The notes: generated by a model from the letters alone, not told the origin. Positions 1 through 64,000 are shown, counted from the stretch's first letter. The stretch: 64,000 bases of DNA from Bacteroidota bacterium (GCA_013289475.1 JABCZW010000002.1:12265-76264); one strand, 5' to 3'. Made by a program: numbers and translations.

Positions 1-156
1 TAAAATTGACGAACCTATTACGATCCTGTGTTTTACTTTTCTGATCCTTATTTTCTTTAGGTGCTTTATAGATAGTAGGTCTCTTTTTCATGTAGTAATT
101 TGGAGGCTTTTATTTTGACTATATCTTTTTAATGTGGTTGCTATGGTGATAAAATT

Positions 157-1428
157 CTACGTCTCCCTCTTCTTCTTCTTAGCCGCAGGGAACAACACAT
201 TGTTCAATATAAGTCTATAGCCCGGTGAGTTTGGGTGCAGGCTAAGGTCGGTAGGAGGGTCTCCTACGCGGTGTTGGTAGCATTCAGGGTCGTGGCCACC
301 GTAAAATGTCCAGGTACCTTTACCATAATCTCCATGTATATATTTGGCTTCGTGGGCGCCTTTATTCTCGCCCATAATAGTAACACCTGATTTAATATAA
401 CTTTCGTTAAATGCAGTTGTTTGTCCCCAGAAACCTTTAATTACTTTGGTATGATCCTGGCAAAGCATAGCAGGCACCGGGTCCCACTTAGCAGAGAAAT
501 CAAACAAGGTAAAGAAATCGTTTTCTTGTGTTATGCCATATTTTTGCACCCGGTAAGGTGTAACATCAATATTCGATTTTGAATATTCAGTTGCGTTAAG
601 GCTAACCGTAAAATTGGTAAAAGCAAAACAGTTGTCGTAATTAAGTTTTTTATTGCACTCCGGGTCGGCGGGGTCACCATCAAAAGGAGTAGGGCATATA
701 TCAATGCCGGCCGCTGCCAGGGCTATATCATATGAATCTGGTGCAGAGCACATGGCAAACAAAAATCCTCCACCAGAAACAAAGTCACGTATTTTTTGCG
801 CTACCGCCAGTTTCATTTGCGATACCTTTTGGAAGCCCAGTTCATGTGCCATTTCTTCATTCGTCTTTACATCTTGCTGGTACCAAAGGGCATTCATATA
901 TGCGCCATAGAATTTACCATACTGCCCGGTAAAGTCTTCGTGATGTAGGTGTAACCAATCATATTTTGGCAATACACCATTTACTATTTCCTTATCGTAA
1001 ATTATATCATATGGTATTTCAGCATAGGTCAGAGCTAATGTAACAGCATCATCCCAGGGCATTTTATTTTTTGGAGAATATACAGCGATCTTCGGCGGTT
1101 TTTCCAGTTTCACCGCATCCATATTTACTGATGGGTCAGCAATTTGCGCCAATATTGCTGATTCCTGTTCGTCGGCAATAATTTCGAATTTTACATTTCG
1201 AATTTTGCATTCAACTTCAAAAAGTGTAGCATCCGGAAAGCTAAAGCTACCACCGCGGTAGTTGAGCAGCCATTCAACACCAATGCCATTTTTGAGTGCC
1301 ATATAGGCAATGCCATAAGCCTTCAGGCAATTGGTCTGGCTTTCATCCATTGGTATGAAAATAAAACTTGCCTTTGCCTGAACAAATGCAAACAGAATAA
1401 AAAATATGGAGAAAAATTTCCGCTTCAT
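157..1428 (-). CDS. Secreted conserved protein, putative class-I glutamine-amidotransferase-like (ThuA/DJ-1-type) fold; function unknown
   Basis: 423-aa ORF. Signal peptide MKRKFFSIFFILFAFVQAKA. Motifs IPMDESQTN..KAYG, PKIAVYSP, DWLHLHHEDF, GGGFLFAMCSAPDS. The same domain recurs in the partial CDS at 62224-64000. Fold and family assignment is from memory only. Confidence 0.45.
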   Translation of the reverse strand: MKRKFFSIFFILFAFVQAKASFIFIPMDESQTNCLKAYGIAYMALKNGIGVEWLLNYRGGSFSFPDATLFEVECKIRNVKFEIIADEQESAILAQIADPSVNMDAVKLEKPPKIAVYSPKNKMPWDDAVTLALTYAEIPYDIIYDKEIVNGVLPKYDWLHLHHEDFTGQYGKFYGAYMNALWYQQDVKTNEEMAHELGFQKVSQMKLAVAQKIRDFVSGGGFLFAMCSAPDSYDIALAAAGIDICPTPFDGDPADPECNKKLNYDNCFAFTNFTVSLNATEYSKSNIDVTPYRVQKYGITQENDFFTLFDFSAKWDPVPAMLCQDHTKVIKGFWGQTTAFNESYIKSGVTIMGENKGAHEAKYIHGDYGKGTWTFYGGHDPECYQHRVGDPPTDLSLHPNSPGYRLILNNVLFPAAKKKKRET

Positions 1429-1544
1429 AAAGCACTAAAGTGCTGTGGTCTATTAGAGTTCTTTGATAAAGACTCTAAATTAAGCAAAAAAGCATCATAA
1501 GCTGACTAAGCTTCTGTTAATAAACCTAAAAAGATGGAAGGTTC

Positions 1545-3056
1545 TTAGAATGGAGTATCTTCTTCTATATCGTTCTTCTTATCATCCCAACCCCTCGACT
1601 GAACAATACGGGTTTCCACATCATCATGCGAAGTAGCTGAATGATAATTATCTAAAGAAGGCTCATACTCTGTAAACTTGGCAAGTTCTTTCTGGAACTT
1701 GAGGTGTACGCTATCCAACGGACCATTTCTATGCTTGGCAATAATAATTTCTGCTGAATCCGGTGGCAGGTCTTCCTGCCCACCTTCGGGTGCCTGACCA
1801 TAATAATCCTGGCGATAAACGAAAAGAACCATATCGGCATCCTGCTCAATAGCTCCCGATTCACGAAGATCGGAAAGTTGAGGCCTTTTTGCACCGCCAC
1901 GTTGTTCAACCGCACGGCTTAACTGTGATAAAGCTATAATTGGTACGTTTAATTCTTTAGCTAAACTTTTTAATGCACGTGATATCGAGCTGATTTCCTG
2001 TTCACGGTTACCTCTTATACCTTCTACACTGCTTGTCATTAACTGCAGGTAGTCGATCATAATCATCTTAATACCATGGTTTTCTTTCAAACGGCGTGCC
2101 TTTGCCCTGAGGTCAAATACCGAAAGACCGGCAGTATCGTCAATAAATATTGGTGCATCAGAGAACTTGGTAACGCCCTGTACCAACTGGTCCATATCGC
2201 GTGCGTCAACGGTACCTTTTCTCAGTTTCTCCATAGGTATCTCTGTCTCACTCGAAATGATACGAGTCGCCAATTGGAGGTTCGACATTTCTAAAGAGAA
2301 TAGAGCAACAGGCTCCTGGAATTTAATAGCGGCATTGCAGGCTAATGTAAGCGCCAATGCTGTTTTACCCATACTGGGACGAGCGGCCAATATAATAAGG
2401 TCGGAATTTTGCCAACCTGATGTAATACGGTCAAGCTCAGAGAATCCGCTGGGCACACCGGTAATACCCGTCTTACGGGTACGGGCAAGTTCAACTTGTT
2501 TTATAACTTCGTTAATAAGACTTCCAGCTCTTTCCGGGTCCTTCTTAATGTTTTCATCGGCAATAGAAAAAAGCCTTTTCTCTACCTTATCAAGTAGTTC
2601 AAATACGTCAAGGCTTCCGTCATATGCGTTCTCAATAGTCTCCGAAGAGAACATAATAAGTTCGCGCTGAATATATTTTTGAAGTACTATACGGGCATGG
2701 TATTCTATATTAGCTGATGAAGCAATTTTACTGGTAAGCTGAGAAATATAATAAGCTCCGCCAATTGATTCTAATTCTTCGCTTCTTTTAAGTTCATTGG
2801 TTACTGTTAAAATATCTATCGGCTCTGAGCGCTGGAACAAGCGTTTTATGGCCCCGAATATTTTACGGTGGCTGTCTTTATAAAAAGCTTCTTCTCTTAA
2901 TATGTCAATTACCTTTGTAAGCGCTTCTTTTTCAAGCATCAGTGCTCCGAGCACTGCCTCTTCCAGCTCTATAGCCTGTGGAGGGAGTTTCCCCATCTCC
3001 AGGTCGGCAAAATTTGGTGCCGGATTCTTTGTGTTTTTATATGGCTTTTTGTTCAT
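1545..3056 (-). CDS. dnaB: Replicative DNA helicase DnaB
   Basis: 503-aa ORF. N-terminal DnaB domain (PPQAIELEEAVLGALML), Walker A ARPSMGKTALAL, IMIDYLQLM, C-terminal RecA-like motifs (ALSQLSR, RESGAIEQDAD). Confidence 0.95.
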   Translation of the reverse strand: MNKKPYKNTKNPAPNFADLEMGKLPPQAIELEEAVLGALMLEKEALTKVIDILREEAFYKDSHRKIFGAIKRLFQRSEPIDILTVTNELKRSEELESIGGAYYISQLTSKIASSANIEYHARIVLQKYIQRELIMFSSETIENAYDGSLDVFELLDKVEKRLFSIADENIKKDPERAGSLINEVIKQVELARTRKTGITGVPSGFSELDRITSGWQNSDLIILAARPSMGKTALALTLACNAAIKFQEPVALFSLEMSNLQLATRIISSETEIPMEKLRKGTVDARDMDQLVQGVTKFSDAPIFIDDTAGLSVFDLRAKARRLKENHGIKMIMIDYLQLMTSSVEGIRGNREQEISSISRALKSLAKELNVPIIALSQLSRAVEQRGGAKRPQLSDLRESGAIEQDADMVLFVYRQDYYGQAPEGGQEDLPPDSAEIIIAKHRNGPLDSVHLKFQKELAKFTEYEPSLDNYHSATSHDDVETRIVQSRGWDDKKNDIEEDTPF

Positions 3057-3268
3057 CCCCTAATCAAAAAATTCCCCATGGTTAAAATTTGGGAAGCCAA
3101 AAATATAAAAATACGTTTCGGTACCCCCCTGTAATTTATTAACAACTGCTGAATCCCTTTTCAGTAGTGCAATATATTTTTTTAAACGGTAATTTTTACC
3201 ACAAGTTTTAAAAAAACAGGAAAATATTTATTTATATTTTAAACAATAAAAACTTGCAGAATAGAAAA

Positions 3269-5230
3269 CTATTCCTTTGTGATTTTAGTGGTAAAGGTTT
3301 GATTCATTGTTTTTAGAGAAACAAAATATACGGAAGGCGATAATTCACCTATATCAATACGAGTATTTATAGTTTCATTATTAATACTAATAGTTTTCTC
3401 CAGCAAAATTCTGCCCGTAATATCAGTAATGCTTAGCGTTGCACTATGTCCGCTAAGGTTGTTTGCCGTAATTTGTATGTTATCGGTTGCCGGGTTGGGA
3501 TAAACTGCAACCACAGGCTTAGCATGTGAAATGTTTTGTACTGCCAAAGGACAACCGGCAACATCTAAAGCCTTTTCTAATACCTCGTCCCTATTATGCC
3601 TTATTCCTGTTGCTGTGGGGTAGCAAACACTATCTGGCCTTATGCCGAGACGCTCAGTACTGTCTCCATTGGCATAATATGTTCCCAATGTTGTAAATCC
3701 TGTCTGCATATCCGTGCTTGTTCTATAATAAGTAATGTTGCCATCTGTACCTGCGGTTTGACTTCCTATTTTCACAACATTAGGCATAGCACCTAATATC
3801 ATGCAGGTAAATTCAGCCTGGCTTTGAGTTTGTTCATTAAATAAAAGAATAACCGTGCCTTTGTATGAGTTAGAATTTCCATTAGTACCAAGATAATCGG
3901 GTGACCAATAAAATGTTCCGGGGTAAGTAACATCGGGTACAGTAAAGTTTGCAAAAGTTGTTTGATTAGGATACATGAGATTGGCTATGGGCCATGCTGT
4001 ACCATTAGGGTAATTACGTATATCAAAAATAATAGCGCTGGTATATTGCAAAGTGTTGTACATGGCACTTACATCAGCCTGTTGCAGTATTCCCATATTT
4101 ACGTAACCAATGTTGCAATTGCTCCAGTACGTATAGTTTACATTGGCAAGGGTATCATTAGGATAATAACTGTAAAACCAGTTTGTATAATACAAGCTAT
4201 CGCTTCTCACTGAAACTGTATGGCTGTTGCCTAGACTATCTAAATAACCTACAGGTATTGATGTATTATAATTACCATAAAGCATATAAGAAGCCACCGT
4301 TCTTCTGAATACCGCCGTATCTCCTGCAGAAATATAGGGCTTAAGGCTATCTTCCCATTTAGTTGTTGTAAGACCATTAACCGATGTAATCATATCTCCT
4401 GCATGTATGGAACTTACTGCAGATTTTTCAACAACATAACCGCCCGGAATGTATTTAATTATAAGCGGAATGCTATACCAGGCATTGGCCCCGGGGAAAT
4501 TATAATAACCATTTCCTGTTAATCCTTCTGTATGAGCATCATCATTATCGGAGGTTATTTTCCTGAAAGCAACGTAAAATGCATCATCTGTAGATGCTTT
4601 ATCAATTGGTATAATGTTGTGATATAAAGTACTATCCCACGGAATATCATGGTTATATTTATATGGATTAAAATAATTAATGATATTCCAATGTTTATAT
4701 ACTAACAGTAACCTGTGCCATTCGTCGGGAAAATTTGAATATAATGTGTTGTTTCGCATCAGGCTATCATGCGGAAGCACCAACCATCCTGTATAACTAT
4801 TGGTATAAGCATTGTTTTGCACCCAACATTCAGCATGTGGCCTGAAATTATTTTTTATAGTGTCAAGTATAACTTGCACATCGGTGCGGAGCAAAGTATC
4901 ATTTATCCAACCGAAATTTAAATTACGTTTTAATTCAGGGCCCATAGTATCTGCAGTTGGTGAAGTGGCAATTGCCATCGACCCGGCTGCGTGAAGCATC
5001 GTATCTAATGCATTATTAAAATCGTTTTTTGTAATCGCGTTTTTTACCAATGGCAGGCAATGTATCAGCACACTGTCCCAATTTACTCCGCAAACAGATA
5101 CATTAGAATGGAAATACTTTACAAAGCCCCATACTTTGCAGGTGTAATAAAGTTTTTGCTGGTATGTTGGGTTTTGAGCACTTGAGCCAATGCAAAATAT
5201 AATTGCAAAAAAGAGTAAGATCCTTTTCAT
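3269..5230 (-). CDS. Secreted S41-family peptidase with T9SS type-A C-terminal sorting domain
   Basis: 653-aa ORF. Signal peptide MKRILLFFAIIFCIGSSAQ. S41-like core strings IIFDIRNYPNGTAW, LLFNEQTQSQAEF, GSQTAGTDGN. C-terminus VYPNPATDNIQI...VYFVSLKTMNQTFTTKITKE is typical of a Por/T9SS CTD. Confidence 0.7.
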   Translation of the reverse strand: MKRILLFFAIIFCIGSSAQNPTYQQKLYYTCKVWGFVKYFHSNVSVCGVNWDSVLIHCLPLVKNAITKNDFNNALDTMLHAAGSMAIATSPTADTMGPELKRNLNFGWINDTLLRTDVQVILDTIKNNFRPHAECWVQNNAYTNSYTGWLVLPHDSLMRNNTLYSNFPDEWHRLLLVYKHWNIINYFNPYKYNHDIPWDSTLYHNIIPIDKASTDDAFYVAFRKITSDNDDAHTEGLTGNGYYNFPGANAWYSIPLIIKYIPGGYVVEKSAVSSIHAGDMITSVNGLTTTKWEDSLKPYISAGDTAVFRRTVASYMLYGNYNTSIPVGYLDSLGNSHTVSVRSDSLYYTNWFYSYYPNDTLANVNYTYWSNCNIGYVNMGILQQADVSAMYNTLQYTSAIIFDIRNYPNGTAWPIANLMYPNQTTFANFTVPDVTYPGTFYWSPDYLGTNGNSNSYKGTVILLFNEQTQSQAEFTCMILGAMPNVVKIGSQTAGTDGNITYYRTSTDMQTGFTTLGTYYANGDSTERLGIRPDSVCYPTATGIRHNRDEVLEKALDVAGCPLAVQNISHAKPVVAVYPNPATDNIQITANNLSGHSATLSITDITGRILLEKTISINNETINTRIDIGELSPSVYFVSLKTMNQTFTTKITKE

Positions 5231-5394
5231 TTAGTGGGGTTTATGCTGCAAATATCAATAATATTGGAGACTTTATCAATGCCATTTAGTAAACTGCCGA
5301 ATTCTTTGAGCGAACAACATGGTTTTGAAGTAGAATTAATGTTTTGGCCCTGTATTGCAAAACATAGATATTAATTAATTCGTAAATTTATTGA

Positions 5395-6690
5395 ATGGCT
5401 TGGAGGAATATATTGTTTGTTTTAATAACCGTCTCAGTTCTCGACTCTTGTAAAAAGGATGGGAATACGGGTTCACCCACTGTGCAAATTATTGCCCCCG
5501 CAGGTAATGCTGCATTTAAGGTTTTCGATACTATTGTAATAAAAGCACATGCGAGCGATGCTGTAAGCCTGCAATCGGTAACAGTATATATAGTTAATAA
5601 CCAGAACATACCTGTTTTACCTACAGCTGCAATACCCATAACAAGTAATAATATGTCGTTTGCCTGTCCTTATTTATTGAATGATGTGCATCTTGCCACC
5701 GGCTACTACACCATTGTGGTAAGAGCATATAATGGGACGAATGCAACATTGGCATACCAGCAGATTTATATTAATGCGGCACCACTCGTCAGGGAAGGGA
5801 TTTTTGTCTTAACACGAAACAACAGCGGAGTGCATGTGTTGAAAATTGATACCGGGAGTTTTAATGTTTCAAACTTATATACTTATGGCGCAGATTACTC
5901 CTCATCCGATATCAGTTCCTATTATCAGCAACTTTATATTAGTGCAGCAGACTCCGGAAGTGCTAATACATTGGAACTACCTGCCGGGTCACCAGCATGG
6001 AATATACCGGGGCTTATCTCACCAACCCCTTATTTCACCAATGTATATAGTTATGGAGATGCTGTATATGTGTCGGAATATTTAGGTTTTATTAAATACT
6101 ATACCCATTTGGGAATAATGACTAATTCAATTACGGTTACTACGGGTAATTATCCTATTAAGACATATGTATGGGGTAGTTATTTATTGGCGGAAGAAAA
6201 AAATATAGGTTCATTATCACGAAACCTGGTTTTATATTACACCGGTTCAGGCAAAGGTTTTGAGCAGGCAGCTATACCCGGCCCGGTAGTGGCTATATAT
6301 GGCATGGACAATGATGATATATATATTTTCGGCAACCAAAATACAGGAGGAGCTTATTTGCAACTATTTAAAATTTCGGGTAATATATTTTATTCTCCCA
6401 TTACTTTACCTGCGGGTAACTTGTTATCTGTTACACAAATTAATGCCCAAACATATTTGCTTGGTTTCGATAATGGTACTATTTATAAATATACCTATAA
6501 CCCTAACAGCATTGTACCCTTCATTAATGGTGTAACGGCATCGCACATGGTTTACGATTCGGCAGATAATGAAGTAATAGCTTCCTCAGGTAAGTATGTA
6601 TATGAATATAATTATGCCTCGCTTGCATTAATGCATACTGCCAACGCACAGGACAGCGTACTGAATGTGCACGTTTTGTATAATAAATAA
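5395..6690 (+). CDS. Lipoprotein of unknown function (Ig-like N-terminal domain followed by beta-propeller-like repeats)
   Basis: 431-aa ORF. Lipobox-type signal MAWRNILFVLITVSVLDSC. Repetitive Y/G-rich beta-strand pattern. I recognise no catalytic motif. Confidence 0.55.
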   Translation: MAWRNILFVLITVSVLDSCKKDGNTGSPTVQIIAPAGNAAFKVFDTIVIKAHASDAVSLQSVTVYIVNNQNIPVLPTAAIPITSNNMSFACPYLLNDVHLATGYYTIVVRAYNGTNATLAYQQIYINAAPLVREGIFVLTRNNSGVHVLKIDTGSFNVSNLYTYGADYSSSDISSYYQQLYISAADSGSANTLELPAGSPAWNIPGLISPTPYFTNVYSYGDAVYVSEYLGFIKYYTHLGIMTNSITVTTGNYPIKTYVWGSYLLAEEKNIGSLSRNLVLYYTGSGKGFEQAAIPGPVVAIYGMDNDDIYIFGNQNTGGAYLQLFKISGNIFYSPITLPAGNLLSVTQINAQTYLLGFDNGTIYKYTYNPNSIVPFINGVTASHMVYDSADNEVIASSGKYVYEYNYASLALMHTANAQDSVLNVHVLYNK

Positions 6691-6693
6691 AAA

Positions 6694-7275
6694 TTATTTC
6701 GATTTAGACCTCGCAATCGAATCGGCTGCAGCTAAAGATTTTCTGAAATCTTCGTAGGTCATAGTCTTGTACTTATCTTCTGCAAAGAATTTCAAAATAG
6801 GTTTAAGGTCTGAAGTCTGAACATAACCGGGATATACAGTAAGCCGGTTAAACTTCTCATCCATATAAACAGTAGTAGGGTAGCTCATTTTACCATCTAG
6901 TAAGGAATAGGCCAACTCATTCACTGAACCTTTTTGTGTAGCGTTGGAGTTTACAAACTGGTGCTCATTAAAGTGAAAAGTATCCTTGGTTTCGGCATCA
7001 AGGCGCACAGCATAAAAGTATTTGTTCATGTAATCTATAATCTCCTTATCCTGGTAAGTGCTTGCGTCCATTCTTTTGCACCAGCCACACCATTGCGTAT
7101 ATACGTCAATAAATATCTTTTTAGGATGTTCCTTATTCAGTTTTACTGCACGGTCAAAATCCATCCAATTAATAGATTGTGCCCCCGGTTTTTTTGCAGG
7201 CATAAAACTTACAACAGCAAAACCTATAACACCAAGTAAAAGAAAAATGAACCCTTTGCTCTTCATAATGTTCAA
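6694..7275 (-). CDS. Thioredoxin-fold protein (DUF255/TlpA-like thiol:disulfide oxidoreductase), membrane-anchored or secreted
   Basis: 193-aa ORF. N-terminal hydrophobic anchor FIFLLLGVIGFAVVSF. CxxC active site in FIDVYTQWCGWCKRMD. Confidence 0.75.
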   Translation of the reverse strand: MNIMKSKGFIFLLLGVIGFAVVSFMPAKKPGAQSINWMDFDRAVKLNKEHPKKIFIDVYTQWCGWCKRMDASTYQDKEIIDYMNKYFYAVRLDAETKDTFHFNEHQFVNSNATQKGSVNELAYSLLDGKMSYPTTVYMDEKFNRLTVYPGYVQTSDLKPILKFFAEDKYKTMTYEDFRKSLAAADSIARSKSK

Positions 7276-7336
7276 AGTTAAGCCAAAATTTGTTTTAGCC
7301 CAATTTTTTGACCAGCCAATGTTGTATTGGTTTAAA

Positions 7337-8047
7337 CTAAGACTGCAAATTATTCTTAAAGAATGCCATGCTCATGGCCCATGCTTCACCGGCTGCCTGC
7401 TTGTTATAGCTGGGGCGATCATCGCAATGGAAGGCATGATCGGCATAAGAAATTACTACATTGGTATACGGTTTATTGGCTTTTTTAACTGCATTAATCA
7501 CCGTGTCAATATTCTCCGGTAGTATATGCTTGTCAAGTCCTCCCCAGAAAAATAGATGCGGTGCATGTAAATCTTTTGCCCTGTCTGCCAGTGCATCGGT
7601 GCGGCCTCCGTAAAAAGATACCGCTGCCGATAACGGAAGCGTGGCATTGGCCAAGAATGATGCCCTTCCGCCAAGGCAAAATCCTATGCTTCCTATTTTA
7701 TCATGCTTAACATTGGTTTGTGTTTGTAACCAGTCATAGGCAGCCTTCATATCTGCCGACATACCCTCGGGTGTCATAGCCTGAAAATGTGGCATTATCA
7801 AAGAAAAATCTGTATTGTACGGTATTTCTAATCCAACCTCCGCGGTACGGTGAAATAATTCTGGAGCAATGGCAACATAACCTTCCTTTGCAACGCGGTC
7901 GGCTACGTTTCTTATGTGGCCATTAACACCAAATGCTTCCTGTAATACAATAACTCCCGGAAACGGACCTTTACCTTCGGGCATTGAAACATAAGCTTGC
8001 ATGGTTGTGCCATCGCTTACTTTTAGTAATACTTTTTGTGTTGACAT
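7337..8047 (-). CDS. Dienelactone hydrolase family alpha/beta hydrolase
   Basis: 236-aa ORF. PGVIVLQEAFGVN, nucleophile elbow GSIGFCLGGRASF, C-terminal ADHAFHCD. This is the classical DLH layout. Confidence 0.85.
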   Translation of the reverse strand: MSTQKVLLKVSDGTTMQAYVSMPEGKGPFPGVIVLQEAFGVNGHIRNVADRVAKEGYVAIAPELFHRTAEVGLEIPYNTDFSLIMPHFQAMTPEGMSADMKAAYDWLQTQTNVKHDKIGSIGFCLGGRASFLANATLPLSAAVSFYGGRTDALADRAKDLHAPHLFFWGGLDKHILPENIDTVINAVKKANKPYTNVVISYADHAFHCDDRPSYNKQAAGEAWAMSMAFFKNNLQS

Positions 8048-8079
8048 AATATGGGGTATTTATAATTTGCGAAAATGAT

Positions 8080-8514
8080 TTATAACTTATGCATAACAGT
8101 TACATCAGCAGTTTGTACCATTTTTCCTTTAGGATTAAAAAACTGATAGTTCCATGTAATTACAACATGCTTTTCTGCTTCGTTTCTTTTTAAATGAATA
8201 ATGGTAACCTTGCATGTAATGGGTTGGTTAGCATATATGGGGGCTAAAAATTTCCAGTTATTCAGTTCAAGGCCGCAAATTACTGTATCACCCAAACGGG
8301 GCACCCATTCTTTAATGTACGATGTATTGAACATTTGAGGCCCGCTTGAAACAAGCCCTTTAAAAATACTTGCGTCAGCTATTTTTTTGTCAATATGAAA
8401 GGGCAGTGGGTCATATCGTTTGGCATAATTAATAATATCATCTTCTGATAATGTTATTGAGCCAAAATCGAAAACCTGGTTCAGTGTGAGATCTTTTGCA
8501 AATAGCTTTTCCAC
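8080..8514 (-). CDS. MaoC-like (R-specific enoyl-CoA hydratase type) hotdog-fold protein
   Basis: 144-aa ORF. YAKRYDPLPFHIDKKIADASIFKGLVSSGPQ matches the MaoC dehydratase N-terminal signature. Confidence 0.7.
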   Translation of the reverse strand: MEKLFAKDLTLNQVFDFGSITLSEDDIINYAKRYDPLPFHIDKKIADASIFKGLVSSGPQMFNTSYIKEWVPRLGDTVICGLELNNWKFLAPIYANQPITCKVTIIHLKRNEAEKHVVITWNYQFFNPKGKMVQTADVTVMHKL

Positions 8515-8519
8515 AATCT

Positions 8520-10538
8520 TTATTTTAATTCCTCTTGTTTGCTTGTTGCAAATTTATAAAGTATATAACCCAGCAGCATAAAAACTCCTAACGCCCAAAG
8601 GTCGGCCCATTGGCCAATACCTTCTCCAAATGTTTTGGTAAGCCATATGCCTACATTACCACCAATATGGTTGTTAAGCCATTCAATAACAGAAACTGTA
8701 CTGCCGTCGGCATGCGTTTCGGCTGCAGTACCCATAAGTATAGAAATAATAATACCTGTTATAGCGCCACCTGCAATTAAACCCGAACTGAATAATGCTC
8801 CCGGGCCAATATCTGATTCTGCTTCTTTGGCTTTATTCTTTTTATCTACCAGCCATTTTACAACGCCGCCCACAAAAATTGGTGTAGTGCTTGATAATGG
8901 AAGATATGCACCAACAGCAAATGCAAGTGAGCTTACGTCGCAAAGTTCCATTACGGCAGAGATTCCCATTCCTACAAGTACTAATCCCCAAGGTAAATTA
9001 TGGCTGAGTAACCCTTTTATAATAGTGGCCATTAGCACCGCCTGTGGTGCGGGTAATGGATGCTGGTGAGATGCAGTTTTAGTAACAATACCAATGTTAT
9101 GTTCTAATAAAGTTATGGTGAACCCTATGGCGACGGTGGAAACCAATACACCAATTATTAAACCTAATTGTTGCTTAATAGGTGTTGCACCTAAAATATA
9201 CCCTGTCTTTAAATCCTGAGATGTAGCACCTGCATTTGCCGATGCAATGCATACTATAGACCCTACTACCAAAGCAATGGGTTGGTATGCATCGCCCGAC
9301 CATCCTATGCCTACAAATATTAAGGATGTAGCCATAAGTGTTGCAATGGTCATGCCCGAAATAGGATTAGATGAAGAGCCAATTAACCCAACAATACGTG
9401 ATGATACGGTAACAAAGAAAAACCCAAACACAACTATCATTATAGAAGATAATAATGCAGAACCACCCTTAGAAGGCAAAACATTAGGAATAAATGCCAT
9501 AAAAGCGATAAGCACAATACTTCCTATTAATACATATATAAGTGGCAAGTCTCTTTCGGTCCTGAGTTTTTCTTTAGATGAATCGGCATCTTTTTTTCTC
9601 AGGTCTTTAAACGAATCTCGGAAAGCACTGATAATAGTGGGGAAAGTTTTTATAAGTGTCATTATGCCACCAAAGGTTACCGCACCGGCTCCTATATATC
9701 TTATGTAATGATCCCAGATATCATCGGCACTCATTTGCGAAATAAGCTGGTGCGTTTCAGGAGGGAAAACCGTGGTTAATCCTGCTCCCAGCATAGTTAT
9801 TAAAGGAATAAGCACCAGGGATGAAAGTACACCACCAGCAACCATTATACCTGAGATTTTTGGGCCTATTATGTATCCTACACCCAAAAGCTCAGGTGTT
9901 ATTTCACCGTTAACAGCAGCATTAGGTAATGCTGATTTATTGCTGAAAAGATATTGTGGAGTGTCCTTCCAGAAACCCAGTATTGACATGAATAATTTAT
10001 ATACAAAGGCTATGCCCAAACCATAATAAACTTTTTGGGCAAGTTTGCCGCCTTTTTCGCCTGCAATTAATACATCGGCACAAGCCGTGCCTTCAGGGTA
10101 GGGTAGGTTGCCATGTTCTTTTACTATAAGTGAACGCCTGAGCGGTACCATAAATAACACACCTAAAATACCACCTGCAAGGGCCAATACAAAAATCTGG
10201 AAGTAGTGAAAATAATCTTGTCCGCCTGAAAGGAATAATAAAGCCGGGACTGTGAAAACTACACCTGCCGCAACTGATTCTCCGGCCGAGCCAATGGTTT
10301 GTACAATATTACTCTCTAATATGCTGGCATTACCCAGTTTTTTAAATACCGAAATAGCTAATACGGCAATAGGTATAGACGCACTGACAGTAAGGCCTAT
10401 CTTAAGCCCCAGGTAAACAGAAGCAGCCCCGAAAATGACACCAAATATGGAGCCCATAATAATAGCACGCAGCGAAAATTCAGGCAGAAAATCAGAAGCG
10501 GCAATAAATGGCTTGAACTTTTTTTCTTTTTCTTCCAT
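8520..10538 (-). CDS. OPT-family oligopeptide transporter
   Basis: 672-aa polytopic membrane ORF. N-terminus FIAASDFLPEFSLRAIIMGSIFGVIFGAASVYLGLKIGLTVSASIP and its length are typical of bacterial OPT transporters. Confidence 0.85.
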   Translation of the reverse strand: MEEKEKKFKPFIAASDFLPEFSLRAIIMGSIFGVIFGAASVYLGLKIGLTVSASIPIAVLAISVFKKLGNASILESNIVQTIGSAGESVAAGVVFTVPALLFLSGGQDYFHYFQIFVLALAGGILGVLFMVPLRRSLIVKEHGNLPYPEGTACADVLIAGEKGGKLAQKVYYGLGIAFVYKLFMSILGFWKDTPQYLFSNKSALPNAAVNGEITPELLGVGYIIGPKISGIMVAGGVLSSLVLIPLITMLGAGLTTVFPPETHQLISQMSADDIWDHYIRYIGAGAVTFGGIMTLIKTFPTIISAFRDSFKDLRKKDADSSKEKLRTERDLPLIYVLIGSIVLIAFMAFIPNVLPSKGGSALLSSIMIVVFGFFFVTVSSRIVGLIGSSSNPISGMTIATLMATSLIFVGIGWSGDAYQPIALVVGSIVCIASANAGATSQDLKTGYILGATPIKQQLGLIIGVLVSTVAIGFTITLLEHNIGIVTKTASHQHPLPAPQAVLMATIIKGLLSHNLPWGLVLVGMGISAVMELCDVSSLAFAVGAYLPLSSTTPIFVGGVVKWLVDKKNKAKEAESDIGPGALFSSGLIAGGAITGIIISILMGTAAETHADGSTVSVIEWLNNHIGGNVGIWLTKTFGEGIGQWADLWALGVFMLLGYILYKFATSKQEELK

Positions 10539-10590
10539 GGGGCTTTAAATATATATGGACGGGGTAAATATACAATTAGTTAGAAAACTT

Positions 10591-10598
10591 TATATTTG
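10591..10598 (+). promoter_or_regulatory. Candidate Bacteroidota sigma-A -7 box (TATATTTG) for the POT transporter gene
   Basis: Perfect match to TAnnTTTG, 22 nt upstream of the ATG at 10620. It overlaps the TTG (10596) that the ORF track used as start, which supports the downstream ATG. Confidence 0.4.
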
Positions 10599-10619
10599 AC
10601 CATAACTAAACCTATAACT

Positions 10620-12485
10620 ATGTCAGATACTCCTGTTAGAAAAGGTCACCCAAGAGCATTATACATATTGTTCTTTACCGAAATGTGGGAACGTTTTGGC
10701 TATTACCTGATGGTCGGTATATTTTTGTTATACCTTATAGGGCCTGCTATACATGGCGGTAAAGGTTTCGATACTGCAACTGCTACCGACATTGTTGGTT
10801 CGTACCTGGCGCTGGTTTATTTAACTCCTTTTATAGGCGGTCTATTGGCTGACCGAATTTTAGGTTACAGGCGGTCTATTATAATAGGTGGTTTATTAAT
10901 GGCACTTGGTTATTTTGGACTTGCACTTCCCGGAGATATGGCCATGTATATTTCACTGGCACTTATAATTATTGGTAATGGCTTTTTTAAACCCAATATA
11001 AGTACGCTATTGGGTAACATTTATAATGCAGATGATTTAAAACCTAAGAAAGACGTTGCCTACAATATCTTTTACATGGGTATAAATATAGGAGCGTTCT
11101 TTTGCAATTTTGTTGCTGCCATTCTTCGTCACAAATATGGCTGGGGATATGCATTTGCGGCAGCAGGTGTGGGAATGATAATAGGCCTCATTACCTTCAT
11201 TGTTGGAATGCGGGACGAAAACATTAAAAAAAGTGATGTGGTTAAACCTGCCCAGAAAGAAGATATGTCGCTGGGGAAAGTGTTTGGTTCCGTATTTATA
11301 CCCGCCATTGTTTTTGCCATTATAGGATGGCACATGAAGGGTTGGATAGGCCACCCGGTTTTTGCTAAGGTTTCAAATGATGCATTCTTTTTTGCCTGTA
11401 TACCTATCATTATATTTTACCTGGGTATTCTTTTTAAAGCGAATAAGGAAGATAAAAGAGGGTTGGGGGCATTGCTTGCTTTTTTTGCAGCTTCAATTGT
11501 TTTCTGGGTTATATATAACCAGAATAGTACTGCGCTTACCATCTGGGCCGATCAGTACACCAAGCGTGATATGCCCAAGGCTATGGAAAATGTAGCCAAG
11601 CCTTTAGATATTTTGCAAACTGTTACACTCGATTCGTCGACCATTGCCAAAATAGATAATCATTTTGTGCAACAATCTATTTCAAGTGACATGGTTGGAA
11701 AGATTGATTCAACCATGAAATTAGATACAACCACAAAGAAAATGTACCCGGTATATACAGTTACCATACATTCAAAAAAGGATAATACGTATGTGGGCAG
11801 AGGAATATTTGATGCCGTTAGTGATCAGAAAAATATGAAGGAGGAACGCCAGAATGCCATGGATGACATGAAGGAAGGCAAGGCGCTGAATATTCTTTCG
11901 CAAGATCCATATCTTCAAAACTTGCCTAAAGACAAGTGGCCTAAGAAGGATGAAAAATTGGGCCTATTCTCGCCTGAGCTTTACCAGTCGGCTAACCCTA
12001 TAGATATAGTTATACTTACACCTCTTATTTTGGGTATTATAAGCTTCTTTAGTATGCGAAAGAGGACTCCTTCTACAGTAGGTAAAGTTGCTATTGGTAT
12101 GATAATTGCCGGACTTTCATCATTGCTTATGGTATTTGCTGCCAAGAGCTGCAATATTTATTTAGACAAAACAAGTATGGGCTGGCTGCTTGGTACATAT
12201 GCCATATTTTCGGCGGGTGAGTTGCTGATAAGCCCTATCGGATTATCGATGGTGTCTAAACTTGCGCCTGCGCGGTTAACAGCATTAATGATGGGCGCAT
12301 GGTTCCTTATTAATTCTATGGCAGGAAAAATAGCCGGTATGATGGCTGGGTACTGGGATAATTTCCAGGATAAGAGCAGTTATTTCATGATTTTATTCGT
12401 TGCTTCATTAGTTGCAGCAGCCATAATATTTATGATGTCGAAATGGTTAAGCGCTGTAGTAAAAGAAAAGACAGGCAGTAAATAA
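10620..12485 (+). CDS. Proton-dependent oligopeptide transporter (POT/PTR2, di-/tripeptide permease) with a large hydrophilic insertion
   Basis: Start moved to the ATG at 10620 (MSDTPVRKGHPRALYILFFTEMWERFGYYLM carries the POT ExxERFxYY motif). FYMGINIGAF is present. An insertion of about 150 aa lies between the two transmembrane halves. Confidence 0.9.
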   Translation: MSDTPVRKGHPRALYILFFTEMWERFGYYLMVGIFLLYLIGPAIHGGKGFDTATATDIVGSYLALVYLTPFIGGLLADRILGYRRSIIIGGLLMALGYFGLALPGDMAMYISLALIIIGNGFFKPNISTLLGNIYNADDLKPKKDVAYNIFYMGINIGAFFCNFVAAILRHKYGWGYAFAAAGVGMIIGLITFIVGMRDENIKKSDVVKPAQKEDMSLGKVFGSVFIPAIVFAIIGWHMKGWIGHPVFAKVSNDAFFFACIPIIIFYLGILFKANKEDKRGLGALLAFFAASIVFWVIYNQNSTALTIWADQYTKRDMPKAMENVAKPLDILQTVTLDSSTIAKIDNHFVQQSISSDMVGKIDSTMKLDTTTKKMYPVYTVTIHSKKDNTYVGRGIFDAVSDQKNMKEERQNAMDDMKEGKALNILSQDPYLQNLPKDKWPKKDEKLGLFSPELYQSANPIDIVILTPLILGIISFFSMRKRTPSTVGKVAIGMIIAGLSSLLMVFAAKSCNIYLDKTSMGWLLGTYAIFSAGELLISPIGLSMVSKLAPARLTALMMGAWFLINSMAGKIAGMMAGYWDNFQDKSSYFMILFVASLVAAAIIFMMSKWLSAVVKEKTGSK

Positions 12486-12505
12486 TTCATCACCATATAT
12501 CAATT

Positions 12506-12545
12506 AAAAAGCCCCACCCCGAGCATTCGGGGCGAGGCTTTTTTA
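12506..12545. terminator. Bidirectional-looking rho-independent terminator after the POT gene
   Basis: aaaaaGCCCCACCCCGAgcatTCGGGGCGAGGCtttttt. A GC-rich imperfect hairpin flanked by an A-run and a T-run. Confidence 0.65.
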
Positions 12546-12572
12546 TTAACACCACCTGCATTAACTTGTTTA

Positions 12573-12646
12573 CCCCAAACCCCTAAAGGGCTTTGAAACA
12601 AGAATAGTCCTGTGTAAAGTTCTCAAAGCCCTTTAGGGGTTTGGGG
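12573..12646. repeat. Perfect 24-bp inverted repeat (ccccaaacccctaaagggctttga / tcaaagccctttaggggtttgggg) with a 26-nt spacer
   Basis: Arms at 12573-12596 and 12623-12646 are exact reverse complements. A third solo copy lies at 12905-12929. Confidence 0.9.
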
Positions 12647-12681
12647 CTGGCCGAATGAAGGGTGCACTTCTTTTAAGTATA

Positions 12682-12822
12682 GATTCCTCACTGCGTTCGG
12701 AATGACAATGGTTTTGCATGGGATAATAAAAGTAGAGGGTGCAGGCGAAGCCTGCACCCTCTACTTTTCAATAAACTAAATAATACTGTCATTCCGAATG
12801 TAGCGAAGCGAAATGAGGAATC
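12682..12822. repeat. Composite palindromic element: outer imperfect inverted repeat enclosing a perfect 15-bp-stem hairpin
   Basis: The outer arms share gattcctca...ttcggaatgaca (12682-12707) with tgtcattccgaa...tgaggaatc (12787-12822). The inner hairpin is gtagagggtgcaggc-gaa-gcctgcaccctctac (12732-12764), extendable by flanking aaaa/tttt. Confidence 0.85.
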
Positions 12823-12851
12823 CCGTCTTGTTAGTAGAGTAAGTAGAAACT

Positions 12852-12889
12852 AAAAAGCCCCGCCCCAAGTACTCGGGGCAGGGCTTTTT
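12852..12889. terminator. Bidirectional-looking rho-independent terminator serving the minus-strand gene 12943-14025
   Basis: aaaaaGCCCCGCCCCaagtactCGGGGCAGGGCttttt. Near-twin of the hairpin at 12506-12545. Confidence 0.6.
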
Positions 12890-12904
12890 ATAAAATATAT
12901 TGCC

Positions 12905-12929
12905 TCAAAGCCCCTTTAGGGGTTTGGGG
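12905..12929. repeat. Solo third copy of the tcaaagccc(c)tttaggggtttgggg repeat arm
   Basis: Identical to 12623-12646 except for one extra c. It lies 14 nt from the stop codon of the 12943 gene. Confidence 0.85.
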
Positions 12930-12942
12930 TTAATGAATGTCT

Positions 12943-14025
12943 TTACTGAACAACCGTGAATTTACCGTTACCAATTACATTGCCCGAATTATCGGCAATA
13001 TGGTAGAGGTACATACCGGCTGAATAAGCTGAGGCATTTATAACAGCAGCACCATTTTTCATTTCAGCATTTGTTATTTCCCTGCCTGTAATGTCAAATA
13101 CAAAAATGGTTGCAGCATTTTGCTGAGTATAGCGGAAAGTTACCTGGTTAGTACAAGGGTTAGGATAAACCAATGTGTTATTTTGTTTGCTTAACTCATT
13201 AATACTATTAGGTAAACCGGCATACCATTGCATCGATTGTACTTTTTTATTAGTACTATCTACTGTCATATTACCAACTAAATTTCCAATGCCATTAGCA
13301 TACCACCTGTATTGATACATTTTGGTAACTTGTCTTTGAAAAAAGGCCCATGTATGTGTTCCACTGTTATGTACCCATAAGCTATCAATATCATATTCAT
13401 AATGCTTTTGACATAATGTATTATATGTCTGCCCTGCCCATAACGGAGTAGTTAATGTGCCCCAGCCTGCAATTGTATCAGTGTAGGTAACATGAATAAC
13501 TCCTTTAGCTGAATCATAAATAATATAAGTTATTGCAATAGGCGCAATTGTGGCCATTGTTGTTCCTCCGCCAATATCACCAAAATGAGCAGGCAAATTC
13601 AGTTCAAGTACTGCAGGGCTGAATGGTATAATTGCGGTAGCGCCAGCTATATTTTGCACCGTACCTTCAATTGAAAATGAGCTGCCTGTTCCATTCCAAT
13701 AATTATAGCCTGCGTTTCCATAAGTGCTATCTGCCAGGTTTGCAGAAGGAAAAGAAGATGCATAAGGAGTAGATGAAGGATTAACAAATGAATCGGTATC
13801 CTGATAAGTAGTTGGCAAAAAGTTATAATTCCAGCTCATACTGGCCCCCATTGTTGGAACACTTATTTTAGAAGTTGAGGTTTTAACAGTATCGTGGTCA
13901 TTTACAAACTTATTGCCTATGGCAGGCATATCGGCAGAGGTAACGGTAATTTGGGCGCTTGAATTGCCTGAAAAGGCAAAAAGACTTACAACTACCAGGT
14001 TGAATAATAAGTAAATTTTTTTCAT
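12943..14025 (-). CDS. Secreted protein of unknown function with T9SS type-A C-terminal sorting domain
   Basis: Start moved to MKKIYLLFNLVVVSLFAFSGNSSAQ (ATG at 14025), because the 23 upstream codons lack signal-peptide character. C-terminus VYPNPCTNQVTFRY...GMYLYHIADNSGNVIGNGKFTVVQ. Confidence 0.65.
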   Translation of the reverse strand: MKKIYLLFNLVVVSLFAFSGNSSAQITVTSADMPAIGNKFVNDHDTVKTSTSKISVPTMGASMSWNYNFLPTTYQDTDSFVNPSSTPYASSFPSANLADSTYGNAGYNYWNGTGSSFSIEGTVQNIAGATAIIPFSPAVLELNLPAHFGDIGGGTTMATIAPIAITYIIYDSAKGVIHVTYTDTIAGWGTLTTPLWAGQTYNTLCQKHYEYDIDSLWVHNSGTHTWAFFQRQVTKMYQYRWYANGIGNLVGNMTVDSTNKKVQSMQWYAGLPNSINELSKQNNTLVYPNPCTNQVTFRYTQQNAATIFVFDITGREITNAEMKNGAAVINASAYSAGMYLYHIADNSGNVIGNGKFTVVQ

Positions 14026-14117
14026 GATATAAAGATTGCGTTGGTTATTAGATGGCAAATATAGGAAACCAAGCGGAACTTGGCGAATAGCCACTTAGAT
14101 TTACCTACTTTTGTATA

Positions 14118-14891
14118 ATGGTTAATAGCGTAAGGGCAAAAAAAAGACTAGGACAGCATTTCCTTAAAGATGAGGGGATTTGCGCTAAAGTAGCTGAGGC
14201 TGTTACTGCTAAGGATGGTGTTTTGCTGGAAATTGGCCCGGGTATGGGTGCGCTTACCAAACACTTAATGCCAAGCTGGGGTGAAAAGCTCTGGCTGGTT
14301 GAAATTGATGATGAGTCTATACCTTATTTAATAAACAACTTTCCTGCATTAAAAGAAAGAATACTGCATGCTGATTTTCTTAGATTGGATTTGGAGGACT
14401 TTTTTAAGGGTGAAAGATTCTCTATCGTTGGAAATTTCCCGTATAACATTTCCACCCAAATACTTTTTAAAGCTATTGAATATCGTAGTAAGGTAATTGA
14501 AGTTGTGGGTATGTTTCAGAAAGAAGTTGCAAAACGTATTTGTTCGCCCCCTGGTAACCGTGATTACGGAATACTTAGTGTATTGGTGCAGGCATATTTC
14601 GATACAAGTTATTTGTTTGATGTACCTCCAACTGTATTTATACCACCCCCGGCAGTTAACTCAGGCGTAATCAAACTTGTGCGGAAGGAAAACTTTGCAC
14701 TTGCCTGTAATGATGATGTATTTAAGCAGGTAGTGAAAATGGCATTCAACCAGCGCCGGAAAAAACTTTCTAACGCCTTATCTGCTATGCTGACTGATAA
14801 AGGTATAAAAGGTGAAATGTTAGATAAGAGGGCAGAACAACTGTCGTGGAAAGATTTTGAGAAACTTACTCAATTAATAGAAGGCGTTTAA
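14118..14891 (+). CDS. rsmA: 16S rRNA (adenine1518/1519-N6)-dimethyltransferase RsmA/KsgA
   Basis: 257-aa ORF. RAKKRLGQHFL N-terminus, SAM motif LLEIGPGMGALT, FSIVGNFPYNISTQILF. Confidence 0.92.
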   Translation: MVNSVRAKKRLGQHFLKDEGICAKVAEAVTAKDGVLLEIGPGMGALTKHLMPSWGEKLWLVEIDDESIPYLINNFPALKERILHADFLRLDLEDFFKGERFSIVGNFPYNISTQILFKAIEYRSKVIEVVGMFQKEVAKRICSPPGNRDYGILSVLVQAYFDTSYLFDVPPTVFIPPPAVNSGVIKLVRKENFALACNDDVFKQVVKMAFNQRRKKLSNALSAMLTDKGIKGEMLDKRAEQLSWKDFEKLTQLIEGV

Positions 14892-15268
14892 ACAGGCTGT
14901 TCTACAAATTGTAATTTTATTCCAACCACTTTTTCATACTCTTCACCAATTTCTTTTATATCAATGTCTGTAGGGTCGTAATGCCAAAGCACCTCAATAT
15001 TGGCCCCGGTTTCGTTCATGGCTTTTATCTTGGCAAGCAATTGTTTTAAACTAATTACCGAAGATGAGCTGATATAATCGAGCATGAATGACATCCGTAT
15101 TTTATCGGGGTTTGATTTTGGAATGTCCCCTACCCAATCAAGTACCGGCTGATAAAACGACCTTGCATTTTCAGGGAATGATTTGCCCGATATTTCATAC
15201 CTCTTTTTTCCCGGGTCAAAAATAACCTTGGGGCTGTTAAGCGTTTCTTTAATAAATAGTTTTTCCAT
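14888..15268 (-). CDS. SiaC-like regulatory phosphoprotein (DUF1987)
   Basis: 126-aa ORF. TLNSPKVIFDPGKKRYEISGKSFPENARSFYQPVLDWV matches my recollection of the DUF1987/SiaC N-terminus. It follows the kinase-like gene after a 7-nt gap. Confidence 0.6.
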   Translation of the reverse strand: MEKLFIKETLNSPKVIFDPGKKRYEISGKSFPENARSFYQPVLDWVGDIPKSNPDKIRMSFMLDYISSSSVISLKQLLAKIKAMNETGANIEVLWHYDPTDIDIKEIGEEYEKVVGIKLQFVEQPV

Positions 15269-15275
15269 AGATGAG

Positions 15276-15830
15276 TTATTTGTCGGAGATTATAGCAGTC
15301 ATCTCAAAAAGAGATACCTGTTCATCCAGAGGAATGCAATTAAAAGTAAAATTGTTGTTGCATTTTAGTGCTACAGTAATAAGCCCGAGCCCGGCACCAC
15401 CCTTAGCGGAATATTGGTCGTTACTCAATACTTCCATGTAGTGGTTTTTCAACTGCCGTTCATTCATTTTCTTAATATCGTCCAATGTCTCTTGTATTTT
15501 TTTTGCTGCCTGATTACTTACAACATTGGCACAAATAGCAACATAATCCTGCATGTTCTCGGCAAGCACAAAATAAAATGGTTTGCCATGCGTGGGCGAT
15601 GCGCTGTGTAAAAGCACATTTTGCAATAATTCAATAAGGATGTTGAAGGTCTTTTTTATAGTGCTTCTGCGGGCGCCTTGTGTTTCAAGCTGGTGCTCCG
15701 CCGTGTATGACAACATACTAACCCTGTCCTGGTCCATTTCGCCATGGTACGATACAATAATTCTCTTCCCCGGCCCTGTATAGCGGTTAAGTAGGTCAGA
15801 ATAACGGTTTTCGAGAACGGCCAGATTCAT
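15276..15830 (-). CDS. SiaB-like small GHKL-type protein kinase (anti-sigma-factor-like ATPase)
   Basis: 184-aa ORF. NILIELLQNVLLHS (N-box-like) and KGGAGLGLITVALK (G-box-like). Gene order is kinase then DUF1987, as in siaB-siaC. Confidence 0.55.
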   Translation of the reverse strand: MNLAVLENRYSDLLNRYTGPGKRIIVSYHGEMDQDRVSMLSYTAEHQLETQGARRSTIKKTFNILIELLQNVLLHSASPTHGKPFYFVLAENMQDYVAICANVVSNQAAKKIQETLDDIKKMNERQLKNHYMEVLSNDQYSAKGGAGLGLITVALKCNNNFTFNCIPLDEQVSLFEMTAIISDK

Positions 15831-15966
15831 TACAGGGGGTTAAAATAAAATGGGCATAACTTATTAAACGGCAAAATAGCACTATTCACCCTACAAAAAT
15901 AAAAATTCTTCTTAAATAATAGGCAATTGGTCTTTCTGTGCTATTTCGTTTTATCTTCGCAGACTT

Positions 15967-17997
15967 ATGAAAACGTTTAAGCGGTATACGGTTACAGCGG
16001 CTTTACCCTATGCTAATGGGCCTTTGCATATTGGCCATATAGCTGGCTGTTACCTGCCGGCAGATATTTATGTGCGATACCTACGCTCAAAAGGCAGAGA
16101 TGTGGTATTTATTTGTGGTTCGGATGAGCATGGTGTGCCAATAACTATAAGGGCGCGCAAAGAGAATATAACTCCCCAGCAGGTAGTAGACAAGTACCAC
16201 AACCAAATGAAGCAAACCTTTGAGGAAATGGGAATTGCTTTCAGCATTTATTCGCGTACATCGTCACCTGTCCATCATAAAACGGCATCCGATATTTTTA
16301 TGAAACTGTATAATAAGGGTATCTTCCAGGAATCGGTAACAGAACAATACTATGATGAAAAGGTAGGCCAGTTTTTGGCCGATAGATATATAACGGGTAC
16401 TTGTCCCAATTGTGGTAATCCTAATGCTTACGGCGACCAATGCGAAAAGTGCGGTACTTCTCTTAGTCCGCTCGATCTGAAGAATCCTGTATCGGCATTA
16501 AGTGGCGAAAAGCCTGTGTTGAGAGAAACAAAGAATTGGTTTTTGCCATTAGATAAACTTCAACCTCAAATTGAGGCATACATTAATAAGCATAGTGACT
16601 GGAAACCCAATGTTTTTGGTCAATGTAAATCGTGGCTGAGCCAGGGGTTACAACCCCGTGCTATGACCCGTGACTTAGACTGGGGCGTAAAAGTTCCGCT
16701 TAAAGGAGCTGAGAATAAAGTATTGTATGTGTGGTTTGATGCGCCAATTGGCTATATATCTGCCACTAAAGAGTTGACTAAAGATTGGGAGAAGTATTGG
16801 AAAGATGAAGATACCCGCCTTATACATTTTATCGGTAAGGATAATATAGTGTTCCATTGTATAATTTTCCCTTCTGTGTTAATGTGCGATGGTGATTATA
16901 TACTGCCCGACAATGTTCCGGCTAATGAGTTTTTGAATTTAGAAGGAGAAAAAATATCTACCTCGCGCAACTGGGCAGTATGGGTACACGAATACCTTTT
17001 AGATTTTCCCGGAAAGCAAGATGTGATGCGTTATGCATTATGTGCTAATGCACCGGAAGCAAAGGATAATGATTTTACCTGGAAGGATTTTCAGGCACGT
17101 AATAATAATGAACTGGTAGCGATACTTGGGAATTTTGTACACCGTACACAAGTACTTACGTGGAAATATTTTGATGGCAAGATTCCGCATGCAGAAGCTT
17201 ATGAAAAAAGTGATTTATTTGTAATGGAAGAACTGTCAAGGTTTCCACAAAAAATTGCTGACTCAATTGAGACCTTTCATTTCCGTGAAGCGCTTTCGGA
17301 GTTGATGAACCTGGCACGTATGGGGAATAAATACCTGGCTGATAATGAGCCATGGAAAGCGATTACTCATAACCCTAAAAGGGTGCAAACAGTATTAAAT
17401 ATATCGCAACAGATTTGTGCAAACCTTGCAGTATTGATGAAGCCCTTTATGCCGTTTACATCAGATAAGCTAAGCAAATTATTGAATGTTGCACCCCTGA
17501 ATTGGGATGCAGCAGGCAAAGCAACTATGCTGCCCGATGGGCATAAACTATCTGAAGCTACGATGCTTTTTGAACGTATTGAAGATGAAACTGTACAAAA
17601 GCAGGTGGATAAATTACATGCGAGTAAAACAGTTTCTGAAACTACAAAAACTGTTGCCCCTTCAAAAAACACTATTGCCTTTGAAGATTTTGAGAAAATG
17701 GACCTGCGTGTTGGAACTATTGTTAATGCTGAGAAGGTTTCAGGAGCAGATAAACTTTTAAAGCTTACAGTAAATACCGGAATAGATACCCGTACTGTAG
17801 TTTCGGGCATTGCAAAATATTATAAGCCCGAACAAATTATTGGCAAGCAAGTATGTTTATTAGTAAATTTGACGCCCCGTAAATTAAGGGGTATAGAATC
17901 TCAGGGAATGATATTAATGGCGGAAAATGCAGATGGAGAATTGATATTTGTGTCGCCTGTAAAAACTGAAACAGATAATGGAGCAATAGTGAAATAA
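15967..17997 (+). CDS. metG: Methionine--tRNA ligase with C-terminal tRNA-binding (Trbp111/EMAP-like) domain
   Basis: 676-aa ORF. HIGH motif [13 protein letters not shown], zinc knuckle CPNCGN...CEKCG, KMSKS variant KISTSRN, C-terminal [27 protein letters not shown]. Confidence 0.95.
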
Positions 17998-18003
17998 ATA
18001 ATT

Positions 18004-18075
18004 GGCGCCGTAGTTCAATGGATAGAATAGAAGTTTCCTAAACTTTTGATATAGGTTCGATTCCTATCGGAGCCA
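18004..18075 (+). tRNA. tRNA-Arg (anticodon CCT)
   Basis: Hand-folded 72-nt cloverleaf. Acceptor GGCGCCG/CGGAGCC has one G4:A69 mismatch. D arm GTTC-AATGGATA-GAAT. Anticodon arm GAAGT-TTCCTAA-ACTTT. 4-nt variable loop. T arm ATAGG-TTCGATT-CCTAT. Discriminator A, no encoded CCA. Confidence 0.85.
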
Positions 18076-18096
18076 CTGGGTAAATAAACCCTTTTG

Positions 18097-18120
18097 AAAG
18101 CCTTATTTAATAAGGCTTTT
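18097..18120 (+). terminator. Hairpin terminator downstream of tRNA-Arg
   Basis: aaagccttat-ttaa-taaggctttt followed by a T-rich tract. Confidence 0.5.
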
Positions 18121-18274
18121 CACTTTTATGGCTTTTGTTTTTTTTTACTATAGAGTCGATGTTACACTACGCGGTTTTGAAGGACTCATAACATTGGCTT
18201 TATATATTTCATTTTCAATTAACATATTGTTAAACTGAAGCGGGTACTTTCGACCCCAATATATTAAAAATAAT

Positions 18275-19312
18275 ATGAAAAGAATCTCTTTAATGACTGT
18301 AGTTTCGGCTATAATAATGGCAATAGTTAGTAGCGGCTGTAAAGACAGGTATGTTGAAAAAATGAATTATACTTTTGTGGTTGCTGGCGATGACAGGGTT
18401 GCTCCTGAAGATACCGCAGGGAATCCGAGTACCATAAATATATACCATTTCAAACGCCTACTTGCAGAAGTAGCTCAACTCAGCCCTTTACCTAAATATT
18501 TGTTCTTTAATGGCGATTTGGTGTTGGGCTATACAGGCCATGATACTGTTAAACTGGCAAACGAACTAAGGGCTTGGATAAAGTTGTATAAAGAATCCCC
18601 TTTAGCTTCAAGTGGTGTGGAGCTGGTTGCCATACCCGGTAACCATGAGATTGTAGAAAAAGAAGGTTCAGGGAAAATAGCATTTGTAACAAATGAGAGA
18701 ATATTTGTGAGAGAGATGCATGATTACATACGGGGCGATAATGGCCCAAAAGCTACAGGCTTTGTTCCGGGAACAGATAGCTTATGGACAGATCAAAGCA
18801 GATTATCTTATTCATTTGACTTTGGAGGAGATCATTTTGTTATACTTAGCACCGATGCAGTAGCCCGTGAGAGCCGTATATCATGGCACTGGTTAAAAAA
18901 TGATTTAAAAGATGCTCATGAGAATGGTGCAAGGCATATATTCCTTTTTGGGCATAAACCTCCATTCCCGTCTCATTACGAATCTGAATCAGGTATGGAA
19001 GAGTTTAAAGCCAGTCGGGATAGTATGTGGGCCGTAATTGAAAAATATAATTGCGATGCTTATTTTGGATCTCATTTCCATTTATGGGATTCTGTGCAGA
19101 TGCACAAAGGCAAAACATGGGAAATAGTTTGCGGTAATTCGGGTGCACCAATGGGAAAAGACTGGCCACAAAGTTATTATGGTTATACAATTGTTGGTGT
19201 TTCTGATAAAGTTGATATTACAAGCATGGGCCATGATGTGGATAAGGAGCATTATACGGCTCCTACGCCTGATAAACCAACCACAGTACGCGCCAAGTTT
19301 ACTATTCAATAA
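18275..19312 (+). CDS. Calcineurin-like metallophosphoesterase lipoprotein
   Basis: 345-aa ORF. Lipobox AIVSSGC. MPE motifs VVAGDDRV, NGDLVLG, IPGNHE, LFGHKPP, GSHFHLW. Confidence 0.8.
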   Translation: MKRISLMTVVSAIIMAIVSSGCKDRYVEKMNYTFVVAGDDRVAPEDTAGNPSTINIYHFKRLLAEVAQLSPLPKYLFFNGDLVLGYTGHDTVKLANELRAWIKLYKESPLASSGVELVAIPGNHEIVEKEGSGKIAFVTNERIFVREMHDYIRGDNGPKATGFVPGTDSLWTDQSRLSYSFDFGGDHFVILSTDAVARESRISWHWLKNDLKDAHENGARHIFLFGHKPPFPSHYESESGMEEFKASRDSMWAVIEKYNCDAYFGSHFHLWDSVQMHKGKTWEIVCGNSGAPMGKDWPQSYYGYTIVGVSDKVDITSMGHDVDKEHYTAPTPDKPTTVRAKFTIQ

Positions 19313-19677
19313 CTTGGTTGTTGAGGTGCAACTGAATAGTGCTAACCCTATTTAAGGATTGTTAATACACGAATTTCTTTATCCTTATAAGGATATTATA
19401 TGAATGTTCTTTCATGAATATCTTATATGTCCTTATAAATTTTTCAATCAATATAAGGCGACAGATCACTTCGTCGTAGTTTCTATTAACTGATAGAAAG
19501 CCTTTATTTGTAGGATGCATTTAGATAAGAGACTGTAGTGTATTGAAAATAATATTTCACCCCTTATATAGTCACAGTAATGACTTAACAATAAATAACT
19601 GCCATCCTTTACATAAATAATTAACCCCTGCTCTTTGAGCAAGGGTTAATATGATTCAATAAAAGAGGTTAAATATA

Positions 19678-21168
19678 CTAGTGTGCGTTACCTGTACCGC
19701 TGCTTTGGTAACAGCCAATATCAACACCTGGTTGAGTTATGGTAGGGGCGAAATTTGGATTAGTCACATCATTTTTAACAGGGTTAGGTATATTTTGGAA
19801 TGGACTGAAGCCAACATATCCGGCACCAATTGCAGGAGAACCTGGTTTTAAATGAAAATCGTAGTTGCTTCCGGTAACAGATACGCCTGTTTCAAGAGAA
19901 CTTATGGCCGATAATGTTTGCCCGCCTGGAATGGGTTCAGGAAGCGGGAAATTAACAAACATTGGATTGTTTACACCGGCTAAACTTGGGTCGTTGTAAG
20001 CAAGGTCATCCCCACCATTTACAGTGCTGTTCGGGCTATAAAAACCCGCTGGCAGGTTAAGCTGGGCTGCGGAAGGAATAATGTATGCATTAGGCCTTGT
20101 CCATGTTCCTGCAGTAACCGGGAAAAACTGATTAACTTCAGATACTGAGTCAGAATAAATATAGTTGTTGGTATAAATTGTATTTGTTGTATCAGGCATA
20201 GGAATAGAGTTCTGTCCATCTCCAATACGAATACCATTACGACAATTTACAATAAGGTTATTGTAACATAAACCTCTTCCGCCTTGTTCATAGTCAATAT
20301 CTGAGCCACGGCTTGAAGGAGATGCTTGTCTGTAACCGCAATCTATATATGTATTGTTATACATATTAATGTTACACTGAACAAAAGACCCCGAACCTTT
20401 GTCTGAGCATTTAGTTGAGTTGGTGGCATTGCCTACACATAGGTTATAACACATGTCTCCTTGTGTTCCATGCTTTGCATTAACTCCATCCCCACCTAAA
20501 TAACCCATTTTTTCAAGAGTGTTACGAGCAATATAAATACGCCCCTGCTGAATGCGTATGCAATCATCCACAGAACCATATATCCAGCTATCAGTTATTA
20601 TTAAATCACCTTTAGGGTTTTGGAATAACACGCTAAATGAAGTTCCGCCTGAAGTGCCGCCAACAAATGGTTCAGTTGTGGCAAAGGTTCCGCCTGTAAA
20701 TTCAACATGTGTCCATTGCAGTTCGCATAAGGTGCATGATGTATCACAGTTGATTCCTGTCCACTTGCCTGAGTATGCAGGGTCGCTGGTAACAGGGTTG
20801 CCTATCTGATCAATTTTTGTAACTCCGCAAGCTGTAAACGAGTTAGGAGCAGCTTGCGTTCCGAGAGATATAAGAACACCTTTCACAATAATGGTTACAC
20901 CCGCACCTACACAAACGGTTACACCGGATTGAAGTAAAACGGTATCCCCTTTATTGATAGTAAAATCGCCGGTAAGTGTGTAGGTATTTCCAGAGGTCAT
21001 AGTTCCTTTGTATGAACCTGCCGATAAATTACCTGGGCTTATAGTTTGGCCTACCTGGAATGGAGGCGTGGAAACTACCGTTTTTTCAGTAGTGGCATTC
21101 TTTTTACAAGAAGGCAGCAGTGCAATTGCAGCTGCCAGCAATCCAAGAAGTAGAGAGTTCTTTTTCAT
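19678..21168 (-). CDS. Lipoprotein with right-handed parallel beta-helix-like repeats, partner of the upstream TonB-dependent receptor
   Basis: Start moved to MKKNSLLLGLLAAAIALLPSC (ATG at 21168), because a -7 promoter box lies inside the longer ORF. Repeated N/G/C-rich turns (CYNLCVGNATN, CNINMYNNTYIDCG, CYNNLIVNCRNGIRIGDG). Confidence 0.55.
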   Translation of the reverse strand: MKKNSLLLGLLAAAIALLPSCKKNATTEKTVVSTPPFQVGQTISPGNLSAGSYKGTMTSGNTYTLTGDFTINKGDTVLLQSGVTVCVGAGVTIIVKGVLISLGTQAAPNSFTACGVTKIDQIGNPVTSDPAYSGKWTGINCDTSCTLCELQWTHVEFTGGTFATTEPFVGGTSGGTSFSVLFQNPKGDLIITDSWIYGSVDDCIRIQQGRIYIARNTLEKMGYLGGDGVNAKHGTQGDMCYNLCVGNATNSTKCSDKGSGSFVQCNINMYNNTYIDCGYRQASPSSRGSDIDYEQGGRGLCYNNLIVNCRNGIRIGDGQNSIPMPDTTNTIYTNNYIYSDSVSEVNQFFPVTAGTWTRPNAYIIPSAAQLNLPAGFYSPNSTVNGGDDLAYNDPSLAGVNNPMFVNFPLPEPIPGGQTLSAISSLETGVSVTGSNYDFHLKPGSPAIGAGYVGFSPFQNIPNPVKNDVTNPNFAPTITQPGVDIGCYQSSGTGNAH

Positions 21169-21194
21169 TTTTTTAATTCGATTTAGATTTTGCG

Positions 21195-21202
21195 CAAAAC
21201 TA
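21195..21202 (-). promoter_or_regulatory. Candidate -7 box TAGTTTTG inside the shared motif AAAATAGTTTTGCGCAAA
   Basis: Minus-strand TAGTTTTG is a perfect TAnnTTTG, 26 nt upstream of the ATG at 21168. An almost identical motif lies upstream of the TBDR gene at 24195-24202. Confidence 0.45.
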
Positions 21203-21360
21203 TTTTCCACGTAACACGCGAGTATTATCGGCTGATTAAATAATCGTTAAAATAAATTGGCGGGATTAAGAGAATGTTAAGACCGAACATTTAATTATCT
21301 TTTATAGTATTAAGGCCACCGCAAGTGGTGCATTGTTACTTTTTATAAGATATAAAAACT

Positions 21361-24177
21361 TTAAAATTTATATCTTAAGCCCATCAAATATGTTTGACCA
21401 TAGTATTCCTTTTGCACCACTATACTATTTAAACTGGTGTTGTTGTCTTGATTCGGAAGCCATGCTGAAGTGCCGGGTATATTGGCATAGTTACTGGGTG
21501 GAAACATACGAATTACCAGCGGTGTATTTAGTATATTATTTACTTTTCCATACAGACTTAAGTTTATTTTCTTACTCAATCTTTTTTGAAAAGAGAATCC
21601 CATTGTAGTCATAGGCATCTGCCATTCATCAAGGCCATAATATTGGGCAATAAGGTAGACTGATTTACCTGTATAAACTAATGAAAGTTGTGCTTCAAAG
21701 CCTATGTTTGGGTTTTTATATATAAAAGAAAGATTTGCTATATTATCTACTTGTCCTTGTATTGGCCTTGTTTCAGTTGTATCAAAAGTTTTTGGCTGCC
21801 CGGTACCAACCGTATTGCGGTATATTAATTCAGGAGCGACAAGGCTGGAATGGGTGTAGGTGTAATTAGCAGATATTCCAAAATGCTTGATGTATTTAGT
21901 AATTGTGAATTCAAAACCATAGTTAATGGCAGGAACTGTATCACCGCCTATATTTATAGGTTGCTGAATTACAGCAGAAGGGCCGCCTGATGGAGAATGG
22001 ATTACTGCTTGCTCAATAGGGCCATATATTTGTTTGTAAAATACTCCAATCAATATTTGGTCTGAAGGTTTTGGGAAAAATTCATAACGCAAATCATAAT
22101 TATTGGCTGTTGTATGGAGTAAATAAGGGTTCCCATATTGATTGAATTGGTCCCCGCTTAGTTGATACGGCACTATATCAATAAAACTTGGTCGTGATAT
22201 AGATGCAAAGTAACTTGCATGTATAGCTTGTTTATCTGTTATATTATATTTAACCTCAACACTGGGCAGGTAGTCTGTATATTGTTTGGTTCCATTTTGG
22301 GCCACTACATTAATTGATTCGCCATCTACATAAGCTTGAGATGTGTTTTCAATTCGCATTCCACCGGCTAATTCTATTTTAGACAATAACTGTAACTTAA
22401 TCATACCATAATAAGCCGTTATATCTTCACCAACGCTGTACGAGTTATTGCTCATGGGTGTACCCAGTGGATTTACGAACACATAATAAGAAGGATTAGC
22501 CAAAATAGCATCTATGCCAGGATAATTTGGCTGAAAGGGAGTGGCTGCAAAATCATATTCATTTGAATAAGCATTTCTTGTTTTATCTCTATTCATTGCT
22601 CCTGTTTTTAATTCAACTTTTTGTCCGAATAAGTTAAAATGATAGGATAGATTAATATAGCCACTAAAATCCTGATCGGTACTTTGCATCCATACTCTTG
22701 AAAGTGAAGAAAAAACTGCTGTTGGCTGGCCCATGGTACCAAGAAGCGAAATGTCGTCCCAGTCAGGTATGTTTTCCCATGCGCGTGAATATGCGCCCGT
22801 CCAGTCAAGAAATAAATTATGGGCAAGCGTATCCTTACCTTTTAAAGTGGCATTAAATATATATTGTGAAGTAACCTTAGATTGATAATGAGGATTCATC
22901 TCACTGCCAGGTAATGAATTAGCCGTATCCTGTTCAATGCGCGAACGAATATCATTCATTTGGGTATAAACAGCATAAAAATCCATCCTGTGTTTAGGGC
23001 TAAATACATAATCAATTTTTAAATGTCCGGCCCCTCTAGTTTGCTGCTCCCAATAATCGCGGTTTGATACATAATCCCAAATTGGAGTATTTGGGTGCGG
23101 ACCGGGGTTTGGTTCTGATTGCTGTTTTATCCAAAATCCTTCGGTAGCGCTATAAATATTTTGAAAATTAGCCGATAACAATATACCTAGTCTTCCACCC
23201 AAAAATCTGTCGCCAAGAGTAAAGCCCGCAACCAGGTTTGGCGGAACAGCAACATCCTTATAGTTAATGTTTCCTGTTGGGAAATCAGAAACTTTTGCTG
23301 CATAATCTGAGCCATTTGTTTGAGCCGGACTATTGGTTTGTATGACACTCGAATTAAATTTCTCATATCCCTGGTTAAGTAAAGTTTGGTTAAACCCGGT
23401 CGCAAAGTCGGCAGAGAGATAAAATCTGTCAGGTGCATCTTTTAATACAAGGTTCATAGCTCCGCCAATGGCATTGGCTTCCATATCAGGTGTAAGGGTT
23501 TTGAAAACTTCCAGGCGTTCTACCATTTCGGCAGGAAATAGATCCATAGGTATATACCTGTTCCCATAGTCGGGGCTGGGTATCTGTACTCCGTCAATAG
23601 TTGTGTAATTATAATTTTTGTCCATTCCTCGTATGGTGGCATATTTTCCCCCTCCTGTTGTTGATTTTTCGACACTTACGCCAGATACCCGCTGTAATAC
23701 ATCTCCTATTGTCAAATCAGGCAACAATTGTATTGTCTTTGCCGACATTACGTTCATTAAAATATCTGAATTTTTTTCCTCACTTCTGGCATAGTTATCT
23801 GATTCTTTGGTATAGTTACTTGTTATAGTTACATTGCTTAAATTAATATGTGCCTCATTCATCTGGAAGTCTATTGTTATTACCTGGCTCTCATCTGATA
23901 TAGTAATTGTTTTTTCCTGTGTGGTATAACCGAAAAATTGGGCAACAAGTATATACGTGCCACGTTTTAAATTTTTTATGGAATAAGAACCATCCAGCCC
24001 TGCACCATCATGAATGCTGATACTATCTTTAACATAAACAGTAGCTCCTATAAGCCCTTCTTTACTTGCCGAATCTGCAACTTTACCTTTTACTGTGCCC
24101 GCTTGCACCAGCGATACAGAAACTATAAGTGTAATGAAACTCAGCAGGAAGCAGAATGAATATTTTTTACTTGTCAT
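21361..24177 (-). CDS. TonB-dependent outer-membrane receptor with N-terminal carboxypeptidase-regulatory-like domain
   Basis: Start moved to MTSKKYSFCFLLSFITLIVSVSLVQA (ATG at 24177). GTVKGKVADSASKEGLIGATVYV (CarbopepD_reg-like), plug region DVLQRVSGVSV...ATIRGMD, long beta-barrel ending ...MGLRYKF (terminal aromatic). Confidence 0.85.
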   Translation of the reverse strand: MTSKKYSFCFLLSFITLIVSVSLVQAGTVKGKVADSASKEGLIGATVYVKDSISIHDGAGLDGSYSIKNLKRGTYILVAQFFGYTTQEKTITISDESQVITIDFQMNEAHINLSNVTITSNYTKESDNYARSEEKNSDILMNVMSAKTIQLLPDLTIGDVLQRVSGVSVEKSTTGGGKYATIRGMDKNYNYTTIDGVQIPSPDYGNRYIPMDLFPAEMVERLEVFKTLTPDMEANAIGGAMNLVLKDAPDRFYLSADFATGFNQTLLNQGYEKFNSSVIQTNSPAQTNGSDYAAKVSDFPTGNINYKDVAVPPNLVAGFTLGDRFLGGRLGILLSANFQNIYSATEGFWIKQQSEPNPGPHPNTPIWDYVSNRDYWEQQTRGAGHLKIDYVFSPKHRMDFYAVYTQMNDIRSRIEQDTANSLPGSEMNPHYQSKVTSQYIFNATLKGKDTLAHNLFLDWTGAYSRAWENIPDWDDISLLGTMGQPTAVFSSLSRVWMQSTDQDFSGYINLSYHFNLFGQKVELKTGAMNRDKTRNAYSNEYDFAATPFQPNYPGIDAILANPSYYVFVNPLGTPMSNNSYSVGEDITAYYGMIKLQLLSKIELAGGMRIENTSQAYVDGESINVVAQNGTKQYTDYLPSVEVKYNITDKQAIHASYFASISRPSFIDIVPYQLSGDQFNQYGNPYLLHTTANNYDLRYEFFPKPSDQILIGVFYKQIYGPIEQAVIHSPSGGPSAVIQQPINIGGDTVPAINYGFEFTITKYIKHFGISANYTYTHSSLVAPELIYRNTVGTGQPKTFDTTETRPIQGQVDNIANLSFIYKNPNIGFEAQLSLVYTGKSVYLIAQYYGLDEWQMPMTTMGFSFQKRLSKKINLSLYGKVNNILNTPLVIRMFPPSNYANIPGTSAWLPNQDNNTSLNSIVVQKEYYGQTYLMGLRYKF

Positions 24178-24194
24178 ATAAACTAATTTGCGCG

Positions 24195-24202
24195 CAAAAC
24201 TA
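24195..24202 (-). promoter_or_regulatory. Candidate -7 box TAGTTTTG inside the shared motif AAAATAGTTTTGCGCGCAAA
   Basis: Minus-strand TAGTTTTG, 17 nt upstream of the ATG at 24177. It lies within the N-terminal extension of the ORF-track call, which supports the shorter start. Confidence 0.45.
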
Positions 24203-24332
24203 TTTTTATATGGTACTGTAAATAAGAATGAGTAGTTGATATAATAATTAAATAACAATTTTAACCTTTACTTAACTCCAACTGCACGGTAATCAGAAAT
24301 AATTAACCATGAAATAAGATTGTATTCATAAA

Positions 24333-25703
24333 TTATTCCTTTACAATTTTCCTGGTTACAGAAAATGTACCTGACCGGATGTTTAACATATATATGCCCG
24401 GGGCAAAATGAATTTCTATATTCATTAAGCTGGTTATGATGCTGAATTCTTTACTATTCACTAATCTTCCGCTAATATCGTACCAATGTATACTTGCTTT
24501 TTGCCCAATTAATTCGGGTGGAAAATGAATGTCGGCAAAATCATGTACCGGATTATTTACTTCTATTTTATCTTGCAGAGCGATGATTTTATTTATCCCG
24601 TTCACTACAGGGTCTGCGGGGCCATTACCCAAACTATCGTATGTAACGGCAAGTTTAACCATTATAGGATATTTATCTGAAAGTTGAAAAAGAGCATTAA
24701 TAACGTTTGAAGGTGCAGAAGTATTTTTCGGATCTCCTGTACTGTCGTTTATAGATGAATTAAAGTGTTTGCCATCGTTACCAATTGTTTGGTATGAATT
24801 AGTCACATATTTCATGAAGTCAATATTACCCGTAATCCACTTTGATAAAAAAATGTGCTCATACCAATCTTTAGCGCCTCCGCTTGCACCACAGCCATTG
24901 GGTATATTGGTGGCGCGTGTGGAAGTATTAAGATAACCGGAGCATGATATTTTATTGCTCCAGGCTTGTGGGTAGGTGAATTTGCCATCAGGATAAAAAG
25001 GTGGATCGTCAAAAATAAAACTAGTATCTGAAGTTGCCGTATATAATTCATACCCATTTTCAGTGCTGGTGTGGGTATTAAAGTCGCCCATACTTATTAA
25101 ATTAGGTAGGTGGTAAAAAAACGTTTTAAGTGATTTTATAACAGTAGTGTCCTGGTTATCCCGATCAGTGGTTGATGACCCGGAAACGGTATGGTTGAGG
25201 ACTATGTATATAAATGTAGTATCGTGTGTTGAGGAAACATAAGGGTCTTTGTAATATAATTTATAAAGGTCAAAGTCTTCTTGGTATGAGCATAAATTGG
25301 TTACAGAAACAAAACCCAACTTGCTTTGGTTATAAAACAATATGTCCATATCTCCATCAGCATCATTCGATACTCTTGTGAGTGTGCAATAAGCGTATTT
25401 GCCTTTATAAGTTGCTGAGTCAAGAGCAAACTTTATGATGGAATCTGCAAAGCCAATATGAGATATTCCGTCAAAATCAGATGCGTTAATTCTTATTGCC
25501 TGTGCTTTAACAAGACCTAATACATCGGGACTCGTATATTGTATAATAGCTTTAAGATTTTTGTGTAAAAATGTGTTTGAACCCTGGCATCCATCACCAT
25601 AATGAAGAACATTATAAGCCATTACTTTCAGCGTGTCCTGCTGCGCAAAAAGTAAATTGATAAAAAAAGTAAGTAATACAATAAGTGAATATCTGTACTT
25701 CAT
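24333..25703 (-). CDS. Secreted endonuclease/exonuclease/phosphatase (EEP) family protein with T9SS type-A CTD
   Basis: 456-aa ORF. Signal peptide, then LKVMAYNVLHYG (EEP N-terminal motif). ISMGDFNTHT, DWYEHIFLS. C-terminus IHWYDISGRLV...GIYMLNIRSGTFSVTRKIVKE. Confidence 0.7.
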   Translation of the reverse strand: MKYRYSLIVLLTFFINLLFAQQDTLKVMAYNVLHYGDGCQGSNTFLHKNLKAIIQYTSPDVLGLVKAQAIRINASDFDGISHIGFADSIIKFALDSATYKGKYAYCTLTRVSNDADGDMDILFYNQSKLGFVSVTNLCSYQEDFDLYKLYYKDPYVSSTHDTTFIYIVLNHTVSGSSTTDRDNQDTTVIKSLKTFFYHLPNLISMGDFNTHTSTENGYELYTATSDTSFIFDDPPFYPDGKFTYPQAWSNKISCSGYLNTSTRATNIPNGCGASGGAKDWYEHIFLSKWITGNIDFMKYVTNSYQTIGNDGKHFNSSINDSTGDPKNTSAPSNVINALFQLSDKYPIMVKLAVTYDSLGNGPADPVVNGINKIIALQDKIEVNNPVHDFADIHFPPELIGQKASIHWYDISGRLVNSKEFSIITSLMNIEIHFAPGIYMLNIRSGTFSVTRKIVKE

Positions 25704-25931
25704 AGGTTGGATTTATTGCCTCGTCATTTGTTTTGAGATACAAACATAATTTCCTGGTAACCATGTAACGCGTGTAGTTTATTTTCTTAACGGAAATTTA
25801 ATAAACCGGAAGATAATTCTTCATATATCAATTGAATTAATAGATCGATGTGAGGATTATTTAACAAGCGAATAACATTAAGCTAATGGTATAATAATAT
25901 TATTGTTCCTTTAAAAAATAGGGCATTTTAA

Positions 25932-28900
25932 ATGAGAATAATTTTTAGTACGAGAGCTATCTTTTTTCTGATTCTCTTTGGACTATCTTCTTTATACAGT
26001 GGGGCGCAGCCGAGAAAACTTATTCATTTTTGGGATTTTAATAGTACTACTCCGTTAACTGGTGTTGGAGATGCCGGAGGTAATGGCGATAGTCTCGGAA
26101 ATAGTAAGCATGGCTTACCGGTGCAGTATACTACCTTACCGCTAAGTGGAGCTAAAATAGTTTATGTGCGTCCTGCCACTAAACAAGGTGTTGCAACAAA
26201 AGTTGATAGTGTTTTAGATAATGATATTTCAGGTTCATTTTACTACGATTTCAGCAGTGTTAACTATCCTTATTTTAAAACCAGTGATAGTTCTGCTGCC
26301 GCAGCTGCATGTTCCTGCAATGGTAATTTAAGCATAAGGGCACGTAATCCTTCGCTTAATTCATACTTATATATGTATGTTCCTACTACAGGGTATATGA
26401 ATGTTTCGTTATCATACGCAGCAAGTGTGTCAAGTATAAAAGGTGCCCAGTATAATATATTTTCATACAGCACCAATGGTGGTGCTACATGGAACAACCT
26501 TACCCAGGCTATGGATACTTTTAATATAGGTGGTATACGTAGGCCTGATACATTACTTGTATTAAATTCTGTAACCAGCACAAGGGCATGGTACCCGGTA
26601 AATATTAATTTTTCGCCAGACAATAGTGCTAATAACAATAATAGTTTTATTATAAGATTCTATTTGGCAGGTTCTAACTCAACTACAAATACCGGAAGCG
26701 ACAGGTATGATAATATTGCAATACGCGGAGATAGTGTATGCCCTGTACTCTGGGTGCAACCTGTTAATTCGGCAATTTGCCCCGGATCAAATACCAGTTT
26801 TGTTACACATGTGGCCGGCGGGCTAAGTAATTTGTTTCAATGGCAAGTAAATAATGGAGGTGGATTTACTAATATCAGTAATGGAGGGGTATATAGTGGA
26901 GCCATTACCGATAGCCTTGCTTTAAGCAATGTTCCTGTTTCCATGAGTGGATATCAATACCGCTGTATAATATCATGCCCTACTTGTAATAATGATACAT
27001 CGGTCGCTGCAACTTTATCATTTAAACCGGCCCCAGTTGTTAAGGCTAACACTACCACAGATACTATTTGTATTGGCAATAATATTACCCTTACCGGAAG
27101 TGGTGCCATAAGTTATACATGGACAGGAGGGGTAAATAATGGAATTGCATTTGTGCCTGCCTTAACCAACACTTACACGGTTACAGGAATGGCAGCTGAC
27201 GGATGCACAGATACAGCAAGTATAAGGATAAAGGTCAATACACTGCCCCCGGTAAAAGCTAGTACTACAAATGATTCTGCATGTGCTGGCAATGCCGTTA
27301 CGTTAACCGGAAGCGGAGCAAAAACCTATGTTTGGACAGGAGGCATAACGGATGGTATAGCATTTGTTCCTGCTATTACGCAAACATACACGGTTATTGG
27401 GAAGGATAGTAATGGTTGTGTTAATAAGGATAGTATTAAGATTATAGTAAATCCGTTACCCGTTATTAGCATATCTCCTTCTTCCGCTAATATTTGTTAT
27501 GGAAATAATACCTCTTTAACTGCATCAGGTACAAATACTTTTTTATGGTCTCCGTCAGTAGGGTTAAGCTGCACCAATTGCCCCAATCCTATTGCTGATC
27601 CTGTTATTACAACAACGTATACAATTACAGGTATAAGTAAATCGGGCTGCCCCGACTCCACCACAGTGGTCATAAACGTGGCTCCTAAAATAAATGCATC
27701 AATTAGTGGAAAGGATACAATTTGTTTAGGTACATATACTACACTCATTGCCTCGGGCGGAAATACCTATTTATGGAATACCGGTGCAACGTCGACATCT
27801 GTTAATGTCAGTCCGGCAATAGATACAATATACAGCATAAAAGCTATTGTGGGCGGTTGCTCTGATAGTGCTAAAGTGTTTGTAACCGTTAATCCGGTTC
27901 CTGTTGCAGTAATAACCGGAAATAATTCAATATGTTTTGGCAACAATTCATTACTTACCGCATCAGGTGGTAGCAATTATGTTTGGAATACAGGTGTATC
28001 AACGGACACGGTATCCGTAATGCCTTTAGTAACAACAACATATTCTGTAAATGTAAGTAATGGACTATGCACAAAAGATACAAGTATAATTGTTGTAGTG
28101 CATCCAATACCTATAGTTACCATTACCCGACCTCAGGCTATTTGCTTTAACGATTCAATAATAATTAACGCAAGCGGCGGAAATAGTTATTTGTGGAATA
28201 CAGGAAACACTAATTCGGATTTTGGTGTCAGCCCTATGGTTACTACTACTTATACTGTTACAGTAAGTAATGGATTTTGTAGTAAAGATACGACCACCGT
28301 AATAAGTGTGAATCCATTGCCTGCAACAAACATAATGGGTAATAATGCAATATGTTCAGGTGACACTACGTTACTGACTGGCGGAGGCGGTGTAAGTTAT
28401 AAATGGAATACGGGCAGTACAAGTACTTCAATTTCTGTTTCACCTAACATAACAACTACGTATACTTTGCAGGCAAGTAATGGGGTATGTACTAAAAATG
28501 CAACCATAACAGTTAATGTAACACCTACACCGGTTCCTGATGTTAGCGCAGAGCAATCAATTTGTATTGGTGGTTCTGCTAAGCTTTCAGCTTCGGGTGC
28601 AACATCATATACATGGACTCCCGCGGTTGGGCTTAGTTCTTCAACTATTTCCAATCCTTTTGCAAGCCCTGGTATAAGCACAACTTACACGGTTGTTGAG
28701 GCTAATGGCCTTTGCACTGCTAAGGATAGTATAATTGTAATTGTAAACCCGTTGCCTGTCGAAGCGGCTTCTCCGAATACAAGTATTGTAATCGGGCAAT
28801 CAACTCCACTATCTGTTGCACCTCAAACAAGTGGCAGTATATATGAATGGTCTCCTTCTTCAACGTTAAGTTGTTCTAATTGCCCTGATCCAATTGCAAG

Positions 28901-29267
28901 CCCTTTGGTAACTACAACATATTATTTAATTACCATTAACGGATTTGGTTGTACAACAGAAGATACTGTTACTATTGATGTAAGTGACGATTGTGGGCAC
29001 ATATTTGTTCCCAATATGTTTTCGCCCAATGGCGATGGGCATAATGATGAATTGTTGGTATTTGGGTATTGCGTTAAAGAAATGGATTTTATAATATATG
29101 ACAGGTGGGGGAATAAGATTTTTGAATCGACGAAACAAAGTGATGGATGGGATGGAACATATAAGGGCGAAAGGATGAATCCGGGAGTATATGCGTATTA
29201 CCTGAGTGCTGATTTGTTAGATGGAACCAAAATAAATAAAAGTGGCAATGTTGCTTTGGTCAGATAA
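25932..29267 (+). CDS. Large surface protein: unnamed N-terminal module, Ig-like domain, about 9 cysteine-bracketed Ig-like repeats, and a gliding-motility-associated (CHU_C, T9SS type-B) C-terminal domain
   Basis: 1111-aa ORF. Signal peptide ...SLYSGAQP. Module LIHFWDFN...DRYDNIAIRG (aa ~25-270). Repeats of the form C.G....L.ASGG..Y.WNTG.....I.V.P...TTY.V.....C..D....V.V.P.P. C-terminus FVPNMFSPNGDGHNDELLVFG...WDGTYKGERMNPGVYAYYL is the type-B CTD. Confidence 0.85.
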   Translation: MRIIFSTRAIFFLILFGLSSLYSGAQPRKLIHFWDFNSTTPLTGVGDAGGNGDSLGNSKHGLPVQYTTLPLSGAKIVYVRPATKQGVATKVDSVLDNDISGSFYYDFSSVNYPYFKTSDSSAAAAACSCNGNLSIRARNPSLNSYLYMYVPTTGYMNVSLSYAASVSSIKGAQYNIFSYSTNGGATWNNLTQAMDTFNIGGIRRPDTLLVLNSVTSTRAWYPVNINFSPDNSANNNNSFIIRFYLAGSNSTTNTGSDRYDNIAIRGDSVCPVLWVQPVNSAICPGSNTSFVTHVAGGLSNLFQWQVNNGGGFTNISNGGVYSGAITDSLALSNVPVSMSGYQYRCIISCPTCNNDTSVAATLSFKPAPVVKANTTTDTICIGNNITLTGSGAISYTWTGGVNNGIAFVPALTNTYTVTGMAADGCTDTASIRIKVNTLPPVKASTTNDSACAGNAVTLTGSGAKTYVWTGGITDGIAFVPAITQTYTVIGKDSNGCVNKDSIKIIVNPLPVISISPSSANICYGNNTSLTASGTNTFLWSPSVGLSCTNCPNPIADPVITTTYTITGISKSGCPDSTTVVINVAPKINASISGKDTICLGTYTTLIASGGNTYLWNTGATSTSVNVSPAIDTIYSIKAIVGGCSDSAKVFVTVNPVPVAVITGNNSICFGNNSLLTASGGSNYVWNTGVSTDTVSVMPLVTTTYSVNVSNGLCTKDTSIIVVVHPIPIVTITRPQAICFNDSIIINASGGNSYLWNTGNTNSDFGVSPMVTTTYTVTVSNGFCSKDTTTVISVNPLPATNIMGNNAICSGDTTLLTGGGGVSYKWNTGSTSTSISVSPNITTTYTLQASNGVCTKNATITVNVTPTPVPDVSAEQSICIGGSAKLSASGATSYTWTPAVGLSSSTISNPFASPGISTTYTVVEANGLCTAKDSIIVIVNPLPVEAASPNTSIVIGQSTPLSVAPQTSGSIYEWSPSSTLSCSNCPDPIASPLVTTTYYLITINGFGCTTEDTVTIDVSDDCGHIFVPNMFSPNGDGHNDELLVFGYCVKEMDFIIYDRWGNKIFESTKQSDGWDGTYKGERMNPGVYAYYLSADLLDGTKINKSGNVALVR

Positions 29268-29288
29268 ATAATATTATAAAAATTGAAA

Positions 29289-30344
29289 ATGCAGATCGTT
29301 AGTTCATATTTCGAAAAGTTACTTTGCAGGTTGACAATAGTATTGTTTTGGTTATCTATGGGTAATAAAACAAATGCACAGGATTTACATTTTTCGCAAT
29401 TTACTGAATCACCGCTTACCTTAAACCCAGCGTTATGTGGAACATTCAATGGTAATGTTTTAGCTGAAATTAATTATCGTAATCAATGGTCGAGTGTAAT
29501 GGGTAGTGGAAATGGGTTTAATACTATGGGTGCAACAGCAGAGTTTCATAATATATTTAAAAATTGGACAAAGGGTTATCTTTCTCCGGGTCTTTCTTTT
29601 TTTAGCGATAAATCTGGTGACGTAAAAATGGGAACAACTGAAGTTGCCCTTACATTATCAAGTGGAATATTTTTAAGTAGTAAGAGTAATGTTTCTGTCG
29701 GTTTGCAGGGTGCCTGGGCTCAGCAGAGTATAAATAATGGGGCAGGGCAGTGGGGCGAACAATTCTTAGATGGTAGCTATGACCCAAGTGCTTCTACAGG
29801 AGAACCTTCAATTGGAAATTCAATTTCTTATGCAGATTTTTCCGGTGGAGTGAACTATAAATATAGCTCCGGTGAAGTAGACTTAAAAAATAATAATGAA
29901 TTTAAAATGGATTTTGGCGCAGCCATATTTCACATCAATCAACCCAACATATCATATTACAGAACAAGTTCTCAGGGGTCATTGTTATATATGCGTTATA
30001 TTATTCATGGCAACTTTCAGTGTGGCGTGCAACGGTTACCTATAAGTCTTATACCCGGTTTTGTATACTATATGCAGGGCCCGTCTCAAGAATTAAACAC
30101 AGGTATAAAGATCAGGTATTATGTGCTACAGGCTGATGAAAGCAAATACACCGGCTTTAAAAAAGGCGGTAATGCTTTTGACCTTGGCGTGTATTATCGT
30201 TGGAATGATTCAATGATATTTTTATTAGGCATGAAAATGAGAGATTATACAATGGGAATAAGCTACGATATAAATGTATCTGAGCTAAACGTTGCTTCTT
30301 CCGGTAGGGGTGCAATTGAATTGTCGCTGAAATATATTCAGTAG
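29289..30344 (+). CDS. PorP/SprF-family type IX secretion system membrane protein
   Basis: AQDLHFSQFTESPLTLNPALCG is the family's N-terminal signature. The rest has beta-barrel-like composition. It sits immediately downstream of a type-B CTD cargo gene. The ATG at 29289 is preferred over the TTG at 29283. Confidence 0.85.
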   Translation: MQIVSSYFEKLLCRLTIVLFWLSMGNKTNAQDLHFSQFTESPLTLNPALCGTFNGNVLAEINYRNQWSSVMGSGNGFNTMGATAEFHNIFKNWTKGYLSPGLSFFSDKSGDVKMGTTEVALTLSSGIFLSSKSNVSVGLQGAWAQQSINNGAGQWGEQFLDGSYDPSASTGEPSIGNSISYADFSGGVNYKYSSGEVDLKNNNEFKMDFGAAIFHINQPNISYYRTSSQGSLLYMRYIIHGNFQCGVQRLPISLIPGFVYYMQGPSQELNTGIKIRYYVLQADESKYTGFKKGGNAFDLGVYYRWNDSMIFLLGMKMRDYTMGISYDINVSELNVASSGRGAIELSLKYIQ

Positions 30345-30504
30345 TCATAGGGTATTTATAAATAAATTACCATTCCCTTTACTTGAATTTAACATTGTCA
30401 TGGAATTTGGTTTCAAGTATTAGTAATTAATTAACGTGGCAGTAATATTTTGCTAAAAATGCAAGCGTACTCTTGCACCAAATTAATTTAATACTATTCC
30501 GATA

Positions 30505-33500
30505 ATGAAAACAAAACTTACTCAAGTAGCAATTGTTTTACTTGCCTTTCTCTTTACTTTACAGGAAAGTAAAGCCCAACAACAATTAATCCATTTTTGG
30601 GATTTTAATCAAACTTACCCATCGGGCGGTGCCGGTGATAGTTTGGGTACCCCATACGCATATGCAAATAGCGGTGCAACATCATGGGGCAATAGCCAGG
30701 TAACATCTGCTGCCGATGCTGCTAAAAAAACGAGTACACTTTTTGCAAATTACTCAAGGTTGCCATTTTCAGCTACCTACGCAAACGATGCAAGGATTTT
30801 GTTTTTACGCCCTACCGCAAAACAAACTGTGCCTTACGCTGCTACCGCAAGGGATAGTATGATAGATAATGGAGCAACTACCGGTTCCTTTATTTATGAC
30901 TACAGTGCCTATAATTATGTTTATAATAATACTTCAGACAGTGCAAGCTCTAATATGTTTGTGAGGACACGTAACCCGGTTGAAAATGCTTATATGTATA
31001 TATATGCGCCAACAACAGGTTTTAATAATGTGAATTTTAATTTTGCCCTTACAGCATCAAGTGCCAGCGGAGCGCAATACCTGCTTTTTAATTATAGTAC
31101 CGATGGGGGCACTACATGGAAAAACTTAACTACTGCCATGGATACATTTAATATAGGCGGTGTAAAAAGGCCTGATACACTTCTTGCTACAAATCCAACA
31201 ACTATTGTAAGCGCATGGTATCCTGTTCAAATGAATTTTACTTCCGATATCTCTGTAAATAACAATCCTAATTTCATCATCAGGGTGGGATTTGGTGGTA
31301 ACAATTCGGCAAAAGGCAGTGGCAATAACCGCTTCGATAATTTTGCAATTCTTGGCGATAGTAATACATCAAATATAGTTTCTTATTTTGTTAACCGTAC
31401 TAATATTCCAAAATGCTACGGAGATAGTACCGGTAGTGCAACTGTGATTACAAAAGGTGGCCTTACTCCTTATACATATTCATGGTCAAATAACGTAAAT
31501 GTAACAGCAACAGGTAAAACTTCAGCTACATGTACTGGTTTAAGTGCTGGTACGTATACAGTAACTGTAACTGACTTTAATGATATTGCCTCAACGGCTG
31601 TTGTTACAATATTACAACCTACCAAAGTTATTCCAACCCTTTCTACTCAAACCAATGTTTTGTGTTATGGTAATACTACCGGTAGTGCTAAGGCTGTTGG
31701 CGCTGGTGGTACCGGGCCATATACTTATTCTTGGTCGTCAGGCGGGGGAACCAGCCAAACAGTAAGTAACCTGGGCCAAGGTGCATATACATGTACTGTA
31801 ACAGATAAACTTGGATGCCCAGGAACTGTAATTGCTAATATAACCCAACCTGCTACGGCAATTACTGCCACTGTAACTACCTCTCCGGTTACATGTTCAA
31901 CTTTTGGCTCTGCAAATACAATTGTTAGCGGAGGTACCCCATATAAAATAGGAAATAGTTATGTATATCATTGGTCAAATGGTGCAGCTACTGCTTCTAT
32001 AGGTGGTCTTGGTACAGGTATAGTGAGCGATACGATTAAAGACTCAAATAAATGTCTTGTTATTGCTACCGGAACAGTTACCACTAGCGGTGCAATTATT
32101 AACCTAACACCTACAGATATTACATGCAATGGTTCAAGTAATGGCGCTATAACATCATCTGTTAGCGGTGGAACTACTCCGTATACATATAGCTGGTCTA
32201 ATTCTGCAACTACAACTTCAGTAAGCGGGTTGGCACCAGGAGGTTATACATTGACCATTACAGAAGGTAATAGCTGTGTATCAAGCGCAAGTACAGTTAT
32301 ATCACAACCTAATGTTTTAAATGATACTGTAGAAAGTGTTACACCTTTAGTTAAGCTTATACATTACTGGGATTTTAACAGCACTCAGCCTATAGGTGGT
32401 GCCGGTGGCGATAGCCTTGGCAATATTGCTAATCCTTTAATTCCTGAGTTTACCACCTTAAGTAGCGCAAACCCGCACATGATTTATTCGCATCCTATTT
32501 CAGGCGGAATTACTGATAATGTTGGCGGCCCTCCATATGCATTTATTAATGATTTACATGCAGCGGGTAACGATACTAATAGCCAATCAACAAATAACGT
32601 GGGTGTGCGTACACGTAACCCTGTGCAGAATTCTTCATTTGTTTGGTATATACCTACTACAGGTTACCAGAATATTATGTTAGACTGGGCACTTTCAGCT
32701 TCCAGTTCGAAAGGAGCACAGTATCTTGTGTTCCATTATAGTACCGACGGTGGCACTTCATGGAACAAACTTACTTCGGTTATGGATACTTTTAATACAG
32801 GAGGTAAAATTCATCCTGATTCTGTTAATGCAATTAACCCTACCACGTCAGCAAGCAATTGGTATCCGGTACATATAGATCTTTCTTCGGTTGCTGCGGC
32901 TAATAATAATCCTAACCTGGTGTTTATGATAAACTATGCAGGTAGCAATGTTACTAACACTAGTGGCAATAATAGGTTTGATAATATCTCTGTTAAAGGC
33001 TCTGAGATACCAAGAGTAACTTGTAACGGCAGTAATAACGGAAGTGGTATTGTAGTAGCGTCAGGCGGAACTACTCCATATGCATTTAGCTGGTCTACCG
33101 GAGAAACCACTGCAACAGTTACTGATCTGCCTCCGGGTACAAGTAGTGTTACGGTTACCGACAAAAATGGCTGCAGCATGATGGCGACGGTTAATGTTAT
33201 TAACCCACCGGTATTAACTAATAGCTTAGTTGTAAATAATGGTTGTAATAATTCAAATAACGGAACTATTACTTCAGTTCCGAGTGGTGGAACAGGGCCA
33301 TATTCTTGGAGTTGGTCTAATACAAGTGCAGGAAGTATGGTTTCCGGCCTTACTCCCGGAAGTTATTCTGTAACTGTAACTGATATTCATGGGTGTATTG
33401 CAACTTCGAGTGTTACCTTAACTAACCCAGCCCTTTTAACAGTAACTCCTGCACCAACAAATATAACTTGCAATGGATTAAATAATGGTCAGGCTGTTGC

Positions 33501-35097
33501 AAACGTTTCAGGAGGCACAACAGGATATACATATAAATGGTATACAACTCCAAGTCAAACTACCCAAACAGCTACTGGGCTCATACCTGGTTTAGATTCT
33601 GTAAAGGTTACCGATGCGGATGGTTGTATTGCAAAGGGCTTTTATACAATTACTCAGCCTGGCCAATTCAGGGATTCTATCAGCTCATCTTCAAATGCGC
33701 TATGTAATGGAGCTAGCGGTAATGCCACTGTAGGAACAAAAGGCGGAACAACACCTTATGCATATTCCTGGTCCGATGGTAATACCAATGCAACTGATAA
33801 TAGTTTAACAGCAGGCACTTATACTGTAACTGTTAATGATGTAAATTTATGCGGACTGCTTACAAGTACTGTGACAATCACCGAGCCTACTGCTATTAGA
33901 GATTCTATAAGCACATCTATAAATGTAATATGTTATGGAGGAATGGGTAATGCAACTGCAGGAATAAAGGGTGGGGTATCACCATATTCATATTCATGGT
34001 CTGATGGTAATTCACAAACAACTGCAACCGCTACCAATCTTACCGCAGGCACATACACTGTAACTATGAGTGATGCAAATTTGTGTGGACCGGTTACATC
34101 GACAGTAACTATTACACAACCTGCCCAATTGAGAGACTCCATTAGTTCATTTGGAAATGTGCTTTGTAACGGGGGGACCGGAAATGCAACTGCGGCTATA
34201 AAGGGTGGCGTATCTCCATACACCTATGCATGGTCTAACGGGGCGTCAACAGCTTCGGTAAGCAGCGTTGCAGCAGGCACTTATACAGTAAGTATAAACG
34301 ATGCAAACTTATGCGGTCCACTTACTTCTACTGTAACTATTACACAACCTGCGCAATTGAGGGATTCTGTTACAGCTGTAGATATTACTGAAGGATGCGT
34401 TGGACAGAATGATGGAAGTGCTTCTGTAAGTATTAAAGGTGGTACAACCGCGTATTCTTATTCATGGAATACAACTCCGGTTCAAACAGCTTCAATAGCT
34501 TCAAACCTTGGTGCAGGTAACTATACAGTGGTAGTAACTGATGCAAATAATTGCGTTGCCAGCGCTAATTTTACAATAAGACCTGATAGTGTTCCTGTAA
34601 TTAATTTTAATTTGGCAGCTGATTCTGTTCAGTGCGATACAGTTAAAGCTGTTTCATTAATTTCCACGGCTACTCCTGCTGGCGGTTCATTTAGCGGCCC
34701 GGGTGTTTCGGCAAATAATTTCCATCCTAAATCGTTGGGGGTTGGTAAATACCTTATTACATACACCTATAGTAATAAGTATGGTTGTCAAAGTTCTGCA
34801 ACACAGGCTATGATAGTAAAATCATGTGTTTTTACGGGCATAGCACAATCAGCAGTAGCAGACAATATTGTTGTATTTCCTAATCCAACCACAGGACAGG
34901 TTAGTATAAATGGGCTTACCATTGGTACAACATTAGAGTTGTATAATGATATTGGTATGCTTGTAAAAACAACAACAGTTAATAGTGAAACTATGCTGCT
35001 CAATATTGCTGACCTGTCTAATGGAGTATATATGATGAGAGTTATTTATAAAGATGGAGCTTCTGTGATTCAGAAAAAGATAATAAAACTCCAATAA
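30505..35097 (+). CDS. Giant SprB-repeat adhesin-like protein with two copies of the unnamed module and a T9SS type-A CTD
   Basis: 1530-aa ORF. Signal peptide ...QESKAQQQ. Module copy 1 at aa ~24-288 and copy 2 encoded at nt 32350-33006. About 15 SprB repeats (C.G..(T/N)G.A......GG..PY.YSWS......GL..G.Y.VTV.D.N.C). C-terminus VFPNPTTGQVSINGL...GVYMMRVIYKDGASVIQKKIIKLQ. Confidence 0.85.
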   Translation: MKTKLTQVAIVLLAFLFTLQESKAQQQLIHFWDFNQTYPSGGAGDSLGTPYAYANSGATSWGNSQVTSAADAAKKTSTLFANYSRLPFSATYANDARILFLRPTAKQTVPYAATARDSMIDNGATTGSFIYDYSAYNYVYNNTSDSASSNMFVRTRNPVENAYMYIYAPTTGFNNVNFNFALTASSASGAQYLLFNYSTDGGTTWKNLTTAMDTFNIGGVKRPDTLLATNPTTIVSAWYPVQMNFTSDISVNNNPNFIIRVGFGGNNSAKGSGNNRFDNFAILGDSNTSNIVSYFVNRTNIPKCYGDSTGSATVITKGGLTPYTYSWSNNVNVTATGKTSATCTGLSAGTYTVTVTDFNDIASTAVVTILQPTKVIPTLSTQTNVLCYGNTTGSAKAVGAGGTGPYTYSWSSGGGTSQTVSNLGQGAYTCTVTDKLGCPGTVIANITQPATAITATVTTSPVTCSTFGSANTIVSGGTPYKIGNSYVYHWSNGAATASIGGLGTGIVSDTIKDSNKCLVIATGTVTTSGAIINLTPTDITCNGSSNGAITSSVSGGTTPYTYSWSNSATTTSVSGLAPGGYTLTITEGNSCVSSASTVISQPNVLNDTVESVTPLVKLIHYWDFNSTQPIGGAGGDSLGNIANPLIPEFTTLSSANPHMIYSHPISGGITDNVGGPPYAFINDLHAAGNDTNSQSTNNVGVRTRNPVQNSSFVWYIPTTGYQNIMLDWALSASSSKGAQYLVFHYSTDGGTSWNKLTSVMDTFNTGGKIHPDSVNAINPTTSASNWYPVHIDLSSVAAANNNPNLVFMINYAGSNVTNTSGNNRFDNISVKGSEIPRVTCNGSNNGSGIVVASGGTTPYAFSWSTGETTATVTDLPPGTSSVTVTDKNGCSMMATVNVINPPVLTNSLVVNNGCNNSNNGTITSVPSGGTGPYSWSWSNTSAGSMVSGLTPGSYSVTVTDIHGCIATSSVTLTNPALLTVTPAPTNITCNGLNNGQAVANVSGGTTGYTYKWYTTPSQTTQTATGLIPGLDSVKVTDADGCIAKGFYTITQPGQFRDSISSSSNALCNGASGNATVGTKGGTTPYAYSWSDGNTNATDNSLTAGTYTVTVNDVNLCGLLTSTVTITEPTAIRDSISTSINVICYGGMGNATAGIKGGVSPYSYSWSDGNSQTTATATNLTAGTYTVTMSDANLCGPVTSTVTITQPAQLRDSISSFGNVLCNGGTGNATAAIKGGVSPYTYAWSNGASTASVSSVAAGTYTVSINDANLCGPLTSTVTITQPAQLRDSVTAVDITEGCVGQNDGSASVSIKGGTTAYSYSWNTTPVQTASIASNLGAGNYTVVVTDANNCVASANFTIRPDSVPVINFNLAADSVQCDTVKAVSLISTATPAGGSFSGPGVSANNFHPKSLGVGKYLITYTYSNKYGCQSSATQAMIVKSCVFTGIAQSAVADNIVVFPNPTTGQVSINGLTIGTTLELYNDIGMLVKTTTVNSETMLLNIADLSNGVYMMRVIYKDGASVIQKKIIKLQ

Positions 35098-35107
35098 GTA
35101 CAAAGTA

Positions 35108-35151
35108 TTAACCGCCCGGTTACCAGCTATAATTTGTAACCGGGTGGTTAA
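35108..35151 (+). terminator. Rho-independent terminator after the SprB-repeat gene
   Basis: ttaaccgcccggttac-N12-gtaaccgggtggttaa. A 16-bp stem with one G:T, followed by ttaatttta. Confidence 0.6.
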
Positions 35152-35250
35152 TTAATTTTAGATTTATTAACATACCACTAATAATGTAATAATATCAATA
35201 CCCTATTCTTGCAGCTTTAATTAACATTCACCTAACAAAAAATCAATTAT

Positions 35251-36264
35251 ATGAAAACAAAAATTACCATCCCTTTAGTATGCGCATTTATTTTATTATT
35301 TTCTTTAAGAGAAGTTAAAGCTCAAACATTAATTCAATATTGGGATTTTAATAATACCCCCCCTGCCGGTGGCGGTGCACACGATAGTCTTGGTAACGTT
35401 ACCAATGCCTTAGTTGCCAACCAGGTATTTGCAGGGCTAACTCCAGGGCATATCATTTATTCACGCCCAAGCGCTCATTTTGGTTCAACCGGTTTGAGAG
35501 ACAGTATATTAGATAATGGTTCAGGTGGTGCTGCATTTTATGATTACAGCAACAGCAACGATACCGGGAGCAGTGCAGCCGGAAACCTGTTTATAAGAGC
35601 GCGTAATCCGTCTGACAGTTGTACGTTTACTATATATGCTCCAACTACAGGGTTTAAGAATATTTCAATGCAATATGCCATTTCTACTTCAAGCTCAGCA
35701 GCAGCTCAATATAATATACTTTCATACAGTACCGATGGAGGTAGTACCTGGAAGAAATTAACTACTGCAATGGATACATTTAATATTGGTGGTGTACGTT
35801 ACCCAGATACATTACAAGTAGAAAATCCAGTTACTGCTGCCAGTGGATGGTATCCTGTTCAAATAAACTTTACAAGCGATCCTGCAGTAAATAATAACCC
35901 AAATTTTGTTTTAAGCTGGATCATTGCGGGTTCTAATTCATCAATAGGCAGCCATAATGACAGGTATGATAATATCGCTGTATGGGGCACTTCTGTAAAT
36001 GGTATTAATGAGTTACCAGCTGAGGCTGCAGGCTATAATGCTTATCCTAACCCGGCAGGAGATATAGTAACCATTGATGGAACATACATAGGTAAAAAAC
36101 TGGTTACAATCTATAACATTCTTGGACAGTCAGTTGTTTCTGTTGCAGATGATAAAAAACAAGTGCCTGTGAATATTTCAAGTTTAACTTCAGGAGTGTA
36201 TTTTGTAAACATTAAAGAAGTAACAACCGGGATAAATTATACACTTAAGCTGGTAAAGAATTGA
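35251..36264 (+). CDS. Minimal member of the module family: signal peptide, unnamed module and T9SS type-A CTD
   Basis: 337-aa ORF. MKTKITIPLVCAFILLFSLREVKAQT. LIQYWDFNNTPP...DRYDNIAVWG. C-terminus AYPNPAGDIVTIDG...GVYFVNIKEVTTGINYTLKLVKN. Confidence 0.75.
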   Translation: MKTKITIPLVCAFILLFSLREVKAQTLIQYWDFNNTPPAGGGAHDSLGNVTNALVANQVFAGLTPGHIIYSRPSAHFGSTGLRDSILDNGSGGAAFYDYSNSNDTGSSAAGNLFIRARNPSDSCTFTIYAPTTGFKNISMQYAISTSSSAAAQYNILSYSTDGGSTWKKLTTAMDTFNIGGVRYPDTLQVENPVTAASGWYPVQINFTSDPAVNNNPNFVLSWIIAGSNSSIGSHNDRYDNIAVWGTSVNGINELPAEAAGYNAYPNPAGDIVTIDGTYIGKKLVTIYNILGQSVVSVADDKKQVPVNISSLTSGVYFVNIKEVTTGINYTLKLVKN

Positions 36265-36412
36265 TTTTTATACTTCCCGTTTATGAATAAAGCGTATAGT
36301 GTATTGGTTATTCAAATGCTTTAGCCTACATTGCATGTCAGTATAAATCTAAGCAAGTACCATAAGGCGCTTAAATGAATCAGATGATAATTAACCATAA
36401 AAATAACCGCAT

Positions 36413-37636
36413 ATGAATTTTATAGATATTCATTGTCATCCTTCAATGAAAATTAACTTATTCAATCGCCACATTTATGATGTGGCTCATCCTGGAGGTA
36501 CCGGGCTTGAATTCAGCACTAATATGTTTGTCAATCTTCCTAATATGAAAACAGGAGGAGTTAATGCCGCTATTTCAGTGCATCATATACCTGAAATTGA
36601 ACTACAGGATGATGTGAAAAGAAGAGCCATCGGGAATTTGTTGGTTGATACACTTGATGGAGCTTGTGGCCCTTATATGAGCAGAAGATTTCAGGATATT
36701 TCTACTCCTACTGCTGCATTTGGACAAATGAAGGCAATAATTAACAAATTCGAAGATGATGTTGAAGCTGCAACGAGGATGCCGCATAATTTCAAAGCGG
36801 CCGTAGCAAAGAGCCTTACTGAATTTAATCACTTAATCAGCAATGGGTATACAGTATTTCTTCATAGCATAGAAGGAGCTCATTGTCTTGGCATTAATAG
36901 TTTAGATTACAATACTGTTGAACCAGAAATAATAGCATTATTTAATGCAGGCGTTTGCCAGTTTACATTAGGTCATTTTTTTGAAAATGTTCTTGTTTCT
37001 TCTTCGGGTGGTATTCCGCCAAAAATAGCTGATTTAATAGACTATAACACTGGAAATAATTACCCGGCTGGATATAATCCAGCAACAGCACAACAAGCAA
37101 TAGCTAAAATGTTAGACCTCGGTATAATTATTGATCTTGTCCATACTCATAGTTCTGCCAAACAAATGATTTATACTCTAAACAAAAATAGGGGTGTTGA
37201 TAAAAGACCGCTTGTATTTTCTCATACAGGAATACAGGAAATTGCGTTAAAGTATAACCCCAAAATGCCTCAACAATATTATGAGTATTTACCCAATGCC
37301 ACAGATATTGCCGAAATACGCGATTGTGGAGGTGTGCTTGGAATTATTTTTATGGATTATTGGCTTGAAGGTAATGAAAGCACCCAAGCGGCAATAGATA
37401 TAGTAATTGAAACAATTCAGTTTATTGCTGCTAAGTGCGGCAGCAAGTACGATAATATTGCAATAGGATCAGATTTGGATGGATTTACAGAGGTTCCTAG
37501 AGATCTTTCTGGTTCTGATAAAATGCCTGCTTTGATTGATGCAATGTCGAGAAGTGGTATACAGATGAGTGACATTGAAAATATCTGTTTCAATAATTAT
37601 ATGCGAGTGCTGAAAAACGGCTGGGGTAAGCAATAA
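36413..37636 (+). CDS. Peptidase M19 (membrane/renal dipeptidase-like) family metallohydrolase, divergent, no signal peptide
   Basis: 407-aa ORF. The motif series IDIHCHP, SIEGAHCL, TLGHFFEN, IIDLVHT, VFSHTG, IGSDLDGF follows the M19 metal-ligand order (DGHND / EG / L.HF / D.SH / SHS / G.DFDG). Confidence 0.7.
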   Translation: MNFIDIHCHPSMKINLFNRHIYDVAHPGGTGLEFSTNMFVNLPNMKTGGVNAAISVHHIPEIELQDDVKRRAIGNLLVDTLDGACGPYMSRRFQDISTPTAAFGQMKAIINKFEDDVEAATRMPHNFKAAVAKSLTEFNHLISNGYTVFLHSIEGAHCLGINSLDYNTVEPEIIALFNAGVCQFTLGHFFENVLVSSSGGIPPKIADLIDYNTGNNYPAGYNPATAQQAIAKMLDLGIIIDLVHTHSSAKQMIYTLNKNRGVDKRPLVFSHTGIQEIALKYNPKMPQQYYEYLPNATDIAEIRDCGGVLGIIFMDYWLEGNESTQAAIDIVIETIQFIAAKCGSKYDNIAIGSDLDGFTEVPRDLSGSDKMPALIDAMSRSGIQMSDIENICFNNYMRVLKNGWGKQ

Positions 37637-37646
37637 ATAAAATTCT

Positions 37647-39026
37647 ATGGCAAAAAGAGATAGTAAAGATCTTATTGGGCTTAGTCGCTCTCCATTGATA
37701 AACAGATATTTGTCTGATCAGGAAGCCAAAACTGGTGCTATTCCCGCACCACCTAAAAATAAATTTTCAGGCTTACTTGATACAAACGTAATAAGCTGGA
37801 TTGTGCAGAATCTTCCAGCCCTATTCCGCGATCATGCACCATATCAAACATACAAACAAGGGGAAGGTGTTTTTTCTATGACAACTACTAAAGGGCGGAA
37901 TAAAGCAAATATTGCATTACTTGCCGATTGGGCTTCATGCACTAGTGAATCCGAAAGAGTAGCAGGACTTGTTGGAAAGAAGCACCCCGATTATTCTATT
38001 CACTTGGGTGACACTTATTTTATTGGTAATGAAACACAGGTAGAGGAAAATTTCGGGAAAGATGGGGCATGGCCCAAAGCACCTTACGGGAATTTTGCAC
38101 TGATTGGCAACCACGAAATGTATTCAGGTGGTGATGCATATTTTAAAACTCTGCTTCCATATATGGGCATATTGGAAGGGGGAAAAATTACAAGTCCACA
38201 AAAGGCCCCTTTCTTCTGTTTAGAAAATGATTATTGGCGTGTGATAGGTATAGATACAGGTTATGATTGCCTTTCAGGTCCATTTAGTAATAATACTTCA
38301 CTACAACTGCCACCCCAGCTTATGGAGTGGCTATGGCACACTGCTAAGTTAAATAATGATAAGAAAGGGCTTATCTTTCTGTCACATCATCAATATTGCT
38401 CAGCATTTAAACAATTACCCAATGCTAAATTTGATTGGTTCAATGAAGAAGAGTTTCAGGAACCAGCGAAACAATTAGCAGCACTGATTGGCCAGGACCG
38501 CCCTGTAATATGGTTATGGGGGCATGAGCACAGATTGGCAATATATGGTTGCTACCAGGTTGCCAACGGTATAAAAGCATTTGGTCGGTGTATAGGTAAT
38601 GGCGGTATGCCATGCGACTTGGTTTATAACCCATCCAAAGCATTTGGCCTTGATACCTCAACTGATAATAATGATATTATCCAATACTCACTAGATCAGG
38701 TCAAAGCGAGAAAAATACAGGCACAAACCAGTAAGTTGGTTTTGCAGGATAACCGATATGTGCAGGAAATATCGGGCGTAAGATTAGGTCATAATGGATA
38801 CACCATGCTCTCCTTTGATAATGAAGCATTAACTATAGATTATTATGACGATGCTTTGTCGTATCCAATTATTACTGAAAAATGGACTATCAATCTCGCA
38901 AATGGACAGTTGAGAGGAATAAATATTGTAGATGCGACCAAAGGCAACTATCCGAATAATGATTCTGATATAACCAAGTTGTTTCATTTTTCATCTGATA
39001 TAAATGATGCAATAACAATAAAATAA
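37647..39026 (+). CDS. Calcineurin-like metallophosphoesterase, cytoplasmic type (no signal peptide)
   Basis: 459-aa ORF, 10 nt after the dipeptidase gene. Motifs ALLADWAS, IHLGDTYF, LIGNHEMY, IFLSHHQ, WLWGHEHR. Confidence 0.8.
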   Translation: MAKRDSKDLIGLSRSPLINRYLSDQEAKTGAIPAPPKNKFSGLLDTNVISWIVQNLPALFRDHAPYQTYKQGEGVFSMTTTKGRNKANIALLADWASCTSESERVAGLVGKKHPDYSIHLGDTYFIGNETQVEENFGKDGAWPKAPYGNFALIGNHEMYSGGDAYFKTLLPYMGILEGGKITSPQKAPFFCLENDYWRVIGIDTGYDCLSGPFSNNTSLQLPPQLMEWLWHTAKLNNDKKGLIFLSHHQYCSAFKQLPNAKFDWFNEEEFQEPAKQLAALIGQDRPVIWLWGHEHRLAIYGCYQVANGIKAFGRCIGNGGMPCDLVYNPSKAFGLDTSTDNNDIIQYSLDQVKARKIQAQTSKLVLQDNRYVQEISGVRLGHNGYTMLSFDNEALTIDYYDDALSYPIITEKWTINLANGQLRGINIVDATKGNYPNNDSDITKLFHFSSDINDAITIK

Positions 39027-39081
39027 CTATGGAGCTAGCCGAAAATCCAATTAAGAGTAGGCATATTTAATTATAAATAAT

Positions 39082-39738
39082 ATGGAGCCCTTTCTTTCTC
39101 ATCCCTCTTTGACGTTCTGGGTAATTTATATAGCCCTCTTAACTTGTTTTTATTTCTGTGATAAAAAATTTGAGATGCTTCGTGATATAAGTATGGCTGA
39201 TCCTAAGCCATATAGTTTTTCACGTGTTCAACTGGCTTGGTGGACTGCTATAGTTCTGGCTGCATTTATAAGCACTGCGCTTATACAAAACCACGTACCT
39301 ACTTTATTGGATTCTACTCTGTATTTAATTGGCATATCAGGTGCCACAACAGCAGCAGGCAAAGTGATAGATTCTTCTGATAAACGGAATCCAGATATTT
39401 CCCGTCACCAGGATTCAAAGGGTGATAACTTTCTTCTTGATATACTTTCAGATGAGAATGGTATAAGTATTCACCGGTTTCAAACAGTAGTTTTCAATTT
39501 TGCCTTCGGTATTGGGTTCATTATTCATGTATTAAGACAGCTAAATATCCATGATAATGTTGTTAAGCTTCTTAATCCTATGTTAGATATCACACCCAAT
39601 AATCTTATATTACTAGGTCTTAGTTCGGCAACTTATATAGGATTGAAAACAACTGAAAACTCTACAAGTACTCAGCCACCAGTTAATGAGTTTATTAAGG
39701 ATGAAGGAAAAAGTGATTCGACAATTCCAAAAGGATAA
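39082..39738 (+). CDS. Multi-pass membrane protein of unknown function (4-5 predicted TM segments)
   Basis: 218-aa ORF. Hydrophobic segments LTFWVIYIALLTCFYF, LAWWTAIVLAAFISTALI, LYLIGISGATTAAG, FQTVVFNFAFGIGFIIHVL, LILLGLSSATYIGL. Its stop lies 3 nt before the amidase start. Confidence 0.55.
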   Translation: MEPFLSHPSLTFWVIYIALLTCFYFCDKKFEMLRDISMADPKPYSFSRVQLAWWTAIVLAAFISTALIQNHVPTLLDSTLYLIGISGATTAAGKVIDSSDKRNPDISRHQDSKGDNFLLDILSDENGISIHRFQTVVFNFAFGIGFIIHVLRQLNIHDNVVKLLNPMLDITPNNLILLGLSSATYIGLKTTENSTSTQPPVNEFIKDEGKSDSTIPKG

Positions 39739-39741
39739 CTT

Positions 39742-40518
39742 ATGGGAAACATGAATATAATTAAAAAGACCTGCCCCAATTATTCTACTGGCAGAACAGG
39801 CTACCGGCCGGAAGCTATTGTAATACATGTTATGGATGGCACTTTAGTTGGTACCGATAGCTGGTTTGCGAATCCACAGTCAAATGTTTCTGCTCACTAC
39901 GGTATTGGAAAAATAGGGGAAATACATAACTACGTTGTTGAGGAAAATACAGCATGGCATGCCGGAAGAATTAATACTCCATCTTGGAAATTGATTAAAC
40001 GGACAATCAATGGCGATTATATTAATCCTAACCTCTATACTATAGGTATTGAACACGAAGGTACTGTTGACAGTGACTGGCCAGAAACTATGTATCAATC
40101 AAGTGGTAATTTAATAGCCCAGATTGCTGCAAAATGGAATATTCCTATCGACAGACAACATGTTATAGGACATCATGAAATTTATGCCTTAAAGCCATGC
40201 CCAGGTAATAAAGTTGACATGAGTAAATTAATTGCAGTGGCTATAGGAGATATAAAGACACACCTGGATGCAATTGCTAATCCAACCCCTTTGCAAGGAT
40301 CAGGACTAACTATATGCGCGTTAAATATGCGATTTAAACCTAACAGAGATATAGCACCTGTCTATACTGTTAACAAAGGGACAGTTTTAAATTATGTAGG
40401 CTATAGTGACCAAGGTGAAAATATAAATAAGGTTAGCAAGTGGTATTGCACCGAAGATGGTTTTTGGTTTTGGGGTGGTGGAGTTGAAAATAATTCAACA
40501 GTAGATCAGAAACATTAG
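39742..40518 (+). CDS. N-acetylmuramoyl-L-alanine amidase (Amidase_2/PGRP type) with C-terminal SH3-like wall-binding domain, no signal peptide
   Basis: 258-aa ORF. IVIHVMDGTL..SAHYGIGKIGEIHNYV..NTAWHAG, IGIEHEG, HVIGHHEI...CPG (zinc-amidase signature). The C-terminal ~90 aa (ALNMRFKPNRDIAPVYTVNKGTVLNYVGY...WY) is SH3b-like. Confidence 0.85.
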   Translation: MGNMNIIKKTCPNYSTGRTGYRPEAIVIHVMDGTLVGTDSWFANPQSNVSAHYGIGKIGEIHNYVVEENTAWHAGRINTPSWKLIKRTINGDYINPNLYTIGIEHEGTVDSDWPETMYQSSGNLIAQIAAKWNIPIDRQHVIGHHEIYALKPCPGNKVDMSKLIAVAIGDIKTHLDAIANPTPLQGSGLTICALNMRFKPNRDIAPVYTVNKGTVLNYVGYSDQGENINKVSKWYCTEDGFWFWGGGVENNSTVDQKH

Positions 40519-40535
40519 TAAAAAAACCAAATCAA

Positions 40536-40626
40536 AATGCATCACTTTTGCTTCACCATGAAGGAAGCATAATAGTAAACTCTTTATTAATGGCGACTCT
40601 TAGAAAGGGTTCGATTCGGGAGTCTC
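40536..40626 (+). repeat. Intergenic repeat unit A (aatgcatcac block, 73 nt, then gttcgattc tRNA-T-loop-like block)
   Basis: It shares 22 of 26 nt at its 5' end and the gttcgattc block, at nearly the same spacing, with unit B at 41435-41531. Confidence 0.6.
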
Positions 40627-40666
40627 TTAAATATCAGCACTTAAAATCTAGTATATTTGTTTTCCT

Positions 40667-41209
40667 ATGAGTACTGAATTTAATACCGGTTCACGTGTTG
40701 AACATCCCGGCTTTGGTAAGGGAGTTATTGTGTCTGTAGAAGCTGAATATTATGTGATATGGTTTAAGTCCCAGCAAGGCACTAAGATTGTAAACAAGAA
40801 TGAAAACTTGCAGTTACTCACAGTCTCTGACAATGGGCCAATTAATATAACTGTAACGCTCGGTGATATTGAAGATGCACTTGAACGAATACTGAACAGA
40901 AGAATAGATACTTCAGAGACTATTCCTATGGCTATAAAATGGAACAAAGGCACATTAGTATTTAAACCGGCTGAAGCCGAAGTTCAATCAAAGGAGATAC
41001 CTATCGAGACTTTCTTCCACAAAATTGTGATGGTGCGCGATAAACTACGGGTAATGGAACAGAAAATTAATGCCCATAAAATGCTGACTGATTATGAAAA
41101 GGTGGAATTGCAGCAATATATAACTGGCATTTATGGCTCACTTACTACATTTAATATACTATTTAAAGACAGCGACCACCATTTTAAAGGTGTAGTTGGG
41201 AAGGAATAG
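40667..41209 (+). CDS. Hypothetical protein with N-terminal DUF3553-like (UvrD C-terminal Tudor/SH3-like) segment
   Basis: 180-aa ORF. GSRVEHPGFGKGVIVSVE resembles the G..V.H..FG.G.V signature. The remainder is predicted helical and unassigned. Confidence 0.45.
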   Translation: MSTEFNTGSRVEHPGFGKGVIVSVEAEYYVIWFKSQQGTKIVNKNENLQLLTVSDNGPINITVTLGDIEDALERILNRRIDTSETIPMAIKWNKGTLVFKPAEAEVQSKEIPIETFFHKIVMVRDKLRVMEQKINAHKMLTDYEKVELQQYITGIYGSLTTFNILFKDSDHHFKGVVGKE

Positions 41210-41434
41210 GGTTTATATGTGCCTTTATTAGAATTAACTACTTACATATAAGTTATAATGTAAAACTATAACTGCAAATTCACTTTTAATCGCTGCAATA
41301 TCTCCTGTTTTTTCTACGTGCCACCTCAGATTGTTATTGTCAGACATAACAACAAAATAAGGTTCGCCTTTACTGTACTCTTTTGGCCAAACGCCTTATG
41401 CTTTTAAATTGTTTTATTTCAATCTAATTTAAAG

Positions 41435-41531
41435 AATGCATCACCTTTGTATCACCTTGATTAGGGTGTTGATTATAATGTATTGATAAACAATGAATTG
41501 TATTAAAAAGTTCGATTCCTATCGGAGCCAC
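41435..41531 (+). repeat. Intergenic repeat unit B, ending in a perfect 22-nt copy of the tRNA-Arg 3' end (candidate attR)
   Basis: 41510-41531 gttcgattcctatcggagccac is identical to 18054-18076 minus its first base, that is T-loop through discriminator plus 1 nt. The 5' block contains the direct repeat atcacctt-N3-atcacctt. Confidence 0.8.
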
Positions 41532-41532
41532 G

Positions 41533-41560
41533 AGGGGGTTTTCACCCCCTTTTTCATTTT
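41533..41560 (+). terminator. Hairpin terminator immediately after the tRNA-3'-end copy
   Basis: aggggg-ttttca-ccccct followed by ttttcatttttt. Its position fits an original tRNA terminator. Confidence 0.5.
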
Positions 41561-41790
41561 TTCATATTTATTCAAGTGCCTGAAAATCAACACTAATTTT
41601 TTTATACAGATTCGATTCCTTTCAGGAATCGCCGGAAAATGTTTCACCTCTGGGTAGATTCCTCTTCTACTTTCCATGAACGGCATAACATTCTACAAAG
41701 TAGTTCTTTCATTATAAGGATAAATAATGACGCCTAAATATATAAAAGGAAACAGGAAAATGAAATAATTATAAGATTAATCTCATGTGT

Positions 41791-44700
41791 TTATTGCACT
41801 ACCACCTTCTGCACCACAGCATATATATGTTCCGCATCGAATGCTTTTATAAAATATACACCAGCAGCCAAATTATTGCGTTGTAATCCGTATTGTTTGC
41901 CTGAGCATTCTATGCTTTCAATTTTTCTGCCTGCTACATCATCCAGTTCTAAGTAATGAACTCCGCCTGTGTTGAAAACTATACTGGTTGTTGTTGTGAA
42001 CGGATTTGGGAACACAGCAATGTTCAATTGATTTGAAACATGCTGAACTGATAATGGGCCACCTACGATAGGGCTCTTTGTTGTGTTGGTTATTACAACG
42101 GCATTGGCATCGAAGTAAATGCCTGCACCATTATAAATCACATCTCCAGGTGCTGCACTTGCAGCAGGATTAATTGTGTATTTAAACACACCAATACTTG
42201 TTGTCTTGCTGGTTTCCGTATCAGGCAGGTTAATATTGGTGAAGGTAAATTTTGCAATATTACCTGATACAATTGTTGTAACCACATCGCTACTTGCCGA
42301 TGTTACTTTTAATGTAGTGGGGTCAACATACTGGCTGAGTGTATCTAGCACTACCACATTTTTTGCAATAGCAGTTCCTGTATTCTGGAAGTGAATAGTA
42401 TAATTGAGTTGTTGTGTAGGAGAAATATTTCCTTCAGGCAATACACTCTTTTCGTTGGGGTCAAATGGGAAACCGATACAGTATTGTGACAATGGTTTTA
42501 CCCAATAGGTAACAAAATTATTAGCAGGAACTGAATCGCCAAAGGTAGGGGTGATAAGCATGGTAACGGATACACTATCATCTGCAGGTAACAAATCAAC
42601 CGAACCTGTTAACGACACACATTGTGTTTTACCAATATCAGAAAGGCTGTCATAATTCCATATTAAAGTATCTCCGCTTACGTGCGCAATACTATCTGAT
42701 ATTATACTTGTAATATGAAAAGCAGTATCTAAGATCAGTTTCAATGTTCCGTTTGTTGGCATGCACCTATTGTTATATATACAAGCCTGAATAGATGCGT
42801 TGGAGTTCTTTGGGGTATCAATACAGACATATAAATTACCTGTAAGATCGAAGCCATTTGATTTAGCTACAACTATTGACTGAGTAATAGAACTACTGCA
42901 TTTATTTTGGGTTCCCACCAAAGTATAAGTAGTAGTAACGGTTGGGCTTGCGGTAATGTTAGCACAGCTATAGCAACTTATACCTGAAAACGGCGCCCAT
43001 ATATATGTTGAGGCTCCACTTGCTTTTAGCTTAGTTGAGTTTCCATCACAAATAGATGTATTACCTGATATGGTTAACGAAGGTAGATGGGTAACCACAA
43101 CTGCAATACTTGTATCAGCTGAACAAATACCAAGGTTTGTACTTACAGTGTAGGTTGTATTTAGGGCCGGGCTAACAATAATAGTAGTTGAAGTATCTCC
43201 TGTATTCCAGGTAAAAGGCTTGGTGCCACTTGCTATTAATGTGTCTGCAATGCCTGCGCATATGGTTGTCTTTCCGGTAAGGTGAACTGTTGGCAATTTA
43301 TCTATAGTAATAGCGTAGGAAGTGTCTTTTAAACAACCTCCTTTAATTATGGCAACAGTGTATGTGGTAGTTAAAGGGGGGCTCACTAAAATTGTATTTA
43401 GTGTATCTCCATTATTCCAATGATATGTTGCGCCACCTGTTACAGATATAGTGTCAATAGCTCCGGTACAAATTTCATTTTTTCCTGAGAAGGTAATTGT
43501 ACCCAAAGAGTTTACATTTATAGCAATAGTGGTATCGGCGCTGCAACCTGCTTTTGTCCCTATAACTGTATATGTAATATTTGAAGCCGGGCTTACTACA
43601 ATTGTGTGTGTGGTATCTGTTGTATTCCATATATAGCTTGTTCCGCCTGTAGCTGTAAGAGTATCTGTATTGCCTGCACATAATGCTGTTTTACCGGAAA
43701 CTTTAATTACGGGCAGTTGTGTAACATTTATAGAAAATGATGTGTCGTTGGTACATGTGTTCAAAGTTGCCGTTACGCTAAATGTACTGGTTGTTGATGG
43801 GGTAACTATAATACTATCTGCAGTGCTTCCCGTACTCCAGGCATAGGCTGTGCCTCCGCTAATTGTAACTGTATCAGCACCACCTCTGCATAAACCTCCG
43901 GCTCCTTTTATTGTTATATGCGCTAATGGCTTTACAGTAACAGTAAATGAACTATCTCTTGTGCAACTTCCGGTTACACCAATCAATATATATGTATGTG
44001 TTGCAATCGGCGCAACAATAATATTGTTTGTTGTTTTTCCATTACTCCAGGCATATGTATTAGCACCACTGGCATTAAGGGTGTCAGGTACCCCTGAGCA
44101 TATTGTATCGGTGTATGTAACGAAAAAATGAGGCATGGAATCAACTTTTATAACCACCGATGTATCGAGCGTACAGGTAGTGTTTTGTACACTAACGGTA
44201 TACGTGCTTGCAACGGACGGTGCGGCAATTAAGGTGTTTGTTGTACTACCATTGCTCCATGCATAATGTATTCCGCCCGATATTAGTATTGTATCATTAG
44301 TTCCTCTGCAAACTGTACTATTACCTTTTATGGTAACAGGAAAAGGTACAACACCAACAAACATTGTATCGGTAGATTTACAAGTGTTCGCATCAGTTAC
44401 GGTTAATACATACTGTCCTTCTGCAAGACCACTGATGGATGAAGTGGTACTTCCGTTTGACCATGCATAACTATAAGGTGCCTGTGCCGAGCCTGCGCTT
44501 ATACTTACCGCTCCATCAGCATATCCTCGGCAAGTTACCAGTGTTAATGATTGAGTTGTTTCCACAGGATTTGGTAATACTGTTATGTAATTTGTTTTAG
44601 TTATGGAATCAATATCGGTTGTATTGATTACTATCATTTTTACGGAATATTTGCCTGGCGTCGAATAGGTAACAACAGGGTTGCGCGCTGTTGAATTAGC

Positions 44701-46014
44701 AGGTGTGCCACCGGGAAATGTCCATGCCCAGTTTGTTGGTTTGTTGGTCGATGAATCTTTAAACTGAACGCTTAAGCCGGCGCAAATTGTGGTAGGTGAT
44801 GCAGTAATGTGTGCAACGGGTGGTGTGCGGTGTATCAGTATTAAGCCACCGCCAGGGTAAGCACCAATTCCGCTATTGCCACCGGTTCCATACCTTTGTA
44901 GGCTTGCTAACGCTTTTTCTGCGTTAGTAGATGGGTTAAAACTGAAAATAACTCCAACTCCATAAGCCCCACCTGTCTGAGCTATTCCATACATTAAGCC
45001 TGTAGCTGAATCCTGAACCAACTTGTCAATGGGTCCGCCGCCATCAGCCCCGCCGGTAAAATTATACCGTATCGAATCTTTATTTGTTGTAGGATCAAAA
45101 CTGAATATTATTCCTCCGCCATGGGTTCCACCCTGAACAGCCATACCATATATCAATCCATCTTTTCCCTGTATAAATGTACAATCAGGGTAAGCGCCAA
45201 TTGTTCCTCCTGTAAAGTTTATGAGGAGACTATCCTCAGTGCCATTAGATGGATTGTAACTGAAAGCAGCACCTTCGTCAGCGCTACCACCTTGCGAAGA
45301 CGTACCATACATTATGTTGCTTTTTGCCTGAAGCAATGTATATTCAGGATTGTCTGCACCCCGTGCAGTACCTTTAAAACATATCCTTATACTATCTTTA
45401 CCGGTAACCGGATCGTAGCTGAACAAGACACCGTAATTAAATATACCACCACCCTGAGTTAAACCATAAAGTAGCCCGTTAGTACCTTGTATTAAACTAC
45501 CTAAAGGGGCTGAACCATTAGTAACATTAAAATTAATGAGCACACTATCTTTACCTGTAACCGGGTCGAGACTGAAAAGAGTACCCTTGGAATGTGATCC
45601 TCCACCATATGTCATTCCATATATCAGACCGTTAGTAGCCTGTATTAAACCTCCATTCGGAGAATCTCCATTAGGGCCGGTGAAGCTGAAAATGGCACTA
45701 TCCTGCCGTGTTACAATATCAAAACAAAACAATACTCCTTCAGCTGCAGAGCCACCTACCGGGCTCATACCATAAAGCAAACCATTAGATGCCTGCATAA
45801 GTTCACCTTCAGGATTTTCACCTTCCACATTTTTAAAGATATGCATTAAAGAATCTTTGCCTGACACAGGGTCGAACGCAATTATTGTACCATGATCATA
45901 GGTTCCGCCATATTGTGTCATACCATAATAATTACTGCCGTAGTAATTAAATTTTTGGGCATGAATGCTTAATGTAATTATAAATAACACGGAGAGTAGC
46001 AGGTGTTTTTTCAT
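41791..46014 (-). CDS. Giant secreted GloVer (Gloeo_Verruco) repeat protein with PKD, SprB-repeat, Ig-like repeats, DUF11-like domain and T9SS type-A CTD
   Basis: The ATG at 46014 (MKKHLLLSVLFIITLSIHAQ) is preferred over the GTG at 46020. About 7 repeats of GG..G.G..F.(F/Y)....G.......F.G..G..P.G.L.Q...G..YG.T. PKD (WAWTFPGGTPANSTARNPVVTYSTPGKYSV). About 9 Ig-like repeats. PFDPNEKSV...IHFQNTG. C-terminus VFPNPFTTTTSIVFN...GVYFIKAFDAEHIYAVVQKVVVQ. Confidence 0.8.
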   Translation of the reverse strand: MKKHLLLSVLFIITLSIHAQKFNYYGSNYYGMTQYGGTYDHGTIIAFDPVSGKDSLMHIFKNVEGENPEGELMQASNGLLYGMSPVGGSAAEGVLFCFDIVTRQDSAIFSFTGPNGDSPNGGLIQATNGLIYGMTYGGGSHSKGTLFSLDPVTGKDSVLINFNVTNGSAPLGSLIQGTNGLLYGLTQGGGIFNYGVLFSYDPVTGKDSIRICFKGTARGADNPEYTLLQAKSNIMYGTSSQGGSADEGAAFSYNPSNGTEDSLLINFTGGTIGAYPDCTFIQGKDGLIYGMAVQGGTHGGGIIFSFDPTTNKDSIRYNFTGGADGGGPIDKLVQDSATGLMYGIAQTGGAYGVGVIFSFNPSTNAEKALASLQRYGTGGNSGIGAYPGGGLILIHRTPPVAHITASPTTICAGLSVQFKDSSTNKPTNWAWTFPGGTPANSTARNPVVTYSTPGKYSVKMIVINTTDIDSITKTNYITVLPNPVETTQSLTLVTCRGYADGAVSISAGSAQAPYSYAWSNGSTTSSISGLAEGQYVLTVTDANTCKSTDTMFVGVVPFPVTIKGNSTVCRGTNDTILISGGIHYAWSNGSTTNTLIAAPSVASTYTVSVQNTTCTLDTSVVIKVDSMPHFFVTYTDTICSGVPDTLNASGANTYAWSNGKTTNNIIVAPIATHTYILIGVTGSCTRDSSFTVTVKPLAHITIKGAGGLCRGGADTVTISGGTAYAWSTGSTADSIIVTPSTTSTFSVTATLNTCTNDTSFSINVTQLPVIKVSGKTALCAGNTDTLTATGGTSYIWNTTDTTHTIVVSPASNITYTVIGTKAGCSADTTIAINVNSLGTITFSGKNEICTGAIDTISVTGGATYHWNNGDTLNTILVSPPLTTTYTVAIIKGGCLKDTSYAITIDKLPTVHLTGKTTICAGIADTLIASGTKPFTWNTGDTSTTIIVSPALNTTYTVSTNLGICSADTSIAVVVTHLPSLTISGNTSICDGNSTKLKASGASTYIWAPFSGISCYSCANITASPTVTTTYTLVGTQNKCSSSITQSIVVAKSNGFDLTGNLYVCIDTPKNSNASIQACIYNNRCMPTNGTLKLILDTAFHITSIISDSIAHVSGDTLIWNYDSLSDIGKTQCVSLTGSVDLLPADDSVSVTMLITPTFGDSVPANNFVTYWVKPLSQYCIGFPFDPNEKSVLPEGNISPTQQLNYTIHFQNTGTAIAKNVVVLDTLSQYVDPTTLKVTSASSDVVTTIVSGNIAKFTFTNINLPDTETSKTTSIGVFKYTINPAASAAPGDVIYNGAGIYFDANAVVITNTTKSPIVGGPLSVQHVSNQLNIAVFPNPFTTTTSIVFNTGGVHYLELDDVAGRKIESIECSGKQYGLQRNNLAAGVYFIKAFDAEHIYAVVQKVVVQ

Positions 46015-46024
46015 TTGCACCTAT

Positions 46025-49000
46025 TTATTGTACAACGACCTTCTGTACAGCAATGTATTTATGTTCGGCATCATAAGCCTTTATAAAGTATATACCGTCG
46101 GCTAAGTTCTTGCGGTTAAGCTCATATTGTTTGCCGTTACATTCAATATTTTCTAATTTACGACCTGTGACATCATCTACTTCTAAATAATGCAATCCGT
46201 CTACGTTAAATACAATACTTGTGGTACTGTTAAAAGGATTAGGGAAGGCCGCAATATTTAACGCAGTTGAAATGTTTTGTACAAACAATGGCGCACCCGG
46301 AATTGTATTTACTGTAGTATTGGTCATTATTTCAGGGTTAGCATCAAAATAAATACCTGCATGGTTCTTTATTTGTGTGCCTGCAACATCCGTGCTGAGT
46401 GGTAATATAGTATACTTCACAATACCTATGCTCAGTGTTTTACTCATGGCGGTGTCGGGTAAGTTAATAGCATTGAATGTAAAGTTTACAGTATTGCCAG
46501 AACTAATAGTAGTAACTACTTCAGCACTGCTGGATGTTACTTTAAGTGTAGTAGGGTCAACAAACTGGCTTAGCGTATCCATAACTACTACATTTCTAGC
46601 CACTGCCTTTCCAGTATTCTGAAAGTGAATGGTGTAGTTAAGTAATGTTGTTGCTGTTATATCTCCCTGCGGAATCACACTCTTTTCATTCGGATCAAAA
46701 GGTAGGCCTTGGCATTTAAACTCGGTAGGTTTTACCCAATATGTAACAGAATTATTTGCAGGAACCGAGTCGCCGAGGGTAGGTGTAATGAGTAGGGTTA
46801 CAAAAGCACTATCGCCCGCCGGTATATTACTTATACTTCCGTTCAACGATACACAATGTGATTTGCCAATATCAGAAAGACTATCATAATTCCATATCAG
46901 GGTATCTCCGCTAACATGCGCAACACTGTCAGCCGTCATGCTAGTAATATGCAATGCAGTATCCAGAATCAATTTTAACTTACCGTTAACGGGCATACAA
47001 CGGTTATTGAATATACAGGCTTGTATAGATGCATTTGAAAAGGATGGAGTGTCAATACACACAGTCAGGTTACTTGCCAGGTCGAAGCCATTCGATGGAG
47101 CCACGTTAACTGTCCTTGTTGCAGTACCATTACATCCGTTTGTTGTGCCAATAATAGTATACGTAGTAGTAACAGCAGGAGAAACTGATAAATTGGCTGC
47201 CGTAATTACACCTGGAAACCAAAGATAGCTATTGGCTCCTGTAGCTGTAAGCTTGGTAGAACTTCCGGAGCAAATAGTCGAATCGCCTGTAATTATTATT
47301 AACGGAATAGGATTAACAGTTAAAACTACTGAAGTGTCTTTCAGGCAAATACCATTATTTGCAATTAATGTATATGTTGTAGTTGTGGCCGGGTTTATTA
47401 TTATAGTATCATTTGTAGAGCCATTACTCCACTTGTAATTATTTACTGAACTTACCCTTATTGTATCGTAGCTGCCATTACAAATTGCAATATTGTAGTT
47501 TGCACTTATAACAGGTAGCGGATTAATAGCAACACTAATTGATGTATCGAGTATACAAGCGCCTTTTTTTACAGTTACTGAATATGTGCTGGCAGAAACA
47601 GGGGCAACTATAATTCTGTTCGTTGTTGCTCCTGTATTCCAGGCATAGCTTGCCCCTCCCGATAAAGTAATGGTGTCCTTCAAACCAGGGCATACCATAG
47701 TTTTGCCAATAATGCTCAGTGATGCAAGAGAATTTACAGTTACAGAGAATGTTGTATCTTTTGTACAGGTTGAACTGCTTACATTAACAGTATATGTTGT
47801 GGTTGATAAAGGGTTCACAATTATACTGTTATTTGTAGTTCCGTTGCTCCACACGTAACTTATGCCTCCGCCAGCTATTATTGTATCACTTATGCCGGAA
47901 CAAATTGAATTAACGCCTTTTATTGTTGCAACCGGTAATGAAAGAATAGTAATTGTTATAGATGTATCTTTTATACAGCCTGCCTTGTTTTTTATTGCCA
48001 CAGAATAAGTACTTGTTGAGGCAGGTGTAATAATTATATTGTTCTTTATTGAACCTGTATTCCATATATAAGAAGAGCCGCCGCTTGCAAAAACAGTATC
48101 AGGTATTCCCCTGCAGATTGTACTCTTATCAATTATTCCCGCTATGGGTAATGTAGCCAGCACAAGATTTACAGTATCGTAATTGGTACATGTGTATTTG
48201 TCAATAGCGTATACTATATATTGGCCCGAAGCAGCAAGTTTGAATGAAGTACTGTTAGTAATACCATTATTCCAGGTATATGTGCCGCCGCCCGGGATTG
48301 ATGTTGCTGTAAGGGTTGCTTTACCGCCTGTACATACCGTATCATTAGTAGGAATTGAGGTGATTGTTATTTTAGGTAAATCAACAGTAAGTTTAACTGT
48401 GTCGGTAATAGATTTAAGCACGCAACCGTTCGATACTACACATCTATATGTATAGCCACTCATTTTTACCCCGGCTCCGGTTATATTAAGTGTAGTTGAA
48501 GTAGTTCCTGAATATAATCCGCCGTTTATTATATTGGTAAATACATTAGTATTTGTGTCCACCTGCCATTGATAGGTTACAGGGCTACCTGCGCTGGCCA
48601 GTACAGTAAAAGAAGTATCTCCACCGGGACAGATAATTGCATTTTTTGGTTCCCTGTTAATGAATGCAGGTACACACACTTCCAATAAACGGGTCCATTG
48701 TGGCGCTTGGCCATTGCTGCCTGTAAAATCAAGTATTTTAGTAAATACATTAGTTGCCGGATTTATTTTAAAAAGAGTTCCATAATTAACAGAACCACCA
48801 TTCATCGCCATGCCATATATCATTCCATTTGTAGCCTGTGTTAAGGTACAATAAGGGGTTGCCCCTAAAGTGTCATTGAAATCAAAGATATCAGTGTAGG
48901 TATTTGTGTTGGTATCAAATGTAAATATGGCACCATAACCATGAGCGCCGCCTGAGCCTGCTGTGCCATAAAATAAACCATTCGATGCCATCATAAGAGA

Positions 49001-49813
49001 AGCGGCCGGCCCGCTACCAGTGGGTATAGAAAAAGCATAGAGGTCAGTAAGTTTATTAGTAATCGGGTTAAATTTGAAAATAGTTCCATGTTTATTGGCA
49101 CCACCTCCTGATGTCATACCATAAAGCATTCCATTTGGCATTTGCAATAAATTACCATACGGGTTTGCCCCAAGGGTATCGTTAAAATTTAAAACGTCAG
49201 TATAACTATTCGTGGAAGTATCGAAACTGAAAATAACGCCATTACCGGAATAGTACCCTCCATATTCGGTCATTCCGTATAACTTTCCGTTTGTGGCTTG
49301 TATCAACGAGCCATATGGATACGCGCCATTACCAGTATTAAAATTGTGCAATACTTTATACAACTGTGTGTGAATATTAAAACTGAAAAGCACCCCATAT
49401 ACTGATGTTCCTCCCCTGTAATCCATACCATACATAAGGCCATTTGCAGCTTGCAAAAGATCTCCGTAAGGCGAATTACCATCTATGGTATAACCAATAT
49501 TATAGAGAGTAGGACATGCACCGGTGGCAAAACTATACCTGAACACTGTACCATTATCTTCATTTCCTGCATTCTCAGTTAATCCATAAAGATGGCCATC
49601 CGATCCCAGAATAAGTGATCCTAACGGAAGCCCACCTCCGTAAAAGTTATTAGTAAAATTGTATAGGGTAATTAAGGTATCTTTTGTAAGGTCGTATTTA
49701 AATATGTTTCCACCGCCACCACCTTGTGATGTCATTCCTAAAAGAGCATTCTGCGCATTTGAACTAGTAAAAGCAAGTACCAATACACATAAAAGGGAAA
49801 GTAGTTTTTTCAT
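46025..49813 (-). CDS. Giant secreted GloVer-repeat protein, tandem paralog of 41791-46014
   Basis: 1262-aa ORF. Signal peptide MKKLLSLLCVLVLAFTSSNAQ. GloVer repeats, Ig-like domain (YQWQVDTNTN...SGYTYRCVV), Ig-like repeats. The C-terminal ~330 aa is largely identical by eye to the neighbouring paralog, including the T9SS CTD. Confidence 0.8.
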   Translation of the reverse strand: MKKLLSLLCVLVLAFTSSNAQNALLGMTSQGGGGGNIFKYDLTKDTLITLYNFTNNFYGGGLPLGSLILGSDGHLYGLTENAGNEDNGTVFRYSFATGACPTLYNIGYTIDGNSPYGDLLQAANGLMYGMDYRGGTSVYGVLFSFNIHTQLYKVLHNFNTGNGAYPYGSLIQATNGKLYGMTEYGGYYSGNGVIFSFDTSTNSYTDVLNFNDTLGANPYGNLLQMPNGMLYGMTSGGGANKHGTIFKFNPITNKLTDLYAFSIPTGSGPAASLMMASNGLFYGTAGSGGAHGYGAIFTFDTNTNTYTDIFDFNDTLGATPYCTLTQATNGMIYGMAMNGGSVNYGTLFKINPATNVFTKILDFTGSNGQAPQWTRLLEVCVPAFINREPKNAIICPGGDTSFTVLASAGSPVTYQWQVDTNTNVFTNIINGGLYSGTTSTTLNITGAGVKMSGYTYRCVVSNGCVLKSITDTVKLTVDLPKITITSIPTNDTVCTGGKATLTATSIPGGGTYTWNNGITNSTSFKLAASGQYIVYAIDKYTCTNYDTVNLVLATLPIAGIIDKSTICRGIPDTVFASGGSSYIWNTGSIKNNIIITPASTSTYSVAIKNKAGCIKDTSITITILSLPVATIKGVNSICSGISDTIIAGGGISYVWSNGTTNNSIIVNPLSTTTYTVNVSSSTCTKDTTFSVTVNSLASLSIIGKTMVCPGLKDTITLSGGASYAWNTGATTNRIIVAPVSASTYSVTVKKGACILDTSISVAINPLPVISANYNIAICNGSYDTIRVSSVNNYKWSNGSTNDTIIINPATTTTYTLIANNGICLKDTSVVLTVNPIPLIIITGDSTICSGSSTKLTATGANSYLWFPGVITAANLSVSPAVTTTYTIIGTTNGCNGTATRTVNVAPSNGFDLASNLTVCIDTPSFSNASIQACIFNNRCMPVNGKLKLILDTALHITSMTADSVAHVSGDTLIWNYDSLSDIGKSHCVSLNGSISNIPAGDSAFVTLLITPTLGDSVPANNSVTYWVKPTEFKCQGLPFDPNEKSVIPQGDITATTLLNYTIHFQNTGKAVARNVVVMDTLSQFVDPTTLKVTSSSAEVVTTISSGNTVNFTFNAINLPDTAMSKTLSIGIVKYTILPLSTDVAGTQIKNHAGIYFDANPEIMTNTTVNTIPGAPLFVQNISTALNIAAFPNPFNSTTSIVFNVDGLHYLEVDDVTGRKLENIECNGKQYELNRKNLADGIYFIKAYDAEHKYIAVQKVVVQ

Positions 49814-49892
49814 TATTAGAGTTTACTGATACTCAAATATAGTAAAGAAAAAACGTAAATAATGCAGATGTTCTTAAGCTTTGAAAACCAGT

Positions 49893-50103
49893 TTATTGCA
49901 CCACTACCTTCCGCACAACCATGTACTTATATTTCAGCATCGAATATTTTTATAAAGTACATACCTACAGCTAAGGTACTACCTTGCAGTTCATATTGCT
50001 TGTCTGTGCATTCCATACTTTCAATTTTTTTGCCCGTTACATCATTTAGCTCTAAATAATGGACTCCGCCTGTGTTGAATACCACAATTGTTGTTGTAAA
50101 CGC
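49893..50103 (-). pseudogene. Decayed fragment of a third paralog: T9SS CTD remnant only
   Basis: The DNA aligns by eye with the 3' ends of both giant genes (ttattgcac.ac.accttc.gcac...ttcaatttttt.tgcc.g.tacatcat..agctctaa.taatg.actccgcctgtgttgaa.ac.a). The minus-frame translation ...NTGGVHYLELNDVTGKKIESMECTDKQYELQG... is interrupted by a stop and has no upstream body. Confidence 0.7.
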
Positions 50104-50223
50104 GTTATTGCTGCTCTGTTCTAATTTCCTTCTGCTCCCTTATAATAGGGGAATAGAAGTTTTTTTACTCAGTTATTTCATTAGTGATGGTACAAAAGAG
50201 AAAACAAGGTTAACTTGTGTAAA

Positions 50224-51621
50224 TCAATTAATAAATTTCTTCATTCCATGAATTATTCCTTTGCAATTGGACATGCCACAGAAACATTTAAATGGTTTCA
50301 TGGTTTCATCATAAATAGAAGAATAATCGAAGGTTAATTCTTCTTCTTTATTAATATCTGTTTTTGCATGGACATTTAAACCCACATATTCTGTGTTTGG
50401 GTTACAGGAATGGTTTTGTGGAGCCCAATTGTCCGGGTTCTCATTCCAGATAATATAAACTTCATTGCTAATTGGAACAGCATAACGCGCAAAAACATCC
50501 TGCTCTTCTTTGCTCCAATTTTCCTGAATCCATTTTCTTGTTACAATCCTGTGCGGTTTTTCTTCTCCACGAAAAATAATCTCTCCCTTAGCTATATCTT
50601 TAGTGGAATAAATCCCATATCCGGAAATACTGTTCCCTTGTCTTTTATACACTATTTGATTTCTCTGAAACCTTGCTATCCCTTCTTCAATAATATGCTT
50701 TAAGAAACCTGATTGACCAACACCATCAAAATCTAATATATAATCGGCTGTGCCTTTATGAATGCCAGTATAAAAAACTGAACAAGCAAAGTTAATTTCA
50801 AGAAAATAAAGATTATCATTGGTGTCTAACCGAAAGTCTAGTCTTGCATAACCATGCCCATTAAAAGCTTCAAAAATACATTTGCTGTATTCCTTCAACT
50901 GATTTTCGAATTTTGATTCGCAGGGAATGTTTGCATTGGAGGAGAGAAAAGAAGTTTTCAAGTCGTATGACTTATATTCATATCCTTTGGGAAATATATA
51001 TTCAACGGGTTTATATACTGTACTCGTTTTCCCATCAGCATTAGCGGCAACCAATACTGAAAATTCCCTACCTGCAATATATTCTTCGATAATGAGAGAA
51101 GCATAACTTTTAAAGAGTAGCTCGGCTTTTTTCTTTAAATCAGATTGATTTGTTATAAGCGAATCTTTATCAATACCTAAACTATCACCGGCATGAGCAG
51201 GTTTAATAAATAAAGGGTAATTCATTGCTCCAACCTTATTCTCGATATTGTCTCCTGTTTGAATAACCACAAAAGACGGTGTTTTAATATTTGCTGCATA
51301 AGCAACATATTTCATTAATTCTTTGGAAGGGTCGTACAAAAATGAAGCCGGCCCCGTGTGCGGTAACTTCAAAGTCTCAAGAAAGTACACTACATCAATG
51401 GACGGAATGTCCCAATCGAGGTAACCCTCGCATAAATTTACAAAAATGTCATAGCTTTTATTTGATAATGATTGTAGCTGCTTAAATGTAGTAAGTTTAT
51501 TTATAAAAACATAGTCAATATGACTTCCTGGAAATAAGTCGTCCAAATTTCTTGGAGGATCATAGTTTCTGTAATCTACTTTACTTGCCGAATAATCAGG
51601 CTGGAGTATACATATTTTCAT
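50224..51621 (-). CDS. Fusion protein: D-Ala-D-Ala-ligase-like ATP-grasp domain plus C-terminal SET / post-SET methyltransferase domain
   Basis: 465-aa ORF. ATP-grasp strings YPLFIKPAHAGDSLGI, LIIEEYIAGREFSV, GYARLDFRLDTNDNLYFLEINF. SET strings GYGIYSTKDIAKGEIIF, APQNHSCNPN, ELTFDYS. Post-SET CFCGMSNCKG (CxCxxxxC). Confidence 0.75.
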   Translation of the reverse strand: MKICILQPDYSASKVDYRNYDPPRNLDDLFPGSHIDYVFINKLTTFKQLQSLSNKSYDIFVNLCEGYLDWDIPSIDVVYFLETLKLPHTGPASFLYDPSKELMKYVAYAANIKTPSFVVIQTGDNIENKVGAMNYPLFIKPAHAGDSLGIDKDSLITNQSDLKKKAELLFKSYASLIIEEYIAGREFSVLVAANADGKTSTVYKPVEYIFPKGYEYKSYDLKTSFLSSNANIPCESKFENQLKEYSKCIFEAFNGHGYARLDFRLDTNDNLYFLEINFACSVFYTGIHKGTADYILDFDGVGQSGFLKHIIEEGIARFQRNQIVYKRQGNSISGYGIYSTKDIAKGEIIFRGEEKPHRIVTRKWIQENWSKEEQDVFARYAVPISNEVYIIWNENPDNWAPQNHSCNPNTEYVGLNVHAKTDINKEEELTFDYSSIYDETMKPFKCFCGMSNCKGIIHGMKKFIN

Positions 51622-51775
51622 TATTTTTAAGTAAACTTTAGGCTTGCTTTGACTTGTATTAAGTAGGGTAAATCACTTGGCCAATGATTCCTTCGCAATA
51701 CAAGAGTAAAACTAACATTTTAATATAACATCCTTACACGTCATATTTATAATTTCTATTCGTTATAAACAAGCC

Positions 51776-52126
51776 ATGAAAAAAGTATATCATCTTTCAA
51801 GCTGCTCCACGTGCCAAAAAATCATTAAAGATCTGCAACTGAGAGAAAAAGGTTTTGTATTGCAAGATATAAAGACGGAAAAGATAACTTCGCCGCAGTT
51901 AGATAAGATGATAGAAATGGCCGGCTCTGTTGACCCTTTATTTAGTACCAAGGCCATTAAGTACAGAGAGCTTGGATTAAAGGACAAAAAATTAACTGAT
52001 AGGGAAAAGAAGGACTATATTCTGAGTGAATATACTTTTCTTAAAAGGCCAGTTATAATTGTGAGCTTAAAAATATTTGCGGGTAGCTCATCTGAAACAA
52101 TCTCTCGGGTTAAATCTATACTATGA
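51776..52126 (+). CDS. ArsC/Spx-family (glutaredoxin-fold) protein
   Basis: 116-aa ORF. MKKVYHLSSCSTCQKIIKDL (CxxC-type N-terminus of the ArsC family) and FLKRPVII. Confidence 0.7.
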   Translation: MKKVYHLSSCSTCQKIIKDLQLREKGFVLQDIKTEKITSPQLDKMIEMAGSVDPLFSTKAIKYRELGLKDKKLTDREKKDYILSEYTFLKRPVIIVSLKIFAGSSSETISRVKSIL

Positions 52127-52174
52127 TGGTACTATCAGCTTTTGGAGTGCTTTAAGTAAATAAAATCATAAAAA

Positions 52175-52774
52175 ATGACAGATTTAAAATCAATTTATAA
52201 TGGTACTATGAAATACACATATAATGGTGTATTATGTTTAAAAAACCCATTCGATTTTGCTATTTACCAGCAAATCATATTCAATATTGCTCCTGATTTA
52301 ATACTTGAAATAGGTACTAATCATGGTGGATCGGCGTTGTATTTGGCTGATTTATTAAATGTAACTAGTAACGGAATAGTCTATTCTATAGATATTACCG
52401 ACAATGACATCGACAAAAAAGTAATGTTACATCCAAGAATAAAACTTTTTTCTAGCGGTTGGCAGAATTTTGATGTGGGTCTTATGAAGAAATTCAAAAA
52501 AGTTATTGTTATAGATGATGGCTCACATCAATATAAAGATGTTTTAGGAGCGTTAAATAAATTCAGCTCTTTTGTCACTAATGATTCGTATTATATTGTT
52601 GAAGATGGGGTTATTAATCAATTGGGGTTAGAATCTCAATATGATAGAGGGCCTTTAAGAGCTATAAATGATTTTTTAAAAGGTAATAAGAACTTTATGG
52701 TAGATAGATACTTATGTAATTATTTCGGAGAAAGTACCACATTTAATACTGATGGCTATTTGAAAAGGTTATAG
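52175..52774 (+). CDS. CmcI / cephalosporin-hydroxylase-family class-I SAM-dependent methyltransferase
   Basis: 199-aa ORF. KNPFDFAIYQQIIFNIAPDLILEIGTNHGGSALYLADL and VIVIDDGSH match the CmcI-family pattern as I recall it. Confidence 0.65.
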   Translation: MTDLKSIYNGTMKYTYNGVLCLKNPFDFAIYQQIIFNIAPDLILEIGTNHGGSALYLADLLNVTSNGIVYSIDITDNDIDKKVMLHPRIKLFSSGWQNFDVGLMKKFKKVIVIDDGSHQYKDVLGALNKFSSFVTNDSYYIVEDGVINQLGLESQYDRGPLRAINDFLKGNKNFMVDRYLCNYFGESTTFNTDGYLKRL

Positions 52775-52781
52775 AAATACT

Positions 52782-52789
52782 TATATTTG
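52782..52789 (+). promoter_or_regulatory. Candidate -7 box TATATTTG for the 52828 GloVer gene
   Basis: Perfect TAnnTTTG, 38 nt upstream of the ATG. Confidence 0.35.
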
Positions 52790-52827
52790 AAAAGCAAGGT
52801 TCAGTTGTTGAAAAAAACCGATGTAAT

Positions 52828-54219
52828 ATGAAAAACAATACCTTTCTGATTATTGCATTATTTTGTTTGAAATTAGTAGCAGTAAATGCACAAGATACAG
52901 TCCTATTCAATTTTAATGGAACAAACGGAAAAAATCCTCATGCTTCATTAACACTTAGTGGAAATGTGCTATACGGTATGACAGAAAATGGAGGGTTAAA
53001 TGATAGTGGTTGTATATTTTCCATCAATACTAATAGTAAAGCATTTCAAGACCTTTACGATTTTAAGGGACCTCAGGGGAAACTGCCCTATGGCTCATTA
53101 ACTATTGCGGGGCGAAAATTATATGGAATGACTTATTCAGGAGGAGCTAAAGGTGATGGGGTCATTTTTTCTGTAGATACAAATGGCAAAGGATATAAGG
53201 ACCTGCTTGATTTTAATGGAATAAATGGGCAAAATTCTACCGGCTCATTAGTTATTGCCGGAAACAAATTATATGGAATGTCACAATTTGGAGGTTCAAA
53301 ATCTGAAGGGCTTGTTTTCTGCATAGATACGAATGGTAATGGTTTTAAGGATTTGCTTGATTTTAATAATTCAAATGGATTATATCCTACCGGCTCATTA
53401 ATTATAGCGGGAAACAAACTATACGGAATGACTTATTTTGGTGGTACGAGTGCCGATGGAGTTGTTTTTTATATAGATACTAATGGCAGCGGATATAAAA
53501 AATTGCTTGATTTTAATGGAACAAATGGTAAAGAACCGTATGGCGCATTAACCATTGCGGGCAATAAATTATATGGTATGACATATGCAGGAGGTGCAAG
53601 CTCAGATGGGGTAATTTTTTCGGTAGATACGGGTGGAGGCGGATACAAAGATCTACTTGATTTTAGTGGACCAAACGGGCAAAACCCTTTAGGCTCATTA
53701 ACTATTGCAGGGGATATTTTATATGGAATGACAGCCAGCGGTGGTAGTATTGCCGGAAATATTTTTTCAATTGATTCAAATGGTACCGGATATAAAGACC
53801 TGCTAAATTTTAATGGAACAGATGGCCAAGGGCCGGCAGGCGATATCTTGATTTCAGGAAACCTGCTTTATGGATTGGCATGGCAAGGTGGAAGTAGTTC
53901 TGACGGAGTTATTTTCAGATATAAAGACACTAATATAATAACATCGACTAATAATATAAATACAACTACCGAACAGGTAAAACTATTTCCAGATCCTACA
54001 AACGGTGATATTACAATTGAATTAAAGGGAGCAATAAATATGGCACATATTGAAATATACAATATACTTGGAGAAGTTATTTATACCGCACAACTAAAAG
54101 CATCCATCACCCAAATAAATTTAAATAATAATGCTTCGGGGGTATATTTATACCGGGTACTCACAGAATCTGGTGGGTTAATTTCACAGGGAAGGCTGTT
54201 ACTTCAAAAAGTTAAATAA
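52828..54219 (+). CDS. Secreted GloVer (Gloeo_Verruco) repeat protein with T9SS type-A CTD
   Basis: 463-aa ORF. Signal peptide ...KLVAVNAQ. Seven or eight very regular ~48-aa repeats (GG...DGVIFS.DTNG.GYKDLLDFNG.NG..P.GSL.IAGNKLYGMT). C-terminus LFPDPTNGDITIELK...GVYLYRVLTESGGLISQGRLLLQKVK. Confidence 0.8.
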   Translation: MKNNTFLIIALFCLKLVAVNAQDTVLFNFNGTNGKNPHASLTLSGNVLYGMTENGGLNDSGCIFSINTNSKAFQDLYDFKGPQGKLPYGSLTIAGRKLYGMTYSGGAKGDGVIFSVDTNGKGYKDLLDFNGINGQNSTGSLVIAGNKLYGMSQFGGSKSEGLVFCIDTNGNGFKDLLDFNNSNGLYPTGSLIIAGNKLYGMTYFGGTSADGVVFYIDTNGSGYKKLLDFNGTNGKEPYGALTIAGNKLYGMTYAGGASSDGVIFSVDTGGGGYKDLLDFSGPNGQNPLGSLTIAGDILYGMTASGGSIAGNIFSIDSNGTGYKDLLNFNGTDGQGPAGDILISGNLLYGLAWQGGSSSDGVIFRYKDTNIITSTNNINTTTEQVKLFPDPTNGDITIELKGAINMAHIEIYNILGEVIYTAQLKASITQINLNNNASGVYLYRVLTESGGLISQGRLLLQKVK

Positions 54220-54351
54220 CCACAATAAGAGGGTTACTATTAAGTTTTTGTTTATCGCCGAAAATATTATATTTGCCGCGTACAATACTGCTCTTATCGC
54301 AATTAATATTTATTGTAAATTTTAATACAAATCTCTTTTGCAGATTACCAC

Positions 54352-55083
54352 ATGGCAACAAGACTAAATGTAATAACTGTCGATGATGATCCGGCAATAC
54401 ATGAAACTGTTAAAAAGTTTTGCTCCGGTTCGCAGTCAATAAATATTGTTGACGGATATATTTCTCCAAAAGCATTTCTTGAAGCCCTGCCGGTGCTGAA
54501 TTTCGATTTATGCCTGCTTGATATATATATGCCCGAAATTAATGGCTTTGATGTTGCTGACATATTAAAAGAAAAAAATAAAGGCGTTGTTTTCTTTTCG
54601 GGGGTAGACAAAAAACTATTAAAAGCATTAGAATTAGATTTCCCGATAGATGTAATTCCTAAGCCAATTAAAAAAAACAGGTTATTTGCTGCACTTGAAA
54701 AGGCCCGAAAAATTGGCACGAAATTGCCCCTGTTTAAGGAATATGAGGTTTTTCATTGCATATCTCCCAAAGGAAAAGTTCATTTAAAATTGAACGATAT
54801 TGTTCATGTAAGAGTAGATAATACTGATTGCCGCAACAAACAAGTAGCCATGAAAGATGGCAACTTGTACGTAATTGGTAGTTGTACCTTAGAGAAACTT
54901 CTTAACCTTTCTCCAACACTCATACAGGTAAATAAAACAGAATTAATTTCGGTTGATTATATACATACATTTGATTTTGATAAAGTTTTAATGAAAGGAA
55001 TTTTGGTGAACGGAAAAAACAAAGAAGTATCTATAAACAGAAGTTATAGAAAAATTTTCCAGGCTCGCTTAGAATCTATTTAG
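54352..55083 (+). CDS. LytTR-family response regulator (receiver plus LytTR DNA-binding domain), orphan
   Basis: 243-aa ORF. Receiver ITVDDDPAIHE...DLCLLDIYMPEINGFDV...IPKP. C-terminal LytTR-like LKLNDIVHVRVDNTDC...IQVNKTELISVDYI. No histidine kinase gene in the window. Confidence 0.85.
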   Translation: MATRLNVITVDDDPAIHETVKKFCSGSQSINIVDGYISPKAFLEALPVLNFDLCLLDIYMPEINGFDVADILKEKNKGVVFFSGVDKKLLKALELDFPIDVIPKPIKKNRLFAALEKARKIGTKLPLFKEYEVFHCISPKGKVHLKLNDIVHVRVDNTDCRNKQVAMKDGNLYVIGSCTLEKLLNLSPTLIQVNKTELISVDYIHTFDFDKVLMKGILVNGKNKEVSINRSYRKIFQARLESI

Positions 55084-55146
55084 TGCATTTCACTACATAA
55101 AAAGTGCAACTCACTACATAAAAGTTGCCACTCGCTACAACTTCAC
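55084..55146 (+). promoter_or_regulatory. Three direct repeats at exact 21-bp phasing (candidate LytTR operator)
   Basis: TGCATTTCACTACATAAAAAG / TGCAACTCACTACATAAAAGT / TGCCACTCGCTACAACTTCAC start at 55084, 55105 and 55126. They begin right after the regulator's stop codon and lie ~100 nt upstream of the 55243 start. The palindrome tttcgca-tatat-tgcgaaa follows at 55161-55179. Confidence 0.55.
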
Positions 55147-55242
55147 ATTTGGTTTAAATCTTTCGCATATATTGCGAAACTGAATTCATATACTTTAATA
55201 CTACTTGTTTCGTTATTATTTATGAACAGATACTGCTGACAA

Positions 55243-56172
55243 ATGCTAACATACAAAAAACCACTACTCTTAACACTACTACTAATTTCGCAAATGACAA
55301 TCTCTCAGAAAAAAATTGCAAGACAAAAAACAGAGAAAAGTTTTTCGATCGTACTTTTCAACAGCGAAATGCAGAGAGTAGCTGGAGCAACGGTTATTAT
55401 AAATAATAAGAAAGCAGTTTTTAATGAAGTTAAGAGCGAGTATATAATTGACACCACTGCCAAAGGTTTTATATTAATAGAAATAGTAAAGGAAGGGTAT
55501 GAGCCATATAAGGAAAAAGTATTTGTAAAAAACAATGAAGATAGCAAAGTTGTTTATCTTTTAAAAAAAGGAGAATCTTATTACTACACTGATGATGTTA
55601 AGGTTCCGTACTTGGAAAATAAACGCCTTATCCTAGTTTCCTTTCAAGGTAAGGAATTGGAAACATATCTTAACACAACACATTTAAAGTACAAGAAATA
55701 TCCTGATTATTTAATAGGAGGTAAGGGATATAGCGATTCTTCATGTAGAGGGCCTAGAAATACCCTTGTTATTTACAAACAAGATTCAAGCGATTTCCCA
55801 ATGAATAATTGCACTGAATTAAAAGAGATACGGGAAATTAAAGGTGTCCATTTTGCCGGCCCATTTATTTATTATCGAGGAAACCCACATCCTCCATTTA
55901 CATACTCAAATAGCTTTACTGTTCAAATCTCGCCCGATAATTCTTCTCAAGAGGTTGCCGAGAAGGCTATGTATCATAAATTACTGAAGTGTCTGTCAGA
56001 TTTGGGGATTAAAGAAGATGAAGTTAAACATCATTATGAAAATCAGTATATAATTACACTTTCTGACAAATCTGTTAACCAAGGGATAATTCAAATCATG
56101 GAGCATGTAAGAGATTGTAATGTTGTTGAAGAGTTAAATTCAGACATATTACTATATACAGGGATTGATTAA
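55243..56172 (+). CDS. Secreted protein of unknown function (N-terminal carboxypeptidase-regulatory-like beta-sandwich)
   Basis: 309-aa ORF. Signal-like MLTYKKPLLLTLLLISQMTISQ. VAGATVIINNK...FILIEIVKEGYEPYKEKVFV resembles CarbopepD_reg. The rest is unassigned. Confidence 0.5.
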   Translation: MLTYKKPLLLTLLLISQMTISQKKIARQKTEKSFSIVLFNSEMQRVAGATVIINNKKAVFNEVKSEYIIDTTAKGFILIEIVKEGYEPYKEKVFVKNNEDSKVVYLLKKGESYYYTDDVKVPYLENKRLILVSFQGKELETYLNTTHLKYKKYPDYLIGGKGYSDSSCRGPRNTLVIYKQDSSDFPMNNCTELKEIREIKGVHFAGPFIYYRGNPHPPFTYSNSFTVQISPDNSSQEVAEKAMYHKLLKCLSDLGIKEDEVKHHYENQYIITLSDKSVNQGIIQIMEHVRDCNVVEELNSDILLYTGID

Positions 56173-56184
56173 AAACAAATTATT

Positions 56185-56478
56185 ATGCCCCACTCTTATT
56201 TAAGCAGCATTAATGTAATGCTTGATGAGGGAAAATTAACACAGTATAAAAAGCGGTTTGTAATTTTTGGGACAGAGGATGACTCGAAGTTATGGGCAGA
56301 AGTTAAAAAACAGACAGCAAGTACTAACAAGGCTGTTACTGATCGGGCAGATAGTTTACACATACTTCAAAAGGCGGACTCTGAAGCAATTTCTTATATA
56401 CAATCCATGTTAGATTCTATAAGATATAAGCGGGTCCCCATTACATTTCAAGATACTGCTAAGCATAAATTGAATTAA
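56185..56478 (+). CDS. Small hypothetical protein, probably co-transcribed with 55243-56172
   Basis: 97-aa ORF, 12 nt downstream of the previous stop. No recognisable motif. Confidence 0.4.
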   Translation: MPHSYLSSINVMLDEGKLTQYKKRFVIFGTEDDSKLWAEVKKQTASTNKAVTDRADSLHILQKADSEAISYIQSMLDSIRYKRVPITFQDTAKHKLN

Positions 56479-56679
56479 AATTTTGCAAGGCAGCCAAATT
56501 AAAGCTGTTTATAAAAGATAGGGACATTATTAGAGTATGCTACAACATTGGCATATAATTGGGTTGATACCCCGATGGAGCCGTATAGTGCTTAGGTTGC
56601 AGATATATTTAAAGACAAATCTATTTGTCTTTCGTATCAAGATACGACCTTTGGCGATTATGCTAAAAACGGCAGTTAT

Positions 56680-57027
56680 TTGTATGAAATAATTGATTCT
56701 AAAGATGGAAAAGATTCCATGAAAGATTCAATTACTTCTACTTTTCTTGTGTTTTTTGTTTATGCTTTATTCAATTTATTGATAACCATTATATCATTCC
56801 CAAAATTGTTGCATCAAGAGTTCAAATTAACGCCCTTGTTTCAGTTATTGTTGTTCTGGCAGGTGGTGCAATATGAGGTGTTCCAGGCATGTTTCTTTCC
56901 ATTCTGTTAACGGCAATTATTAAAGTTATTTTTTGACCATATGGAGCCTTTAAAGCCTGTGGGGTTTCTTCTGGGGAATATCGTTCCTACAGCGTCAAGG
57001 TTTGCCTTCGTTAAAAAGAAGAAATAG
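56680..57027 (+). pseudogene. 5'-truncated, disrupted AI-2E (PerM/YhhT) family transporter gene remnant
   Basis: Stitching frames gives ...FIQFIDNHYIIPKIVASRVQINALVSVIVVLAGGAI*GVPGMFLSILLTAIIKVIF(fs)DHMEPLKPVGFLLGNIVP...KKKK*, the canonical C-terminal third of AI-2E transporters. There is an in-frame TGA at 56874-56876 (expected Trp). There is a frameshift in the T-run at ~56928-56934 and probably another near 56760. Only ~550 nt are available, whereas a full gene needs ~1 kb. The 5' boundary is uncertain. Confidence 0.7.
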
Positions 57028-57060
57028 TAATTATTACTTATGGGTCAGAGGAGAGCTGAG

Positions 57061-59406
57061 TTAAATAGCTTTGATTTTCTTACGGTCTTTCTTGTATTCC
57101 TCCCTGGGCGCTTCGTCATTCAACTCTCCAATATCCTTGTATGCCTTTAGGAGGAAGTCCGGGAGTTCTCCTTTATAATCTATCTTGTAGAATGAAAACC
57201 CGTTGTATGGAATTGTGTTCTGTGCCGTTTTAAATACTATTTGATGACCAATTCCTTTGCTCTTAAAATAAGCAGTAAAAGCATCCTTTCTTGCTTCACC
57301 AAGCTGCCGGAATCTTGAGTTGATAAGGGCGCTACCAACCAAACTGGTGCATTTGTCCTGTATGGTAAACAGCAAGCCATTAGTAACATACTTGTTTAGA
57401 TACTTTATGAATAAAGTATCCCGTATAGACATTTTATCCACCTTTTCGGAATCGCTTTCAGAAAATGTTTTAGCAGTTTCCTGGTTAGCTTGCAAATAGT
57501 ATTTCTTCTTGCTTTCGAAGAACAAAATGTATTCTTTCTCTTTTACGGCAAATTGTTCAGGGTAAACGGAGATAGAAGCTTCAGGGTTTTTGGTTAAGTA
57601 CTCTGCTAATTTTTTGAGGAATCTTTTCTGGCTATGAGGCATAGAACTTTCCCGCATAGCCCATTTCATTGTCAGCGATTTCTCGATAGTGTTTTCTTTG
57701 GTTTTTACCGCGACGCCGTATGCAGTGGTGGGTGGTTTTGTAAATATGTTATTGAGGGTGCTGAAAAGAACATCATGTAAATGGAATTTAGGGTTTTTCA
57801 AGCTGCCTGTAATAGGAACAGTATAGTCTATAACATTGCTTCGTTCTCTTATAAATGCCATAACCAGCCATACTGGAATCCAACGGTCGGCTTTGTTTTT
57901 TACGCGTTTTGCTACCCTCGGGTCAATTATCAATAAGTGGTTTTCACTTTGAATAAGCCCTTTTCTTACCCTCCAAATCCCATCGAATTCTATTGTGCCC
58001 CTGTCTAATGGAAAAGATGTATATGTAACCAGGTAAGGATTAAACATAGATATAGGAATTTTGCCAAAGTGGAGATTCACATCAAAATCCTGGCTATCTC
58101 TGGGATTAATGCTGGCTTTCAGGCTAGCCTCACCGTAAGGGCTAATTCCTGATTTCATGGAAAAATTTATTCTTCCTTTGACTTGGTTTACTGAATCAGC
58201 AGTGAAAGATAGTGGATTGGCACCTATAGAGAATTTTTCGTTTTTTGAATAATCATTGAATTGTATGTTGCCCTGGTTTATTGCCATTTTATTAATGGTA
58301 TAAGCACTTTGAAAGAAATTTTTTGAGATGTTTATCAAATAATGAGCTAATTCAAGTACTAGGTTGTATTGTGTAGCATCGGCATCCGTAATGGTAACAT
58401 TGGCACCTTTCTCACCAAACATGGTTTCAATATTATCTAAGCGGTCATATTTTTCATATTTGAAATAGGGATGTGTAAGGGTTACCGAATCAAGATGATA
58501 TATGTGTTGTTTTGGGTTTACTTCATTAATGGTCATTATAAATTTGTCAAACGAGGCATAATCATCAGAAGCAGTTTTTCCAAAATGAAAATCGTTAATT
58601 GCAAACCGGCCTTTAGTATCCTGATTTTCTTCATCGCTAAAATTTCCTGTGGTTTTTAAGTCAGCATCTAAATTGGCTGAAAAGGTCCCGTAATTTATCA
58701 TTTGTTGAAGGTATTGCTGCACAATGGCCAGGTTAAACCGGTTAGCAACAATTGCATACTTATAATCGAGTGTTTTTATGTTAATATTGAAATTGGCTTT
58801 CATATCACCGGTACCTATTCCTGCCGAAAAGGAAAATTTCCCTATAATAGTATCATTATTCCACCGTTTGCCTGAACTTTCGAAACTTACGTTTTTTATA
58901 AAGTAATTTATATTTATCAGTGTGTCATGGAAATAGAATATCCCATCATTAATCTTAATATTTAAAATATTAAAATGAAGCGGCGGACTAATTGTATCTT
59001 GTGGTGAAGGTGAAAACCGGGTTATAAGGTCGGTAAAGTTGAAGTCATTTCGCTTATTCAAAATAATTATACCCTTTGGATTATCCAATACAAGCTCCGA
59101 TATCTCATAGGTTTTTGAAAGCATTTTGCGTAAGGCAAAACTTATGCTTAGGCCATCTGCTGAAAAGAAAACACTATCGTTATTTGCTTCATATATTCTC
59201 AGGTTGCTGAAATGAACGTAACCTGTAAATGGATTTACATAGGCCCTGTCCATTTTAATTTGCCTTCCTGTGTACTTAACGCTATATTTTTCAACCAGGT
59301 ACTTGGTAATAGGAGAAATGAAAATAATAATAAGCACAGGTATAATAATCAATATACCTACTGTTATAAGTAACCTTTTTCTAAACTTTCCTGGTTTTGA
59401 TTTCAT
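57061..59406 (-). CDS. DUF748 / AsmA-like membrane-anchored protein
   Basis: 781-aa ORF. N-terminal anchor LLITVGILIIIPVLIIIFI followed by ITKYLVEKYSVKYTGRQIKMDRAYVNPFTGYVHFSNLRIYE, typical of DUF748/AsmA-type N-termini (from memory). It is the last gene of the Mla-like operon. Confidence 0.5.
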   Translation of the reverse strand: MKSKPGKFRKRLLITVGILIIIPVLIIIFISPITKYLVEKYSVKYTGRQIKMDRAYVNPFTGYVHFSNLRIYEANNDSVFFSADGLSISFALRKMLSKTYEISELVLDNPKGIIILNKRNDFNFTDLITRFSPSPQDTISPPLHFNILNIKINDGIFYFHDTLININYFIKNVSFESSGKRWNNDTIIGKFSFSAGIGTGDMKANFNINIKTLDYKYAIVANRFNLAIVQQYLQQMINYGTFSANLDADLKTTGNFSDEENQDTKGRFAINDFHFGKTASDDYASFDKFIMTINEVNPKQHIYHLDSVTLTHPYFKYEKYDRLDNIETMFGEKGANVTITDADATQYNLVLELAHYLINISKNFFQSAYTINKMAINQGNIQFNDYSKNEKFSIGANPLSFTADSVNQVKGRINFSMKSGISPYGEASLKASINPRDSQDFDVNLHFGKIPISMFNPYLVTYTSFPLDRGTIEFDGIWRVRKGLIQSENHLLIIDPRVAKRVKNKADRWIPVWLVMAFIRERSNVIDYTVPITGSLKNPKFHLHDVLFSTLNNIFTKPPTTAYGVAVKTKENTIEKSLTMKWAMRESSMPHSQKRFLKKLAEYLTKNPEASISVYPEQFAVKEKEYILFFESKKKYYLQANQETAKTFSESDSEKVDKMSIRDTLFIKYLNKYVTNGLLFTIQDKCTSLVGSALINSRFRQLGEARKDAFTAYFKSKGIGHQIVFKTAQNTIPYNGFSFYKIDYKGELPDFLLKAYKDIGELNDEAPREEYKKDRKKIKAI

Positions 59407-59444
59407 ACTAAAATATGCCTGTTAATGGATAATGTAGGAACTTC

Positions 59445-60143
59445 TTATTTTCGTTCTTTTTTAGCCTTGTCTTTCTCTTTTTCATTCTTCTTAATATAGC
59501 CTCTTAAGAGAAAATTATGCCCTGCCGCATCCATGTTTTGTTTAAAGCCACCGGCTCCCTGTTTAATATTTATCATAGCCTGGTATACATTTTGAGCCAA
59601 CACGCTATCCATAATTAATTTGCCTATAGTCCCTTTGCCTTCGCTTACATTTTGAGTAATAATGGAAAGATTACCGGTGATAGAGGCTAAATTATTGCTG
59701 GTTGTTTTTACACTCAGTAAAATCTCATCAATGTTTACCGGTTGAGTTGTTTCAATAATATCATTATTTGATAATTCAGGCATGCCGGGTGAACCGGGAA
59801 GGATGGATATTATTTTATTGCCGATAAATCCATCTGAGCCAACTATGGCTTTTGCATTTTTCTTCATGAATTTTCTTGCGCGCTCATCAACCATCATATC
59901 TACCTTTACTGTCGAATCGGTAATTTGTTGAATGTTTTGGACGATACCGACATTTATGCCTGAGAAACGTACATTATTGCCGACCTGCAGGCCGCTTATA
60001 TCTTTAAACACTCCGCTTACCTGGAACGTGGTGCTGAATAACTGTTGCCTTTGGCCTATAGAGTATATGGCTGCAATAAAGAATGCTATGCTTGCTGTAA
60101 CAATTATTCCAAGCTTTATTTTATTTCCTGCTGTTTTTTTCAT
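59445..60143 (-). CDS. MlaD/MCE-family substrate-binding protein
   Basis: Start moved to MKKTAGNKIKLGIIVTASIAFFIAAIY (ATG at 60143), because the longer ORF would overlap the upstream ATPase gene. MCE core FKDISGLQVGNNVRFSGINVGIV. Confidence 0.8.
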   Translation of the reverse strand: MKKTAGNKIKLGIIVTASIAFFIAAIYSIGQRQQLFSTTFQVSGVFKDISGLQVGNNVRFSGINVGIVQNIQQITDSTVKVDMMVDERARKFMKKNAKAIVGSDGFIGNKIISILPGSPGMPELSNNDIIETTQPVNIDEILLSVKTTSNNLASITGNLSIITQNVSEGKGTIGKLIMDSVLAQNVYQAMINIKQGAGGFKQNMDAAGHNFLLRGYIKKNEKEKDKAKKERK

Positions 60144-60156
60144 GATTAATTTTATA

Positions 60157-60885
60157 TTATTTAAAGAATGAGCGTACCCATTCATCTGTTGATTCTGCCA
60201 ATTCTTTAAAAGTGCCTTCGGCAATTGCTGTGCCATTTTTTATTATTATCATTCGGTTTGAAGTAATGCGGGCGCATTCTACATCGTGCGTAATTATAAT
60301 AGAGGCCGTGTTATATTTTTTCTGGATATCTAATATTAAATGGCTTATTTCTTTCGATGTAATAGGGTCTAAGCCCGTAGTTGGTTCATCATAGAGTATT
60401 AATTCCGGTTTCAATATTAATGTGCGCGCCAGGCCAACCCGTTTTCTCATTCCGCCCGAAAGCTCCGATGGCATTTTATCAATGGCATCCGCCAGCCCGA
60501 CATTTGTTAGTGCTTCAATAATCAATGCATCTGTTTCTTCATTCGTTTTTGGCTTTAGGTCGCGTAGCGGAAATTCAAGATTTTCCCTTACAGTCATAGA
60601 GTCGTATAAGGCAGCACTTTGAAAGAGGAACCCGACTTTTTTCCGTACAAGGTTTAATTCCCTTTCTTTTAATTCGCTGACGTTTTCTCCAAATAATATG
60701 GCGGTTCCTTCATCTGGTTCAAGTAATCCTACAAGGCATTTTATAAGTACAGATTTGCCGCTACCCGATTTACCAAATACAACAAGGTTTTCCCCGCTCT
60801 CAACCTTTAAATTCAAACCGGCTAACACATTATTACTGCCAAATGATTTCTTAATATCTTTTATTTCCGCTACTGTAGTTCCCAT
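60157..60885 (-). CDS. ABC transporter ATP-binding protein (MlaF-like)
   Basis: 242-aa ORF. Walker A GKSGSGKS, signature LSGGMRKRV, Walker B LILYDEPTTGLD, H-loop ITHD. Confidence 0.88.
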   Translation of the reverse strand: MGTTVAEIKDIKKSFGSNNVLAGLNLKVESGENLVVFGKSGSGKSVLIKCLVGLLEPDEGTAILFGENVSELKERELNLVRKKVGFLFQSAALYDSMTVRENLEFPLRDLKPKTNEETDALIIEALTNVGLADAIDKMPSELSGGMRKRVGLARTLILKPELILYDEPTTGLDPITSKEISHLILDIQKKYNTASIIITHDVECARITSNRMIIIKNGTAIAEGTFKELAESTDEWVRSFFK

Positions 60886-60891
60886 ACCCGG

Positions 60892-61707
60892 TTAAATAAA
60901 AAAGCTTGTTATTTGAACTGCCATCATATCAAGCACAAATATTGAAATTGACCCATATACAAAAGATTGATTAGCAGCTTTCCCGACTCCTTCAGTACCA
61001 TGGGCAGAATTGTAACCATAATAGCATCCTATAAGGCCAACTGCAAAACCAAAGAATATTGTTTTTATAAAGGCAGGAAATATATCGGTAAAAGCTAAGG
61101 CTTGGAAAACTTGCGAAAAGTAAAGGTGAAGACTTATGTCGCCCTTTAAATTAACGGCCAAAAAACCACCATAAAGTGAAATGGCATCGGATAATATTAC
61201 CAAAACAGGTAACATAATAGTAGCGGCAATAATTCTTGTAACCACTATATATTTAAAAGGATTAATGCCTGAAACTTCCATTGCATCTATCTGCTCTGTC
61301 ACTTTCATGGAAGCAAGTTCCGCAGCAATGCCCGAACCTACTTTACCGGCAAATATTAAAGCGGCAATAGCCGGCCCCATTTCTCTTATTATTGATACCG
61401 AGACCATGGCAGGCAACCACGATTCCGCCCCGAAGGAGGCAAGTGTTGGCCTTGATTGTATGATTAAAACAATACCCATTATAAAACCGGTAACTGCTAT
61501 TAAGGGTAATGATTTGTACCCCAAAAGATACGATTGCCTGATCAGCTCTTTAAGCTCATACCTGGGCATGAATAATTCTTTGAAAAACCGGAATGCGAAA
61601 CGTGTAATTGCGGTAACTTCTTCAAAAAAAGCTTTGACCGGCTTCAAAAAATATGCGCTTGAAGAAACAGCTACTGTTTCACTTTTATTTTCTAAACCGG
61701 TTGGCAT
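60892..61707 (-). CDS. MlaE-family ABC transporter permease
   Basis: 271-aa ORF. LIRQSYLLGYKSLPLIAVTGFIMGIVL, REMGPAIAALIFAGKVGS, EQIDAMEVSGINP are typical MlaE/YrbE strings. Confidence 0.85.
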   Translation of the reverse strand: MPTGLENKSETVAVSSSAYFLKPVKAFFEEVTAITRFAFRFFKELFMPRYELKELIRQSYLLGYKSLPLIAVTGFIMGIVLIIQSRPTLASFGAESWLPAMVSVSIIREMGPAIAALIFAGKVGSGIAAELASMKVTEQIDAMEVSGINPFKYIVVTRIIAATIMLPVLVILSDAISLYGGFLAVNLKGDISLHLYFSQVFQALAFTDIFPAFIKTIFFGFAVGLIGCYYGYNSAHGTEGVGKAANQSFVYGSISIFVLDMMAVQITSFFI

Positions 61708-61960
61708 TTCAAAACATTTAATTTGTCCAGGCTGTAAAAGTGGCGGTATCGGGCTTTTTAGTTGTTACATGTTTTCAAGGAAACCTTACATGTTTTACAT
61801 TTCAATTCTCATTAAGTAATGTTGCGGTGTAATAATACCCGAATGTATTGCATAAGATTACTTGGGCCTGAATTATTACTTGAGTAGCGAGAAATTAATT
61901 ATTGAAAAAGATAAAAACTTCTTTAAATAATTTAAATATATAATGCAACAAATAATGAAA

Positions 61961-62029
61961 CTATTTTCTACGTATTTCTACGTATTTTTTTGCTGTATTT
62001 CTACGTATTTTTACGTAGAAGCAAAATAG
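61961..62029. promoter_or_regulatory. Operator-like cluster of four TCTACGTA/TACGTAGA motifs within an imperfect larger palindrome
   Basis: TCTACGTA at 61967, 61977 and 62000, and inverted TACGTAGA at 62012. The outer arms are ctattttctacgta (61961-61974) and tacgtagaagcaaaatag (62012-62029). It lies in the divergent region between mlaE (-) and the 62224 gene (+). Confidence 0.4.
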
Positions 62030-62223
62030 CTCAATAATATTTTTTTGTTTTTTTATGCTCGTTTTTTATTACCATATGTTTATTGATTATCAGATACATA
62101 TATGTGCTATGGCTCTCTTCTAAATCATATAGATTTTGGCTAAAAGCCAAACATCTTGTATCTTTTAATCTAAACTTCCGTAAATGGTTCTTAGATATAC
62201 CTCATATTTGCTAAAATCTTGCT

Positions 62224-64000
62224 ATGAAGAAATTTTACACGCTGTTTATTTTGCTTTGTTCTCTGTTTTTAACGGAGAATGTTTTGGGGGCAAAGGTTTT
62301 TAACATAACCTCTGAAAGTTCGTTTAGCGGGAGTGGAATTTATTGTCAGGGAGCGATTGCAAACAAATTAACTGCAGTTTTCAACACATGTAATTCAGGT
62401 GGCGGTTTTAACACTGCAACTAATGTTACCATTACCTGGTATTCAAATACCACTAATTCAACAACAATTGCAGGTGCCACAATACAATCGGGCCCTACAG
62501 TCGTAAGCACTGGTACTTCCGGTACAAATTTAGTTACTTATACATTTACACCTTCAACAGCAGCAATAGGAACTTTATATTATTTTGCGGTTCTGTCATC
62601 ACCTACCAGTACTGTATGCGGCTTTACAAGTACTTTAACAACCAGTGCAGCGATGGAGGTTGTCGTTACTACAGCCATGACTTATGGTTCAAGTGCCGTA
62701 TCTCAATATTCACCAATGAATTCGCCGCTTAATTGTACTGATGTTACCAACCCAATATTAGTATTTACGGTTAGCGTTACTGGAGGTTGCACCCCGGACA
62801 GTATAACTCAGTTTAATTTTACAACAGCAGGTTCTACAAATGCCGGTGATATTACCAAAGCGCGTTTGTATTACACACATCAAACAGCAGGATATAATGC
62901 TTTTTACTTTTTTGGTTCAGTTAATAATCCCAGTGGGGCATTTACCATTAATGGGGCACAAGCGCTCCTGGATGGATCTGGCACGTATTATTTTTACTTG
63001 TGTTATGATATTTCGTCAGCGGCCCCCAGTGCCGATGTTGTAGATGCTACTTTGAGTTCTTTTGTTTTTAGTGGCGTTACAGAAAATAATATGTCACCTA
63101 ACCCAACTTGTACAGGTACAGTTGGTAGCGGTACCTGTAGTAAAACACCAGATTTGGCAGGTCAAACTTCAAATATTCAAACTATTTCGGCAGGCTCCTA
63201 TATAATACCAATGGATAATTCACACCAGGATCTGTGGATGGGAAGACCGTTTAATACTAAAGCTTACGGATTAGTGCGTGCATTGCTTATGCAGGATATA
63301 CCGGTTAAATGGGTTATAAAAACCGGCAAAACAAAAGATAGCTCTGATTTTGTAGCCTCAGTTTCCAGGGTATATCCTACCGTAACAGGAACAACTAATG
63401 AATATTTTAAGTCAGGTGAGTTTATAGTTGATCCTGCTTATTTGAATACATCTGTTTATCCCGGTGAAAAAACGGCTATACAAGTTATGTCGGCATTTGC
63501 AACAGAATGGGATGTTGCAGTCTATCAATTAAATACTGCTGTAACAGCCGATGTGAGATATACGCTTAGCCATAGGCCTAAAATTGCATTGTTCAATAAT
63601 GGAGGGTTCCAGGCGGTTCAGTTGGCGATGTTAGATTCAGCAAAAGTATGGACTACCGGTACCGATACTGCGTTAAGTGCCGGTGCTTTTGACGGACTTG
63701 CATCTTGTTTTACATTTTGTTCCGAAGCACACTGGTCGACGGGGTCACAGTCAGCCGATAGTGCCACTATGGCTCCTGTATGGCAATTTGTAGAAGAAGG
63801 TGGAAATTTCTTGGCGCAATGTGCCGGTATTGAAAAATATGAGAACGAGATGCAGATTAACAGGCATTTTCAATCTAGCCGGGGAGTTACTGACCAAAAT
63901 GTAACTAAAGCCAATACCTATCATAATCCCGATATGGCATTCTCTCAATTTCAGGGAACAATAACTTCAAGAAGTGGTACGGTAGCAAGTTTTGAACTTC
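62224..64000 (+). CDS. Large surface protein, 5' part only (open to the window end): signal peptide, Ig/BNR-neuraminidase-N-terminal-like domains, then a GATase1-like domain related to the gene at 157-1428
   Basis: Not in the ORF track because no stop occurs. My translation from the ATG at 62224 stays open for 592 codons. MKKFYTLFILLCSLFLTENVLG. GDITKARLYYTHQ...YYFYLCYDIS. SYIIPMDNSHQD...KAYGLVRALLMQDIPVKWVI, RPKIALFNNGG, FVEEGGNFLAQCAG. Confidence 0.7.
   Translation, partial: MKKFYTLFILLCSLFLTENVLGAKVFNITSESSFSGSGIYCQGAIANKLTAVFNTCNSGGGFNTATNVTITWYSNTTNSTTIAGATIQSGPTVVSTGTSGTNLVTYTFTPSTAAIGTLYYFAVLSSPTSTVCGFTSTLTTSAAMEVVVTTAMTYGSSAVSQYSPMNSPLNCTDVTNPILVFTVSVTGGCTPDSITQFNFTTAGSTNAGDITKARLYYTHQTAGYNAFYFFGSVNNPSGAFTINGAQALLDGSGTYYFYLCYDISSAAPSADVVDATLSSFVFSGVTENNMSPNPTCTGTVGSGTCSKTPDLAGQTSNIQTISAGSYIIPMDNSHQDLWMGRPFNTKAYGLVRALLMQDIPVKWVIKTGKTKDSSDFVASVSRVYPTVTGTTNEYFKSGEFIVDPAYLNTSVYPGEKTAIQVMSAFATEWDVAVYQLNTAVTADVRYTLSHRPKIALFNNGGFQAVQLAMLDSAKVWTTGTDTALSAGAFDGLASCFTFCSEAHWSTGSQSADSATMAPVWQFVEEGGNFLAQCAGIEKYENEMQINRHFQSSRGVTDQNVTKANTYHNPDMAFSQFQGTITSRSGTVASFEL

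Follow-up and report, generated by a model that had tools for sequence, protein, structure and literature searches.

Mobilizable elements of the NBU1/NBU2 type in Bacteroides integrate into the 3' ends of tRNA-Leu and tRNA-Ser genes. Such elements carry integrase and mobilisation genes of their own and would be expected to have arm-type sites. Tyrosine integrases have att sites in a sublocation of tRNA genes that extends from the T-loop to the 3' end (Williams 2002, as cited in PMC9897764), and partial tRNA copies are viewed as attR sites that were later separated by rearrangement (PMC9897764). Att-flanked elements that lack an integrase, and their tandem accretion, are also established, and a definition of CIMEs (cis-mobilizable elements) is available (PMC5704250). 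When a tRNA fragment is found as a direct repeat, a horizontally acquired island is usually considered proven. In the locus described here the scar is genuine, and the DNA that it encloses appears to be largely the organism's own.

The window, i.e., the whole stretch that was analyzed, comprises 64,000 nt of one strand from a Bacteroidota bacterium (GCA_013289475.1 JABCZW010000002.1:12265-76264). A second assembly (Logan SRR8422915_385) is 100% identical to the window over 8275-51209 and contains both junctions; it supports the window assembly and is not an independent lineage. The relatives used for comparison are all metagenome contigs, many of them short, and their closeness is given by MetRS identity (95% for L113 and 90% for L116/L107).

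The tRNA-Arg scar and its modules

The sole tRNA gene called by ARAGORN in the window is an intact tRNA-Arg(CCT) on the + strand (18004-18076), which is the attL-side target (B-O) and matches the tRNA of L090, and of many other relatives, at 73/73 positions. The proximal core (O; 18055-18076), from G53 of the tRNA to one base beyond the discriminator, has the sequence GTTCGATTCCTATCGGAGCCAC. This sequence occurs exactly twice in the window, here and at 41510-41531, both on the + strand; no further copy was present in the window at up to three mismatches, and 100 shuffles gave no match. Identity between the copies is exactly 22 nt. The bordering bases differ on both sides, and the perfectly kept 22 nt stand beside wholly unrelated sequence, with no gradual decay into the tRNA body or the flanks.

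Downstream of the tRNA lies a conserved short unit with two hairpins/terminator, the A flank (18077-18145, +), as defined by comparison with relatives. It is found directly 3' of tRNAs in L101, L104, L096, L094 and L098 and 3' of isolated core copies in L097 and L110, and the cargo beyond it is different in each case. The distal copy is followed by the B flank (41532-41652, +), which a terminator scan found to begin with a G+C-rich hairpin (41532-41551) and a T-run, and which also has a degenerate arm motif at 41639-41657. A degenerate T-loop-like relic at 41610-41633 in the same flank had been overlooked previously. In L113, the tRNA is directly followed by a homolog of 41532-41652 (92% over 143 nt), and the same arrangement occurs in L116/L107 (89%). 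Since the tRNA in these relatives directly joins the homolog of the distal flank, the distal terminator is the former terminator of the tRNA, and the B flank its former proximal flank. The homology at this unoccupied site spans only about 120 nt by BLAST and about 190 nt by eye; the genes beyond it differ, and the relatives show no clean state that would correspond to the locus minus an island. Each of the flank types A, B and C lies 3' of the tRNA in some genomes and 3' of an isolated copy in others.

The preliminary description had reported a perfect 22-nt repeat in the same orientation, had read it as an attL/attR signature followed at once by the original tRNA terminator, and had pointed to an empty site in relatives as a check. 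These points are supported: the repeat behaves as an attL/attR-type duplication, and it is a real recombination scar at tRNA-Arg.

Isolated copies of the 22-nt type are present in six other contigs (L097, L108, L109, L110, L114 and L120), and in all of them, as at the distal site of the window, the left boundary is the same base, G53. A motif, ATGnnTCACCTTTGnnnCAC, lies 52-54 nt upstream of each isolated copy, and we refer to this arm together with the core as a module. Across the six contigs, the arm consensus is ATGnnTCAC(C/T)TTTGnnnCAC; the motif is invariant in 6/6 copies, and the spacer sequence is unconstrained. Elsewhere the arm motif is rare; the window and the loci contain it only in modules. 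The isolated copy in L120 matches the variant tRNA 3' end and flank of its own lineage, which is the behavior expected of a displaced host 3' end.

In the window, the conserved island-side arm of the distal site (41388-41509, +) is homologous to sequences upstream of the isolated copies in L097, L109 and L114. It includes the motif ATGCATCACCTTTGTATCAC (41436-41455, +), in which 11 bp separate two TCACCT half-sites, and a spacer of 54 nt between this motif and the distal core. A second module, designated K-type, was found on the + strand at 40533-40626 (nhmmer E = 2e-16) and consists of ATGCATCACTTTTGCTTCAC, a 52-nt spacer and GGGTTCGATTCGGGAGTCTC; it is related to the distal module and has homologs in L113 (4121-4217 and 10233-10330) and L107 (5257-5344). 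Both the distal arm motif and the K-type module had escaped the preliminary description. We consider the arm motif a putative protein-binding arm site. At the level of sequence, core and conserved arm give the segment candidate att-like ends.

All modules lie on the strand of the tRNA, with every copy in direct orientation. In five lineages, two or three such modules form an array downstream of the tRNA; the cargo of these arrays is unrelated, and none of them includes an integrase. The content bracketed by modules is a single 3227-aa ORF, i.e., a giant adhesin gene, in L107+L108, three genes in L113, a 9.3-kb sugar-synthesis cluster or nothing (an 'empty' array) in L120, and a 180-aa ORF, between the K-type and distal modules, in the window. 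Neither a copy of the core nor a genuine module was found in viral contigs.

Enclosed genes and the locus in relatives

The enclosed segment (18077-41531) contains 13 ORFs and is 91% coding, with 2007 nt of non-coding sequence and a largest gap of 365 nt. Block 1 (18275-25703, mixed strands; Pfam) comprises Metallophos (+), SusD-like (-), TBDR (-) and T9SS-tail protein (-) genes. Its orthologs in L122, L123 and L124 show 50-79% identity with gene order kept, at non-tRNA loci without repeats, whose distance from tRNA-Arg, where it could be measured, is 60-107 kb; no module was found beside the native block 1 in these three relatives. The native upstream region of the block is recognizable from about 18190. 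Judged by these comparisons, block 1 is resident DNA of the clade. A 337-aa T9SS-tail protein gene (35251-36264, +), syntenic with block 1 in relatives, is 49% (L122) and 39% (L123) identical to genes located just past block 1, the order being kept in two of the three relatives.

Block 2 (25932-35097, +; Pfam) encodes a CHU_C adhesin, PorP/SprF and SprB. Its orthologs in L090 (61/56/52% identity) adjoin tRNA-Arg in inverted orientation, outside the repeat pair of that contig, and in L122/L123 a response regulator occupies the position of block 2 inside block 1+3. The remaining genes, all on the + strand, include an M19 dipeptidase and a second Metallophos gene (36413-39026; homolog search), a portable pair whose neighborhood in a Chitinophagales MAG is unrelated. 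The best non-self homolog of this pair is 58% identical, though relatives at 80-95% MetRS identity exist, and the pair looks like the only cargo with a patchy distribution. They are followed by a 218-aa ORF with no assigned function together with an endolysin-like Amidase_2 gene (39082-40518; ORF calls, Pfam) and by the module-bracketed 180-aa ORF (40667-41209; ORF calls), for which a family search gave no match. For at least 8 of the 13 genes, orthologs were found at other chromosomal sites in relatives, without repeats and with divergence similar to that of flank genes, and chromosomal blocks in relatives are orthologous to at least 17 kb of the cargo. The 23.4-kb content thus appears to be mostly resident DNA that has been relocated.

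Pfam searches of all window ORFs of at least 100 aa detected no recombinase domain in the whole 64 kb, and no recombinase or transposase domain in the 13 enclosed ORFs. No recombinase was seen beside any site in relatives, where every bracketed segment lacks an integrase, and ICE/IME backbone genes were found neither in the window nor in the loci of about 10 relatives. The GC content is 0.378 inside the segment versus 0.392 and 0.368 outside, and its tetranucleotide distance is unremarkable relative to the flanks.

Among relatives, synteny is strict upstream of tRNA-Arg, where MetRS and housekeeping genes are located, and each lineage has its own content downstream. The position and orientation of blocks 1 and 2 change with each relative, and T9SS adhesin operons recur beside the sites. 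Throughout a family-level clade of uncultured Bacteroidota, the region downstream of tRNA-Arg is a hotspot of recombination.

Origin of the segment

The best explanation, which we hold at even odds (a probability of about 0.5), is that the segment is a non-autonomous, CIME-like, att-bounded mosaic, mainly of resident operons, placed at the clade-wide tRNA-Arg hotspot by a recombinase acting in trans. The distal 22-mer would be an attR-type scar composed of the displaced tRNA-Arg(CCT) 3' end, its former terminator and flank. To its left would lie a conserved recombination arm, whose two TCACCT half-sites keep a fixed spacing of 52-54 nt to the GTTCGATTC core, and arm+core modules on the tRNA's strand would delimit segments of unrelated content, dividing the 23.4 kb into two units, 18077-40626 and 40627-41531. 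As the most likely mechanism, a recombinase encoded elsewhere would have acted site-specifically at the core that runs from the T-loop to the 3' end and set the segment between the tRNA and the old flank. The mosaic would then derive chiefly from resident chromosomal operons and not from a once-autonomous foreign element, with later internal shuffling, e.g., CHU_C-PorP-SprB replacing the response regulator. We infer both the trans-acting integrase, a hypothetical enzyme, and an arrival of the segment in one step. Several observations weigh against this explanation: neither the window nor the neighborhoods of relatives' sites contain the required recombinase; the empty-site homology is short (about 120-190 nt) and is followed by different genes; no ICE/IME backbone remnant is present, unlike in typical CIMEs; and the native block in L122, L123 and L124 has no modules, which leaves the att-bounding of resident genes unexplained. 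In addition, the comparison relies on metagenome contigs, many short, and L090 shows that a second tRNA 3' copy can arise by plain tandem duplication.

Possible, though unlikely, is a dedicated system in which a recombinase encoded elsewhere captures, exchanges and reshuffles resident operons as arm+core cassettes (TCACCT-x2 ... 52 nt ... GTTCGATTC) in an array anchored at tRNA-Arg; these operons would often be T9SS adhesin loci or encode other surface or secreted proteins. Such a system would be integron-like with a tRNA T-loop core, and its sites would not be debris of ordinary mobile elements. The integrase-free same-strand arrays in five lineages, the occurrence of both single-gene and multi-gene units, the 'empty' array in L120, the native composition of the cargo and the adhesin operons repeatedly found beside sites all fit this possibility. 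However, no recombinase is known for it, the 22.4-kb unit of the window has no modules at its internal block boundaries, native block 1 copies in relatives lack modules, core and structure are unlike integron attC, and accretion and decay of ordinary elements would explain the pattern equally well.

Site-specific recombination would not be required at all if the distal 22-mer were the relic of a partial tandem tRNA duplication and ordinary inversions or translocations had put resident DNA between the copies. L090 indeed carries a tandem partial tRNA duplication, a 184-nt repeat that extends over about 90 nt of downstream flank, without the arm motif; an inversion that separated partial and full tRNA copies is documented (PMC9897764), and rearrangement is rampant, given the varied positions of blocks 1 and 2. 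Nevertheless, we find this origin improbable. The gradual decay and similarity to the tRNA body expected of a tandem duplicate are seen in L090 only and not in the window, where the 22 nt remain perfect beside unrelated sequence. Seven independent isolated copies share one sharp left boundary, and each has an arm motif of non-tRNA sequence at a constant distance. Flank types are exchanged between sites beside the tRNA and those of isolated copies, and all copies are in direct orientation.

The preliminary description had favored a fossil, horizontally acquired island, i.e., a foreign element that entered the tRNA-Arg 3' end with its own integrase, was later stripped of integrase and excisionase by deletion and can no longer move. 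The attL/attR-like repeat, the empty-site junction, the accessory-type cargo and the M19-Metallophos pair, which lacks a close ortholog in otherwise well-sampled relatives, are consistent with this idea. Its gene classes were also correct (two Metallophos, TBDR with a SusD-like partner, CHU_C/PorP-SprF/SprB and other T9SS-tail proteins, M19 dipeptidase and Amidase_2), as was the reported lack of integrase, excisionase and transposase. On the other hand, no integrase relic can hide in a segment that is 91% coding with a largest gap of 365 nt, other bracketed segments in relatives are likewise free of integrase, and at least 17 kb of cargo has orthologs with flank-like divergence at other sites without repeats. 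The same description had named composition matching the flanks, and gene order kept in relatives without the repeat, as signs against an island; neither GC nor tetranucleotide composition sets the segment apart from the flanks, and block 1 (with the 337-aa T9SS gene in 2/3 relatives) keeps its order elsewhere. Foreign origin is therefore not borne out, and this already weakened reading is doubtful.

TTTG is the Bacteroidetes -33 element. The arm motif contains it, a strong terminator follows the 22-mer and the 180-aa ORF has the K-type module on its upstream side, but a small RNA gene or promoter-leader, with the arm as promoter and a transcript that includes the tRNA-like 22-mer and ends at the terminator, is highly improbable, as the modules have no Rfam match, no shared fold or covariation, a free spacer and no consistent -7 element, lack the T-stem 5' strand so that no T-arm is possible, and precede genes on either strand.

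With a genuine scar around resident DNA, repeat-based island callers would wrongly assign a foreign origin to 23 kb of resident genes. The arm+core module offers a sequence handle that could help to find the proposed recombinase in complete genomes of a poorly known clade. It could also serve to ask whether site-specific cassette exchange at a tRNA hotspot diversifies surface and adhesin repertoires in T9SS-bearing Bacteroidota.

Comparison with known systems

Like integron arrays, the locus has same-orientation sites that part promoter-less or self-contained units of unrelated function and are anchored at one chromosomal point. Integrons, however, have intI and attI, whereas no recombinase is encoded in the 64 kb. 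An integron attC is an imperfect palindrome with a GTTRRRY core and an inverse core; the window modules carry GTTCGATTC (GTTCGAT...), with no inverse core and no hairpin conserved across modules. Units of the window type also reach 22 kb, unlike integron cassettes. With NBU1/NBU2 the window shares its host phylum, Bacteroidota, and a core identical to a tRNA 3' end, but not the integrase and mobilisation genes.

As in tRNA-targeted islands, one end of the segment is an intact tRNA, and its other end carries a direct repeat of the 3' portion of this tRNA that begins in the T-loop; the old downstream flank stays with the displaced copy, and relatives (L113, L116 and L107; 89-92%) have the unoccupied junction. 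Unlike such islands, the segment has no integrase or relic of one, excisionase or other mobility gene, is native in composition, and consists mostly of cargo orthologous to resident blocks.

CIMEs, such as those related to ICESt1, are recognizable ICE/IME decay products that keep backbone remnants, whereas no backbone was found in about 10 lineages here, the cargo apparently represents native operons, and mobilisation of the window segment is putative. The segment nevertheless resembles CIMEs in its candidate att-like ends, in having no integration or transfer genes and in carrying tandem units at one target. As in CIME accretion, a newer insertion displaces the older flank distally.

A 22-nt repeat at the 3' end of tRNA-Arg

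The only tRNA gene in the window is tRNA-Arg(CCT), located on the plus strand at 18004-18076. As the preliminary description had stated, the 22-mer GTTCGATTCCTATCGGAGCCAC, which spans tRNA position G53 to one base past the discriminator, occurs at 18055-18076 and again at 41510-41531, both on the plus strand. Identity between the proximal and distal copies covers exactly 22 nt. No third copy was detected in the window, even when 3 mismatches were allowed, and 100 shuffles of the sequence yielded no copy. A hairpin terminator, also noted earlier, begins at 41532, immediately after the distal copy. Both junctions are 100% identical in a second assembly (Logan SRR8422915_385), which, given this identity to the window, serves as an assembly check only. 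In the tRNA acceptor stem, a non-Watson-Crick 4:69 pair is conserved among the window and the relatives L083, L085 and L090 (G.A; G.G in L085). Because the mismatch is conserved while adjoining pairs covary (C6-G67 becomes T6-A67 in L083), it is native, not a recombination artefact.

An empty site, with tRNA-Arg followed directly by the sequence now found after the distal copy, had been predicted and was indeed present in relatives. The flank of the distal copy (B flank, 41532-41652) consists of the terminator, a degenerate T-loop-like element and a degenerate arm motif, and its homolog lies directly 3' of the tRNA in L113 (92% over 143 nt) and in L116/L107 (89%).

Isolated copies, i.e., 22-mers without the tRNA, occur in L097, L108, L109, L110 and L114, with a lineage-specific variant in L120. 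All isolated copies begin at the same base, and each is preceded, 52-54 nt upstream, by an invariant arm motif, ATGnnTCAC(C/T)TTTGnnnCAC, which holds two TCACCT half-sites at a distance of 11 bp. Between motif and core, spacer sequences of different copies are unrelated to each other. The module profile consists of arm motif, 52-54 nt and GTTCGATTC. About 120-140 nt upstream of the distal copy in the window are homologous to the matching arm in L097, L109 and L114. The arm motif is absent elsewhere in the window and in 120 loci. In L120, the tRNA 3' end is a variant (CCTGCCGGAGCCAC), and the isolated copy and its flank match that variant, the behaviour expected of a displaced host 3' end. From these sequence comparisons, we infer an att-type scar at the 22-nt repeat.

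A second module subfamily shares this motif and its spacing, but with the core GTTCGATTCGGG. It is represented in the window at 40533-40626, on the plus strand like the tRNA, and also in L113 (twice), L107/L116, L106 and L120. Due to this module, the 180-aa ORF at 40667-41209 is bracketed by two modules. The ORF has no Pfam or PHROG match; its N-terminus (GSRVEHPGFGKGVIVSVE) is reminiscent of the small Tudor/SH3-like domains found at the C-terminus of PcrA/UvrD-type proteins. Every module is on the same strand as the tRNA and located downstream of it. No Rfam family, shared fold or consistent promoter was found for the module, which is therefore read as a putative protein-recognised DNA site. 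Its interpretation as an RNA gene was rejected (no Rfam match or shared fold, and a free spacer sequence), and the arm motif could not be read as a sigma-70 or Bacteroidetes promoter either, for want of a consistent -7 element. The 22-mer was not found in viral contigs, and the sole viral-contig match to the module, within a coding region of a high-GC phage, was judged to be due to chance.

The tRNA-Arg(CCT) locus in relatives

Using MetRS, whose gene immediately precedes the tRNA, as an anchor, 80 loci were taken from GTDB representative genomes. They proved too distant, with identity no higher than 71%, and their upstream flank was not syntenic either. Relatives with MetRS identities of 87-75% were obtained from a large protein collection, and a metagenome scan for the 22-mer added 25 further stretches. 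MetRS identity to the window is 95% in L113; 90% in L101, L116 and L107+L108; 87% in L105, L115, L094 and L098; 81-82% in L121, L095, L100, L103, L106 and L120; and 80% in L090. In every relative of this 80-95% series, the region upstream of the tRNA is syntenic with window positions 157-17997, and downstream of the tRNA gene content differs in each lineage. The downstream cargo includes a caspase-family protease, PAP2 phosphatases, a response regulator with Usp, OmpA/Kelch proteins, TPR proteins, a NeuB-type sugar cluster and giant adhesins. This tRNA locus is a hotspot.

Other bracketed segments vary in extent. A distance of 10.5 kb separates the tRNA from an isolated copy in L107+L108, with essentially one 3227-aa ORF between them; three genes separate two modules in L113; and in L120 approximately 330 nt, arms only, lie between tRNA and isolated copy, the next module closing a 9.3-kb sugar cluster. 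No integrase was seen at the bracketed-segment loci of relatives. The second copy in L090 arose by a different, non-integrative route: it is part of a 184-nt tandem duplication that takes in the anticodon arm as well as ~90 nt of the flank downstream, without the arm motif. Within this duplication is a partial pseudo-tRNA-Arg (L090 12191-12292; also L112), from the 3' half of the D-arm to the 3' end, whose variable region carries a 27-nt hairpin insert (cctgcccgaactgcaaggcaggcgggg).

Several additional features were observed. In a sister lineage (L087-L089, 12490-14477; MetRS 82%, with a different upstream context and tRNA 3' end), a series of small ORFs (47-165 aa) lacking PHROG matches comes after tRNA-Arg, and the contigs stop before any visible boundary. 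In L121 (19550-20558), two ORFs of 147 and 173 aa represent a split PorP/SprF, probably a pseudogene, adjoining a giant 2312-aa SprB/CHU_C adhesin. An identical 22-mer is present in an unrelated organism (L092 1213-1234, L093, L099 and L102), some 300 nt away from genes for tRNA-Lys and tRNA-Thr. No RNA gene was called over it by ARAGORN or by Rfam (gathering threshold); ARAGORN reported an odd 'tRNA-??? (gatc)' nearby, and the 22-mer could belong to an interrupted or intron-containing tRNA-Arg. The ARAGORN 'tmRNA' at L107 4697-5130 and L116 7263-7696, which overlaps the MetRS 3' end and ends with tRNA-Arg, is almost certainly a false positive.

Content and origin of the enclosed segment

The 23.4-kb segment encodes 13 ORFs: a Metallophos protein, a SusD-like protein and TBDR, four T9SS-tail proteins that include the CHU_C-PorP/SprF-SprB operon, an M19 dipeptidase with a second Metallophos protein, a 218-aa ORF, an Amidase_2 protein and the 180-aa ORF. 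The earlier failure to find an integrase was borne out, as no recombinase domain is present in these ORFs or in the remaining ORFs of 100 aa or more across the 64-kb window. Of the 23.4 kb, only 2.0 kb is non-coding, with no gap longer than 365 nt, and the relics that had been suggested as a check thus have no space to be hidden. PHROG searches with unannotated window ORFs returned nothing except endolysin-like matches for the amidase.

A compositional check did not set the segment apart. Its GC content is 0.378 vs 0.392 and 0.368 outside, and its tetranucleotide distance is within the range of equal-length segments elsewhere in the window. Orthologs of the first Metallophos gene share contigs with tRNA-Arg in two relatives. 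The L090 genome carries, ~107 kb from the tRNA, a block of Metallophos(+)/SusD-like(-)/TBDR(-)/T9SS(-), then a response regulator and a homolog of the window 337-aa gene; the L120 genome has this block as well, at a distance of ~60 kb and on the opposite side of MetRS. L124 is the relative most similar to the window in this block (50-79% identity), and there the four genes lie among housekeeping genes without the response regulator and 337-aa homolog. None of these three Metallophos-block loci has a tRNA, 22-mer or module. Orthologs of CHU_C-PorP-SprB (61/56/52% identity) adjoin the L090 tRNA, inverted and outside the L090 repeat pair. Mean identities to these genomes are 58% and 56% for inside genes vs 66% and 67% for flank genes; allowing for faster evolution of surface proteins, the inside genes are about as diverged as the flanks. 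Only the M19-Metallophos pair is patchy (best homolog 58% identical); it occurs in an unrelated context in a Chitinophagales MAG. With the best M19 match as its sole basis, the organism is tentatively placed near Chitinophagales. Altogether, sequence comparison indicates that the enclosed DNA is no foreign island.

The native upstream region of Metallophos is recognisable from ~18190 and the conserved A flank (from 18077) ends at ~18145, placing the left breakpoint between these points. Within an otherwise conserved block from Metallophos to the 456-aa and 337-aa genes, the 9-kb CHU_C-PorP-SprB operon of the window (25932-35097) stands where two relatives have a response-regulator gene (L122 17887-18561; L123 17651-18328), which points to a separate replacement event inside the bracket. 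A simple single inversion relative to L090 would account for the orientations, yet it was not adopted because it leaves the internal order unexplained, in which CHU_C-PorP-SprB separates the 456-aa gene from the 337-aa gene. The DUF748 gene beside the L124 block was considered as an inversion-breakpoint marker for window 57061-59406 and rejected as a paralog, since identity is just 25%.

At the right end of the window, the L110 match to 62535-64000 was rejected as an island extension: it reflects similarity between large secreted-protein genes, and there is no att relic at 61.7-62.2 kb. The gene in the window, starting at 62224, shows ~75% nucleotide identity to the gene after the isolated 22-mer in L110 (2053 onward). 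Upstream of it, three intergenic direct copies of TATTTCTACGTATTT (61950-62020) may form a regulator binding array.

Candidate mechanism and known systems

The simplest account is a hotspot served by a recombinase encoded elsewhere. Site-specific recombination would act on the T-loop-to-3'-end of tRNA-Arg(CCT), and the window would then contain two non-autonomous att-bounded units, composed mostly of resident operons. A dedicated cassette-shuffling platform, which would be considerably more interesting if true, we regard as unlikely. The fossil genomic island of the preliminary description stands in part: its att-type scar and empty-site junction hold, but composition, coding density and orthology speak against foreign content and contradict a foreign island with subsequent loss of the integrase. 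The sharp left boundary common to the copies and the conserved arm contradict a plain duplication with later rearrangement.

Att-flanked elements that lack an integrase (CIMEs) are an established concept, as is tandem accretion (PMC5704250), and partial tRNA copies are standard attR markers that later rearrangement can part from the full gene (PMC9897764). As in tandem accretion, each of the short flank types A, B and C is found behind the tRNA in some genomes and behind isolated copies in others. The locus differs from textbook cases in that the element backbone is wholly absent across ~10 lineages and the cargo is native in character. We place it closest to CIME-like, att-bounded, integrase-less segments at tRNA hotspots.

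Follow-up and report, generated by a model that had tools for sequence, protein, structure and literature searches.

An unnamed jelly-roll module of type IX-secreted surface proteins is encoded beside phosphorus-acquisition genes in many bacteria

[quoted passage not shown] Because the module occurs next to phosphate-scavenging genes across many bacteria, a role in nutrient capture is more likely than one as the core of a new adhesion system. Specifically, we give about an even chance to the reading that the module is displayed on the cell surface and serves a set of phosphorus-scavenging genes by capture, not catalysis. The relevant features of the window are collected in Table 1.

Table 1. 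Genes and sequence elements of the module locus and its surroundings (positions in the window).
Feature	Position	Strand	Details
Metallophosphoesterase lipoprotein, purple-acid-phosphatase-like	18275..19312	+	Lipobox VSSGC; Pfam Metallophos E 3e-9; PDB 6git (purple acid phosphatase) E 2.8e-5
Intrinsic-terminator-like hairpin	19620..19650	-	Closes minus-strand operon; 14-bp stem, 6 GC pairs, T-rich tail
Right-handed beta-helix lipoprotein, about 495 aa	19678..21210	-	Lipobox LLPSC; probable true start 21168
TonB-dependent transporter, N-terminal CarboxypepD_reg	21361..24258	-	Pfam TonB_dep_Rec_b-barrel, Plug, CarbopepD_reg_2; NCBIfam TonB-Xanth-Caul 285 bits
Type-A T9SS cargo, divergent EEP-like domain, 456 aa	24333..25703	-	Por_Secre_tail; first gene of minus-strand operon
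Operator-like direct repeat TTAACAagcgaATAACA	25858..25880	+	Divergent promoter region
Type-B T9SS cargo, 1111 aa	25932..29267	+	Signal peptide, module copy 1 (nt 26013-26744), Ig_7-like repeats, CHU_C/type-B CTD
PorP/SprF-family outer-membrane protein, 353 aa	29283..30344	+	Pfam PF11751 E 1e-35; TIGR03519 157 bits
Type-A T9SS cargo, 1530 aa	30505..35097	+	Module copy 2 (nt 30580-31371), SprB repeats, copy 3 (nt 32353-33015), SprB repeats, type-A CTD
Terminator-like inverted repeat between the 1530-aa and 337-aa genes	35108..35151	+	16-nt arms, 12-nt loop, then T-rich DNA; read by eye, loop above the 8-nt limit of the terminator scan
Operator-like direct repeat TTAACAtaccaCTAATA	35167-35183	+	One mismatch; 84 bp from minimal module gene ATG
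Operator-like direct repeat TTAACAttcacCTAACA	35221-35237	+	Upstream of minimal module gene
Minimal protein, 337 aa	35251..36264	+	Signal peptide, module copy 4 (nt 35323-36003), type-A CTD

An earlier note on this DNA had described three consecutive T9SS cargo genes with three architectures and four copies of the module, and both the open reading frames and their domains proved to be as it had them. We derived an HMM from the four copies and searched a six-frame translation of the whole window with it; this returned four module domains (domain E 1e-112 to 1e-121), with boundaries about 10 nt or less from those given before, and no fifth copy. The other copies share 44-54% identity with copy 1 and there are 67 invariant columns, a likeness that is far beyond chance. 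The conserved strings listed in that note were essentially right, except that copy 4 reads AAQY..L and not GAQY..F, and copy 1 NNNNSF and not NNNPNF. Owing to loop insertions the window copies (~220-265 aa) are longer than the core form of the domain (about 170-200 aa). Each module contains one Asp-box hairpin (S-x-D-x-G-x-T-W, here YSTDGGxTW), and the residues conserved throughout the family are W, F-N, R-x-R-N-P, Y-S-x-D-G, N-N and G-N-x-R-x-D-N.

The module could not be assigned to a named family by eye, and indeed no Pfam or NCBIfam model covers it; MAM and Cleaved_Adhesin (Pfam) and choice-of-anchor-J (NCBIfam) gave no match even at E<=0.1. The only curated profile that touches it is that of Reelin subrepeat B (PF21471; PDB 2ddu, 3a7q, 5b4x and 7lyu), likewise a jelly roll with an Asp-box hairpin. 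In the window this match stayed below threshold (26.5 bits in the 1530-aa protein, where the gathering score is 27) and derives mainly from the Asp-box; 25 of 72 distant relatives do match (best E 1.4e-11), over part of the domain only (profile positions ~35-97 of 127). When a broad domain profile was compared with the PDB, the alignments likewise shrank to the Asp-box and one flanking strand, with sialidases and sortilin scoring almost as high as the Reelin repeats. Reelin itself belongs to the extracellular matrix of eukaryotes and contains EGF modules.

The AlphaFold (AF2) model of the isolated module is all-beta (pLDDT 88.6, pTM 0.87). Its best Foldseek matches in the PDB, at no more than 15% identity, were CBM4 and CBM11 domains (E 2e-5 to 6e-4, target-normalised TM 0.42-0.60), headed by CBM4-2 of Rhodothermus marinus (1k42, E 2e-5, TM 0.60) and including CBM4 of C. 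thermocellum (3k4z, 3p6b) and CBM11 (6r3m). Further matches were found with Reelin repeats (E 6e-4 to 8e-4) and, at E 3e-4 to 1e-3 but a TM of only 0.3-0.45, with LAST-MAM (8a28) and the gingipain adhesin domains K1, K2 and K3 (4itc, 3km5, 3m1h), which belong to the same broad jelly-roll superfamily and, like the module, are T9SS cargo modules. The initial impression of a MAM or choice-of-anchor-J type jelly roll was thus borne out at the level of the CBM/MAM/cleaved-adhesin class, and the module is an unnamed autonomous domain, in the model an 11-strand jelly roll of the carbohydrate-binding-module/galactose-binding-like class. Like CBM4 and CBM11 it is appended, singly or in tandem, to secreted proteins. 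It differs from them in length (220-265 against about 150-190 aa), in sequence (8-13% identity; Pfam and PDB sequence searches gave no match), in its Asp-box and in the lack of an attached glycoside hydrolase, and its genomic context consists of phosphatases and phosphate transport rather than CAZymes.

The residues conserved throughout the family vary less than those of CBM binding sites usually do, and could be structural, Ca-binding or even catalytic. Of the polar ones, R-x-R-N-P, D64, Y-S-x-D-G and G-N-x-R-x-D-N are kept down to about 25-30% identity. Such unusually strong conservation would suit an enzyme on a CBM-like scaffold (for example a new extracellular phosphoesterase, a nuclease or a polymer-cleaving enzyme) with the near-invariant Arg, Asp and Asn as active or metal site, the more so as catalysis is known from CBM-like folds (the Foldseek matches include Stig cyclases) and the module gene comes first in operons of hydrolases and transporters. 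Nevertheless, we consider an enzyme very unlikely. In structure the module comes closest to binding modules that have no catalytic activity, its sequence matched no hydrolase family in Pfam, NCBIfam or PDB searches, and the loci already encode dedicated phosphoesterases. Moreover, 2-5 tandem copies in one polypeptide, mounted on stalks, are characteristic of binding modules rather than enzymes.

The family is large, comprising at least 659 representative clusters (50% identity) at E<=1e-3 and 82 at E<=1e-30, with 1-5 module copies per protein. A T9SS C-terminal domain (CTD) was found in 157 of 255 family proteins (type A in 153, type B in 4), which upholds the proposed link to T9SS cargo. The link is not exclusive, as about 24 of the 255 are lipoproteins, and a sister subfamily consists of lipoproteins with two tandem module copies. 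The idea of interchangeable stalks also held, since modules are fused to many different stalks, among them SprB, Ig_7, Big_2, He_PIG and PKD; the commonest architecture is a stalkless protein of ~340 aa consisting of module and CTD.

These architectures bear on the possibility that the module is the adhesin head of a gliding or attachment system, forming the distal tip of SprB-like mobile and smaller adhesins, with the phosphorus genes functionally unlinked. Two of the three module proteins of the window have long repeat-rich stalks (Ig_7 repeats in one and 10 SprB repeats, identified by Pfam/NCBIfam profile searches, in the other), giant relatives of up to 3630 aa carry 5 modules and dozens of SprB repeats, and among the proteins of similar fold are a biofilm-associated protein and the haemagglutinin/adhesin domains of gingipains. 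As with SprB and SprF of F. johnsoniae, there are SprB repeats and a type-B CTD protein followed by a PorP/SprF gene; in the window, however, the SprB-repeat protein has a type-A CTD and the type-B protein has Ig_7 instead of SprB repeats. SprB itself is not known to carry this N-terminal module, and most members of the module family are, unlike SprB, stalkless, one subfamily being short lipoproteins. A PorP/SprF gene beside type-B cargo is a general rule, and the PorP/SprF protein of the window is cognate to the type-B CTD protein encoded just before it, an adjacency that is kept in L001, L002 and L007/L015. The question whether the module always goes with PorP/SprF must be answered in the negative, as only the type-B paralogue is so accompanied, in the window and in these loci. 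The giant SprB-repeat versions may well be adhesive, but for the entire family another reading has better support, and we regard adhesion as unlikely there. The neighbours conserved across orders and phyla are not gld or spr genes but those for phosphatases, for a phosphate porin and for a TonB transporter together with its putative lid; they point to phosphorus acquisition instead of the adhesion or gliding context that had been supposed.

Phosphorus-acquisition genes adjoin module genes in eight of the close loci and in all but one of the 15 distant ones. No partner was found in L018 (Flavipsychrobacter); partner genes were also absent from seven close-clade loci, most of which are truncated contigs or filled by giant genes. 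The partners include TonB transporters with beta-helix lipoproteins, purple-acid-phosphatase-like lipoproteins, histidine acid phosphatases, phytase-like proteins, the phosphate porin OprO/P and an EEP-like T9SS protein. Nor is the locus of the window self-contained: its divergent promoter is shared with the operon of the EEP-like T9SS protein, the TonB transporter and the beta-helix lipoprotein. Homologues of these three and of the metallophosphoesterase flank module genes in L001, L002, L004, L009, L011, L013 and L016 and in the distant loci L017, L019, L022, L026, L027 and L028. For the metallophosphoesterase lipoprotein, a conserved partner gene of the module family, these are L009, L019, L022 and L028 (two copies in each of the latter three). 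The EEP-like protein, whose assignment is based on 7 of 30 family members matching PF03372 (best E 1.3e-3) and on the EEP hydrolase name that JGI gives to two members, recurs in L001, L002, L004, L009, L011, L013, L016 and, in two copies, L026. The transporter, which is not of the SusC type, has homologues (35-53% identity) in L001, L002, L009, L011, L013, L016, L017, L027 and L028; TonB transporters are common in Bacteroidota and therefore carry little weight as sole partner. The beta-helix lipoprotein, which has no Pfam match of its own but homologues labelled PF28492 Beta_helix_4 or 'Right handed beta helix', follows the transporter gene in the window, L009, L013, L027, L028 and L032, and by analogy is its putative lid.

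Other gene orders were found as well, for instance an operon of module, TonB transporter, beta-helix lipoprotein, 426-aa protein and His_Phos_2 (L027, L032), and one of a lipoprotein with two modules, a phytase-like protein, Porin_O_P and a T9SS protein in Pedobacter (L025), Flavobacterium sp. (L029, L030) and Epilithonimonas hominis (L020), with variants in L026 and L031. A generic structural or spacer beta-sandwich, or the capture of a nutrient other than phosphorus (a glycan or metal chelate), with the phosphatases coincidental or a matter of inherited synteny, might be suspected since the fold class is dominated by glycan-binding CBMs, TonB transporters of this type carry diverse substrates and most surveyed loci come from related soil or peat MAGs; the beta-helix lipoprotein, modelled on polygalacturonase, has moreover been proposed to bind plant glycans (PMC8115612). 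We think this distinctly unlikely, because four different gene orders feature the partners in question (phosphate-selective porin, histidine acid phosphatase, phytase-like protein and purple-acid-phosphatase-like protein), and these recur across Flavobacteriales, Sphingobacteriales, uncultured Bacteroidia and one Ignavibacteriae MAG, which is not a pattern of inherited synteny, and no CAZyme genes occur in the module-gene neighbourhoods examined.

The gene content of the window and related loci matches that of the F. johnsoniae clusters PUSIII and PUSIV (Fjoh_3853-3859 and Fjoh_0541-0549), in which the gene of a beta-helix (pectin-lyase-fold) lipoprotein comes after that of a TonB-dependent transporter (TBDT) containing CarbopepD_reg and Plug domains, uncharacterised T9SS-CTD proteins are present and the sister cluster has an OprP porin. 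All of these respond strongly to Pi starvation in F. johnsoniae, and the TBDT-lipoprotein pairs, together with two adjacent uncharacterised T9SS proteins, rank among its most strongly induced genes (PMC8115612). TBDT-lipoprotein pairs are conserved in 621 genera, and the Caulobacter member ElpS is Pi-regulated (bioRxiv 10.1101/2023.03.17.533168). By matching descriptions, the lipoprotein of the window resembles Fjoh_0546, BT4056 and ElpS (of the pairs BT4055/BT4056 and CCNA_00170/ElpS); these studies neither define nor discuss a domain such as the module (PMC8115612; bioRxiv 10.1101/2023.03.17.533168). Deletion of the lipoproteins Fjoh_3856 and Fjoh_0546 left colony spreading of F. johnsoniae unaffected (PMC7807042), which speaks against an adhesin head, with the proviso that these are partners and not the module.

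A direct repeat, TTAACA-N5-nTAACA, was moreover found to precede genes of the module and of its partners in several independent loci. The window has two exact matches where 0.15 are expected in 64 kb, both upstream of module genes, and equivalent repeats lie 80-86 bp upstream of the minimal module genes of L001, L009, L010 and L013. In about 427 kb of independent loci all five exact sites, and six of seven further weight-matrix sites, precede module or partner genes, distant porin-type operons included. That the motif is common to module genes and the transporter operon again argues against a separate adhesin. LytTR-type regulators, whose genes adjoin those of the module in L014, L027 and L032, could bind the repeat; no published Bacteroidota Pho box was found in the literature for comparison.

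By their export signals the proteins reach the cell surface through type IX secretion (type-A or type-B CTD) or, in the sister subfamily, by a lipid anchor. In the phosphorus-capture reading that we prefer, the module would bind, rather than cleave, a phosphorus-containing substrate or particle, either at the surface (minimal protein) or on the tip of long Ig or SprB stalks. Co-encoded surface or periplasmic phosphoesterases (the purple-acid-phosphatase-like lipoprotein and the EEP-like T9SS protein; elsewhere a histidine acid phosphatase or phytase-like protein) would free small products. For their uptake the locus has the neighbouring TonB-dependent transporter and its putative beta-helix lid, a role that a phosphate-selective porin would fill in other genomes. 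Co-regulation of the genes apparently runs through the direct repeat, and they would probably be induced upon phosphate starvation. What is new is the genomic context, which ties an unnamed domain to phosphorus-acquisition loci.

As the earlier note had claimed, three secreted proteins of the window carry four copies of one unnamed surface domain (the module). The repeat is visible by eye at the N-termini in translations of the window proteins; in a MAFFT alignment the copies are 44-54% identical to copy 1 and 67 columns are invariant, and when all 64 kb were translated in six frames and searched with a four-copy HMM, exactly four domains (E 1e-112 to 1e-121) and no fifth copy came up. Profile scans agreed with the three proposed architectures, i.e. 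Ig-like repeats with a type-B C-terminal sorting domain (CTD) and a PorP/SprF gene, SprB repeats with a type-A CTD, and a type-A CTD alone. The type-B CTD of the 1111-aa protein scored 50.5 bits (TIGR04131) and the type-A CTDs (TIGR04183/PF18962 class) 32.7 bits in the 1530-aa and 45.9 bits in the 337-aa protein, in whose model the CTD resembles that of mirolase (8qb1, TM 0.77). All three proteins combine a signal peptide with a type-A or type-B (TIGR04131/PF13585 class) CTD, the hallmarks of type IX secretion system (T9SS) cargo. Such cargo is unusually dense in the window, with nine CTD-bearing genes in 64 kb, and includes two adjacent giant proteins (1409 and 1262 aa) with DUF7619 before the CTD.

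Features of the window and of related loci (coordinates refer to the window unless a locus is named)
Feature	Coordinates	Strand	Description
tRNA-Arg(CCT)	18004-18076		between metG and the metallophosphoesterase gene
Terminator	19650-19620		strong, predicted; end of the minus-strand operon
Lipoprotein gene	19678-21210	-	509-aa ORF
456-aa T9SS protein gene	24333-25703	-	putative EEP-like; type-A CTD
Module gene, type B	25932-29267	+	1111 aa; Ig_7-like repeats and CHU_C/type-B CTD
PorP/SprF gene	29283-30344	+	353 aa; after the type-B gene
Module gene, SprB repeats	30505-35097	+	1530 aa; ten SprB repeats and type-A CTD
Inverted repeat	35108-35151		between the 1530-aa and 337-aa genes
Minimal module gene	35251-36264	+	337 aa; module and type-A CTD, nothing else
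Module copies	~26013-26744, 30580-31371, 32353-33015, 35323-36003
M19 membrane dipeptidase and second metallophosphoesterase	36413-39026	+	directly 3' of the minimal module gene; metallophosphoesterase weaker, 459 aa
ATP-grasp/SET fusion	50224-51621	-	unusual; D-Ala-D-Ala-ligase/ATP-grasp domain and C-terminal SET domain (Pfam E 5.7e-24, 1.4e-12)
Response regulator	54352-55083		weak LytTR match (E 2.7e-3)
T9SS-cargo-bearing segments	3269-5230, 12943-14094, 24333-25703, 25932-36264, 41791-49813, 52828-54219
Response regulator with LytTR	L014 4842-5585		adjoins a module gene
LytTR-only proteins	L027 17871-18365; L032 17831-18220		each paired with a TPR protein; adjoin module genes
Sister operon	L020 7158-12015		Epilithonimonas hominis DSM 22165 (NZ_RJTU01000061.1)

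The PorP/SprF gene starts 16 nt 3' of the type-B CTD gene, and the same adjacency was found in the related loci L001, L002 and L007/L015, while no PorP/SprF gene lies beside type-A module genes in the loci compared. PorP/SprF thus accompanies the type-B-CTD paralogue and no other module gene, and the suggested self-contained adhesion system with a dedicated PorP/SprF is supported only in part. That the module is an adhesin head for gliding or attachment we consider unlikely. The inverted repeat preceding the minimal module gene is near-perfect (16-nt arms TTAACCGCCCGGTTAC / GTAACCGGGTGGTTAA, 12-nt loop), is followed by T-rich DNA and looks like a terminator, which the terminator scan missed owing to the loop length.

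The placement of the module outside any named family was borne out, with no Pfam or NCBIfam model reaching threshold on it in a scan of the four window proteins. Sub-threshold signals (Reelin_subrepeat-B, Tli3 and BNR/Asp-box) were all centred on YSTDGGxTW. The Pfam profile PF21471 (gathering threshold 27 bits) scored 26.5 bits in the 1530-aa protein (two copies summed) and 15.2 bits in the 337-aa protein, aligning in the window proteins only over profile positions 35-97 of 127, and did not match the 1111-aa protein in the Pfam scan; it was matched by 25 of 72 divergent relatives (best E 1.4e-11), some distant relatives exceeding the threshold, such as P0136 with 33.7 bits. Membership in the Reelin subrepeat family was rejected, because a broad domain-only profile (29 sequences, <45% identity) aligned with Reelin, sialidases and sortilin over no more than the Asp-box and a single strand next to it. 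Searches of PDB sequences with the four-copy and the 29-sequence profile yielded nothing beyond these Asp-box-centred matches. The canonical Asp-box (S-x-D-x-G-x-T-W) appears as S-T-(D/N)-G-G-x-(T/S)-W in all four window copies, its residues Y135, S136 and G140 being near-invariant or invariant across the family, and occurs once per domain, within a jelly roll and not a beta-propeller.

AlphaFold2, supplied with an alignment of 61-62 sequences, modelled the complete 337-aa protein with pLDDT 87.6 and the isolated module, which comes out as all-beta with ~11 strands, with pLDDT 88.6 and pTM 0.87. Foldseek gave misleadingly low TM values for the whole two-domain model and was repeated with the isolated module, for which the best PDB match was CBM4-2 (1k42, E 2e-5, target TM 0.60). 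Matches to CBM4-2, CBM4 and CBM11 (E 2e-5 to 6e-4) were accompanied by a MAM domain, Reelin repeats, the gingipain K1-K3 adhesin domains and CBM-like Stig cyclases, all at 15% identity or less, and similarity to the MAM and cleaved adhesin folds was weak (TM 0.3-0.45). Because the models are confident and the matches converge on CBM4, CBM11, MAM, Reelin and gingipain domains, the predicted fold class is clear: a jelly roll of the CBM or galactose-binding-like type, to which no solved structure is closely related. The module shares this beta-sandwich fold with CBM4 and CBM11 but belongs by sequence to no CBM family, since no CBM Pfam family matched the window module proteins at E<=0.1; nor did MAM (PF00629), Cleaved_Adhesin or choice-of-anchor J in Pfam and NCBIfam. 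The initial impression of a MAM or choice-of-anchor-J jelly roll was therefore right in kind, at the level of fold and not of profile. The unusually invariant residues of R-x-R-N-P and G-N-x-R-x-D-N would suit an enzyme built on a CBM scaffold, an explanation that we hold to be improbable. The module is a new, unnamed family inside a very well-known fold and role class.

The family is large. A word-indexed search found ~120 clusters, nearly all ~340-aa proteins of module plus type-A CTD from uncultured Bacteroidia MAGs. When 1.84 billion representatives were scanned exhaustively with HMMER, 659 clusters passed E<=1e-3, of which 347 passed 1e-10 and 82 passed 1e-30; the proteins are 166-3630 aa long and have at most five copies each. 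A CTD was present on 157 of the 255 family proteins examined (type A in 153, type B in 4); about 24 were lipobox lipoproteins and 71, mostly fragments, had no detected anchor. The first module starts within 60 residues of the N-terminus in 212 of the 255. Lipoproteins of ~390 aa form a subfamily that lacks a CTD and carries the module twice in tandem (~170 aa per copy); elsewhere the module is fused to Big_2, He_PIG, SprB, PKD or FlgD_ig domains. At its core this is thus a mobile domain that can be repeated and is targeted to the surface, and the window copies are larger through loop insertions modelled at low confidence.

The principal new finding was the gene neighbourhood. In the window, the module genes and a minus-strand operon have a 228-bp divergent promoter region in common. 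The operon encodes the 456-aa EEP-like T9SS type-A protein, a TonB-dependent transporter (TBDR) with a CarboxypepD_reg N-terminus and a ~495-aa lipoprotein, and just past it lies a gene for a metallophosphoesterase lipoprotein whose sole PDB sequence relatives are purple acid phosphatases. The ~495-aa lipoprotein has no Pfam match of its own; it has a lipobox, is encoded 3' of the non-SusC TBDR, and has homologues annotated as Beta_helix_4 or right-handed beta helix. Its listed GTG start is probably wrong, an ATG at 21168 giving MKKNSLLLGLLAAAIALLPSC, a typical lipoprotein signal peptide; likewise the TTG start listed for the TBDR (24258) is probably too far upstream, with an ATG at ~24177. 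For the 456-aa protein a profile search of the PDB gave nothing significant, and PF03372 was weakly matched in 7 of 30 homologues, so that it is kept as putatively EEP-like. The family to which it belongs numbers at least 572 clusters, with Taibaiella soli and Chitinophagaceae represented, and retains the EEP motifs GDFN and SD.YP; an invariant Lys ('VKAQ') stands in place of the canonical QEV Glu, and 'SDKYP' in place of SDHxP. The fold may be that of an endonuclease/phosphatase which is non-canonical or inactive.

When 20 related genomic loci were compared by BLAST with every protein of the window, homologues of the partner genes (TBDR, beta-helix lipoprotein, metallophosphoesterase and EEP-like protein; 43-61% identity) were found to adjoin module genes in L001, L002, L004, L009, L011, L013 and L016. 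Phosphatases and phosphate-related outer-membrane transport are thus co-localised with the module in the window and seven close loci, and such partners were also found, in rearranged gene orders, in 14 of 15 distant loci, L018 being the only one of these with none. For instance, the module is found beside a TBDR in L017 (an unclassified bacterium), two metallophosphoesterases and the lipoprotein in L019 (an Ignavibacteriae MAG), two metallophosphoesterases and a beta-helix lipoprotein in L022, the same with a TBDR in L028, and a TBDR, a metallophosphoesterase and a two-component system in L023. In L027 and L032 a single operon encodes the module, a TBDR, a Beta_helix_4 lipoprotein, a 426-aa protein and a histidine acid phosphatase, in that order. 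A sister operon (two-module lipoprotein, SdiA-regulated/phytase-like protein, Porin_O_P and T9SS protein(s), the last small and CTD-bearing in L025 and L020) occurs in L025 (Pedobacter sp. ASV28, GCA_016428855.1), L029 (Flavobacterium sp.), L030 and L020 (E. hominis), two of these carriers, the Pedobacter and E. hominis, being cultured strains; in L026 and L031 the porin set is found together with two EEP-like T9SS proteins. The lipoproteins of the sister operon share the sequence C-(V/T)-(K/E)-D-R after the lipidated Cys, possibly a signal for export to the surface. The M19 dipeptidase and the 459-aa metallophosphoesterase of the window are not conserved beside module genes in other loci. The association of the module with phosphate-scavenging genes is consistent and cross-phylum. 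That the module is a generic structural unit, or captures a nutrient other than phosphorus, we regard as quite unlikely; should the phosphorus link fail, it would be one more CBM-like domain family in T9SS cargo, new but ordinary and of use chiefly for annotation.

Similar gene sets respond to phosphate (Pi) in F. johnsoniae, where Pi depletion massively induces the clusters PUSIII and PUSIV (Lidbury et al., ISME J 2020, PMC8115612). PUSIII comprises the transporter Fjoh_3857, the pectin-lyase type lipoprotein 'FI' (Fjoh_3856, the most abundant exoprotein), two uncharacterised proteins with a 'T9SS-secretion domain', Fjoh_3855 and the 30-kDa Fjoh_3854, and an S41 peptidase, and PUSIV comprises phoBR, OprP, the transporter Fjoh_0545 and the lipoprotein 'FII' (Fjoh_0546) (PMC8115612). 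An S41 peptidase with a CTD is also encoded in the window. The beta-helix lipoprotein family (BT4056, Fjoh_0546 and Caulobacter ElpS) was proposed to act as a lid of the TonB-dependent transporter (TBDT), and the pair is adjacent in 621 genera (Price and Arkin, bioRxiv 10.1101/2023.03.17.533168). By description, the TBDR-lipoprotein pair of the window is like this family in its lipobox, gene position and homologue labels; F. johnsoniae was not among the best 120 matches listed in a homology search with the lipoprotein. Literature searches found no published description of the module and no characterisation of Fjoh_3854/3855.

A shared motif, TTAACA-N5-nTAACA, has just two exact matches in the 64-kb window (0.15 expected), one in the intergenic region before the first module gene and one in that before the third. 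Because the pattern was derived from these window regions themselves, it was then tried on ~427 kb of independent loci, where each of the five exact matches precedes a module, EEP-like or TBDR gene by 80-270 bp. A weight matrix identified seven further sites, six of them upstream of module or partner genes, including three at 80-86 bp from minimal-module start codons and two preceding distant porin-type operons (in a Flavobacterium sp. and L030). In the window, TTAACA-N5-TTAACA with one mismatch was not enriched over shuffles, and a sigma-70 promoter scan gave no more matches than shuffled sequence, as expected for Bacteroidota. The recurrence of the motif in independent loci supports the predicted co-regulation of module and partner genes. 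The repeat has the 11-bp direct-repeat layout of OmpR/PhoB-family operators and resembles the Bacillus PhoP box TT(A/T/C)ACA; no published Bacteroidota Pho box was found in the literature for comparison. Regulators of the LytTR type, whose genes adjoin module genes in L014, L027 and L032, are alternative candidate binders of the repeat.

The module is thus a surface-targeted, CBM-like Asp-box jelly roll, often N-terminal (distal) in the mature protein and repeatable, that is found in phosphorus-acquisition neighbourhoods with a common upstream motif. We see about an even chance that it serves, without catalysis of its own, to capture a phosphorus-bearing substrate, much as surface glycan-binding proteins do in polysaccharide utilisation loci: the captured substrate would be processed by the co-encoded phosphoesterases, and the products would enter via the TBDT with its lid or via a phosphate porin. 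More tentatively, the module could define an unrecognised family of phosphate-starvation surface proteins (T9SS cargo or lipoproteins, in Bacteroidota and neighbouring phyla) that capture organic or particulate phosphorus (e.g. phytate, nucleic acid, polyphosphate or mineral-bound phosphate) and pass it to phosphoesterases and then to the TonB transporter and lid or the phosphate porin. The 337-aa minimal protein, the cultured carriers of the sister operon and the candidate operator sequence provide tractable material.

Bacteroidota play a major part in mobilising phosphorus in soil and the rhizosphere, and their strongest Pi-starvation responses include transporter-lipoprotein pairs and T9SS proteins of unexplained role. 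A family of at least 659 clusters, for which no dedicated database model exists, travels with those genes and is a candidate for the missing substrate-capture step, linking type IX secretion to phosphorus acquisition. The cross-phylum association with phosphate genes and the possible identity with the unexplained Pi-starvation T9SS proteins raise the finding above the routine. If the module does define a family of phosphate-starvation surface proteins, this would give a molecular identity to the ~1000-fold Pi-induced 'T9SS-secretion domain' proteins beside the same transporter pair in F. johnsoniae, and the surface glycan-binding proteins known from polysaccharide utilisation loci would have a first phosphorus-specific counterpart.

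Follow-up and report, generated by a model that had tools for sequence, protein, structure and literature searches.

Whether five neighboring genes on one strand of a Bacteroidota chromosome (Table 1) constitute a single cell wall-directed module is the question raised by this locus, which lies in a 64,000-nucleotide window, the whole stretch of DNA that was analysed. A sequence-only reading had proposed an undescribed five-gene module directed at the wall. The proposal stands in that an undescribed wall-directed unit is present, but the five genes are not one syntenic module: the conserved unit within the cluster, hereafter the cassette, is formed by the membrane protein and the Amidase_2/SH3b hydrolase.

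Organization of the locus

The ORF coordinates bear out the gaps of 10, 55, 3 and 148 nt previously noted between five genes on one strand. The domain assignments made for the first four products (M19, metallophosphoesterase, multi-TM and SH3-tailed amidase) were upheld by Pfam comparison and a structure model, while the supposed lack of signal peptides agrees with the absence of an N-terminal hydrophobic leader from the translations of all three enzymes. The five genes are included in a longer ten-gene run on the + strand, and as such their strand and spacing are by themselves unremarkable. The tRNA-bounded segment in which they had been placed is real, as the 3′-most 22 nt of a tRNA-Arg (18055-18076) are exactly repeated at 41510-41531, where chance would yield 0 matches. 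T9SS cargo and metabolic genes neighbor the cassette.

Table 1. Features of the cluster, with positions counted from the first nucleotide of the window
Feature	Position	Strand	Product length or remark
M19-like ORF	36413-37636	+	407 aa
Metallophosphoesterase ORF	37647-39026	+	459 aa
DUF805b RNA motif (Rfam RF02914)	39029-39063	+	covariance-model match
Membrane-protein ORF	39082-39738	+	218 aa; core gene 1
Amidase_2/SH3b hydrolase ORF	39742-40518	+	core gene 2
Fifth ORF	40667-41209	+	

Conservation of the membrane protein-amidase pair

A membrane-protein gene followed on the same strand by an Amidase_2 gene is found in 55 of 77 related loci, with a gap of 3-33 nt in 53 of these and a wider one in two. 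The pair occurs in Chitinophagaceae, Sphingobacteriaceae, Bacteroidales, Ignavibacteriota and Kryptoniota, with many loci holding it alone, and dnaK adjoins it at the same position in the sampled Niastella and Longitalea species. The five families do not co-occur in the closest relatives, where the metallophosphoesterase, membrane-protein and amidase genes are followed by other genes and homologs of the M19-like and fifth genes are missing. The fifth gene, which matches no Pfam family, cannot be retained as a member of the module: its own family, conserved and at least 8000 clusters in size, has unrelated neighbors elsewhere, and the gene is unrelated to the cassette.

Neither IMG/VR (2.9 million viral contigs) nor INPHARED (50,697 phage genomes) contains a relative of the membrane protein, and phage genes are missing from its flanks, such that the earlier suggestion of a prophage-derived lysis cassette finds no direct support. 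The recurrence of the pair in many genomes of the Bacteroidota group, together with its absence from phages, suggests a cell-owned, regulated wall-lysis device.

The membrane protein

The first core gene of the cassette encodes an inner-membrane protein of a novel family. Its AF2 model comprises five long helices (pLDDT: 81.5; pTM: 0.72), and an N-out/C-in topology is predicted, which would leave the conserved loops and the C-terminal tail on the cytoplasmic side, the site of hydrolase synthesis. The positive-inside count on the sequence favors cytoplasmic loops and C-tail, while the N-out orientation fits the presence of a signal peptide and N-terminal domain in long-form relatives. The tail itself is acidic and terminates in Gly. 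The family numbers 342 homologs (90% clustering) and 4157 clusters at 50% identity (E≤1e-3), and its alignment is strongly conserved (mean column identity: 43%), with invariant polar residues at D35, S37, R48, Q50, W53, W54, D97, D120, D124, R132, Q134, K189 and E192. In the wider superfamily, the long forms with periplasmic domains appear more sensor-like than pore-like.

Profile and fold annotation, through which a relationship had been sought for this product, yielded neither a Pfam family (DUF805 included) nor a fold match at E<0.2 when the model was searched against PDB and BFVD, and the Pfam and PDB comparisons showed no resemblance to any transporter family or fold. A PHROG family is likewise lacking, and none of the five proteins matches a PADLOC-DB v2.0.0 model, even at E≤0.1, in agreement with the claim that the unit is undescribed.

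The amidase

The product of the second core gene is, as judged from its sequence, a leaderless N-acetylmuramoyl-L-alanine amidase with a C-terminal SH3b-like wall-binding domain (Pfam Amidase_2; E=1.5e-26; 93.7 bits, cutoff 26). The zinc ligands and catalytic lysine typical of Amidase_2 members are retained: H29, E104, H144 and K151 are invariant in the family alignment, while the third zinc-ligand position is occupied by C152, or by Asp in a second subfamily. The SH3_3 match of the protein itself is weak (E=0.017), but the SH3-like tail previously proposed can be upheld at the family level, with SH3_3 matches in relatives at E=4.9e-09 (36.7 bits, cutoff 27) and 8e-06 and a tail motif (LNxR..P..G..WY..G.WFWSGG) kept across the family. 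The public gene call places the amidase start at 39751, which is probably the true start and would widen the gap to the membrane-protein gene to 12 nt. By a crude hydrophobicity test, 49 of 52 related amidases are leaderless, where 40% of background proteins have an N-terminal hydrophobic segment.

Endolysin and amidase families of PHROGs match the protein with E-values down to 1e-18, its nearest relatives in the phage collections are endolysins, and its catalytic domain shares 31-45% identity with annotated phage endolysins. Furthermore, Amidase_2-SH3_3-Phage_lysozyme (GH24) fusions follow the membrane-protein gene in three loci (L013, L065 and L086), a free GH24 lysozyme is encoded upstream of it in L073, and a PG_binding_1 protein takes the place of the amidase in L054. 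We read the hydrolase as one that would act on the polymeric wall.

A structured RNA motif upstream of the membrane-protein gene

The sole non-tRNA Rfam match within the window is DUF805b (38.5 bits, gathering score 35.6; E=2.4e-07 across the whole window), the 3′ end of which lies 18 nt before the start codon of the membrane-protein gene. The match extends over the full model length and shares with the model both the hairpin and the conserved 3′ tract; here, a stem of 4 bp closes a conserved GCCGAAAA loop, and AGAGUAGGC follows. The motif went unmentioned in the earlier reading of the sequence. No fewer than 19 distinct loci carry it upstream of the membrane-protein gene, with a covarying stem (85.5% of cells paired, 28 double-change cells) that none of 500 shuffles could equal. 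A purpose-built covariance model produced 32 matches in 1.56 Mb, 31 of them at E<0.001, and all except the weakest (E=0.94) lie on the strand of the membrane-protein gene. The element is predicted to be a structured cis-regulatory RNA motif. Its name presumably implies an association with DUF805 genes. None of 44 members of the membrane-protein family matches Pfam DUF805, however, even at E≤10, and as such the membrane-protein gene would represent a new gene association for the DUF805b RNA.

The M19-like hydrolase and metallophosphoesterase

The first gene of the cluster encodes a putative leaderless M19-like binuclear metallohydrolase (Peptidase_M19; E=3.7e-27; 95.7 bits, cutoff 26). The motifs DLVHT, FSHTG and GSDLDG align with the motifs for metal binding and catalysis in GliJ and renal dipeptidase (DPEP1), whereas the first motif is HxH (H7-C-H9) instead of the canonical M19 HxD, which makes this a variant subfamily. 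This subfamily comprises ~80 clusters from the same phyla. Dipeptides that end in a D-residue are cleaved by enzymes of the M19 family. The adjacent calcineurin-like metallophosphoesterase (Pfam Metallophos; 31.8 bits, cutoff 21.5) is leaderless, with a C-terminal extension of ~150 aa, and keeps the GD, GNHE, HH and GHEH motifs, while in the first motif the Asp is retained and the His replaced. No sequence relative of this protein was found in PDB.

Orthologs of the metallophosphoesterase with 71-74% identity occupy the same place upstream of the membrane protein-amidase pair in the closest relatives. A 47%-identical ortholog, however, follows an M19 gene at a site where the cassette is absent, and M19-like and Metallophos genes are paired in L088, L089 and L090. 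They constitute a separate recurrent pair, which is also found without the cassette, and M19-like genes, of two subfamilies, are located within 10 kb of the membrane-protein gene in 8 of ~80 loci.

Proposed role and comparison with known systems

We tentatively favor, at a probability somewhat short of even, the interpretation that the locus carries a chromosomal holin-like/endolysin-like cassette for regulated autolysis or release, with loosely attached accessory hydrolases. The cell would own a two-gene unit consisting of a five-helix inner-membrane protein and a catalytically intact, translationally coupled amidase which, having the build of an endolysin and no export signal, would build up in the cytoplasm without harm. 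The membrane protein may act as a holin-like gate or releaser through which the amidase could reach the periplasmic sacculus, with regulated local opening of the wall or autolysis of the whole cell as the possible outcome. The DUF805b hairpin at the 5′ end of the membrane-protein gene appears to control expression. The M19-like hydrolase and metallophosphoesterase would be a separate pair that, in this genome, has come to lie upstream of the cassette, and most plausibly use material freed by lysis, such as D-amino-acid stem-peptide fragments and phosphoester-linked envelope components; alternatively, they may merely be co-released.

As in phage holin-endolysin cassettes, a membrane-protein gene lies a few nt upstream of a wall hydrolase devoid of a signal peptide, the hydrolase is of the Amidase_2 and SH3b type, sometimes with a GH24 lysozyme, and a charged C-terminal tail, predicted to be cytoplasmic, ends the membrane protein. 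Unlike in these cassettes, neither a recognised holin family nor phage occurrence emerged from Pfam, PHROG, IMG/VR, INPHARED or BFVD, and prophage or late-gene context is lacking at this locus, which has a stable chromosomal position and its own RNA motif. With five helices, more than 200 aa, strongly conserved columns and no holin family, the membrane protein is atypical as a holin, which counts against lysis. The same applies to the lack of an evident spanin-like or other outer-membrane-disrupting gene at the locus, where the gene after the amidase is unrelated, to the ~22 loci in which the downstream gene does not encode a wall hydrolase (but, for example, Endonuclease_NS, Schlafen or P450/GST) and to the sensor-like long forms.

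A rival reading, to which the sensor-like long forms would be suited, is an anti-phage or abortive-infection module. The killing effector would be interchangeable (the amidase here, and a nuclease, Schlafen, lipase or phosphoesterase elsewhere), and the membrane protein would set it free on detecting infection or damage to the envelope. Effector-like proteins do occupy the partner slot at some loci, with Endonuclease_NS directly in the position of the amidase in L071 and L076, and SLFN_AlbA_2 (L041), Patatin (L001 and L085), a Tle1-like lipase (Niastella loci and L058), DUF900, EEP and pYEATS among the others, while conflict-type genes are found close to some loci (bpX0/1/3 and IS elements in L001, SocA_Panacea in L002, and, beside a distant relative, VapBC and BrnT). 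The effector-like neighbors are, however, mostly confined to one or two lineages, and the empty PADLOC comparison, the stable location beside housekeeping genes in the sampled Niastella and Longitalea, and the RNA motif and two-component link, with none of the NTPase or nucleotide-signaling parts typical of defence systems, argue against this role. A literature search found no published defence system of like composition. We consider a defence function improbable.

A similarly low probability is assigned to type 10-like release, whereby the membrane protein and amidase would open the envelope and adjacent leaderless cytoplasmic enzymes would exit. In this genome the enzymes released would be the M19-like hydrolase and metallophosphoesterase; in others, lipases, oxidases and nucleases. 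Type 10 systems (Serratia ChiWXYZ, the Yersinia entomophaga lysis cassette and C. difficile TcdE/TcdL) pair a domesticated holin with a wall hydrolase under cell regulation, clustered with genes for signal-less enzymes or toxins; known loci group holin, wall hydrolase and leaderless cargo (PMC10847048; PMC10109510). The present cassette resembles these as a non-phage wall-hydrolase cassette near degradative enzymes, both candidate cargo proteins of the window are leaderless, and the membrane protein may be holin-like in role. Degradative genes recur in the operons of the membrane-protein gene: M19, Metallophos and FAD_binding_4/ALO four times each, Patatin and Endonuclease_NS twice each, as well as Tle1-like, DUF900 and EEP genes. 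The accessory proteins are, however, not enriched for leaderless forms (N-terminal hydrophobic segment in 38/100, against 368/908 in the background; Fisher p=0.67), and several come with a Sec or Tat signal (e.g. the L001 M19, DUF3604 and Endonuclease_NS). Furthermore, the M19-phosphoesterase pair exists without the cassette, candidate cargo is missing at many loci bearing the core pair, no spanin was found at the locus, the membrane proteins share no homology, and the named examples belong to Proteobacteria and Firmicutes, whereas the cassette is found in Bacteroidota and related phyla.

Less probable still is muropeptide scavenging, in which the membrane protein would import wall fragments for cytoplasmic dismantling by an AmpD-like amidase, the M19-like enzyme and the phosphoesterase: a leaderless Amidase_2 enzyme adjoins a membrane protein as in AmpG/AmpD recycling, all three enzymes are leaderless, the M19 substrate range and the M19-like genes near some cassettes would be in keeping with such a pathway, and the amidase weakly matches the AmpD equivalog NF008758 (E=1e-13), but this match reaches 51 bits where the cutoff is 143, the membrane protein, which is no MFS permease, resembles no other transporter family or fold, nuclease and lipase partners do not suit the pathway, and the SH3b tail, already held to speak against an AmpD-like cytoplasmic role, is joined in this by the GH24 fusions, the leaderless state and the endolysin relatives of the amidase.

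The favored autolysis or release cassette can also be compared with CidAB/LrgAB of Staphylococcus, membrane proteins encoded on the chromosome which, under the direction of a two-component system, are proposed to govern programmed lysis and the access of murein hydrolases. The hydrolase is not encoded beside the membrane protein in the Cid/Lrg operons, and neither sequence nor fold relates these proteins to the membrane protein described here. The likeness lies in the linkage of a HisKA_3-type kinase and response regulator to the cassette in ~10 loci, where a divergent intramembrane-type histidine kinase and its response regulator may add a further level of control.

Composition of the cluster and conservation of its parts

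The cluster consists of five forward-strand genes separated by 10, 55, 3 and 148 nt, which encode an M19 peptidase, a metallophosphoesterase, a membrane protein (TM), an amidase and a small protein (gene 5). The coordinates and gaps of the sequence-only reading proved exact, and none of the three enzymes (0/3 translations) carries an N-terminal leader, as had been claimed. Neighbourhoods were surveyed on the contigs of five homologues and in 79 loci from species-representative genomes, with open reading frames called and clustered using our own scripts. An Amidase_2 gene directly follows the TM gene on the same strand in 55/77 loci, with a gap of 3-33 nt in 53 of these. This core pair occurs in many loci without further cassette genes, and it occupies one constant chromosomal position, adjoining dnaK, in the sampled species of Niastella and Longitalea.

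The closest relatives (TM 68% identical) share the order metallophosphoesterase, TM and amidase, followed by a FAD_binding_4/ALO oxidase gene and two other genes. Their phosphoesterase is 71-74% identical to the window copy, while both M19 and a gene 5 homologue are missing. The M19-like subfamily comprises about 80 clusters from the same phyla, and in three loci (L088, L089 and L090) its gene adjoins a Metallophos gene or lies one gene from it, with the order varying and the cassette absent; the L088 proteins share 58% (M19) and 47% (phosphoesterase) identity with those of the window. The gene 5 family comprises at least 8000 clusters (57-88% identity) and has unrelated neighbours elsewhere. 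Since the five genes are not conserved as a set, the cluster represents a juxtaposition of an M19-phosphoesterase pair, an RNA motif-TM-amidase unit and an unrelated conserved gene. The module proposed from the sequence is borne out only in part: four genes form two recurrently linked pairs, and gene 5 is a bystander. Searches of Pfam, PADLOC, PHROGs and the literature library gave no description of the cassette.

Proteins of the gene 5 family are approximately 181 amino acids long. The window member gives a weak Tudor-like (PcrA/UvrD) match and is predicted to have a small β-barrel at its N-terminus; its AlphaFold2 model is of low confidence (pLDDT 60). A third conserved small protein following the amidase was considered and rejected, as the motif-carrying small open reading frames are not mutually homologous. 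A family of secreted 310-430 amino acid proteins, lacking Pfam matches aside from one weak XhlA hit, is encoded shortly after the amidase in five loci of different lineages, and could represent a third component acting on the outer membrane.

Coordinates and loci of the features described (L, surveyed relative loci; P, superfamily protein sequences; other positions refer to the window)
Feature	Position	Strand	Annotation
ORF 1	36413-37636	+	Pfam Peptidase_M19, E=3.7e-27
ORF 2	37647-39026	+	Pfam Metallophos, 31.8 bits vs cutoff 21.5
ORF 3 (TM)	39082-39738	+	no Pfam family
ORF 4 (amidase)	39742-40518	+	Pfam Amidase_2, E=1.5e-26; SH3_3 sub-threshold
ORF 5 (gene 5)	40667-41209	+	no Pfam family
DUF805b RNA motif	39029-39063		38.5 bits vs gathering score 35.6
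tRNA-Arg-CCT	18004-18076		
tRNA-Arg, final 22 nt	18055-18076		
Exact 22-nt repeat	41510-41531		
Stretch containing the repeat	41435-41531		~95 nt
Degenerate second copy	40536-40625		
T-arm-like fragment	about 41610-41635		
Calcineurin-like phosphoesterase gene	18275-19312		
ATP-grasp/SET fusion gene	50224-51621	-	
TM long forms	L080 9440-10594; L087 9464-10621; L097 4405-6453; P0384-P0477		
Secreted 310-430-aa family	L018 12550-13494; L020 11814-12998; L027 3060-4004; L039 12899-14203; L086 7670-8887		
Second membrane-protein family	L055 5159-5449; L073 1344-2545; L075 8799-9854		preceded by DUF805b-like motif
DUF805b-like motif	L088 16460-16501		
Alternative AAATCCGGCATTCCCTTTGAAAGTAAAGGGATTGTC leader	L012, L017, L021, L022, L024, L026, L029, L030, L034, L052, L062, L081		
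Four-gene set, divergent	L037, L048, L063, L072, L085		
Four-gene set, upstream	L039, L067, L080	same as TM gene	

The membrane protein family

Homologues of the membrane protein number 342 at 90% clustering and derive mostly from Bacteroidota, while a profile search of the family recovers 4157 clusters at 50% identity. Distant relatives are encoded on proteobacterial megaplasmids. The AlphaFold2 model (44-sequence alignment; pLDDT 81.5; pTM 0.72) shows five long helices together with a small two-loop β element, and fold searches of the PDB and of the viral predicted structures of BFVD gave no significant match. No Pfam family, DUF805 included, matches the protein, and homology to DUF805 was rejected accordingly. 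Given this lack of a Pfam entry or structural relative, the family presents a clean target for a first characterization.

Positively charged residues are concentrated in loop 1, loop 3 and the C-terminal tail, and in long-form relatives helix 1 is preceded by a signal peptide and a domain of 170-250 amino acids. Both features point to an N-out/C-in topology, which would place the most conserved loops, ML(R/K)D..PYS.SRVQLAWW and LDILSD.NG.SIHRFQ, in the cytoplasm, where the hydrolase is synthesized. Many superfamily members are long forms, the additional domain being periplasmic and without a match in Pfam or the PDB. A superfamily protein from a Rhizobium plasmid contains a coiled-coil insert of approximately 250 amino acids in cytoplasmic loop 1, and a LysM-M23 peptidase gene is found nearby.

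The endolysin-like amidase

Alignment of the amidase family shows that H29, E104, H144 and K151 are invariant, with the third zinc-ligand position occupied by C152, or by Asp in a second subfamily. A C-terminal SH3b-type domain is common to the two distinct catalytic subfamilies, and SH3_3 is significant in relatives (E=4.9e-09 and 8e-06). The idea of a shared targeting domain was discarded, as this C-terminal domain is restricted to amidases. The catalytic domain shares 31-45% identity with annotated endolysins from phages of Gram-positive bacteria, and the PHROGs search grouped the protein with endolysins. In three loci (L013, L065 and L086) the protein following TM has an Amidase_2-SH3_3-Phage_lysozyme architecture, while a free GH24 lysozyme is encoded upstream of the TM gene in L073 and a PG_binding_1 protein occupies the amidase slot in L054. 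A leader is absent in 49/52 of these hydrolases. Judged by sequence, the hydrolase is endolysin-like and predicted to act on the wall. The NCBIfam AmpD match is sub-threshold (51 vs 143 bits), and the earlier argument that the SH3 tail speaks against a cytoplasmic AmpD-like role holds, as the lysozyme-amidase-SH3b architecture is hard to square with AmpD-like recycling.

An RNA motif and associated regulators

The 55-nt gap preceding the TM gene contains a full-length match to the Rfam motif DUF805b (RF02914), the sole non-tRNA Rfam match in the window and an element missed by the sequence-only reading. This hairpin-plus-AGAGUAGGC element is also found ahead of the TM gene, at a distance of 5-30 nt, in 18 further distinct loci. 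Its stem shows exchanges between CG and GC and between GC and AU, with 85.5% of cells paired and 28 double-change cells, values reached by 0/500 shuffles; pairing collapses in shifted stem registers. A covariance model built from the motif instances and run over 1.56 Mb gave 32 matches, 31 at E below 0.001, and every match apart from the weakest (E=0.94) is on the strand of the TM gene. About 20 lie directly upstream of the TM gene, while the others precede nearby genes for small or membrane proteins. The TM-amidase pair therefore appears to possess a control element of its own, including where it follows other genes. The main text of Weinberg 2017 does not mention DUF805b.

The Niastella and Longitalea loci lack a DUF805b-type motif and instead share another conserved leader, which contains a hairpin and lies about 40-90 nt before the TM gene. 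Near the cassette, a DUF805b-like motif also precedes a second conserved membrane-protein family (N-terminus MFN.V.LDV.IGLVFI..), and in L088 one lies ahead of a gene situated some 6 kb downstream of the stand-alone M19-phosphoesterase pair. The occurrence of such motifs before several genes raises the possibility of a physically clustered regulon.

In about 10 loci the pair is linked to genes for a HisKA_3-type kinase and a response regulator. Across several genera, a set of four genes linked to TM encodes a response regulator, a one-helix HisKA_3-type kinase, a multi-helix membrane protein and a 103 amino acid protein, and resembles envelope-stress two-component modules. The window has no homologue of the linked two-component system, the Tle1-like lipase or the FAD oxidase.

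Possible function of the cassette

We tentatively favour, as a serious possibility, a mechanism in which a cell-owned cassette follows a holin-like/endolysin-like logic. The membrane protein would gate the leaderless wall hydrolase, a step that we infer, under control at the RNA level and sometimes by a two-component system, and the outcome would be regulated autolysis or a local opening of the wall. Although the cassette would work like a phage lysis cassette or type-10 system, its membrane protein belongs to no holin family, and both phage context and spanin are absent. It is filed here as a non-phage holin/endolysin-type cassette. TM differs from known holins in its size, its conservation and its distribution. 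The suggestion of a prophage-derived lysis cassette was rejected, as 2.9 million viral contigs (IMG/VR) and 50,697 phage genomes (INPHARED) contain no member of the TM family and no phage genes occur in the neighbourhoods examined.

It is conceivable, with less conviction, that the TM family defines something more distinct than such cassettes. The 4157 clusters would then be a large unrecognized superfamily of membrane gates or sensors with interchangeable lytic effectors (amidase, lysozyme, nuclease and lipase) and DUF805b as a switch, a new class of programmed lysis or immunity that we regard as rather unlikely. Equally speculative is that this class is native to Bacteroidota, Ignavibacteriota and related phyla and has a mechanism unrelated to that of phage holins.

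A defence or abortive-infection system whose effectors can be exchanged appears doubtful. The effector-like partners of TM and the conflict genes beside some loci are in its favour; however, its chromosomal position is stable, the type of regulation speaks against it and PADLOC matched 0/5 of the cluster proteins, so that a known defence system was rejected. The literature search likewise found no known defence system of this composition.

The operons around the pair recurrently contain the Pfam families M19 (4), Metallophos (4), FAD_binding_4/ALO (4), Endonuclease_NS (2) and Patatin (2), as well as DUF900, EEP, Schlafen, DUF3604 and a PLC-type phosphoesterase. Seven Niastella loci contain a Tle1-like lipase, which L058 also has, independently. 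M19-like genes, from two subfamilies, are located no further than 10 kb from TM in 8 of about 80 loci, well above the chance level for one or two copies per genome, which is a rough estimate rather than a computed value. The window phosphoesterase has no sequence relative in the PDB. A type-10-like system releasing such neighbouring enzymes is improbable, as the accessory proteins are not enriched for leaderless forms (N-terminal hydrophobic segment in 38/100, 38%, vs a background of 368/908, 40.5%; p=0.67), several possess their own Sec or Tat signals, and the M19-phosphoesterase pair also occurs alone. Muropeptide scavenging is least credible, given the SH3b domain, lysozyme fusions and endolysin affinity of the amidase.

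Should the holin-like/endolysin-like reading be correct, Bacteroidota and their relatives own a widespread wall-opening device that is not borrowed from phages, combining a new membrane family with endolysin-like enzymes. It would account for the access of leaderless wall hydrolases to their substrate in these phyla, and provide a concrete, testable target for the orphan DUF805b motif. For the abundant bacteria of soil and freshwater, it would offer a further candidate for the mechanism by which autolysis is regulated, vesicles or enzymes are released, or phages are resisted.

Genomic setting of the cluster

The cluster forms the last five genes of a ten-gene forward-strand run in an ordinary Bacteroidota chromosome, surrounded by T9SS cargo, PorP/SprF and TonB-dependent receptor genes. 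The final 22 nt of the only tRNA in the window, tRNA-Arg-CCT, recur exactly 23.5 kb downstream, so that the tRNA-bounded segment described previously is real; the window gene calls and annotation show no integrase within it. The stretch containing this repeat has a degenerate second copy just before gene 5, which thus has tRNA-3′-end-like repeats on both sides, and a third T-arm-like fragment lies further on. These repeats look like relics of att sites from repeated integration. At the proximal end of the segment, directly after tRNA-Arg, is a second, unrelated calcineurin-like phosphoesterase gene. Elsewhere in the window, a reverse-strand gene encodes an unusual fusion of an ATP-grasp domain of the D-Ala-D-Ala-ligase type with a SET (lysine methyltransferase) domain.
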